A stretch of 40,582 nt of DNA from positions 487,316 through 527,897 of the forward strand of contig ML992511.1 in NCBI GenBank assembly GCA_010093995.1. The letters run 5' to 3'. The notes under the pieces are model-generated. The model was not told the DNA's origin, ran no database searches, and saw only the letters and a list, made by a program, of their open reading frames with translations. Position 1 is the first letter of the stretch. Each line of letters begins with the position of its first letter. The stretch comes from Elsinoe ampelina (Eukaryota). Both the position numbers and the translations under genes were made by a program. Below, piece after piece: positions 1-40,582 of this stretch.

Positions 1-431
1 TCTACGCTAGTAGTCTAAGCTAAGCTAAGAACGAGGTAGTTCTACTTCTATAGTAGTATAGCACTAAGGTAAGAGTTAGAGAAGGTATATCTTATAGATA
101 ATAAAGTACAATTAGATAGTATTATAAAGGCTAGCCTTAGTAATACTAGTGTTCGCTATCTAGACGAGGTTAACTATAGTACTTATATAAGGTAAGGACT
201 ATTCCTATATATATGTATTTTTTACTATATACTCTATATACTCTATAGCGAGAGTCGGAGGCAACATAAAGTACATGTCTACTAGTAACCTACACGCTCT
301 ATAGTCTCTAGAGTAGAGCTACTAGAGAAGATAGAGAATCGAGTAAACGTCGGGCTAGGTTACGTAATAACCTTAGTAGTTTAATTAGTCCTAACGTCTC
401 TATGCTTTAGCTGTCCTACTAGTTCGTAACA
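1..431 (-). repeat. 3' LTR of A1 (partial)
   Basis: Colinear with 6553-6983 and ends TAGTTCGTAACA. Adjacent 432-446 reads AAAAGAGAAGAGTAA on the minus strand (PPT). Confidence 0.95.
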
Positions 432-505
432 TTACTCTTCTCTTTTAATTAAGTTATCCTAATAAGTAAGTATCCTTTCTTATTCTTCTACGCTATATAC
501 TAAAT

Positions 506-1054
506 ATGTCTCCTAGTTATTAAAGGTATAGTAAATCTAGCATATCTACACGAAAGAATCTCTTAGAGTTTATTAAATTATTTAGAGCTAACATGCTATA
601 AGCTTACTCTTATTATAAGTCGAAAGAGCTAGACTATAAAGTCTATATTTAGTTAGGTATTTATAGCTAGTATGTTACAAGTAACTACTTAGGTTATAAT
701 ATTTAAGTAACAAAATTAGAATAGTAGCGTTTCTAGTCTAAGTATATTTATTTACGAAAGGAATTAGTTATAGCTAAGACTACTAGAAGAGAAGCTAAAG
801 AAGCTTATAAAAAGGCAAAAGAGGCTTATTAAAGAGCTATAGGTAATAAGCTTTGCCTATATAAAGAGATATAAAAGTTAGAGGACAAGGTAGAGAAAGT
901 AATCTCTCTAGAGAAGACCTATATTTAAGTCTTAGAGTAGAAAGAAATACTATTATTAGTAGATCCTGTCCTACTATAGGACTAGTAATTATTTATGCCT
1001 AACTCTAATTAGAGTTCCTTATTTAGTAACAATTAGGGTGCTTCTATTAGCTAA
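506..1054 (+). pseudogene. Antisense accessory ORF of A1: putative Zn2Cys6-like cluster plus coiled coil (RIPed; 3' end approximate)
   Basis: ATG at 506. In-frame stops are TAA/TAG, compatible with RIP. Tyr codons at 605-697 are spaced x2-x6-x8-x2-x7. A charged helical run follows (LRKELVIAKTTRREAKEAYKKAKEA). The same frame is present in A2. Confidence 0.6.
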
Positions 1055-4000
1055 GTAGTCTTCCTTAGGCATTCTCGTTTTTATTTAGTATTAGTAGCGT
1101 TAGGCCTACCTAGTTAGTTTACTTAGAATAGGTTTTTAGTCTAGTAATCTAGAATTACTTACGAGGTAAGGTATTTCTCTAGTTCCTATATTACCTTACT
1201 ATACTAATGTCCTTTCTAGTAGATAAGATAGTAACGCTTTCCCCTTATAGATTTATAACGTAAAACCCTTTTAATCTTATACTATAGCTTCTATGTTTCT
1301 TTATCTAGTTCGATAGGTCCGGGTATAGTATTCTATAGTACTTTCTCTAGTAGTAATATATAAAAGACTAGATAGATCCTTATATATCTTAGTAGTTCTA
1401 GTTTATATACGTTCTTGTTTTTCTTTTCTAGGATCTTAAAGAGTCCTAGTTTAGTATAGTTAAGTTTCTTACTTAGTTGTTTCGTTTTAATATTTTTACT
1501 AAGGAGGTAAACTTTCTCTCTCTCCTATAGAATTAGTCCTATAATTCTCTTCTAGTTAGTAAACTCTACTATTCTTTATAATATAAATACTATATTGTAG
1601 TATAGCTAGTTATATAGTTTCTTAATGTTAGCTACTAGTATATTAGTATCCTTAGATATTAGCTTAATTCCGAGTGTGTTATAGTATAGATCTAGGTATA
1701 TTCTATAGTTTATGTAAAATAGTAAAATTCTATTAGCTAACTTTCTATTATTAATAGCAAGCTCTACGAGTAGTAATAGTATTACCTATAAGTCTTGCTT
1801 ATAGTTTAGGTAGTAGTATAGGTACTACTCTAGTACTTAATTTGCCTATTTAGTTTGTCTATCTATTTATAGATAAAAGGAAGTTAATAGCTTATATTTA
1901 ACTCCTAGTAGGTCTATAAATAATTACTAGAATTATAATATAAATAGCTTATCTCTATTAGTTATTAGGTCTTATAGTACTCTATGTTATAAAACAATTA
2001 TTCGGAGGAAGATAAAGACTATATCCTTAGTAGTTACTATTGTCTTATATAGTATAAAGTAGTAATACTTCGTAAACCTATCTACTAGGACTAGAATACT
2101 ATTATACTTTACACCTATAAGAGGTTCTTCCGATAGTAGTAGAGGTTCTATAAAGTCTATCGTGACTAATTACTATAGTTTGTCCGGTAGTAGTAAGGGT
2201 TATAATAGCTTATATAGCTTATGTTATAAGTGCTTAGACTTATAGCATATATTGTATATAGCAATATATATCTTAATATTGTTTTAGAGTCCTTTCTATA
2301 GGTAGTTTTATATAATAAGTTTAATAGTCTTATTGATCCTACTATACCTCGCTATTAGGTTATTATAGTATATTTAAATAACTTCTTTCTTCTGTTCTTA
2401 TATAAGCTCCTAGGTAAGGCTATATAACTGCTCTACCTTTAGGTGCTTATAGACTAGAGCGCTATCTTACTACTTTAGTATAGAGGCCTCTATTATTGTT
2501 ATATTCTTTAAGTAATTTAGTTGTTAGCTAAGAGCATCTACTCTACTATTCTCTAATTCCTTAATATAGTAGATCTAAAAGTTATAGCTTATAAGTGTTT
2601 CTAACTATTAAACCTATTATCTATTAAGAACCTTAGTTATTGTCTAATATAATAGGTTCTTATAGTTAGTGTAGACTTATATAGGTAAGGTTATTTCTTC
2701 TAGGTATACTCTCCACTTACGGAATACTTCTATAATTATAAGTAACTCCTTATTATATATATTATAGTTAAGTTTAGGTCTGGTTATTTTTCGTAAGTAG
2801 TATATAATTAGGCAGTGTTATTCTTCTATGTCCTTCTATACTAGATATACTTCTATCGCAAAGTCCGAGGTATTCGTTTCTAGTAGTGCTTATTAGTCTA
2901 GGTTAAAGAGTACTAGGATAGGTGCTATTATAAGTCTAAGCTTTAGCTCCTTAAAGGCCTACCTACACTTTTTGTTAAAGACAAAGCTAGTTTCTTTCTT
3001 CGTAAGGTTAGATATTAGCGTAGCTACCTTAGAGAATCCTTTAATAAACTTATAATAGTAGTTAAAGAATTCTAGTAGTACTTAAACCTCCTTAACTATA
3101 GTAGGTTCTAGCTAGTTATTTACTAACTTAATCTTCTTCGGATCGGGTCTAATACTATTAGTAGATATAACATAGCTTAGAAATTATATCTTATATTTAT
3201 AAAACTTATACTTAGAGAGCTTTACTAGTAGGTCTTTTTCTTTTAGTTTCTATAGTACCTTATAAATATGTCTTATATATTTATTATATAACTTTAAGAA
3301 GATAATAATATTATCTAAATACACTAAGATAAAGTTATTAAGGTATTCTTATAGAGTATTATTAATTAACTCTTAGAAGGTTATAGGAGTATTAGCTAAC
3401 CTAAAGGGTATAACGAGGTACTTATATAGACTTTATTATGTCCTAAAAGCTGTTTTCTACTCTTTGCTCTCCTTTATTTATACTTAATAATAGGCGTCCC
3501 TAATATTAATTATAGTAAACTATTTAGCTCTAAGTAGTTAGTCTTAAAGTTTGTTAATCCTTAGTAAGGGATAGCAATTCTTCCTAGTAAGTGTATTAAG
3601 TTTCTAGTAATTAATATATATTTATAACGTCTTATTCTTTTTAGGTATAAAAAGCACTTCGTGCGTAATAGGTAATTTTAATAGTTATATAAATCCTTTA
3701 AGTAGGTACTTATCGATATAGTCCTTAAAGACATTCTTCTCTTATTTTAATAGTAGTATAAGACCTTAATAGTGTATTAGAGATTTACTCTCTTTAAAGA
3801 GTATTTTGTAATTCTATAGTTTATATTAGAGTAAGGCTATAATATCTTCTCTTTCTTTAAACAAATCTTTAAAGTCTTTATATTTCGGTAGAAGTACTTA
3901 ATTACTTACGCTAGCGATAGCTCTAACTATTAGTCGTACCTATACTGTCCTTATAGTTAGTATCTATAGAGCTAATTATACTCCCTACGTCCTATAATTA

Positions 4001-6413
4001 TACTTAGAGAATTTAAGTGTTTCTTTAATCTAGTCTATGTTTAGATTGTGTTATTAAAGCTAGTCTATACTAAGTACTATATTATACTATATATTAACTA
4101 TATCGATTAATTGTTTTTCTATATGTGTTTTAATTTTAATTATAACGTTTTATAGTTCCTAAGTAACTTTCCTATTCTTCTCTATAGGGGTTCTATTTGC
4201 TATAGTAAGTAGGTAAGGTAACTCCTTCTAATATTAATAAGGTTTAAGCTAGTTAGTAACTATTATAGAAACGTAGCTATAGTTAGCTCCTAAATCTATT
4301 ATTGCTCTTACCTTATTCTCTTATATTTCGACTTCTAGTATAAAGTAGTTTAATATATAGATCTTTATTATATTAAGGCTTTAGCTAGTATTGTTGTCTT
4401 ACCTTATTAGGCAATAACTAGCTAGTTTTTTGTCATTATAGCTCCTTAGATAAGTAGCTAATCCCTTCCTATACGTATCTACTATTAGTACTATATCTAT
4501 TAGGCTAGTTATATCTTATTACTATTTAATATAGTAAGGTAGACTTCTAGCGCTTAGGTTCCTTAATAACTATAAAGTCTAATAATCTTCTACTAATTAT
4601 ACTAAGTAGTGTTATACACCTATATCGGTATAACTATTCCCTCTAGATAGGGCTATATATTAGCGTTAAAGACGAACGCGAGTTAAGTAGATTTATCTTG
4701 TTGTGTCCTACTCTAGTAGTAGGTATATATTATTATATAATTTCTCTATATTCCTATAAGGTACGCCTTAAGTCGTCTACCCGGTAGTAGTACGTCGTTA
4801 TTGTTATTATTGTTAGATAAATTCTTATCTATGTTATTATATTATAGTTATTCGGTGTATCCTTTATTATATTTCTCTTCGTCGCTACTATCCCTAGTAT
4901 AGTTACAATTAGTAAGGCTATACTAAGTATATTCTCTTACTTAGCTATAGGGGATAGTATTACCTATTTTAATTACTAAGAAGTCTATAGTGTATTTAAG
5001 ACTAATAGCGTCTTCTCTAAGTATATTATGTAAGTAGATAGTATAGTACTATTTATAATCTAGATTTATATACTTCTAGAGCGACATATAATATACCTTT
5101 CCTTGCGGTTTACTATAAGGGCTAAAGGTAAGGCTACTATATTATTATATAGTACTTACGTCCTAATACTTTATTTCGATAATTGTATATTAGTAATTGT
5201 CGCTAACTACCTTCTAAGGTTAGTTAATGTTACTACTAATTATAAAGAGCTCTTCTAGGTTAGGTTCCTAGTCTAGCTATTTCGTTAGTTACCTATACTT
5301 AGATAGCTTATATAGGAACTAACTAGATCTCTACTTGTCTAATAAGTAAATATAATAAGAGTTGTTATAATATACTATCTATAATAGTATTATATAATAG
5401 CTTTATTATTTATCGTTAGTTATAGAGATATTAAGTATAATATCTAGAGAGAGTTCTATTACCTCTCGAGTTATTATAGACTTCTTCTATGTTTCCTTAC
5501 CTACGCTAAAGATCGTTAGGTCTTCTATAGTAGTGTTAGCCTTTTTCTCTACTAGCCTAGTAACTATTATATATAATCTATTAGCTAGCGCCTCTTATCG
5601 GTAGTCCCTAGCCTAATATCTAGGTCTTTTATATTTAAAACATAAGTTGTCTTATCTATACTTCTCTCTCTCTTTTCCGCTAAGGAACTTTCCTCTATAG
5701 CTATAGCCTTATACCTATAAGAGGTAACCTTTGCGTATAGTGTTAAGTTCTATAGAGTCTCTATAACTCCGGGAGGAACGTATATACCTAGTATTTACCT
5801 TATATCCTCTATAACGCTCTATACGTCGTTTATAGAGTCTATTATCAATAGCAATTATAGTATCTACTAGCTCCTAGAGGCTATTAGGCGGCTTAAGTAT
5901 TATTTAGTCTTTGACTAAGTTGCTTAGTCCTTAGTAGAATACTAAATGTTTAGCACTATTATTCTAGTCTAGGTATATTACAAGTTATTAGAACTAGGAA
6001 TAGTACTAGGCTATAGACCTACGTTATTATAGTTATTAAATCTTCGTCGCGGTAATACGTTCCTTGTTAGATATATTAAAGACTTACTTAATCTTTGTCT
6101 AAAAGATATTAAAGCTCTTAAAGATAGCCTTTGTATCTAGGCTTAGTTATCTATCTAGGTAGCTACTTATATAAGGCTTAAACTACTTAAAGGCGGCGCC
6201 CTTAAGGTATATCCCGGCATAGAGGACCTTTACTACGTTATTAGCGTACTTATCCCCTTCTAGAGCGAAGAAGGCTTTAAGTTAAATAAGAAAGTGCCTT
6301 AAGTAGGCGTAGTTCTTATAAAAGAGTTTTACTTCTAACTTAGGCCTACTCTATTCTTCCTCTATACTAAGAGACCTTCTATGTTTACCCGAGGTTAAAC
6401 TAGTAGTAGATAT
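1045..6413 (-). pseudogene. gag-pol of A1 (RIPed; ends approximate)
   Basis: Reverse-complement match to the A2 gag-pol, with many RIP-derived stops. Confidence 0.9.
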
Positions 6414-6529
6414 ATCGTTAATAGTAAGCTTTTCTAGCTTACTAACGATCGAAGATACTAATAGTAACTTAGAGCAAGAGTTACTTATTAACCTCGTAGC
6501 GTGCTATACTATAGTAAGAGTAGTTAAAA

Positions 6530-6983
6530 TGTTACGAACTATCTAAATATAGCCTACGCTAGTAGTCTAAGCTAAGCTAAGAACAAGGTAGTTCTACTTC
6601 TATAGTAGTATAGCACTAAGGTAAGAGTCAAAGAAGATATATCTTATAGATAATAAAGTACAATTAGATAGTATTATAAAGGCTAGCCTTAGTAATACTA
6701 GTGTTCGCTATCTAGATAAGGTTAACTATAGTACTTATATAAGGTAAAGACTATTCCTATATATATATATTCTTTACTATGTGCTCTATATACTCTATAG
6801 CGAGAGTCGGGGGCAACATAGAGTACACATCTACTAGTAACCTACGCGCTCTATAGTCTCTAGAGTAGAGCCGCTAGAGAAGATAGAGAATCGAGTAAAC
6901 GTCGGGCTAGGTCACGTAATAACCTTAGCAGTTTAATTAGTTCTAACGTCTCTATGCTCTAGCTGTCCTACTAGTTCGTAATA
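6530..6983 (-). repeat. 5' LTR of A1 (454 bp)
   Basis: TGTTACGAACTA...TAGTTCGTAATA termini; direct repeat of 1-431. Confidence 0.95.
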
Positions 6984-7679
6984 GGCAGCTTATACTACTA
7001 AGTCTAGTAAGAAGAATAATATGTTAAGAGTAGCTAAGTAGATATATAGTTCTAGCGGAATTCTTAAGAAGCTTAAGCATAAGATCTATATAGCTAGCGC
7101 TACTAAGCTTACTATTAATAAAGGTACTAACGAGAATACTAAGAAGAAGTACTTAAAGTTTGTCTAGAAACTTAGTAAGGAGAGTAGGCTTACTACTATC
7201 TCTAATCCTAACTAGTAGTAAGTTCTCTATTATTATTACGTATTATTATTACGTTAGTATACTAATAAATAGCAGAGCTTACAATTCTACACCTCCGGCT
7301 AAGTATTAACTACTCGAGCTAATCTATCTTATAGATAAAGGTAAATATATAAAGCCTAACAACAATAACAAGTGTAAAGAAGTATACGAGCTAGACTACG
7401 ACTCTAAGATCGAGAAACTAGCTAATAAGTACGAGATAGACAAGTAGTATATAAAGTTTAAGGGGTTTTCCTCTAATAAGGATAAGATTATTAATAAGGG
7501 AGAGAGAGTTAAAGCGGAGAGTTCTTTAGAGAGTAAAGATAAGGAGAAGAATAATAATAAGAATAATAATAAGAATAATAATAAGAATAATAATAAGAAT
7601 AATAATAAGAATAATAATAAGGAAGGGAATAAGGAAATAGTCGATGCTAAGGAAGATAAATTTACTAGCTTTAACTAGT
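6984..7679 (+). pseudogene. 3' part of a RIPed spliced ORF of unknown function ending in a long, probably acidic, tail
   Basis: Lys/Glu-rich frame with an intron-like GTAAGT...CTAAT...TAG at ~7218-7273. The C-terminus reads KDKEK(NNNK)nEGNKEIVDAKEDKFTSFN*, compatible with a G>A-mutated D/E tract. Confidence 0.5.
7548..7621 (+). repeat. Tandem repeat (AAGAATAATAAT)x6
   Basis: Directly visible 12-bp unit, in frame with the ORF above. Confidence 0.95.
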
Positions 7680-8135
7680 GGATTTTCTATACTATAATTA
7701 ACTACTAAGTAGTTTAATCTATAGTATAGTCCGGCCCTTTTATAGATTTAAGTTTTATAATAAGATCTTTTCCTATATAGCTACTATTGTTATTTGTGCT
7801 TCTAATTGTTACCTCTAACAATAGTAAATTATCTATATTATTACTTCTAACAATAGATTTCTATTACTATTGTTGCTATAAACAATAGAAGGTACTAGAT
7901 ATATACGCTATCTCGTTTCTGTTTATTCTTCTTTCTAAAACCTCTCTTTCTTATTATTATAGCTTCTCGTATATAACTCTATCCCGACCTAGAAGATCTA
8001 ATCCTCTACTAGCCTCGTACTATAACTTATAGTAACTACGCTAGGCTACTATACTTACGTTAGTATAAAGCTTGTATCTACTATATAACTAAGTAATTTA
8101 TTAATAGCGAGGAAAGATAGACTACTCGTATCTAT

Positions 8136-8338
8136 TGATTATAACTAGTAAGATAAGAGGTTAATTACGTCTATTTATTAAGATATTAAGACTTAGAAGA
8201 AGAAGAAGAAAAGCTAGTATATAAAGCACGCGTAATATTGAGAGCGAAGTAGCTAGAAGCCTAAGCTACGATACTAAGATTACGTAACTAATCTAAACTA
8301 GATCTTAACTAAATCTAGTTCGTATCTATCTCGTATTA
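8136..8338 (-). repeat. 3' LTR of B1
   Basis: Direct repeat of 14198-14400; TGAT...(ATCA>ATTA) termini; adjacent PPT. Confidence 0.95.
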
Positions 8339-8349
8339 CTACTTTCTCT

Positions 8350-11300
8350 CTTAAGCGCGTTTGCCCTTAAACGCTATTATATATTATTTATTAATCTATT
8401 TCGGCCTTAGCTTATCTATATAAGAGTCTAGATAGTCGCGTAGCATATCGGCTACTCCTTTAAGGTTGTTAATTAGCTACTAGGTAAGATCCTCTAGATA
8501 GCTCTTCTAGCTTATATAAGCAACTAGCTTCCCTTATAGTATATGTATGTTAATTACATTGTCTACCTTATACTCTTCCTTACTATCGATCTTTACTAGA
8601 GGTAGTTCCTTAAAGGCTTAGCCTAGTAGGGGGTTATTTAGGTGCTTAGTAAGGAGGTCGGCGTAGAACATAGGGTAAATCCTTTAGAGAGTAGCTAGTA
8701 GATTAAGCTTGTATATTAATAGTAACTGTTTTTCGAGAATCTTATAAGAACTAATATACTTCGGTAGTAGCTTTAGATTACCCTATAGCCGAAGGTTTTT
8801 CGTTAATAACTACACTAAATCGCTAGCTTTAAACTCTATTAGCTAGCGGTGTTTATTAGCTTACTCTACTATTCGTAACTAAGTAATAGCAAGGTTAGCT
8901 TTAGTAATAGTAAGGGCTTCTTCTAGTTGTTTAGTAAGCGCGCGAATTTCGGCCTTATTAAGCTTAGCTCTTATTAATAGTAAGTTAGTAGGGGGCTAGA
9001 AGCTTATTCTTAGCTTATATCCTCTAGTTACCTCGAATAGCAATAGCTTAGTACTTTCCGAGGGGTTAGCGTTTATAGAGAACTCTATAACTAGTAGGAC
9101 AAGGGTCTAATTACTAAACTGTGTTATATAGGATTAGATAACTTATTTAAACTTTTAGTTTATAACTTCTAATTAGCCGTCTATTTAAGAGTAGCTAGTA
9201 GTAGATAGCTTAGCTATAATCTTTAGGATCTAGTAGAGCCTCTTCTATACGTCGCTAACGAACTAAGGGCTATAGTTAGAGGTAATACTATCTAGTAGGC
9301 TATGTAGTTTCTACACGTAGAAGAATAATAGCTTAGCTATTTCGAAAGTAGAGGTTTCTTCTTCTCCCTAGAAGTAAGGGATTAAGTGTCGCTCCTTAGA
9401 TAAGCAATCGATAATATATAGTACTACGTTATAGCTATCTACTAGGGGTAGGCTAGTAACGAAGTCTATAGTAATATATTGCTAAGGCCTTACTAGAATA
9501 GGCAATAGTAATAGAAGGCTAGCTAGCAAGCCGTAGCGAGCCTTTAAGCGCTTATAGTTATAATAGTTAGCTATAAACCTCTTAACGAAGTTGTTATAGC
9601 TTAGGATATAAAAGGTAGTCTTAATTATAGTAGCCGTTTTAGTAGCTTCTCTATGTGTATAGTCCTTCGATATATAGACTTCTTAGATAACCTTTACAGC
9701 TATTAACTACGGCACGAATAGTTAGCCGGCAATCTATAATATCCCTTTATTAATAGTAACATTGCTCGACGGCAGCTATTTCCTCTTTAGGAAGGCCTCT
9801 ATTATATAGTAGATGCCTCTAACTGTTTTGCACTTAGCGTCTTATAAGTTAGCTTTAGCTACTTCTTCGAAAAGGGGTAAAGGTTCTTTCGTAGCTAAGA
9901 TAGGTACTACGTAGATACCTAGTTTAGTAGCCGAAATAGGCGCTAATACAGGTAGCGAAATAGGAGGCAAAATCGGTAGCGAACTAGATAGCGAACTAGT
10001 TCGCGAACTAGATGCTAAACTAGATCTTAGTTCGGCTTAGATTAGTAATCTAGTTCGGATACGACCTAGATTTAGTTCGTTAATAATGCGCTAATCTAGC
10101 ACCTTATATAGTAGTAGCGTCTAGCGTAGATTAGAGTCTTCTCTCGAATGTAGTATATCTCTATTTCTCCTTATAAGTGCATCGGCCTTGCTATTAGTAG
10201 CGCTAGGCCTATATATAATCTTAAAGTTAAACTACGTAAGGTAGAGGGCCTAGCGTACTTAGCGGCGTAATAGCTTCTAAGTCTTTATAAAGTGCATTAA
10301 GGATTAGTAGTCGGTAAGGACATAGATAGCCTTATCGGATTAAGTGCTTATAAGCTTAAGAGCCTATTCCTCGAAGGCTTAGACAATTACTAGTAGTTCC
10401 TCGTCGTAGATAGCGTAGTTACGTTCGGCTTTATTTATAGATTTACTAAAAAAGGTAATAGGCCGGAGAATATTAGACTTATCGTATTATAATAGAATTC
10501 TAGCGGTAGTAGTGTCGGAGGCGTTAGTCTTAAGGACTATCTACTTTAAGCGATCGAAATACATAAGGATAGGTACACTTATAACAGTGTACTTTATATA
10601 GTTAAATACGGTAGTGCACTTGTTATTCTATAGTGTAGTATCCTTCTTAAGGAGATTATTTAGTAGCTTAGCGATAGTACTAAATCCCTTAATAAAGCGG
10701 CAATAGTAGCTATAGAAACTAATAAAGCTTCTTACCTAAGTAGTGTTACTAGGAGCTAGCTATTTCTAGGCTTATATAGCTTCTATCTTCTTTAGATCTA
10801 TTTTAACTCTATCTCGGCTAACAATAATACTAAGATACTTTACCTCTGTTAGGTAGAACTTACTCTTCTTAATATTAGCGTTTAGGCCTAATTCGTAGAG
10901 CCTCTAGAGCACTAGCTTAATATACTTAGTATGCTCTTAGCGGGAGCCGTTTATATAGATAAGAATATTATCTAGGTAGATCGACACGAAGCGCTCTAGT
11001 ATATTGACAAAGTTGTAATTTATAAACCTCTACTAGACTATAGAGGCATTAGTAAGGCTAAACGGCATTACTAGCTACTTAAAGTTACCTATGCATATAG
11101 AGAATATAGTAAGATCTTTACTATTAACAGAGTTATAGAGGCAGTAGAAGGCTTAATAGATGTCGATCTTACTAAACTATTTAGCCTTACTTACGCGCGT
11201 AAGTATTTCTTCGATAAGGGGTAGAGGATAGATATCTTACTTAGTTACCTCGTTAAGGCTATAGTAGTTAACGTAGAGATAGAGTTCTCTACCTAGCTTA

Positions 11301-12500
11301 TAAACAAAGAGAATAAGTAAGGAATAGCTAGCGGAACTTAGTGTAATAAAGCCTTTATTAAGATGTTCTTAGATAAATTATTCTACTATGTCGAGTTCTT
11401 CTAGTAATAGGCGGCGTAAAGGCTCTATATATAGTAGCTTAGCGCTATCTTTAAGTGTAATATAGTTGTCGAAATCCGGCCGATGCTAAGGAAGCGTATT
11501 AGATTATTCTTTAGAGAAGATATTAGTAAACTCCTATAACTCCTCTAGGAGAACTACTATAGGATCTAGTTCTAGCTCGGAGGCTATCTAGTAGTAGTTT
11601 TTAATATTCTTTACCAAGATTATAAACACCTCGTTCTTTTAGTATTTAGCTACTAATATAAAGGCAGCTACGCCGATAAAGGCGATAGTTAGCTCTACTT
11701 GTTTAGCGTCACTTACGTAGGCAGGTACGTAGAAGAACTTATATATTAACTAAGTGCTATAGGAGATTAGCTTAAACTCTCTCTAATTTAGCTTAAAGTT
11801 TGACCTAAGAGCTAGCGGCTAATATAGTCTAGTTTGTCCTAACTTAGTAGCTAAGCTAGAATCTAGTTAGCGAGCTAAACTAGAACTAAACTAGTTCTAA
11901 ACTAAAATAGGGATTTTGCCGAGCTAGATTCCTAGATCTAAGCTAGGCTTAGATCTAGATCCTAGCCTTTTAATTAGCTATAGTAGCTCCTACTTAACAA
12001 CGACTAGTAAAAACTCTTCTTTGTATATAACTTAGCTATGCTTATAGTCGATAGTAGCTCTATTAGCCTTAAGCTAACTAAGGCCGAGAATAATATCGAA
12101 ACAGCTAATATCTATAATACGGAAAGTAGTAAGAGCGTTTAGCTTACTAGAGATAGTAGTAGTAAGGGGGACACTATATATAACTTGTTCTATTAGAACG
12201 CTATTATAAGCTTAAAGCTAAATAGAGCTAGCTAACGCTACGGGGCAGCCGAAGCTCTTTAGCTTATTAAGGACGTTATAATTAACTACGGCGCTAATAA
12301 GCGCACTAGTGTCGATGAAGGCTTAGAGCGTAATAGTGTAAGAGCGGTTATAAGAGTCGTAAATAGTAATAGGAGTTATAATAGCAGGGATATAGTAGCT
12401 AATAACGCTATTTATTGAACGTATACCTCCTCTAGATCTATCTCGAATTGCCCTTATTCCGCTAGAGGATAGAACTTGTCCTCTAGCTACTTATTTCTCT
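8350..12500 (-). pseudogene. pol of B1 (PR-RT-RH-IN-chromodomain; ends approximate)
   Basis: FIDTS (DTG) protease motif near 12320, IYLDN (YLDD) near 10970-10985, KTNASDTTTARIL RNase H motif near 10500-10535. Matches B2. Confidence 0.9.
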
Positions 12501-13860
12501 AGCTAGAGAAACTAGTAGGTTCGTAGTCCGTTTCGGGGTTAAACTAAGGCTAAACTAGATCTAGTTCGTAAGCCGAACTAGTGTCGACTTAGTTACTTAA
12601 CTCGGCTAAGCGATTCTAGAGCTACTATATTTCTTCTATAGTACTAATGCGTACGGGGCGTATAGTAGCGTAGGTAGCCTTCTCTAAGGCGCTAGCTATA
12701 TACTTAGTAGAGATATAGCTAGGCTTACTACATGCGTAATAGGTAAGTGTCTAAGTTAGATAGAAAGGCTATAGAGCGCCTCTAGTAATAGGGCGGAAGG
12801 TAGCTAGAGTAGTAGGTATAGAAGTAGAATAAGGCACGCGAATTAGTGCCGTAGCGGCGCAGCTTATAGCTAGGCTAGAGCGTAAGGCTTAAGTACGCTT
12901 AGTAATAGGGTTATTCTATTAAATATTATAGTCGGTAGCGCGGGCCTTAGTAATAAAGGCAGTAAGGTTATTAGTGTCGTAGTTAACTAGAGTATTATAT
13001 AGCTTGTTAGATATCTTCTAATAGATCTAGTATAGCTACTCCTCTTTAGCAATCTTAGCGTAAAGAGTATACTTATTAAACTTGCTAATAAAGGAGTTAA
13101 ATATACTATTACACTAGAAGAGGTTAGCGAACTAAGTACGTATAGTAGCCCTATAGTTAGGATCCTTAAAGCGCTAGGCTAGGAGAGTAAGGACCTCTTC
13201 GACGCTAATAACGTTATTACTAGCTAAGTCTATAATAAGGGTATAGGCTTCTCTAGAGAGACGTAAGTATAGATAGGTAAACTAGGTGTCTCTTGTAGGG
13301 AAACGATCTACGTTAGTACGTATCTTATTCCTTATCTAGTGCTTAAAGACCTTAAACTGCTCCGGTGTACCTATGCTAAAGACGGCAGGGTCTAGTATCT
13401 TTTCTAATAAGGTAAGGTAGCGTATAGAAAGAGCTAGTATACTACGCCCTATCTCGTTTCTTAGTTAGTCTACCTTAGCCTTAAGCTCTTAGATTTTATC
13501 TAGGTAGCGAGTAGCTTAGGTAGTAACGCCGTCGGTATAGGACTAAGATATGTCTAGTTCGGATTAGAGGTTACTAAGCTAGGCCTAAGTAGTATCTAAC
13601 TTATAGTAATAGTAGAGAGCGTCGGTATAAGTGCCTTTTACCTACGTAGTCTACTTATTATAGAAGGACTTAATATAGTTAAATACGTCTCTTAGTGCCT
13701 ATATACTATACTCTTTCTATAGCTTCTTAAGGAGTATAGCGTTAGAGAGGGCAAAAAGATTATAGTAGAGAGAGCAGATAGAGGCGTTATTATTGTTAGA
13801 GATAGGTTAAGGTAGCTTACTTTAGTAGCGCTCTTCGTCGCCGTAGTTAGATCGAGCTAT
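12487..13860 (-). pseudogene. gag of B1 (RIPed)
   Basis: ATA (ATG) at 13860 is in frame with TAG at 12487. A zinc-knuckle remnant (C-x2-C-x4-H-x4-C with Tyr substitutions) lies near 12700-12745. Confidence 0.75.
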
Positions 13861-14183
13861 ACTTAGCGTAGTTAGTTATAAATAGAATAGTATAAAAAGT
13901 TAATACGTAACAAAGGAGATATTAAAATTTTTAGCTAGTAGCCTACTTCCTTTAAGAGTTGTCTATAACTCGACTTATTACCTTCTTCTTGTATCTTTAG
14001 GGTTTATAGTATTAACCTACATAGTAGTAGTAAGGATCTATTATAGTGTACGCGGGAACTATAGTTGTAATAGCTTCTTCTTTAATTCTTTAATTCTTTA
14101 TAAGTAGTAGTTATTAGTAGTTATATAAGTAGTAGAATAACTAGATAGTTTAATAGCTCTATTACTTAGTCGCGGTCGTTTCG

Positions 14184-14195
14184 AAGTCTCGATAT
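14184..14195 (-). promoter_or_regulatory. Putative self-priming primer-binding site of B1
   Basis: AAGTCTCGATAT lies 2 nt inside the 5' LTR boundary and is an 11/12 inverted repeat of ATATTGAGACTT (14245-14256) within the LTR. Confidence 0.65.
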
Positions 14196-14197
14196 AG

Positions 14198-14400
14198 TAA
14201 TTACAACTAGTAAGACAAGAGGTTAATTGTGTCTATTTATTAAAATATTGAGACTTAGAAGAAGAAGAAGAAAAGCTAGTATATAAAGCATATATAATAT
14301 TGAGAGCGGAGCGGCCGGAAGCCCGGGCTACAATGCCGAGATTATATAACTAATCTAAACTAGATCCTAACTAAATCTAGTTCGTATCTATCTCGTATTA
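14198..14400 (-). repeat. 5' LTR of B1
   Basis: Direct repeat of 8136-8338; retains more G/C than its partner. Confidence 0.95.
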
Positions 14401-15069
14401 TCTATAACGATAATAGAGGCTCTAAACTTTGCTATAAGGCCTATTACTCTTACGATACTCCTTGTAACTTTGTTAGTATTCCTAATCTAATACTACTACA
14501 TTCTCTAATAAGTATTAGTATAACAGCTCCTAGACTAATAATATTTTTAACCTTATTAACATATAGCGTGTACTTAATCGTTACTCTTATCCGGGATTAG
14601 ATTATAATCTTTAATATACGCTATAGTATTAAACGCTAGTAGAACAAGCTAGATAATTCTAAATCCTAAGGATCTTAATAGTTCTAATTCTTCTAGTAAC
14701 TAGTTTAGTAGTATAATGTAAATAAAGCGTTAGCGGGCTAATAGCTTTAGTAGGTTTTTTATAATATAGATATACCTTTAATTTTAAAAATTTTCTACCC
14801 TACCCTAATATAGACATGCCTTTAATTTTAATTATGTTACTTATTCCTTAGCCTCTATATAATATAAGTCTAGCCTATAGAAATTAATATACCTCTTACT
14901 TTAAAGTTTCTATAGTATAGTATAGGATTTATTATTACGTATTATAAACACGTTAATAAACATTCTATAACAAGTTATCTATCTTTATTAAATAATATAA
15001 TCTATACTAATCGATATATCTAGAGCTTCTAACTCTAAGTTAGTACTCGATCTATAACTTAGAGATACT

Positions 15070-15532
15070 TATTACGAACTAGTAGAATAGCTAGAGCGTA
15101 GAGACGTCGAGACTAATTAAACTACTAAGGTTATTACGTAACCTAGCCCGACATTTACCTAGTTCTCTATCTTCTCTAGCAGCTCTACCCTTAAAACTAT
15201 AGAGCGTATAGGTTACTAGTAGACGTGTACTCTATGTTGCCTCTAACTCTCGCTATAGAGTATATAAAGTATATAGAGTATATAGTAAAGAATATATATA
15301 TATAGGAATAGTCCTTACCTTATATAAGTACTATAGTTAACCTCGTCTAGATAGCGAATACTAGTATTACTAAGGCTAGCTTTTATAATACTATCTAATT
15401 GTACTTTATTATTTATAAGATATACCTTCTCCAACTCTTACCTTAGTGCTATACTACTATAGAAGTAGAACTACCTCGTTCTTAGCTTAGCTTAGACTAC
15501 TAGCGTAGACTATATTTAGACAGTTCGTAACA
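15070..15532 (+). repeat. 5' LTR of A2
   Basis: T(G>A)TTACGAACTA...CAGTTCGTAACA termini; direct repeat of 21629-22091. Confidence 0.95.
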
Positions 15533-15648
15533 TTTTAACTACCCTTACTATAGTATAGCACGCTACAAGGTTAATAAGTAACTCTCGCTCTAAGTTACTA
15601 TTAGTATCTTCGATCGCTAGTAAGCTAGAAAAGCTTACTATTAATAAT

Positions 15649-18600
15649 ATGTCTACTACTAGTTTAACCTCGAGCGAATATAGAAGGTCTCTTAGTATAG
15701 AGGAAGAATAGAGTAAGCCTAAGTTAGAGGTAGAACTCTTCTATAGGGACTATACCTACTTAAGACACTTTCTTATTTAACTTAAAGCCTTCTTTGCCCT
15801 AGAGAGAGATAAGTACGCTAACGACATAGCAAAGGTCCTCTATGCCGGGATACACCTAAAAGGCGCTACCTTTAGGTAGTTTAAGCCCTATATAAGTAGC
15901 TACCTAGACGGATAACTAAGCCTAGATATAAAGGCTATCTTTAAGAGCTTTAATATCTTTTAGACAAAGATTAAACAAGTCTTTAACATATCTAATAAGG
16001 AGCGCGTCGCTATAATAAAGATCTAATAACTATAACAACGTAGGTCTATAGCCTAGTACTATTTCTAGTTTTAATAACTTATAATACACCTAGACTAGAA
16101 TAATAGTGCTAAACATTTAGTATTCTACTAAGGACTAAGCGACTTAGTCAAAGACTAAATAATACCTAAGCCGCCTAATAGCCTCTAAGAACTAGTAGAT
16201 ACTATAATTACTATTAATAACTAACTTTATAAACGATATATAGAACGTTACGGAGGATATAAGGCAAACACTAGATATATACATTCCTCCCGAAACTATA
16301 GAGACCCTATAGAACTTAATACTATACGCAAGGGCTGCCCCTTATAGGTATAAGGCCGCGGCTATAGAGGAAAGTTCCTTAGTAGAAAAGAGAGAGAGAA
16401 GTATAGACGAGACAATCTATATTTTAAGTATAAAAGACCTAGGTATTAGGCTAGGGACTACTAATAAGGGGCGCTAGCCGATAGATTATATATAATAGTT
16501 ACTAGGCTAGTAGAAAAAAAGGCTAACACTACTATAGAAGACCTAACAACCTTTAGCGTAGGCAAAGAAACATAGAAGGAGTCTATAACAACTTAAGAGA
16601 TAGAAGAATTCTCTCCGGATGTTACGCTTAATATCTCTATAACTAATAGCGAACAATAAAGCTAATACGTAATACTATTATAGATAGTATATTATAATAA
16701 CTCTTGTTATATTTACTTATTAGACAAGTAGGGATCTAGTTAGTTTCTATATAAGCTATCTAAGCGTAGGCAACTAACGAAACAGCTAGACTAGAAACCT
16801 AACCTAGAAGGGCTTTCTATAATTAGTAGTAACACTAACTAACCTTAGAAGGTAGTTAGCGACAATTACTAATATACAATTATTAAGACGAAGTATTAGG
16901 ACATAAGCGCTATATAATAATATAGTAGTCTTACCTTTAGCTCTTATAGTAAACTACAAGGAAAAGTATATTATATATCGCTCTAGAAATGTATAAATCT
17001 AAATTACGAATAGTACTATACTGCCTACTTATACGATATACTCGGAGAAGAGGCTATTAGTCTTAAATATACTATAGACTTCTCGGTAATTAAAATAGAT
17101 AGTACTATTCCCTATAGCTAAGTATAAGAATATACTTAGTGTAGCCTTACTAACTATAACTATACTAGGGGCAGTAGTAACAAAGAGGAATATAACGAAG
17201 AATATACTAAAAGACTATAATATAACAACGTAGATAAAGACTTATTCGATAATAACAACAATAATGTACTACTACCGGGTAGACGACTTAAGGTATATCT
17301 TATAGAGATATAGAGAAACTATATAATAATATATACCTACTACTAGAATAGAACACGATAAGATAAATCTATCTAACTTATATTTATATTTAATATAAAC
17401 ACCTAGCTACACCTAGAGGGAATAGTTATACTAATACGGGTATATACTACTACTTAGTATAACTAGTAGAGAATTATTGGACTTTATAGCCACTAAGGGA
17501 CTTAGGCGCTAGAAGTTTACCTTACTATGTTAAATAGCGACAAAACATAACTTGCCTAGTAGATATAGTACTAACAATAGATACGTGTAGGAAGGGATTA
17601 ACTACTTATCTAAGGCGCTATAATAACAAAAAACTAGCTAGTTATTACCTAAGGAGGTAAGACAATAACACTAGCTAAAGCCTTAATATAATAAAGATCT
17701 ATATATTAAATTACTTTATACTAGAAGTCTAGGTATAAGGAAATAAGGTAAGAGCAATAATAGATTTAGGAGCTAACTATAGCTACGTCTCTATAACAAT
17801 TGCTAATTAGCTTAAACCTTATTAATATTAGAAGGAGGTTACCTTACCTACTTACTATAGCGGATAGAACCCCTATAGGGAAGAATAGGAAAGTTACTTA
17901 GGAACTATAGAACGTTATAATTAAAATTAAAACATATATAGAAAAACGATTAATCGATATAGTAGATATATAGTATAACATAGTACTTAGCATAGACTAG
18001 CTTTAATAACATAATCTAGACGTAGACTAGATTAAAGAAACACTTAAATTTCCTAAGTGTAATTATAAGATATAGAGAGTATAATTAGCTCCGCAGATAC
18101 TAACTATAAGGATAGTATAGGTATAACTAATAGTTAGGGCTATTACTAGCGTAAGTAACTAAGTACTTCCGCTAGAATATAAAGACTTTAAGGATTTATT
18201 TAAAGAAAGAGAAGGTATTATAGCCTTACTCTAACATAAACTATAGAATTACAAAATACCTTTCGAAGAAGGTAAATCCCTAATATACTATTAAGGTCTT
18301 ATACTACTATTAAAACAAGAGAAGAATGTCCTTAAGAACTATATCGATAAGTACTTACTTAAAGGATTTATACAACTATTAAAATTACCTATTATATATA
18401 GAGTGCTTTTTATACTAAAAAAGGATAGGACGTTATAAATATATATTAATTACTAGAAACTTAATACACTTACTAGGAAGAATTACTATCCTCTACTAAG
18501 AATTAACAAACTTTAAGACTAACTTCTTAGAGCTAAATAGTTTACCGTAATTAACATTAGGGACGCCTATTATTAAGTATAAATAAAGGAGGGTAAGGAG

Positions 18601-21017
18601 TAGAAAACAGCTTTTAGAACATAATAGAGTCTATATAAGTACCTCGTTATACTCTTTAGGTTAACTAATACTCCCGTAACCTTCTAAGAGTTAATTAATA
18701 ATACTCTACGAGAATACCTTAATAACTTTATCTTAGTATATTTAGATAATATTATTATCTTCTTAAAGATGTATAACAAACACGTAGGACATGTTTATAA
18801 AGTACTATAGAAACTAAAAGAGAAAGACCTACTAGTAAAACTCTCTAAGTGTAAGTTCTATAAGTATAAGATACAATTTCTAGACTATGTTATATCTACT
18901 AATAGCATTAGACCCGATCTAAAGAAGATTAAGCTAGTAAACGACTAGCTAGAACCTATAATAGTTAAGGAGGTTTAAGCGCTACTAGGGTTCTTTAACT
19001 ACTACTATAAGTTTATTAAGAGGTTCTCTAAAGTAGCTACGCTAATATCTAACCTTACGAAAAAGGAAACTAGCTTTATCTTTAACAAGGGATATAGGTA
19101 GGCCTTTAAGGAGCTAAAGCTTAGACTTATAATAGTACCTATCCTAGTACTCTTTAACCTAGACTAATAAGTACTACTAGAAATAGATGCCTCGGACTTT
19201 GTAATAGAAGTGTATCTAGTATAGAAGAACGTAGAAGAATAACACTACTTAATTATATACTACTTACAAAAAATGACTAGACCTAAACTTAACTATAATA
19301 TATATAATAAGGAGTTACTTATAATTATAAAAGCATTCCGCAAGTAGAAAGTATATCTAGAAGAAATAACCTTACCTATATAAGTCTATACCGACTATAA
19401 GAACCTATTATATTAGACAATAACTAAGGTTCTTAATAGATAACAGGTTTAATAGTTAGAAACACTTATAAGCTACAACTTTTAGATCTACTATATTAAG
19501 GAATTAGAGAATAGTAGAGTAGACGCTCTTAGCTAACAACTAGACTACTTAAAGAATATAACAATAATAGAGGCCTCTATACTAAAGTAGCAAGATAGCG
19601 CTTTAGTCTATAAGTACTTAAAGGTAAAGTAGTTATATAGCCTTACCTAGGAGCTTACGCAAGAATAGAAGAAAGAAGTTATTTAAATATACTATAATAA
19701 CCTAACGGCGGGATATAGTAGGATTAATAAGACTATTAAACTTATTATATAAAACTACCTATAGAAAGGACTCTAAAACGATGTTAAGACATACGTTACT
19801 ATATACGATATATGCTATAAGTCTAAGCACTTATAACATAAGCTATATAGCCTACTATAACTCTTACTACTACTAGACAAACTATAGCAATTAGTTACGA
19901 TAGACTTTATAGGACCTCTACTACTATTAGAAGAACCTCTTACAGGTGTAAAGTATAATAGCATTCTAGTTCTAGTAAATAGGTTTATAAAATATTACTA
20001 CTTTATACTATATAAGATAATAGCAACTACCGAGGATATAGCCTTTATCTTCCTTTAAATAATTGTTTTATAACATAGAGTACTAAGAGACTTAATAACT
20101 AATAGAGATAAGCTATTTATATTATAATTCTAGCAATTATTTATAGATCTACTAGGAGTTAAATATAAGCTATTAACCTCCTTTTATCTATAAATAGATA
20201 GACAAACTAAATAGGCAAATTAAGTACTAGAGTAGTACCTATAATGCTACCTAAACTACAAGTAAGACTTATAGGCGACACTATTACTACTCGCGGAGCT
20301 TGCTATTAATAATAGAAAATTAGTAAATGAAATTTTACTATTTTACGTAAACTATAGAATACACCTAGATCTATACTATAATACACTCGGAATTAAGCTA
20401 GTATTAGAGAATGCTAATATACTAGTAGCTAACATTAAGAAACTATATAACTAGCTATACTACAATATAGTATTTATATTATAAAGAATAGTAGAATTTA
20501 CTAACTAGAAGAGAATTATAAGACTAATTCTATAGGAGAGAGAGAAAGTTTACCTCCTTAGTAGAAACATTAAAACAAAATAACTAAGTAAGAAACTTAA
20601 CTACACTAAACTAGGACTCTTTAAGATTCTAGAAAAGAAAAATAAGAACGTATACAAACTAGAACTACTAAGATATATAAGGATCTATCTAGTCTTTTAT
20701 ATATTACTACTAGAGAAAGCACTATAGAACGCTATACCTAGACCTATCGAACTAGATAAAGAAACATAGGAGCTATAGTACAAGATCGAAAGGGTTTTAC
20801 GTTATAAATCTATAAGGAGAAAGCGTTACTATCTTATCTACTAGAAAGGACATTAGTATAGTAAGGTAATATAGGAACTAGAGGAATACTTTACCTCGTA
20901 AGTAATCCTAGATTACTAGATTAAGAACCTATCCTAAGTAAACTAACTAGACGGACCTAGTACTCCTAATACTAAATAAAAACGAGAATGCCTAAGGAAG
21001 ATTACTTAGCTAATAGA
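15649..21017 (+). pseudogene. gag-pol of A2 (gag, Zn knuckle, long spacer, PR, RT, RH, IN, chromodomain; end approximate)
   Basis: ATG at 15649. Protease IDLGA (DSGA) ~17760. RT LVYLDNIII (YLDD) 18739-18750. RNase H EIDASDF ~19180. Chromodomain YKIERVLRYK..KRYYLIY*KGH..SKVI*ELEEYL ~20778-20890. Confidence 0.92.
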
Positions 21018-21554
21018 AGCACCTTAATCGTTACTAAATAGAGAACCCTAGTTAGAGTTAGGCATAAATAATTACTAGTTCTATAGTAGGATAGGATCTA
21101 CTAATAATAGTATTTCCTCCTACTCTAGGACTTAAATATAAGTCTCCTCTAAAGAGATTACTTTCTCTACCTTGTCCTCTAACTTTTATATCTCTTCGCG
21201 TAGGTAAAGCTTATTACCTATAGCTCTTTAATAAGCCTCTTTTGCCTTTTTATAAGCTTCTTTAGCTCTCCTTCTAGTAGTCTTAGCTATAACTAATTCC
21301 TTTCGTAAATAAATATACTTAGACTAGAAACGCTACTATTCTAATTTTGTTACTTAAATATTATAACCTAAGTAGTTACTTACGACATACTAGCTATAGA
21401 TACCTAACTAAACATAGACCTTATAGTCTAGCCTCTTCGATTTGTAACAAGAATAAGCCTATAGTATATTAGTTCTAAATAGCTCTATAAACTCTAAGAG
21501 ATTCTTTCGTATAGATATGCTAGATTTACTATGTCTTTAACAACTAGGAGACAT
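21006..21554 (-). pseudogene. Antisense accessory ORF of A2 (Zn2Cys6-like plus coiled coil; RIPed; 3' end approximate)
   Basis: Homologue of 506-1054 with an intact ATG at 21554 and the same Tyr spacing at 21455-21363. Confidence 0.6.
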
Positions 21555-21628
21555 ATTTAGTATATAGCGCATAAAGACAAGAAAGAATACTTACTCGTTA
21601 GAACAACTCGATTAAAGGAGGAGAGTAA

Positions 21629-22091
21629 TATTATAAACTAGTAGGACAGCTAGAGCATAGAGACGTTAGGACTAATTAAACTACTAAGGTTATTACGTAA
21701 CCTGGCTTGACATTTACCCGGTTTTCTATCTTCTCTAGTAGCTCTACCTCTAAAACTATAGAGCGCGTAGGTTACTAGTAGATATGTACTTTATATTGCT
21801 CCCGACTCTTACTATAGAGTATATAAAGCACATAGAGTATATAGTAAAGAACACATATATATAGGAATAGTTCTTACCTTATATAAGTACTATAGTCGAC
21901 CTTGTCTAGATAGCGAACACTAGTATTACTAAGGCTAGCCTTTATAATACTATCTAATTGTACTTTATTATCTATAAGACATACCTTCTTTAACTCTTAC
22001 CTTAGTGCTATACTACTATAGAAGTAGAACTACCTCGTTCTTAGCTTAGGTTAGACTACTAGTATAGACTATGTTTAGATAGTTCGTAATA
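21629..22091 (+). repeat. 3' LTR of A2
   Basis: Follows the PPT; ends TAGTTCGTAATA followed by the TSD. Confidence 0.95.
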
Positions 22092-22096
22092 ATACT

Positions 22097-24620
22097 ATAT
22101 ATTTCTCTCTAGCTATTCTAGTAGAATTACGTAGCTTTATAATCTCTGCTTAGAATATTAGACGCGATAGTAGAATACGACAATTATAACTCCTTAAATG
22201 CCTGCCTTTTTAACCTAGTAAGAGATCTAAGAATTAACCTCTATAATAAGCCTAGAAAGACTAGTAGGGTTAAACAATTATAGTATCTATATATAGAGAG
22301 GGCACGAAAAATACACTAAATTAGAATTCTAAAGCACATTCTAGAGGTCTATAGGCAAATGTTATAGAAGCTACTAAGATTTATAATAGAGAACTATAAG
22401 TTATTTATAATAGGTGTAGTAATATACTTACTTATTCTACTTACTATCGCACTAGTAATAAAGCAATAGAGAGACATCTTAAGTCCTAGAAATACACTAT
22501 AGTTGTTAAGTACTACTACGAGTAAAGCCCTGCCTAAAAAGCTCTTAAGTAATTATAATAGCATATAAAGAGCATTTACTAAATTGTCTCTCTATTCTCT
22601 ACTAATACCTTCTACTATAAGCTTGTTTATATAGTTACTAACTATAACTAGTCTTTCCGTATAGTTAAGTGTCCTACCTTTAGCTAATTCCTCTACTTCC
22701 TTCGACCTAATATTACTATACCTAGCCGGACTCTTTTTTAAGTAATACTAGTAGCATAATTCGAGAAGTTATAAAAATTACTACTCTCTAACCTCGGTAA
22801 GAACACTAAGCTTTTAATAGCGTTAGATAGATAGTCTACTAATAACTACTTAGAGTTTATTATAATTAAAGGCTATTTTATTAATAACTAATAGTAATTA
22901 TAAGAGCGGCTCTTAGAAATAATACTTCTTTAAGGTCGCTATACTAGTAAAGCTATAGTAAACAAGGTAATATAGGTACTAAAAGATATATCGGTTAAGT
23001 AATAACTACTTATAGTTATAGTAGATAATATATTAAATAATAGAATACTCCGAGAGTCTCTTAAAAGAAGCCTAGGTACACTAGATATTAAGTAGAATAT
23101 AAAGGAGAATATAATTCTATGCCTAGTATATATTATTAATCTTGTTATATAGGACATTATTAAGCATCTAAAACTTAAGACAAGCGAAGAGATTAACATA
23201 GTAGAGAAGTTATAAAACTGCTATATCTAGGATATTACAATATTAGTCTCTATCTCGAATTTACTACGGAAGGTATATAACATTTATTACATTATTTTAT
23301 TACGTTCTAATATTAGTAAGCTCTACGTAATATGTATTATAATTAATAGTTCCCTATAATAGTTTAAACAATTTATAGACCTCTAGAAGCATCTACTACT
23401 TAAGAAGAGGTACTAAGTTATATATAATATTAAGATACGCTAGAATTTAATATATAATATATATAAGCGAGCATTAAAGCTTAAACCTTTTATTAAGAAT
23501 TAGCTCGAGGATAAGACTATACTCTAAGTACCGAGAACTTCTTCTAAGATATTAATATCTAAACTGCTCTCTAACATTAATAACTATAACTTTACTAAGT
23601 TATTACTTAATCTAAATAAGTAGTAGTATCTTAAATCTATTATAGTAATACTAGAGAACTTTAAGAAAGTAATAACATAGCTAATTACTAGTAGCTAACC
23701 TCTTCTCTAGTATATATAGACGATGTATAATACACTCTTTAACTTCTTAGATAAAATCGAAGAGGGCCTAATTAGCACTAAGAATTATAACAATCTACTT
23801 ATATAGCTAGCTACTATATAAAAGGTAGTAGTAAAGGGACAAGAGAAGCTTAAGAAATACTATATATAAACTAAGGATAGAAAGGGTATACTCTATAACT
23901 ATGTAACAATTCTTAACCCCTCTAAGAAGCTTATAGTATATAATATAAGGGCCTATAGTCTTTCTAGTAAGTAGTAGCTAATAACACTTAGAATATAGAG
24001 ACTTAGAAACCTTACTATAAAGACGACTATTATAAGGAGTTCTTATAGTACCTTCGTCGGTATAATAAGATAGACCTCTTAATTGCTTTACTAGCCTCTA
24101 CCCCTAAGCTATTATATCACTAGCAACGAGACTAGTTTAACTAACCGAAACGAAAGGAGTAAGGTTATGCCCTATTACTATAAAGCGATAGTCTATACTT
24201 CTTATTTATTCTCTCGAAGCGTACTATAGTTAAAGAAGGTAAGGACTACCTTATAACACTACCGGTCTATATTTAGAAACTTAATGTCTTATAGTAGTAG
24301 AAAGAGAAGGAAGAAGAATATCTATTACTATTACATATAGTAAAAGATATTCTAGTAATCCTAATTATAGGGGTTAGAGTCGAGTAAGTGTTTAATATTA
24401 TAAAGAATATTATTAGTGCGCGGAGGCATAAATTAGTAGCCTAAACTATTTAGTAGCTTATAATATTAAAGTATAAGCTTAAAGTAGCCTCGCTATTAGG
24501 ACGGATTAATATAGAACTAGAGATAGAGGATAAGGCTACTAATACTAACAATTTACTTAAATTATTATTAAGGACTAATGTAAATTAACTAGACAATATT
24601 ACTATAGTACTAAGCTATAG
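22097..24620 (+). pseudogene. hAT transposase (RIPed; N-terminus probably starts ~15016, left of A2; end approximate)
   Basis: De-RIPed motifs: IALDGWS..NHL.F..IKGYFID ~22815; GRHTG ~22935; VT.DN..NN ~23015; IPCLAH.INLV.QD ~23113; TRWNS ~23435; C-terminal dimerisation domain L.WWK....EYP.L..MA.DIL.IP..GVGVERVF ~24285-24395. Confidence 0.9.
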
Positions 24621-24844
24621 TAATAATAACTACTCTAAATTAGAGAGAAAGAAAGCATAGGGAGGTTAATAGTATCCTAGTAGAAAGCGTTAGTAGATTT
24701 ACTAGCTAGATTGTATTTATACTTCTAGTATAATTTATGTATTTTGCTTACTACCTTCCCTTACGTAATAAAGTAGCGTAATAAAGTTAGGCCTAAAAAT
24801 TTGTAAGGTATAGTAACGCGCTAAGCTATAGAGTAAGCGCTTTA

Positions 24845-25015
24845 ACTACTAACCTATTAGGTACTATTAGGCAGGTACTAGGTTAGGTACCCCCCCCCCC
24901 CTAAGAGCGACACTATAACTATATACTAACCCTACCTACCTTAGTATAGTACCTAACCTAGGGTAACCCCTCCCTACTAAGCTTTTATACCTAACCCCTA
25001 CCTAACGTAGTACTA
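24845..25015. repeat. hAT right subterminal repeats and putative right TIR
   Basis: Repeated TACCTAAC/GTTAGGTA units; perfect 13-bp inverted repeat at 24878-24890 and 24949-24961; C12 tract at 24890-24901. The terminus reads TAGTACTACGTTAGG on the minus strand (RIP-compatible with CAGTG...). Confidence 0.65.
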
Positions 25016-26445
25016 TATCTACCTAAAAACTACTCTATAGTAGAGACAAGAGTAGAGCGCTATAGAACATATAAGATAATCTTCTCTTCTATAAAGAGTT
25101 ACTAGTTATTCCGAATAATAGCGTACTTAAGGCATAGGTGCTACGTATATACTATAATAGTAAATAGGCTAGTTACTTTAGTAAGAATAAGATACTTAAA
25201 CTTCTCTTACGGAAGTACTTCTAGATAACTATAAGGAAAGACATTAATAACTACGTATAGTTATACTAAGTATGCTAGAAATATAAGGCATACTACTATT
25301 ACCTCTATAGCGAGCTACGTGTACTACCAATACTAGACTACCTATAGTAAGAAATTATAATAGATTTTATTACTAACCTACTACTAAGTAAGTAAGGTAG
25401 TAGCGTCTATAATATAGTACTAGTAATTATAGACTATTATACTAAGATATTACTATATGTCCCTACTACTAAGAAGTATATATCTATAGAGCTAGTAGAG
25501 ATCCTATATAACTACGTTATTCGCTATTATAGTGTCCTAAGGGGAATAGTAAGCAATTAAGGATCGGTCTTTACTAGCTAGTTCTAGAGTAAATTCTATT
25601 ATAAAACGCATATAAAGCGTAGGCTTAGTATAGCCTTTTACCTGTAGATAGATAGCTAAACTAAGTAGTAAAACTAGATATTAGAATAGTACCTAAGGTA
25701 CTACTATATAGAGCTATAGAACGACTAGGCTAAATGTCTATTATAAGCGGAATTTATAAGTAATAATAGCGTTTATACTACGCTACGTATAAGCCTCTTC
25801 TAAATAATATATAGCTACTATCTAGAGTTAGAAGTAATAGCTATTAAGTCTCGAGACAAGACTTTAGAGAGAAGAGTACTAGTAGTAGTAGAGTTAGCGT
25901 AACACTTATAAGATACATATATAAAGCTAGTAGAGTAATAGAAAGAGACTTCCGCCTACTAGGCTAAGTACTATAATAGGAAGCATATACTAAGGGTATA
26001 TAGCATAGGTAACTTAGTACTACTCTTAGCTAAGAACTTATAGCTACCTATACTAAAGAAGAAGATAGAACTACAATTCCTTAGCCTATTCTATATACTT
26101 AATATAATTAAATCGTAGGCGTATTACCTAGCTTTACTAAGTTAGTATTGTATCTATAATGTCTTTTATATATCTCTTCTTAAACTATAGACAAGTAGAG
26201 CTAGTAAGGAGCTAGAAGAGAGTATACCTCTTACTAACGAAGTAGATAAGTAGATAGTAGAGAAGATTCTAGGCAGAAGAACTACGAAGGGTAAGGTATT
26301 CTACTTAGTAAAGTAGAAGAACTAGCCTATTAAGTTTAATAGCTAGAAACCTAAAGAGAATTATATAAATATAGGAGAGCTAATTACTATATATAAGTTA
26401 TAGCTAAGAGTAGCTAAGAAAGGTCGCCGAAGGTGTAGATTATAG
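25016..26445 (+). pseudogene. pol remnant of C (integrase HHCC, core, chromodomain; end approximate)
   Basis: De-RIPed HHD..AGHFG..KT.ELL.RKYFW ~25130-25225; MDFITDLP ~25360; STAFHPQTDGQTE ~25630; W.VEKIL.RR..KGKVFYLVKWK.W...FNSWEP ~26250-26355. Confidence 0.9.
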
Positions 26446-26643
26446 AGCATATAAGTAGATAGATTATATAAACACATAAATAGAGTAAAGAGTAGACTCC
26501 TTATCTAGGGAAATGTATTTTAATAAAGCGCTACACTTATGCTACTATTATAGGTATTAACCTAAACTCTATACTCTATTATGTTCTATATAAGGCCTTA
26601 TTATAGATATAGCGCTAGGGATATATACCTAGCTTATATACGC

Positions 26644-27439
26644 CTACTTATTCTTATTACTATCCTCGTCTACCTCTATACTAAGATTCTCCCCTATAGG
26701 TACTATAGGGGCTATAAGCTATCTACTAGCTATAACATAGTCGATTTTAGTAGTAGAACTACTAGAGCTATATACTATCTAAACCTATTAGCCGTATTTA
26801 TAACATATAAGGAGTATAGTCTAACTTACCTCCTTGCCGATAGTAATTAAGCTATAAAGACTATACCTAATCTTCTATAGCTCCTTAACCTTCTTACGCT
26901 CGAGCGCGATACTACTAAGTAAGCCGCCTACGGGCCCTATATAAGGAGTTAAGACCTCGCTAACGACCTTATTCTTGTTAGTATAGTATACCTTAAGTAT
27001 AGTCTTAAACTTCTTAACCTTAGAGATGTTCTTATAGACTATAGCGTATATACGCTTCTTAGCTATAGTAATACTAGCCTAGTTAGGGGCCTTAAGCTTA
27101 GTAACTATATTAAAGGCGTCGATATATATACTACATAGAATAGATAGAAGCGGCTTATATATATACTTACTATAGGCGTAGTATTTACACTTATAATAGA
27201 AGAAGATACTAAAGTTACCTCTAGTATAGACATAATCTACTACGAATTAGTTATGTCCCTTATAAGAGCTCTATTAGCTTACTCTCGGTAATGCTATTAG
27301 TATACCTAGTATAGGTATTAGCCTTCTCTTTAGGAAGTAAAGGGGTTATAGAGTTAGCGCTAGTAGTAATAGCTCTCTAGGCGCTAGTAGACCTTACACT
27401 ATAAGTGTTAGCTATAGGGGAGCTAGAGTTAAATAATAT
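26644..27439 (-). pseudogene. Antisense, intron-containing accessory gene of C (Cys cluster, acidic C-terminus; RIPed)
   Basis: Predicted exons 27439-27283, 27236-26830 and 26778-26644. Introns are GTAAGC..CTAAT..TAG and GTAAGT..CTAAT..TAG. The spliced frame has only a few TAG stops and contains TYTRY...KCKYYAYSKYIYKP and ...EVDEDSNKNK*. Confidence 0.6.
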
Positions 27440-27853
27440 AATAGTTATAGGTAGTATACTTATATAGTAAGAGGTTAACAAAATATAGATGTATTTTAGG
27501 TAGAAAAGAAGAACGTAAGGGAGAATAACAAGATTATATAGACTAGCCTCTAGTATACTATATCTTTATTATAGCTACTAGCGTAAGGCGCGCGTCTTCT
27601 ATAATACTACTAGGAATTCTAAGAAAAGTAATATTATTACTACCGATTAGCTTTAGCGCTATAGCGACTAGATAAACGCTTCTCTAGGAACTAGATTCCT
27701 AGGACTACTACTACTAGACATTATATAAGACATATATAAGGCCTTCGTAAAAATGCCTTAACTACCTTATATCTATATTATCTCTAAATAACACTATATA
27801 TTACACATTTCTAGTCGAGAGCTAAGAATAGCTCTCCTAGAGGAGAAGGCAAT

Positions 27854-28039
27854 TATAAGAGCGTAGTATTAGAGTAGCACTTAGTAGTAGCTAGTCCTAC
27901 TTACGTAACGTACTTAAATATTCTATATAGCGCTTACACCTAGAGCTTAACAGTAATTAGTTCTACTACTAACGGATTGTTTAGTTGGATAGGCGTTCTC
28001 TATATTACGATATATATAGCTTTAATATAAGGCTTAACA
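27854..28039 (+). repeat. Putative 3' LTR of C (~186 bp)
   Basis: T(G>A)TAAGAGC...GCTTAACA directly after a purine tract; the partner LTR is not in the window. Confidence 0.65.
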
Positions 28040-31000
28040 CCTACCTTATTAGAAAAGATACTAGACTCTACTATCTTTAGTATAGATATACTAGAGTAGT
28101 TCGAGGTCTTTAAGTACTAGATAAGGAATAAGATATGTACTAATATAGATCGTTTCTCTATAAGGGACACCTAGTTCGTCTATCTATACTTATACCTCTC
28201 TAGAGAAGCTTATACCCTTATTATAGACTTAGCTAGTAATAATGTTATTAGTGTCGAAGAGGTCCTTACTCTCCTAGCCTAGCGCTTCGAGGATCCTAAC
28301 TATAGAGCTACTATACGTACTTAGTTTACTAATCTCTTCTAGCGTAATAGTATATTTAACTCCTTTATTAGCGAGTTTAATAAGTATACTCTTCGCGCTA
28401 AGATTGCTAAAGAGAAGTAGCTATACTAGATCTATTAGAAGATATCTAATAAGCTATATAATACTCTAGTTAACTATAACACTAATAACCTTACTACCTT
28501 TATTACTAAGGCCTACGCTACTAACTATAATATCTAATAGAATAACCTTATTACTAAGCGCACTTAGGCTTTACATTCTATACTAGCTATAAGCTATACT
28601 ACTACTATACCTACTTACGTACCTTATTCTACCTTCGCGTCTATAGTTCTATCTACCTTTTACTCTATTACTAGAGGTACTCCGTAGCCTTTTCGTCTAG
28701 CTCTAGCACTTACCTATTACATATATAGTAAGCCTAGATATATCTCTACTAAGTGTATAGCTAGCGCCTTAAAGAAGGCTACTTACACTACTATATGCCT
28801 CGTACGTATTAGCGCTATAGAGGAGATATAGTAGCTTTAGAATCGCTTAGCTGAATTAAGTAACTAGGTCGACACTAGTTTAGCCTACGAACTAGATCTA
28901 GTTTAGCCTTAGTTTAACCCCGAAATAGACTATAAGTCTACTAGCTACTCTAGCTAGAGAAATAAGTAGCTAGAGGACAAGTCTTATTCTCTAGTAGAAT
29001 AAGAGTAATTCGAGATAGATCCGGAGGTATATAGTTACTAAATAGCGTCGTTAGCTACTATATCCTCGCTATTATAACTCCTATTACTATTTACGACTCT
29101 TATAACTACTCTTACACTATTATACTTTAAGCCTTTATTAATACTAGTACGCTTATTAGCGCTATAGTTAATTATAACATTCTTAATAAGCTAAAGAGCT
29201 TTAGCTACCCTATAGTACTAGCTAGTTCTATTTAGCTTTAAGCCTATAATAGTGTTCTAATAGAGTAAGTTATATATAGTATTCCCCTTACTACTACTGT
29301 TTCTAGTAAGCTAAATAACCTTACTACCTTTCGTATTATAGATATTAGCCAATTTAATATTATTCTTAGCCTTAGCTAGCTTAAGGCTAATAGGGCTACT
29401 ATCGACTATAAGTACGGCCGAGTTATATATAAAGAAGAGTTTTTACTAATAGTCGTTAAGTAGAAGCTACTATAGCTAATTAAAAGGCTAGAATCTAGAT
29501 CTAAGCCTAGCTTAGATCTAGGAATCTAGCTTAGTAAAGCCGCCGCCCTAGTTTAGAACTAGTTTAGTTCTAGTCTAACTTGTAAACTAAGTTCTAGCTC
29601 GGCTACTAAGTTAGAACGAACTAGACTATATTAGCTACTAGCTCTTAGGTCGAACTTTAAGCTAAATTAGAGAGAGTTTAAGCTAATCTCCTATAGTACT
29701 TAGTTAATATATAAGTTCTTCTACTTACCTACCTACGTAAGTAATACTAAATAGAAAGAGCTAACTATTACCTTTATTAGCGTAGCCGTCTTTATATTAG
29801 TAGCTAAATACTAAAAGAACGAGGTATTTATAATCTTAGTAAAGAATATTAAGGACTACTACTAAATAGCCTCTAAGCTAGAACTAGATCCTATAGTAGT
29901 TCTTCTAGAAGAGCTATACGAATTTACTAACGTCTTCTCTAAAGAATAATCTAATACTCTTCCCCTATATCAGCTAGGATTTAATAACTAGATTACGCTT
30001 AAGAATAGTACTAAACTACTACGTACGGAACCTCTATAGCGCCTATCCCCTAAGGAGCTTAATATAGTAGAGTAATTTATCTATAAATACCTTAATAAAG
30101 GCTTTATTATACTAAGCTCTACTAGCTACTTATTACCTATTCTCTTTATTTATAAGCTAGGTAGAGGTCTCCGCCTCTACGTCGATTACTATAGCCTTAA
30201 TAAGGTAACTAAGTAAGATATCTATCTACTACCCCTTATTAAAGAAACGCTTATATACGTAAGTAAGGCTAAATAGTTTAGTAAGATTAACATCTATTAA
30301 GCCTTCTACTGCCTCTATAACTCTATTAATAGCAAGGATCTAACTATATTCTCTATATATATAAATAACTTTAAGTAGTTAGTAATATCTTTTAGCCTTA
30401 CTAACGCCTCTATAGTCTAGTAGAGGTTTATAAATTATAACTTTATCGACATACTAGAGCGCTTCGTATCGATCTATCTAGACAATATTCTTATCTATAC
30501 TAATAGTACTTACTAAGAGTATACTAAGCATATTAAGCTTATACTTTAGAGGCTCTATAAATTAGGCCTAAACGCTAACATTAAGAAGAGTAAGTTCTAC
30601 CTAACGGAGGTAAAGTACCTTAGTATTATTATTAGCTAAGATAGAGTTAAGATAGACCCTAAGAAGGTAGAAGCTATATAGGCGTAGAAATAGCTAGCCC
30701 CTAGTAATACTACTTAGGTAAGAAGCTTTATTAGTTTCTATAGCTACTATTACTACTTTATTAAGGGATTTAGTACTATTACTAAGCTACTAAATAATCT
30801 ACTTAAGAAGGATACTATACTATAGAACGACAAGTGTACTACTATATTTAATTATATAAAGTATATTATTATAAGTATACCTATCCTTATATACTTTAAT
30901 TGCTCGAAATAGATAGTTCTTAAGATAGACGCCTTCGATACTACTACTGCTAGAATTCTATTATAATATAATAAGTCTAACGTTCTCTAGCCTATTACCT

Positions 31001-33307
31001 TTTTTAGTAAATCTATAAATAAAGCCGAGCGTAACTACGCTATTTATAATAAGGAATTACTAGCTATCGTCTAAGCTTTTAAGGAATAGGCCTCTAAGCT
31101 TATAAGTACTTAATCTAATAAGGCTATCTATGTCCTTACTAACTACTAATTCTTAATACACTTTATAAAGACTTAGAAGCTATTATACTACTAAGTGCGC
31201 TAGGCTCTCTACCTCGCGTAGTTTAACTTTAAGATTATATATAGGCCTAGCGCTACTAATAGTAAGGCCGACGTACTTATAAGGAGAAATAGAGATATAC
31301 TACGCTTAAGAGAAGACCCTAACCTTCGCTAGACACTACTACTATATAAAGTGCTTAATCGGCGCATTATCGACGAGCTATATCTAGGCTATATCCGAAC
31401 TAGACTAGTAACTTAAGCTAAACTAAGAACTAGTTTAGCTACTAAACTAAAATCTAGTTTGTAAACTAGTTTACTACCTACTTTACTACCTATATCGGCG
31501 CCTACTTTAGCTACTGAACTAGGCATCTACGTAGTACCTATAATAGCTATAGAAGAGCCTTTATCTCTTTTCGAAGAAGTAGCTAAAGCTAACTTATAGA
31601 ACACTAAGTGTAAAATAGTTCGAGGTATCTACTATATAATAGAGGCCTTCCTAAAGAGAAAATAGCTACTATCGACTAATATTACTATTAACAAAGGGAT
31701 ATTATAGGTCGCTAGCTAACTATTCGTACTATAGTTAATAGCTATAAAGGTTATCTAAGAGGTCTATATATCGAAGGACTATATATATACTAGAGCTACT
31801 AAAATAGCTACTATAATTAAGACTACCTTTTTTATTCTAGGCTATAATAACTTTATTAAGAGGTTTATTACTAATTACTACAACTATAAACGCTTAAAGG
31901 CTCGCTATAGCTTACTAGCTAGCCTTCTATCGCCTTTACCTATTCTAGTAAAACTATAGTAATATATTACTATAGACTTCGTTACTAGTCTACCTCTAGT
32001 AGACAGCTATAACGTAGTACTCTATATTGTCGACTACCTATCTAAGGAATAGTACTTAATTCTATACTTCTCTAGAGAAGGTAGTACTTTAGCGTTTAAG
32101 ACTACTAAGCTATTATTCTTCTACGTATAGAAACTATATAGTCTACTAGATAGTATTACCTCGGATTATAGCCCTTAGTTCGTTAGCGATATATAGAAGA
32201 GGTTCTACTAAATCCTAAAGATTACTACTAAACTATCTACTATAGGGCATCTATAAATAGATAGCTAATTAGAGGTTATAAATTATAAGTTTAAGCGAGT
32301 TATTTATTTATATACTATACGCTTTAGTAATTAGACACTTATTCTACTAGTCGTAGAATTCTCCGCTAACGTTAACCTATTAGAGAGTACTAAGCTATTA
32401 CTATTTAAGGTTACTAGAGGATATAAGCTAAGGCTAAGCTTCTAGCTCCCTTCTAATATACTATTAATAAGAGCTAAGCTAAATAAGGTCGACATCTACG
32501 CACTTGCTAAGCAACTAGAAGAGGCACTAGCTATTACTAAGGCTAACCTCGCTATTGCCTAGTTATAGATAGTAGAATAAGCTAATAAGTACTACTAGCT
32601 AATAGAGTTTAAGGTAGGCGATTTAGTTTAGCTATTAACGAAGAACCTCTAGCTATAGAGTAATCTAAAACTACTACTAAAGTATGTTAGTCTCTATAAG
32701 ATCCTTAAGAAACAATTACTACTAGTATATAAGCTTAATCTACTAGCTACGCTATAAAGGATCTACCTAGTGTTCTATACTAACCTCCTTACTAAGTACC
32801 TAAATAACCCTCTACTAGGCTAAGCCTTTAATAAACTACTTCTAGTAGAAGTCGATAGTAAAGAGAAATACGAGGTAGATAATGTAATTAACATATATAT
32901 ACTATAAAGAAAGCTAGTTACTTACGTAAGCTAGAAAGGCTATCTAGAGAATCTTACCTAGTAGCTAATTAACAATCTTAAAGGAGTAGCTAATATACTA
33001 CGTAACTATCTAGACTCTTATATAGATAAGCTAAGGCCGAGATAGATTAATAGATAATATATAATAGCGTTTAAGAGTAAACGCGTTTAAGAGAGAAAAT
33101 AGTAATATAAGGTAGATACGAACTAGATTTAGTTAGGATATAGTTTAGATTAGTTACGTAATCTTAGTATTGTAGCCTAGGCTTCTAGCCGCTTCGCTCT
33201 CGATATTACGCATGCTTTATATACTAGTTTTCTTTTTCTTCTTCTTCTAAGTCTTAATATCTTAATAAATAGACGTAATTAATCTCTTATCTTACTAGTC
33301 GTAATTA
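28040..33307 (+). mobile_element. Family B copy B2 (from mid-gag to 3' LTR; interrupted by C)
   Basis: Reverse-complement match to B1 8136-~13416. YLDN at 30475-30486; chromodomain ~32865-33000; PPT 33089-33102. Confidence 0.93.
33103..33307 (+). repeat. 3' LTR of B2 (205 bp)
   Basis: Homologous to the B1 LTRs; right flank AAACT. Confidence 0.92.
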
Positions 33308-34941
33308 AAACTTTATAAAAGTTAGTCTTAGAAGTAATAGATAAGAATCTTAAGTTATTTATAAGCTCTAAGTACTACTATAGCTAGTAAGAAGTAATTA
33401 AGTTTATAATATTAATATAGTTAATAGGTATTAGAGGAAGTATAAAAGGCACTAAAGATACTAAAGATATTAGTATTAGTAGTATTAGTAAAGCACTTTT
33501 AATACTCCTTAAGGCCTTTAAGTAATTAAGGCTTAATATAAGGCCTATAGAAGAATAATTAATAGTAGCTTTACTATTATAAATAGTAGTAGTCTAGGTA
33601 TACTTATTCTTCGTTATAATCTAGTAGTACTTACTAGTTAATATATACTAGTATAACCTCTTATAGTTATAGTAATTATAATTAGTATAAGTCTATACTA
33701 ACTTTAATAGAGGCTCCTTATTACTATTTATACTCTTAAGTGTATTATATAATTAGCTTATTACTAAGCCTTAACCTTATAATAGTAGTACTAGCTATAC
33801 TACTTATAAAGATAGTAGTATTATACTAGCTACTAGAGTCTATACTATTCTTACTAGTATTAATCTAAGGAAGAATTACTATAAAGGTAATAATAGTAGA
33901 CCTATTAAAGAGCTTAGAACTAGTATAGTTAAAGGTAGTTATATAACTTTTAAATTTACTATAGAGTTTATAGCTATTAGTACCTTCTTTATCTTAGTAG
34001 TAAGGCTAAGCCTAAGCTACTAGTAATTCTTAGTAAGCTAATCTTTAAGCTTATTAACTAGCCTCTATATCTTAGCTAGCTCTAATATTACTATTCTAAA
34101 TAGCTACTATATACTAAGATACTTATAAGTAATAGTATAATTAAGTAAAAGAGGCTTAAGTATAGCTTAAGTAATAAAACTACTCTTCTCTACTACTTAA
34201 TTAGCTAGTACTAACTATAATAGATTACTTAGCTAGCTAAATATATATTTATTATAGTATAGAGTCTTACTTCTAAGCTTTACTACTAGCCTTACCTCTA
34301 CTATCTAACTAATATAAAGTATATCTAAGTTACTAGAATTAGTCTCTAGTAACTTTAGTACTTATAATAACTATAGTACCTCTATTACTTATATATCTAG
34401 CTCTTTCTCTAGTACTATATCTAACTTAATTAACTACTTTAGCTAGTCTAGTATAAGTATTAGAAACCTTAATTAAAAAGATAGCTACTAAAATCTAGCT
34501 TATAATTAAGCTTATAAAAGTAATATAACTTAGTTTATAGCTTACTCTATAAGCCTCTAAAGAGCTAGGTTAGTAGATATAACCTCTAGATAAGGTACTA
34601 CCTATACTAGCGCTAGTATATAGCTCTTTAGCTAGATAGTTAAACTATAATAAAGATCCTCTAGTACCTTCTTTAATAAGCTTAAGAAGTGCCTTAAAGA
34701 AGAAAAGACTAGTAGTAATAATAGAAAAGTAAAGAATATTATAATTACTTCTTATACTACCCTTAAAAGTTTCTTTATATAGCTAGAATAATAGTTAGTT
34801 ATAGAAGAAAGACACTTATAAGCTATAATTTAGTAATATTAGTATATACTAACTAGTCTATTATACCTTTTCTTAGCTTTAATTTTATTTAAATAGATAG
34901 TATTATTAAGCTATTTAACTCTATATTCTCTATAGACTTCT
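33308..34941. other. Extremely RIP-degraded sequence of unidentified origin (insertion target of B2)
   Basis: Almost no CA, TG or CG dinucleotides; no recognisable motif; abrupt return to balanced composition at ~34942. Confidence 0.6.
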
Positions 34942-35130
34942 AGCCAGCCAATTTTAGTAAGCAGAAGTCGGTGAAGAGTACTGCCAAGCCCGGGGTGGCT
35001 CGGTTGAACTCAAAACGACTGTATCCACCGCTCAGGCGTGGCGAAAAATAGCCCACTCAAGGCCAACTGGAGCCTTTTTCCACTGCCAGAGACGGTCTTG
35101 GCACAGGTTGAGCGCTAGCGCCGGAGGAGG

Positions 35131-35140
35131 GAAATTTTTG
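35131..35140 (+). promoter_or_regulatory. RRPE-like motif (GAAATTTTTG) in the EF-3 promoter, followed by a CT-rich tract
   Basis: Matches AAAWTTTT, a motif common upstream of fungal translation and ribosome-biogenesis genes. It is short and may be chance. Confidence 0.35.
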
Positions 35141-35445
35141 GATTTTTGGGCCCTGGTAAATATTCAAAAGTGTGCCCCTCCAGCGAACTTTTTTCTCACG
35201 CCTCAGCTCCTTTCTTCAACCTCATCTCACCCTCTTTCCTACCTCCATACACTCAGCCTGGTGCTTAATTCAGTCTTGTACCAGACTGCTTTGCATTACG
35301 AGTTCGGAATAGACGATACCCATAGAGAAACATCAGCAGAGCGACTTGCTTTTTTGGTCCCTGGATCGCGGCACTTTCTGACCGCCCCCTGAAATTTTCT
35401 CAGAAATCAGCAATACCTCAAACAACTCATCTACAACAGCCCAAT

Positions 35446-38400
35446 ATGGCTCCCGCAGTCGATATTCAAGAGGCCGCGGCCCCTTCGCCCGGTCAGCTCA
35501 AGAAGGAAAACGCTCAGTCGATCAAGGTCCTTGAGCAGCTCCTGTCAAAACTCACAGTCTCCAAGGCTCAGGATGAGATCAACGCCTCGTCCCAGGAGAT
35601 CGCCGTGTTCATCAATGGAGATATCGAGGAGCAGGATGCCCCCATCAAGTCAGTATCAGCGGCAAAATGGCCAATTCAATTTTGTCTAATACAAATGTAG
35701 GGCTTTTGACCTCCTCAAGAAGCAGCTCAGCAACAAGAAGGATGCCAACGCACGCGAGCGTGCGCTCGATGCCATCCGCTCCATCGCCGAGCACTCCACA
35801 CTCAGCCCCGCAGTTGAGCCATACCTCGTAAAGATCCTCGAGCAGGTTCTCGCAGCCGCTGGCGACAAGATGGTGCCTGTCCAGAAGTCCGCTGCCGCTA
35901 CCGCCATCTCCATCGTCAAGTCCGCCAACGCCAACGCTGTCAAGGCCATCCTCCCGCACCTCATCAAGTCACTCCGAAATGCACAGAAGTGGCAAGAGAA
36001 AAAGGCCGATTTGGACTGCATCGAGTCGCTTTGCGCCTCGTCACCACACCAGACTGCTTTCCGTGTTCCAGACTTGATTCCCGTGGTCTCCGAGGCCATG
36101 TGGGATACCAAGCCTGAGATCAAGAAGGCCGCCTACGGGACCATGGAGAAGGTGTGCGGTCTGATTGTCAACAAGGATATCGAGAAGTTCATTCCTGAAC
36201 TGATCAAGTGTGTTGCCAAGCCAGAGAACGTCCCAGAGACTGTCCATCTCCTAGGGTAAGTTTGACGCAAATTTTGATATTCGAGCATTTTCTGACAAGA
36301 TCTGACAGTGCCACCACCTTCGTCACTGATGTCCACGAGCCTACCCTCGCCATCATGGTGCCTCTGCTCGAACGTGGTCTCGCTGAGCGCGAAACTGCCA
36401 TCAAGCGAAAGTCTGCAGTCATTGTAGACAACATGTGCAAGCTGGTTGAGGATCCTCAGATCGTTGCTGCTTTCTTGCCTCGCCTCATGCCCGCTCTCGA
36501 GAAGAATTACGACAACTTGGCTGATCCCGAAGCCCGTGAGAAGACCAGACAAGGTCTTGAGACTCTCAGGCGTGTGGGTGGCGTCAAGGACGGCAAAGCC
36601 CCTGAGATTTCCAAGGCCGGCGATATCGCCACGGTTCTTGCCATTCTCAAGCAGCTCTTCACTGAGAAGCACCCTCTCGCCAAAGATGGCAAGTTCGAGC
36701 CAATCCTCGAATACGCCGCTGCCATTGGTGCCGAGCTCGTCGACGAAAAGGACCCAGAAGCCACTTCATGGACCCTCCACACTCTCCCATATATCACGGT
36801 CATTGCCGGCGAGGCCGATGCCAAGGGCATTGCCGATACTCTCCGCAAGCGCGCTTCCCCGCTTGCCGCCGCAGAAGATGCCGTCGAGCCCGATGAGGAA
36901 GAGGGCGAGGACCTTTGCAACTGCACATTCAACTTGGCCTACGGTGCTAAGATTCTCCTGAACAACACCAACTTCCGCCTCAAGCGTGGTCAGCGTTACG
37001 GTCTCCTCGGTCCCAACGGTTCTGGAAAGACCACTCTCATGCGCGCCATCAACAACGAGCAGGTCGAGGGTTTCCCCAAGCAGTCTGAGGTCAAGACCTG
37101 CTTCGTCGAGCACGATCTTGACGCTGCTGACACTGAGCTTTCCGTCATCGAGTGGACCATGATGAAGTTGAAGGCTGTCAACATCGACAAGCCGCAGAAG
37201 GATGTCGAGGAGAAGCTGCTCGAGTTCGGCTTCCAACAAGAGCAACTCAACGGTGGCATTACCTCACTTTCGGGCGGCTGGAGGATGAAAGTTCGTTATT
37301 CCTGTCGTCGCCTTGCTTGTTACATCCGAAACTGACAATTTTTGATAGTTGGCGCTTGCCCGAGCTGTTTTCGAGGAACCCGATATCCTACTTTTGGACG
37401 AACCCACCAACCATTTGGACGTAGTGAACGTCAAGTGGCTCGAGAACTATCTTACCAGCAGCAAGTGCACGTCTATCATCATCTCCCACGACAGCAAGTT
37501 CCTCGACAACGTTATCCAGCACGTCTACCACTACGAGCGCTTCAAGCTTAAGCGATACCGCGGTAACTTGTCCGAGTTCGTCAAGAGGGTTCCATCTGCG
37601 AAGTCCTACCACGAGCTGTCCGCTTCCGAGATGGAGTTCAAGTTCCCCGAGCCCGGTTTCCTCGAGGGTGTCAAGACCAAGGCCAAGGCCATTGTTCGTG
37701 TCACCAACATGACCTTCCAGTATCCCGGAACACCCAAGCCTCAGGTCGAGGGTATCTCCTTCCAGTGCTCTCTCGGCTCTCGTATTGCCGTCATTGGACC
37801 CAACGGTGCCGGCAAGTCGACTCTCATCAACGTCCTCACTGGTGAACTCATCCCAACATCTGGTGATGTCTACCAGCACGAGAACATCCGTATCGCCTAC
37901 ATCAAGCAACACGCTTTCGCCCACATCGATCACCACTTGGACAGCACGCCATCAGAGTACATCCAGTGGCGTTTCCAGTCCGGTGAAGATCGTGAGACCA
38001 TGGATCGCGCTAACAAGATCATCACCGAGGACGACGAGAAGGCCGCACTCAAGATCTACCGCATTGAGGGCTCTCAACGTCGTGTCCAGAGCGTTCTCTC
38101 CCGTCGCAAGTTCAAGAACAGTTACGAGTACGAGTGCTCGTTCCTGCTCGGTGAGAACGTCGGTCTCAAGAACGAGAAGTGGATTCCACTGATGACCGCC
38201 GACAACGCCTGGATCCCCCGTAACGAGCTCATGCAGTCTCACCAGAAGCAAATCGCCGAGGTCGATCAGAAGGAGGCTCTCGCCAGTGGTCAATTCCGTC
38301 CTCTGGTCCGTAAGGAGATTGAGCAGCATTGCGAGAACTTCGGCCTCGACGCCGAGCTCGTCTCCCACTCCCGCATGAAGGGTCTATCGGGAGGTCAACG

Positions 38401-38824
38401 TGTCAAGGTCGTCCTCGCCGCCTGCACATGGCAACGCCCTCACTTGATCGTTCTCGACGAGCCCACCAACTTCTTGGACCGTGACTCGCTCGGCGCCCTC
38501 TCCAAGGGCCTCAAGGAGTTCCAAGGAGGTGTCATCATCATCACCCACAACTCCGAGTTCACCGCCGGTCTCACCGAGGAAGTCTGGGCCGTCATGAACG
38601 GTCGCATGACTCCTTCCGGCCACAACTGGGTACAGGGTCAAGGTGCGGGTCCCCGTCTCACTGAGAAGGACGACGAGGAAGACAAGTTCGATGCCATGGG
38701 CAACAAGATCGAGGGTACCAAGAAGAAGGCAAAGCTTACTTCTTCCGAGCTCCGGAAGAAGAAGAAGGACCGTATGGCCCGCCGCAAGAGGGGTGAGGAG
38801 GTCTTCTCTGATGAGGACGACTAG
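35446..38824 (+). CDS. YEF3: Fungal translation elongation factor 3 (eEF3, ABC-F ATPase), 1071 aa; exons 35446-35648, 35701-36255, 36309-37290, 37349-38824
   Basis: HEAT region ([14 protein letters not shown]), two ABC cassettes ([25 protein letters not shown] and [22 protein letters not shown]), chromodomain insert in ABC2, basic C-terminal tail. Three GT-AG introns (52, 53, 58 nt) give a 3216-nt uninterrupted frame. Confidence 0.97.
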
Positions 38825-39161
38825 ATCATGAGTCTTGCGTCCGCGTCGGTTGGCTTACCTGGAGAGGGATACACGGGGTCTGATAGATTGATCTGCCCAC
38901 GATAGAAAGGGAGGTATGCATAGATGGGGAAAAGCCAGGAGAGGAGTGATCAGCCCGACCATTTCTCGGTACTCTGAGGCGTTGAAGTAGTTCCACGGAG
39001 CTGTTTTGACTTTTTTTTTTCTTTCTTTTGTTCTTCATGCAGCACATTGAGCACTCGAGATAGATGGTGGAAAATGATATATGACAATTCCAAAAAAGTC
39101 ACTTGACTTCTCCTGCTGCCCGCGACGTGAACCGCCCCCGCTGGGAAAGGGATAGAGGACA

Positions 39162-39685
39162 TCATCCCCTCCTCTTCCCCTCCCTCGCCTCCCCCCCACC
39201 CTCGTGCTCTCCCACCTGACACCCCTCCGCGTCCCCCGGTTCATCGCAGCAGTCCCACTTGAACCCCTCTGGATTCTCCTCCCTCATGTCCTCCGTGTCG
39301 ATCGTACCGTGACAATCCTCATCATGATCGGCCCAAAAGTCGCCATCCCAATCGACCTCCAGCTCCCCTGCAGGCCGCGCGTGAGTCCCGCCTCCGCTCG
39401 CCGCGAAACGTCAGGGAACGACTCACCGTCATGCCACCGACATGCCTCCTCGTCGTTGAAATTGACGTCGAATTCCTCTTCGCAATTGATGCAGTGTTCG
39501 TAGCGTTTTCGCTTGCTTGCTGTGGGCTGGGTGCCGCTGGGTGAGGCGGGGACGAGGAGCTGTCTTTCCGCGAATGCTTTGGCTTCGGGGAGGTTGATTA
39601 CGGCGAGGAGCACGGCGCGGAGCCGGGCTTTGTCGGCTGCGCGGATGGCGTGCTCGACGGTTGTGGAGCTGGGGGCGGGGGGCAT
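39162..39685 (-). CDS. Small Cys/His-rich hypothetical protein (154 aa), CHORD-like pattern; exons 39685-39427 and 39367-39162
   Basis: Intron GTGAGT...CTGCAG (59 nt). The spliced product contains CINC-x13-CRWHDG...GFKWDCC-x8-C-x4-H; stop TGA at 39164-39162. Confidence 0.85.
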
Positions 39686-39909
39686 GGCGGGTAGAGGGAT
39701 GGGAAGGGAGGGCAGGGGTGAGGTGACGCGGGAGCTGGGTTTGGAGCGCGGTTTGGTGACGCGGTCACGTGCTTGGCTTCGACGGTGTCAACCTCGGCAA
39801 GAGCTGTGGTGCCAAGAAGGACCCTGATTCAGTTCACCCAAGGTTGAACTGAGCACTCTTTAACAACTTTACTAGTTCATGATCAATTTGGATGGTTATT
39901 GTCTTAATC

Positions 39910-40045
39910 TGTTACTATTCAGGAGTTCTCTAATTTAGCTATGTCTTAGTTCATCAGGTTAAGTATATATGTAGTTACAATCCACCTAATTTAGGTGGAT
40001 TAGGCAGTAATAAATCTTCTCTCTCTCTCCTTACACAAGTTAATA
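39910..40045 (+). repeat. Putative Copia 5' LTR (136 bp)
   Basis: 5-bp inverted termini and adjacent PBS-like motif; the partner LTR is not in the window. Confidence 0.65.
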
Positions 40046-40582
40046 GTTATAAGCCCGGTATAACTACCCCTGCACAAGTAGAGTATTTAGTTATCTTCCT
40101 ACTTTATTTATTAGTCAATTCTCTATCATCTCGCTTTTTAAGCACTAGAATCTGTCAAGTACTGCCTTATCTACCACTACAGGATTTAGGTGTTAATAAA
40201 GAGATAAACAACTATAGATACTAACACACTAACAGCTAGAACACCTATTATTCTTACTACATTAGCTAAATAGGCTAGCTAGCTATATATCATCAAGACT
40301 AGAGCTTTAAACACTAAGATCTAGCACATTGTTAATCCCTAGGAGATAGTTAAGCTAGAAGGGCTCCCTAAGCCTTAGAGGCTAGATATATCAGATTCTA
40401 ACTTCTTAGTACTCTTCTAGATATACAAGGAGGAGCAAGCTTAGCATAACAAACAGCATAAGGCCTTAGCAGATCTAGCTAGCCTTATTCAGTTATTAAT
40501 TGCACTATAAGTTCTTATAGTTATCTAACTAGAGGGAGATCCCTATCTATAGGCTATCCTTAGAGCATTAAAGAACAGATTT
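39910..40582 (+). mobile_element. 5' end of a Ty1/Copia LTR retrotransposon (RIPed; runs off the window)
   Basis: Short LTR TGTTA...TAA(C>T)A at 39910-40045 with TATA-like and AATAAA motifs, followed by GTTATAAGCCCGG (resembles the copia-type GGTTATG(A/G)GCCC PBS). A gag-like frame from ~40214 de-RIPs to IILTT..EW..WL.IIKT.A....IW..VDP and PW.ILRALKNRF. Confidence 0.75.

What the first reader, a model, noticed from the sequence alone, without database searches (positions are those of the whole stretch)
506..27439. Three unrelated transposon families each carry a small six-cysteine (Zn2Cys6-like) accessory gene
Seen: three extra reading frames outside gag/pol/transposase, at 506-1054 (twin 21554-21006; Gypsy A), 27439-26644 (Gypsy C) and 7959-8135+14406-14716 (hAT backbone). 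They share no evident nucleotide similarity. Known: RIP converts TGY (Cys) to TAY (Tyr), and GAL4-type clusters are C-x2-C-x6-C-x5-12-C-x2-C-x6-8-C. Inferred spacings are x2-x6-x8-x2-x7 (A), x2-x9-x12-x2-x6 (C) and x2-x16-x9-x2-x6 (hAT), so all have an N-terminal CxxC and a C-terminal CxxC-x6/7-C. Inference: fungal TEs of both classes may repeatedly carry a zinc-cluster accessory factor (transactivator, targeting factor or anti-silencing protein, by analogy to plant VANDAL/VANC). Most cysteines are inferred, and I cannot check whether this has already been described.
Basis: partly seen in the sequence, partly recalled or inferred. Interest (0 to 1): 0.85.

Follow-up and report, generated by a model that had tools for sequence, protein, structure and literature searches.

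The report
Antisense zinc-cluster gene in fungal retrotransposon
One of the three proposed genes is real: a mutation-wrecked copy of a small zinc-cluster protein gene that a lineage of fungal Gypsy retrotransposons carries on the opposite strand behind pol, while the other two proposed genes look like chance patterns.

Summary
The window is RIP-mutated fungal repeat DNA (GC about 30% up to 35 kb). The six-cysteine pattern, read with Tyr standing for Cys, is not significant on its own. It occurs in 11 (strict) to 25 (loose) places in the 35 kb.

Frame A (506-1054 +; twin 21554-21006 -) is nevertheless a real gene remnant. A profile of the two copies finds intact 188-211 aa proteins (best E 1.6e-12). 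These carry true C-x2-C-x6-C-x8-C-x2-C-x6-8-C exactly where the window has Tyr. A family profile built without the window hits both copies at E 2e-24 and nothing else in the window.

In 48 of 61 metagenome loci the gene lies tail to tail with the chromodomain end of a Gypsy pol on the other strand, inside 6-7 kb units. It is under purifying selection (median dN/dS 0.22). The predicted fold is an N-terminal helix, a cluster whose best matches in the Protein Data Bank are LAC9 and GAL4 (weak scores), an 80-residue dimerising helix and an acidic tail. Pfam PF00172 is not reached.

Frame C could not be reproduced. The hAT frame has no support. So one Gypsy lineage carries this gene, not three transposon families.

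The parts
506..1054 (+). Frame A, copy 1: RIP-inactivated antisense accessory gene (183 codons, about 18 stops) of Gypsy A copy 1
   Evidence: Family HMM built without the window: 74.5 bits, E 2.7e-24, window 521-997. 85.1 bits after RIP-saturation of both sides. 46 of 50 conserved family columns are reachable by undoing C>T / G>A, against 4-7 of 50 in wrong frames.
605..697 (+). Six-cysteine cluster of copy 1 (codons 34-64), all six Cys now TAY
   Evidence: Codon table. Alignment to intact relatives.
713..955 (+). Long-helix (dimerisation) region of copy 1
   Evidence: Aligned to family positions that form one helix, residues 75-156 of P0001, pLDDT 94-99. Homodimer model.
21006..21554 (-). 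Frame A, copy 2: the same gene in Gypsy A copy 2. Its ATG lies 60 nt from the polypurine tract.
   Evidence: 74.3 bits, E 3.1e-24, window 21542-21096. 86.5 bits RIP-saturated. ATG and polypurine tract read.
21363..21455 (-). Six-cysteine cluster of copy 2
1..7009 (-). Gypsy A copy 1 (chromovirus). 3' LTR about 1-440, polypurine tract about 434-446, 5' LTR 6554-7009. gag-pol is on the minus strand.
   Evidence: Repeats. Minus-strand translation with RT, integrase and chromodomain. tblastn with an intact relative's pol: window 4311-1234, E 7e-110.
15044..22089 (+). Gypsy A copy 2. LTRs 15044-15509 and about 21629-22089, polypurine tract 21614-21625.
   Evidence: (pol 17839-20826, E 2e-125).
26644..27439 (-).
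   Evidence: 17% stops. No Pfam hit. No family hit. Motif not reproducible.
25123..27532 (+). Gypsy C fragment: integrase zinc finger, SH3 and chromodomain (ends about 26394), then about 1.1 kb of unknown content up to a polypurine tract at about 27499-27532
   Evidence: Pfam hits just under cut-off in RIPed sequence. tblastn 25312-26370. Sequence.
7959..8135 (+).
   Evidence: No Pfam hit in any of six frames of 7010-8133. No family hit.
14406..14716 (+).
   Evidence: No Pfam hit in six frames of 14401-15047. No family hit.
22190..24480 (+). hAT transposase remnant (RIPed)
   Evidence: Dimer_Tnp_hAT E 1.9e-4, 21.6 bits against a cut-off of 21.4, at about 24277-24474. The start near 22190 is my reading of the translation (inference).
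8130..14400 (-). Gypsy B (second copy inverted at 28042-33231). pol runs up to the LTR with no room for an extra gene.
   Evidence: Repeats. Translation. tblastn.

Best explanation
SHOWN. Frame A is a RIP-destroyed copy, present twice, of a conserved gene of about 190 aa. A lineage of chromodomain-bearing Gypsy retrotransposons of ascomycetes carries it on the strand opposite to gag-pol, between the end of pol and the polypurine tract and 3' LTR. The named carriers are all Dothideomycetes. This makes it an 'aORF-3R' in the terms of the plant literature. The protein has four parts: a basic N-terminus with one helix; a six-cysteine cluster C-x2-C-x6-C-x8-C-x2-C-x6-8-C whose spacing and predicted fold are those of the GAL4-type Zn2Cys6 cluster; a single helix of about 80 residues; and an acidic tail with a conserved L-S-P-x-T-W motif.

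INFERRED. The protein binds two zinc ions, dimerises through the long helix and binds DNA. It is made from an antisense promoter in or next to the 3' LTR, because its ATG is only about 60 nt from the polypurine tract. It acts as the element's own regulator of transcription or silencing, working like the antisense-encoded HBZ factor of HTLV-1. In this window both copies are dead.

Frames C and hAT are chance Tyr/Cys patterns in Tyr-rich RIPed DNA.
For: Identity:
- hmmsearch of the two window copies (X at stops) against 1.84 billion representatives gave 6 hits of 188-211 aa, best E 1.6e-12.
- The alignment puts real Cys at all six Tyr positions.
- The family grows to 41 proteins and 206 proteins. 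The 120 listed are all 143-280 aa and none has a precomputed Pfam domain.
- A family HMM without the window hits only the two A copies (E 2e-24).
- 46 of 50 conserved columns are RIP-reachable, against 4-7 of 50 in control frames.

Transposon linkage:
- 48 of 61 loci have the gene convergent with the chromodomain end of a Gypsy pol, with a gap of -76 to +209 nt.
- Three intact elements show gag and PR-RT-RH-INT-chromo on the other strand.
- 8 contigs close on themselves at units of 6.0-7.3 kb.

Constraint:
- 51 of 61 loci keep all six Cys.
- Median dN/dS is 0.218, and 100 of 103 pairs are below 0.5.
- Protein identity is like that of pol (0.47 against 0.48) and above gag (0.35) in 28 pairs.

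Fold:
- The domain model has pLDDT 86.4, with a short helix after each CxxC.
- 17 of the 19 Foldseek rows shown are Zn2Cys6 DNA-binding domains.
- In a search of 48,161 chains only 5 reach Z 2 or more, led by LAC9 (Z 2.4, rmsd 1.9 A, 33 of 33 residues) and GAL4 (Z 2.2).
- The best hit of the domain profile in the Protein Data Bank is LAC9.
- UniRef names two members 'Zn(2)-C6 fungal-type domain-containing'.

Dimer: ipSAE 0.49 against a best control of 0.00. That mark was reached by 21 of 30 proteins solved as pairs of one chain and by 0 of 23 solved as single chains. The runs agree in at least 68% of contacts and the partner's pLDDT is at least 75. The interface covers residues 72-141. The full-length model has one helix at 75-156.
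Against: - No member reaches Pfam's cut-off for PF00172 Zn_clus. 12 of 43 match weakly, best E 0.097 (12.1 and 9.7 bits against a cut-off of 21).
- All structural scores are weak: Foldseek best E 0.3, Z no higher than 2.4. The PDB profile hit has E 0.19.
- The predicted dimer is antiparallel (88 with 123-130, 109 with 109), unlike GAL4's parallel coiled coil. That would put the two clusters far apart.
- CGG/CCG triplets, the usual half-sites of Zn2Cys6 factors, are not enriched in the LTR-containing regions of 8 elements: 7-16 observed against 12.7-23.9 in shuffles.
- There is no evidence of transcription or of any function.
- 3 loci with room downstream (L005, L006, L015) have no pol beside the gene.
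Confidence: 0.6

Rival explanations
1. Three unrelated transposon families (Gypsy A, Gypsy C and a hAT) each independently carry a small six-cysteine zinc-cluster accessory gene, so such genes are a recurrent feature of fungal transposons of both classes.
For: Frame A is real. Frame C sits in the same kind of place as frame A: antisense, in about 1.1 kb of unexplained sequence between the chromodomain and the polypurine tract. The hAT spacing can be reproduced on the joined pieces, with 2 real Cys.
Against: No hit of the family profile at C, hAT or B, plain or RIP-saturated. No Pfam hit. Frame C has the most stops of the six frames there and its stated motif is not found. The second spacers (x9, x16) lie outside the GAL4 rule (x6). 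Such patterns occur 25 to 106 times in the 35 kb. The hAT pieces lie more than 400 nt upstream of the transposase start, and no inverted terminal repeat or target duplication encloses them.
Confidence: 0.05
2. The A-family protein is a true transposon gene but not a DNA-binding transcription regulator. The cysteine cluster and long helix serve another step. Examples are binding the element's RNA or cDNA, bridging two DNA ends or tethering the pre-integration complex (the antiparallel dimer would suit bridging), nuclear import, or blocking host silencing through protein contacts.
For: The dimer model is antiparallel, with the clusters at opposite ends. CGG half-sites are not enriched in LTR regions. 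The Pfam Zn_clus cut-off is not reached. A review read in passages says that functions of antisense ORFs between pol and the 3' LTR are unknown, and that one plant example is nuclear (PMC7264820).
Against: The only folds that match the cluster at all are Zn2Cys6 DNA-binding domains. Basic residues lie between Cys2 and Cys3 (consensus C-S-x-C-x-K-H-x-R-V-C). The acidic tail with aromatic residues looks like an activation region (inference from the alignment).
Confidence: 0.3
3. The A family is a host gene that merely lies next to Gypsy insertions, or was transduced once. It is not a stable component of the element.
For: Three loci (L005, L006, L015) show the frame without an adjacent pol. A few members are annotated in genome assemblies as ordinary hypothetical proteins.
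Against: 48 of 61 loci show the same tail-to-tail arrangement, and 9 of the other 13 are too short to tell. The gene lies inside the LTR-bounded unit in self-closing contigs. Both window copies carry it. Its divergence is like that of pol over 28 pairs. The three pol-less copies carry 2-4 stops.
Confidence: 0.03

Closest known systems
Antisense additional ORFs between pol and the 3' LTR ('aORF-3R') of LTR retrotransposons: maize Grande gene23, rice RIRE2, Silene Retand, Phaseolus PvRetro13 (review PMC7264820, passages read)
   Same: Position (between pol and the 3' LTR), antisense orientation, presence in most copies, and conservation comparable to the element's other proteins.
   Different: Those are plant elements. 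The review states that no clear similarity to other proteins has been described for any of them. This family has a recognisable cysteine-cluster fold plus a dimerising helix, and sits in fungal chromoviruses.
brtn, the antisense gene of Boty-like Gypsy elements of Botrytis cinerea and Sclerotinia (Zhao et al. 2011, Virology; seen only as a citation in PMC8365987, PMC7264820, PMC4227169 and PMC5987419; the paper itself is not held)
   Same: A fungal chromodomain Gypsy element with an extra antisense gene near the 3' end.
   Different: Whether brtn is related is unknown, because its sequence was not on hand. No protein named BRTN appears among the 41 hits or the 120 rows listed, which is weak evidence against kinship. 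Boty's hosts are Leotiomycetes (recalled). The named hosts here are Dothideomycetes.
GAL4-type Zn2Cys6 binuclear-cluster transcription factors (GAL4, LAC9, PPR1, PUT3, LEU3, HAP1, Pho7)
   Same: Six Cys with spacing inside the family rule, a short helix after each CxxC, basic residues between Cys2 and Cys3, and a dimerising helix right after the cluster. These are the best and almost the only structural matches.
   Different: Below Pfam's cut-off. Only about 190 aa, with no large regulatory region. It has an extra N-terminal helix and a conserved K-V-H-V-R-S-G loop. The predicted dimer is antiparallel. It is encoded by a retrotransposon.
HBZ, the antisense-encoded bZIP factor of HTLV-1. The antisense promoter in the HTLV 3' LTR is mentioned in PMC7264820; the rest is recalled.
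   Same: A small dimerising transcription-factor-like protein encoded on the minus strand at the 3' end of a retroelement, with its start next to the 3' LTR.
   Different: HBZ is a bZIP, not a zinc cluster, and belongs to a vertebrate retrovirus. There is no sequence relation. It is an analogy of working only.
VANC of Arabidopsis VANDAL transposons
   Same: A transposon-borne accessory protein that acts on the element's own sequences.
   Different: VANC belongs to a plant DNA transposon, is an unrelated protein and has an anti-silencing function shown by experiment. Nothing here tests anti-silencing.

Membership tests
Unnamed family of ~190-aa antisense Gypsy proteins (P0001-P0147, loci L001-L061) | Significant match of the window frame to a family profile built without the window | tested here: met
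   74.5 and 74.3 bits, E 2.7e-24 and 3.1e-24, over about 150 of 194 profile positions. No other positive score in six frames of the window.
Unnamed family of ~190-aa antisense Gypsy proteins (P0001-P0147, loci L001-L061) | Differences from the family explained by RIP (C>T, G>A only) | tested here: met
   46 of 50 conserved columns are reachable, 23-24 are identical as they stand, and wrong-frame controls give 4-7 of 50.
aORF-3R (antisense additional ORF between pol and 3' LTR) | Lies between the end of pol and the 3' LTR, on the opposite strand | tested here: met
   Window. Loci: 48 of 61. Pfam of three elements.
aORF-3R (antisense additional ORF between pol and 3' LTR) | Conserved as a coding sequence across copies and families | tested here: met
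   Median dN/dS 0.218, 100 of 103 pairs below 0.5. Identity like pol.
aORF-3R (antisense additional ORF between pol and 3' LTR) | Antisense transcript made | not testable with these tools
   No listed run that holds the stretch is on record as RNA. The one presumed RNA run that was laid gave no cover.
   51 of 61 loci have x2-x6-x8-x2-x6/7/8. In the window all six are TAY, consistent with TGY.
GAL4-type Zn2Cys6 binuclear cluster (Pfam PF00172) | Score at or above Pfam's curated cut-off (21 bits) | tested here: not met
   12 of 43 members match weakly, best E 0.097; 12.1 and 9.7 bits. The precomputed Pfam column is empty for all hits. Two members carry the UniRef name 'Zn(2)-C6 fungal-type domain-containing'.
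GAL4-type Zn2Cys6 binuclear cluster (Pfam PF00172) | Fold superposable on solved Zn2Cys6 domains | tested here: inconclusive
   The best matches are Zn2Cys6 domains, but the scores are weak: Foldseek E 0.3 or worse; LAC9 Z 2.4, rmsd 1.9 A over 33 of 33 residues; GAL4 Z 2.2.
GAL4-type Zn2Cys6 binuclear cluster (Pfam PF00172) | Dimerisation helix directly after the cluster | tested here: met
   One helix at 75-156, pLDDT 94-99. The homodimer model scores 0.49 against a control of 0.00, but it is antiparallel.
GAL4-type Zn2Cys6 binuclear cluster (Pfam PF00172) | Binds two Zn(II) ions and DNA with CGG half-sites | not testable with these tools
   Needs protein chemistry. As a side test, CGG/CCG triplets are not enriched in the LTR regions of 8 elements.
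Boty brtn | Sequence similarity to BRTN | not testable with these tools
   The paper and the sequence are not held. No hit carries that name.
   no homology, the highest stop density for C, the motif for C not reproducible, and the hAT motif present only on joined pieces with 2 stops inside.

The most novel reading that the evidence does not exclude
A widespread lineage of ascomycete chromoviruses encodes its own transcription factor on the antisense strand. It would be a dimeric Zn2Cys6-type protein made from the 3' LTR that binds the element, or bridges two sites of it, and sets its transcription or its escape from silencing. That would make it a fungal retrotransposon counterpart of HTLV-1 HBZ. 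It would also be the first antisense ORF between pol and the 3' LTR with an assignable biochemical activity.
Probability: 0.35. Interest if true: 0.78.

Novelty: new variant of a known kind. Interest (0 to 1): 0.62.

Why it matters
Antisense extra genes between pol and the 3' LTR have been known for decades in plant retrotransposons and in Boty. A 2020 review (PMC7264820, passages read) says that none resembles a known protein and that their functions are unknown. This family offers what those lack:
- a recognisable metal-cluster DNA-binding-type fold plus a dimerising helix;
- hundreds of intact natural copies;
- clear purifying selection;
- a fixed place in the element.

The question 'what do antisense retrotransposon genes do?' therefore becomes testable with zinc analysis, DNA-binding assays and LTR reporters. 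The case also shows that genes can be recovered from heavily RIP-mutated DNA by profile search with X at the stops. And it shows that Tyr-for-Cys pattern reading alone gives many false positives in such DNA.

Tried and rejected
- Pfam on the five frames as given: nothing at E up to 10.
- Pfam on six frames of 7010-8133 and 14401-15047: nothing relevant.
- Laying public contigs on 7900-27500 to read the disputed codons in other copies: the table of other letters was cut (2182 rows not shown) and did not include the codons wanted. It showed only that transitions dominate, that the Gypsy A body has cover in run X1, and that it has almost none in the two runs of organism B.
- No RNA holder is listed, and the presumed RNA run X5 laid nothing. 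This is no evidence on expression.
- hAT ends: the best inverted matches (7165-7184 with 24968-24987; 14713-14733 with 24545-24565) have no matching 8-bp target duplication.
- CGG/CCG half-sites in LTR regions are not enriched.
- PDB profile search: only non-significant hits.
- VIA second look at the 23 Foldseek chains: 3 with Z 2 or more, none at 5 or more.
- ESM Atlas: nearest clusters are unnamed 'hypothetical protein' clusters of Ascomycota, with no Pfam family.
- Zhao et al. 2011 (brtn) could not be read.
- Seven full-text searches and passages of PMC3248453 and PMC10799480 gave no description of a zinc-cluster gene in a fungal retrotransposon. Subscription journals, Repbase and Dfam were not searchable.
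- Tandem repeats in 26400-28041: only trivial ones.
- One protein search was left unused. I judged a word-seeded search with frame C (17% stops) to be without prospect.


Full report
SETTING
Bases 1-35000 have 26-39% GC and the rest 53-57%. The AT-rich part is a nest of repeats whose copies differ almost only by transitions. Contigs laid on the stretch show A>G 375, T>C 366, C>T 507 and G>A 548 against about 80 transversions in run X1. This is the signature of RIP.

Repeat mapping, read-through translations and tblastn with an intact relative's pol give this map:
- Gypsy A copy 1 at 1-7009, with gag-pol on the minus strand.
- Gypsy B at 8130-14400 (minus strand), with a second inverted copy at 28042-33231.
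- Gypsy A copy 2 at 15044-22089 (plus strand).
- A hAT transposase remnant at about 22190-24480. Dimer_Tnp_hAT scores 21.6 bits against a cut-off of 21.4.
- A truncated Gypsy C, from integrase to chromodomain at about 25123-26394, then about 1.1 kb up to a polypurine tract at about 27499-27532.

THE OBSERVATION
Frame A and its twin exist and are 89% identical. About 18 of 183 codons are stops. The six 'cysteines' (codons 34, 37, 44, 53, 56, 64) are TAT or TAC in both copies, so none is seen directly.

In this DNA Tyr makes up 8.9% of all codons over six frames.
- The strict GAL4 pattern with Tyr allowed for Cys occurs at 12 starts in 11 clusters, 2 of them frame A.

The pattern alone is thus no better than chance. 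Frame C has 17% stops, the most of the six frames there. Its stated spacing is not present in it with Cys or Tyr. The hAT spacing appears only after joining the two pieces. It has 2 real Cys, 4 Tyr and 2 stops inside.

FRAME A IS A REAL GENE
A profile of the two copies, with X at the stops, was run against 1.84 billion representative proteins. It found six proteins of 188-211 aa, best E 1.6e-12, aligned over nearly their whole length.

Five are intact. They carry C-x2-C-x6-C-x8-C-x2-C-x6/7-C exactly at the window's Tyr positions. His sits where the window has Tyr in K-V-H-V, and Trp sits where the window has TAG. The sixth (P0005) has Tyr at four of the six positions, the same decay as in the window.

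Profile searches enlarged the family to 41 proteins and 206 proteins. The 120 listed are all 143-280 aa, so the protein stands alone rather than being a piece of something larger. None has a precomputed Pfam domain.

The members with names come from Bathelium, Elasticomyces, Sporormia, Aureobasidium and Elsinoe, which by my recollection are all Dothideomycetes. The ESM Atlas places the family in unnamed Ascomycota clusters.

A family HMM built without the window hits the two A copies at 74-75 bits (E 2e-24) and nothing else in six frames. At 50 family columns with at least 80% one residue, the window has the family residue in 23-24. In 46 the family residue is reachable by undoing only C>T or G>A changes. 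Shifted or reversed frames give 4-7.

IT IS A RETROTRANSPOSON GENE
A scan of metagenome contigs gave 61 loci.
- In 48 loci, the gene is followed on the other strand by the chromodomain end of a Gypsy pol, with a gap of -76 to +209 nt.
- Of the other 13, nine have under 300 nt of contig left downstream.
- One (L037) has a pol fragment.
- Three (L005, L006, L015) have room but no pol. Their copies carry 2-4 stops.

Three intact elements were read in full. Each has an open 188-190 aa frame on one strand, and gag (Retrotrans_gag, zf-CCHC) plus protease, RT, RNase H, integrase and chromodomain on the other. Eight contigs close on themselves at 6.0-7.3 kb. Only 440-770 nt lie between the start of gag and the ATG of the small gene, which is room for one LTR and little else.

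In the window the ATG is 60 nt from the polypurine tract, and the stop lies a few tens of bases from the end of pol. This is the same layout.

IT IS UNDER SELECTION
51 of 61 loci keep all six Cys. The last spacer is 6 residues in 31 loci, 7 in 17 and 8 in 3. Those that lost Cys are truncated, are RIP-like with Cys changed to Tyr, or in one case have a different spacing.

Among 26 distinct intact frames, 103 pairs with unsaturated dS have a median dN/dS of 0.218. 100 of the 103 are below 0.5, and the four closest pairs give 0.04-0.16. In 28 pairs of 8 intact elements the protein is as conserved as pol (median identity 0.47 against 0.48). It is more conserved than gag (0.35) in 15 of 15 comparable pairs.

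WHAT THE PROTEIN LOOKS LIKE
The domain model (36 sequences) has pLDDT 86.4, with a helix at 3-17 and a short helix after each CxxC. The full-length model has one helix at residues 75-156 with pLDDT 94-99, and a low-confidence acidic tail.

- Foldseek finds nothing at E 0.001 or better. Of the 19 rows shown, 17 are Zn2Cys6 DNA-binding domains (Pho7, Leu3, Put3, Gal4, Lac9, Ppr1, Hap1). One is a CBF3 chain, which I recall as the Zn2Cys6 protein Cep3. One is an HNH nuclease.
- A search that does not lean on Foldseek, over 48,161 chains, finds only five with Z 2 or more. They are LAC9 (Z 2.4, rmsd 1.9 A, 33 of 33 residues, 27% identity), GAL4 (2.2), a phage neck protein (2.1), PPR1 (2.1) and a respiratory-complex chain (2.0).
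- The domain profile's best hit in the Protein Data Bank is LAC9 at E 0.19, with all six Cys aligned.
- Pfam's Zn_clus is matched weakly by 12 of 43 members (best E 0.097) and never at its cut-off.
- UniRef names two members 'Zn(2)-C6 fungal-type domain-containing'.

I therefore call the cluster GAL4-like in spacing and in best-matching fold, but not a Pfam-certified member.

A two-copy model of residues 30-150 scored 0.49 against 0.00 for the best of three controls. That mark was reached by 21 of 30 proteins solved as pairs of one chain and by 0 of 23 solved as single chains. The runs agree in at least 68% of contacts and the partner's pLDDT is at least 75. The contacts (88 with 123-130, 102 with 116, 109 with 109) describe an antiparallel pairing of the long helix. 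This supports dimerisation but does not show it. It differs from GAL4.

HOW IT MOST LIKELY WORKS (INFERENCE)
The ATG lies within tens of bases of the polypurine tract, so the promoter must lie in or at the edge of the 3' LTR, pointing inward, as for HBZ of HTLV-1. The protein combines a cluster of DNA-binding type, a dimerising helix and an acidic, aromatic tail. It is most simply read as a small dimeric regulator that acts on the element's own DNA.

Against the simplest version, CGG/CCG triplets are not enriched in the LTR regions of eight elements. The antiparallel model would also place the two clusters far apart. That suits bridging of two sites, or a non-transcriptional role, at least as well. 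I put the identity of the gene at about 0.95 and the regulator mechanism at about 0.45.

THE OTHER TWO FRAMES
- Neither the family HMM nor a version in which both the family and the window were driven to RIP saturation finds anything at frame C, at the hAT pieces or in Gypsy B. The saturated version raises frame A to 85-86 bits. All other scores are negative.
- Pfam finds nothing there.
- Gypsy B's pol runs up to its LTR, so not every Gypsy here has room for such a gene.
- Gypsy C does have about 1.1 kb of unexplained 3' sequence. A different, unrecognised gene there cannot be excluded, but nothing supports the frame or the cysteines proposed.
- I read the hAT transposase as starting near 22190, downstream of the Gypsy A insertion.
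- No terminal inverted repeat with a target duplication encloses them.

WHAT IS KNOWN
Antisense extra ORFs between pol and the 3' LTR are known in plants (Grande, RIRE2, Retand, PvRetro13), and in Boty of Botrytis and Sclerotinia. A review says that none resembles known proteins and that their function is unknown (PMC7264820, passages read).

The Boty gene brtn (Zhao et al. 2011) is the nearest precedent. I could see it only as a citation and could not read the paper, so kinship is untested. Seven full-text searches and passages of two fungal transposon surveys gave no description of a zinc-cluster gene in a fungal retrotransposon. Subscription journals and repeat libraries were outside reach.

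VERDICT
One Gypsy lineage, not three transposon families, carries a conserved antisense gene for a small Zn2Cys6-like, probably dimeric protein. In this window it is a RIP-killed relic. It is a new variant of a known kind, the antisense extra ORF between pol and the 3' LTR. Its interest is that its fold makes its function testable.

Noticed in passing
window 36355-38824 (+): The GC-rich block beyond 35 kb holds two open frames with EF3/GCN1 HEAT, four-helix-bundle and two ABC_tran domains (E down to 7e-26). This is an elongation-factor-3-like ABC-F gene, apparently untouched by RIP, about 1.3 kb from the repeat nest.
   Followed up: partly
window 8130-14400 and 28042-33231: Gypsy B is present twice in inverted orientation, with LTRs of about 209 nt. 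Its pol, with a chromodomain-like end, runs straight up to the LTR, so it has no room for an antisense gene. It is a natural contrast to Gypsy A.
   Followed up: partly
window 15094-21633 versus 8554-14439 and 22288-26865: In contigs of two runs of a second organism (coded B), the Gypsy A body has almost no cover (0 in seven of ten bins), whereas Gypsy B, the hAT and Gypsy C are covered. In the run of organism A, Gypsy A has the highest summed depth. Gypsy A may be specific to one of two related species.
   Followed up: no
window 24890-24901: A run of 12 C in otherwise heavily RIPed, AT-rich DNA, just past the hAT remnant and before the Gypsy C fragment.
   Followed up: no
window about 7530-7620: A short tandem array that reads as (NNNK)n, (EXXX)n or (YSYY)n in different frames. 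This low-complexity DNA produces one of the chance 'six-cysteine' matches (minus-strand hit at 7613).
   Followed up: no
P0005, P0042; loci L048, L049, L051, L060: Other genomes hold copies of the same gene with Cys changed to Tyr and with TAA/TAG stops. This is the same RIP-type decay as in the window, so the family is repeatedly hit by RIP in its hosts.
   Followed up: partly
loci L005, L006, L015: Three related copies of the small gene lie on long contigs without a Gypsy pol beside them. They carry 2-4 stops. They may be remnants after deletion, or copies that left the element.
   Followed up: no
P0001 residues 72-141 (family helix): The homodimer model pairs the long helix antiparallel, symmetric about residue 109. 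If true, this puts the two cysteine clusters at opposite ends of a rod about 80 residues long, unlike GAL4.
   Followed up: partly
family alignment A4, C-terminal tail: A conserved L-x-L-S-P-x-T-W-x-A-x-x-G ... D-x-F-W motif lies in an otherwise acidic, low-confidence tail. The window keeps L-F-M-P-N-S-N-TAG at that place. It is possibly a short interaction or activation motif.
   Followed up: no

Follow-up and report, generated by a model that had tools for sequence, protein, structure and literature searches.

Retrotransposons of the Boty-like group (BcGypsy1) in Botrytis cinerea and Sclerotinia reportedly carry an additional gene, brtn, which, with its product BRTN, is said to have been described by Zhao et al. 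in Virology (417:248) in 2011. In the accessible portions of other papers, Boty-like elements of Botrytis and Sclerotinia have brtn as an extra gene in antisense orientation, located after pol and before the 3′ LTR; its function is given as unknown, and it is said to be often missed by genome annotations (PMC7264820, PMC8365987, PMC4227169). A portion of a further paper mentions a transcript of Monilinia with matches to a truncated Pol as well as to BRTN (PMC5987419), and in none of these portions is a zinc cluster or a coiled coil mentioned for brtn (PMC7264820, PMC8365987, PMC4227169, PMC5987419). In plants, the elements Grande1, RIRE2, Retand and PvRetro13 have antisense ORFs between pol and the 3′ LTR, which, according to the accessible part of one of these sources, are conserved within their families and are of unknown function (PMC7264820). 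The fungal gene that we treat here has the same position and orientation as these plant ORFs, which belong to Tat-lineage elements and are likened to it by description only. An antisense-strand gene is also found in a vertebrate retrovirus: in HTLV-1, transcription from the 3′ LTR and splicing give rise to the mRNA of HBZ, a small coiled-coil transcription factor of the bZIP type. Though unrelated in sequence, HBZ offers the nearest parallel to the way in which the fungal gene might act.

How does a decayed locus of Elsinoe ampelina compare with these systems? Like brtn, as far as the partial descriptions of the latter allow the two to be likened, the gene family found there is antisense, lies between pol and the 3′ LTR, and is carried by ascomycete Ty3/Gypsy elements with a chromodomain. 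An antisense extra ORF beside the 3′ LTR is thus of a known kind, while the breadth of the family, the architecture of its proteins and the evidence for splicing appear to be new. Our literature search, which did not extend to the full text of the 2011 description of brtn, found no paper that links an antisense gene of a retrotransposon to a zinc cluster.

Gypsy family A and its surroundings

The window, by which we mean the whole analysed stretch of 40,582 nucleotides (positions 487,316 to 527,897 of contig ML992511.1, assembly GCA_010093995.1), has a GC content of 26-39% in bases 1-35000 and of 53-57% from about 35000 onward. Its AT-rich part (1-35000) is a patchwork of degraded LTR retrotransposons, in which Gypsy family A is present in two copies, A1 on the minus strand and A2 on the plus strand. 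Alignment of the LTRs and direct repeats delimit A1 from the window edge to 6983 (minus strand). Its 3′ LTR, at 1..431 (minus strand) according to an alignment of all four LTRs and a direct repeat (2-301 / 6554-6853), has lost its outer ~21 nt beyond the window edge, and its inner end at 431 reads ...GTTCGTAACA; its 5′ LTR lies at 6530..6983 (minus strand; LTR alignment and direct repeat). A plus-strand polypyrimidine run adjoining the 3′ LTR is read from the sequence as the polypurine tract of A1 (432..446, minus strand). The other copy, A2, is whole (15070-22091, plus strand), with a 5-bp duplication on either side whose minus-strand reading is AGTAT; its 5′ LTR at 15070..15532 is placed by the four-LTR alignment and its 3′ LTR at 21629..22091 by LTR alignment and direct repeat (both plus strand).

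When stops are read as X, Pfam recognizes in A1 relics of reverse transcriptase (RVT_1, 3169-3648, E 2.7e-13), of RNase H (RT_RNaseH_2, 2593-2976, E 1.1e-17) and of the C-terminal SH3 domain of integrase (SH3_Tf2-1, 1339..1518, E 1.6e-6 with 28.6 bits, just below the cut-off of 30), all in one frame of the minus strand, and no domain on the plus strand of A1. The end of pol (1141..1281, minus strand) looks chromodomain-like by eye only, when its translation is set against the pol end of a metagenome locus, L015, described below; Pfam gave no Chromo match on this mutated stretch. From the pol domains on the minus strand together with the chromodomain-like stretch, family A can be taken as a Ty3/Gypsy chromovirus. 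Since reverse transcriptase, RNase H and SH3 lie on the minus strand of A1, an ORF at 506-1054 on the plus strand is antisense to them and located between the end of pol and the 3′ LTR, where it occupies the roughly 600 nt from the pol end to the polypurine tract.

Other DNA in the window may be mentioned here. A second RIP-mutated Gypsy chromovirus, family B, is present in two copies (8130-14400, minus strand, and 28042-33308) with reverse transcriptase, RNase H and SH3_Tf2-1, and its pol runs almost directly into its 3′ LTR. Between 22100 and 28040 (plus strand) lies more degraded mobile DNA in which, with stops read as X, all Pfam matches are weak: a relic of a hAT dimerisation domain at about 24277-24474 (plus strand, E 3.6e-4) and a third Gypsy fragment at about 25123-26394 (plus strand) with weak matches to Integrase_H2C2, SH3_Tf2-1 and Chromo. 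Just past the sharp boundary between AT-rich and GC-rich DNA near 35000 begins an intact-looking gene for translation elongation factor 3 (35870-38824, plus strand), with EF3 HEAT repeats, the four-helix bundle and two ABC domains.

Intact relatives of a decayed antisense ORF

The ORF of A1 (506..1054, plus strand) has a homologue in A2 (21006..21554, minus strand). Both translations quoted in the sequence-only reading of this DNA, each with an intact ATG, are reproduced exactly from 506-1054 and 21554-21006, and its estimate that the ATG lies about 75 bp inside the 3′ LTR boundary is precise: the distance is 75 nt in A1 and also in A2 (21629 to 21554), as judged by the LTR alignment. The A1 ORF has 17 in-frame stops ahead of its final one. 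Tyr is found at residues 34, 37, 44, 53, 56 and 64, that is, with spacings of x2, x6, x8, x2 and x7, and at these six codons each copy has TAT or TAC and never TGY, just as that reading had remarked when it took them as former ligand positions devoid of Cys codons. Residue 36 of A2, which is not a ligand position, is still a Cys codon.

A phmmer search with the ORF, X standing at its stops, against 1.84 billion representative proteins returned four matches of 188-211 aa, the best of which is a 199-aa protein (E 2.1e-11, query residues 10-151). At the positions of the six Tyr of the window all four have Cys, and residues flanking the cluster are common to the window and the relatives: FG..M..C..C......CKVHVRSG.C..C.......C.[VI]R[VI]T..EW.RL, followed by a long charged helix. 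An alignment of 16 members was built from these four proteins and 12 of the 25 loci found in a metagenome scan described below; the six Cys are invariant in 16 of 16. When its profile was run against the six-frame translation of the window, it matched only 527-1018 (plus strand, E 1.9e-18, spanning profile positions 9-171 of 193) and 21536-21045 (minus strand, E 4.8e-19), the next match having an E of 1.2. Thus, in A1 the relic of the six-Cys cluster can be placed at 605..697 (plus strand), with TAY codons at 605, 614, 635, 662, 671 and 695 where the relatives have Cys, and in A2 at 21363-21455, while a relic of the long coiled-coil helix is assigned in A1 to 713..967 (plus strand) by alignment to residues 75-159 of relative P0001 and by the AlphaFold2 model and dimer prediction considered in the next section. 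The proposal that the ORF is a former gene whose ancestor had Cys at the six positions is therefore borne out by all 16 intact relatives. Even the ancestor that had been reconstructed by reversing RIP changes was essentially right, its CKVHV.SG.C..C core agreeing with CKVHVRSGxCxxC of the family; with natural intact relatives at hand, such a de-RIP reconstruction becomes unnecessary.

Architecture of the intact proteins

The intact relatives are proteins of about 185-210 aa, in which a conserved N-terminal helix, the Cys6 cluster, a helix of 85 residues and an acidic tail with a conserved TW..DG..D.FW motif follow one another. The invariant cluster is C-x2-C-x6-C-x8-C-x2-C-x6-8-C, and its spacing falls within the range of Zn2Cys6 domains (C-x2-C-x6-C-x5-12-C-x2-C-x6-8-C) in 16 of 16. 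AlphaFold2, run with a 16-row alignment, gave a model of mean pLDDT 78.7, which consists of a helix at residues 17-31, two short helices (40-45 and 59-64), each beginning at a CxxC pair, and a long helix (75-159, pLDDT 91-98), followed by a disordered acidic tail. When this model was compared by Foldseek with 350,542 PDB chains, 28 matches were obtained at E up to 10, the best with E 0.32. Ranks 1-14 are DNA-binding domains of Leu3, Gal4, Put3, Pho7, Hap1 and Ppr1 and one chain of the CBF3 complex, so that named Zn2Cys6 DNA-binding domains account for 13 of the first 14 places; ranks 17, 18 and 20 are LAC9, AlcR and Ppr1. The CBF3 complex contains the Zn2Cys6 protein Cep3. A model of the domain only (pLDDT 69.1) had nine Foldseek matches, all nine to Zn2Cys6 domains, with E of 1.3-5.9, which are individually weak. 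LAC9 superposes on the model at 1.8 Å over 33 of 33 residues, and a sequence profile search of the PDB gave LAC9 (E 0.56) and LEU3 (E 0.85) as its only Cys-rich matches. In the ESM Atlas, the best match with the Cys domain (score 0.85) led to unnamed clusters of ascomycetes with no Pfam family, which may be taken as a lead only.

Sequence families give a less uniform picture. PF00172, which the sequence-only reading had proposed to search, did not yield a recognized GAL4-type domain: its Pfam cut-off of 21 bits was reached by 0 of 16 relatives (printed bit scores are 9.7 and 12.1), seven of the 16 matched only at E up to 10, with a best of 0.063, and the window frames, read with X at stops, gave no match at E up to 0.01. 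The lowest E among families matching over the Cys domain is that of DUF3716 (PF12511), obtained in four of 16 members at E up to 10 with a best of 9.7e-4, although its score on P0002 (17.2 bits) is again below the cut-off (22). In GAL4-type clusters a Pro typically precedes the fourth Cys, and the second Cys is followed by a characteristic pattern of Lys. In the relatives both features seem to be missing or displaced: by eye, K or R is present two residues past the second Cys in 12 of 16 members, and no conserved Pro precedes the fourth Cys, where the 16-member alignment has RSGxC. Membership in the GAL4 family, as had been suggested for the ORF, is thus not borne out: the spacing is there and the fold is suggestive, but the Pfam cut-off is missed and the fold matches are individually weak. 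We would call the domain Zn2Cys6-like, a term which the spacing and modelled fold suggest without establishing membership of the family, and we lean slightly towards the view that the cluster folds as a Zn2Cys6 binuclear zinc cluster does.

The same reading had placed a dimerisation helix after the cluster. The relatives have the long helix at 75-159, and a homodimer predicted from two copies of residues 20-165 with zinc, without an alignment, scored 0.50 against 0.01 for the best control. Of 30 solved homodimers, 21 came up to that mark, and of 23 single chains none did; at least 94% of contacts recur between runs, with pLDDT of 81. That the protein is a homodimer is accordingly the side on which this modelling comes down, by a little. 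In the modelled dimer, however, residue 123 contacts 88 and 109 contacts 109, which points to antiparallel pairing and would put the two clusters at opposite ends of the dimer. Pairing in GAL4 is not antiparallel, so that the helix and its predicted pairing are retained from the earlier claim while the likeness to the GAL4 dimer is not. More generally, the relatives have in common with GAL4-type factors (Gal4, Leu3, Lac9, Put3, Hap1, Ppr1, Pho7; PF00172) the same range of six-Cys spacing and, as modelled, a short helix for each CxxC pair and a pairing helix thereafter; they differ in that the helix is far longer (85 residues) and modelled as antiparallel, and in that the protein is only about 200 aa and borne by a retrotransposon.

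It may then be asked whether the gene is real and its six-Cys module nevertheless not of the GAL4 type, but a zinc module of another sort or one held by disulfides, perhaps akin to DUF3716. In that case the protein would work through contacts with other proteins or with RNA, its role being that of a chaperone for nucleic acids, a tether for integration or a suppressor of silencing instead of a transcription factor. The scores for PF00172 and DUF3716 and the antiparallel dimer all speak for such a module, and DUF3716 proteins, REP9-1 and REP9-2 of Zymoseptoria, are transposon-borne too, although REP9 is, in the accessible part of its description, a class II element (PMC8232023). Yet the only Cys-rich folds returned by Foldseek are Zn2Cys6 domains, no Cys-rich PDB sequence other than LAC9 and LEU3 is matched by the profile, the spacing is inside the GAL4 range in every one of the 16 members, and a small activator has this very arrangement of a cluster, a helix and an acidic tail. 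We regard such a non-GAL4 module as rather improbable, and continue with the Zn2Cys6-like protein as the preferred reading.

The gene as part of the element lineage

An alignment-based scan of metagenomes gave 25 loci. In 17 of them the ORF stands tail-to-tail with the chromodomain end of an intact Gypsy pol on the opposite strand directly downstream, with Chromo, SH3_Tf2-1, rve, Integrase_H2C2, RNase H and reverse transcriptase domains being visible according to the length of the contig, and the ORF overlaps the end of pol by 0 to about 180 nt. Seven of the other eight loci have less than 500 nt past the match, and the eighth, L024, is a partial copy with stops and no pol in the 3.5 kb downstream. 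In L015, an LTR at 239-631 ends in GTTCGTAACA, the same terminus as in the window LTR, and is followed by a polypyrimidine run (632-644), the ATG lying 89 nt inside; the intact ORF of this locus occupies 720-1289. A position between pol and the 3′ LTR of a Ty3/Gypsy chromovirus, antisense to gag-pol, is therefore found in the window and in 17 of 25 loci. A wider alignment-based protein search collected at least 108 clusters at E up to 1e-3, none of which has a precomputed Pfam domain; they are mostly unnamed or hypothetical, one being a Didymella pomorum entry. Some members of the family have received wrong automatic names (galactokinase, YdcH/DUF465, AcrA, chromosome segregation ATPase), which are probably artefacts of coiled-coil composition. 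In L001, L004, L006, L014 and L020, gag or gag plus protease is found beyond the LTR from the antisense ORF, and several of these contigs are 6-7 kb long; these are circular permutations of one element, which suggests tandem copies or assembly collapse across the LTR.

Might the ORF instead have come into family A by a single capture of a host gene fragment, or be a nested insertion, with no integral place in the element lineage? Such an origin might be thought of because family B in the window has no spacer, no such ORF and no match to the profile, and because L024 lacks a downstream pol. However, position and orientation are the same in the 17 independent loci, whose proteins are only 30-47% identical to P0001, the LTR terminus GTTCGTAACA is common to the window and L015, and among the fetched metagenome loci no free-standing host paralogue was seen, so that we give capture from the host very little credence. 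These loci contain no host Zn2Cys6 gene. An accessory gene of the lineage is what we prefer: the ORFs at 506-1054 (plus strand) and 21554-21006 (minus strand) are probably copies of a gene killed by RIP, which a lineage of ascomycete chromoviruses carries antisense between the chromodomain end and the 3′ LTR and whose intact relatives encode a protein with the Cys6 cluster and the long helix.

Decay by RIP

The mutated DNA has the features of RIP-mutated repeats, with TpA/ApT of 1.92-2.0 and (CpA+TpG)/(ApC+GpT) of 0.21-0.30, compared with 0.71 and 1.18 in the GC-rich flank, and with differences between the two copies dominated by transitions: 116 transitions and 5 transversions separate A1 from A2 in the first 1400 aligned bases. 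The comparison within the window rests on these two copies of family A from this genome. In 53 columns the family is at least 80% conserved; at 25 of them the window codon still specifies the same residue and at 22 it can be reached by C>T or G>A alone, which makes 47 of 53 compatible, whereas 2000 permutations of the ORF's own codons make 9.6 columns compatible on average and 18 at most. All six Cys columns have TAY in the window, one RIP-type G>A step from TGY. The changes seen are Cys TGY->TAY, His CAY->TAY, Arg CGA->TAA/TAG, Trp TGG->TAG, Gly GGA->AGA and Ala GCA->GTA, and one conserved Arg column has TAT in A1 while CGC is kept in A2. Both copies in the window are thus inactive relics: by C>T and G>A changes, Tyr codons now stand in place of all six Cys codons, and stops in place of codons for Arg, Gln and Trp. 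Outside this genome, the antisense gene lies in AT-rich DNA and is interrupted by in-frame stops at L022, L023 and L025 (GC 0.33-0.52), L021 and L024, so that RIP-like decay of the element lineage is seen in other fungi too.

It is to be noted that the GAL4-type spacing, on which the sequence-only reading had laid weight, is indeed present but as a bare pattern does not rise above chance. In six-frame translation, bases 1-35000 contain 12 instances of the pattern [CY]x2[CY]x6[CY]x5-12[CY]x2[CY]x6-8[CY], including two other homologous pairs of A1 and A2 and a simple repeat; Tyr makes up 8.9% and stops 11% of the six-frame residues there, and the stop density of the ORF is not below the six-frame average. 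The simple repeat, at about 7530-7613 (minus strand), translates as YSYYYSYYYS... and shows, by fitting the pattern, how easily it arises in this DNA. That the site was never a gene and owes its Tyr spacing to chance in Tyr-rich, RIP-mutated DNA is, in spite of these counts, refuted by the phmmer match, by profile matches at E of about 1e-18 and by codon compatibility far beyond the null, and its probability is negligible. It is homology, and not the Tyr spacing, that lifts the site above chance.

RNA from a relative

Bases 1-2000 of L015 are present in 22 metatranscriptome runs, four of which were aligned to the locus. Every contig in all four of these skips 62 nt, from 1311/1312 to 1372/1373 of L015. 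On the strand of the ORF the skipped sequence is GTATGT...CTGAC...TAG and starts 20 nt past the stop of the ORF, and on the other strand it overlies the last codons of pol. Among the metagenome loci themselves, L012 and L014 have the spliced form, and L013 and L015 have the unspliced one. By pattern match only, intron-like sequences are also seen 2-34 nt past the stop in L001, L006, L008, L010 and L011. The skipped piece of L015 has the form of a canonical fungal intron and is best explained by a spliced transcript of the antisense gene, the contigs themselves showing neither strand, level nor start, while a deletion variant of the DNA could in principle leave the same trace. A relic of such a 3′ intron was sought by eye downstream of the ORF in the window, and none was identified.

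Bases 1-238 of L015 are uncovered by the RNA contigs, which diverge from the locus at 239. We read this position as the outer border of the LTR, the contigs continuing into the leader of an element, which has no bearing on where an antisense transcript starts. Since the contigs cover both pol and the antisense gene, they may be likened to the transcript matching both Pol and BRTN in Monilinia, as that one appears from the accessible part of its description.

What the protein may do

In active elements, transcription of the gene would run against gag-pol; after splicing, its mRNA would yield a dimeric protein of ~200 aa, whose cluster, helix and acidic tail would resemble a minimal GAL4-type activator. 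Such a protein might bind DNA, most plausibly the LTR of its own element, and so tune the transcription or the targeting of the element; we put this forward as a possibility to which we would give somewhat less than even credence. Much the same reserve applies to the start of the antisense mRNA, which may lie in or beside the 3′ LTR, with transcription running from the outside inward; the sequence-only reading had likewise supposed that the 3′ LTR would serve as an antisense promoter. Taken together, these steps lead to a tentative proposal, as a whole more doubtful than its parts: that a lineage of ascomycete chromoviruses encodes a GAL4-like dimeric zinc-cluster factor of its own from a spliced antisense transcript starting at the 3′ LTR, that this factor binds the LTR or host promoters and thereby governs the time and place of the element's expression or insertion, that it is the fungal counterpart of HBZ, and that brtn is a member of the same, so far unrecognised family.

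Reading a dead gene

Here, a dead relic in one fungal genome has opened the way to a large family, which comprises at least 108 clusters, none with a Pfam domain and most of them unnamed or hypothetical. Regions rich in RIP mutations remain readable by homology once stops are masked. For annotation, the finding means that the antisense gene is missed or misnamed in public records. For antisense extra genes of retrotransposons, it offers a testable idea, namely that they may provide a DNA-binding factor supplied by the element itself, and natural intact sequences with which the idea can be pursued already exist.
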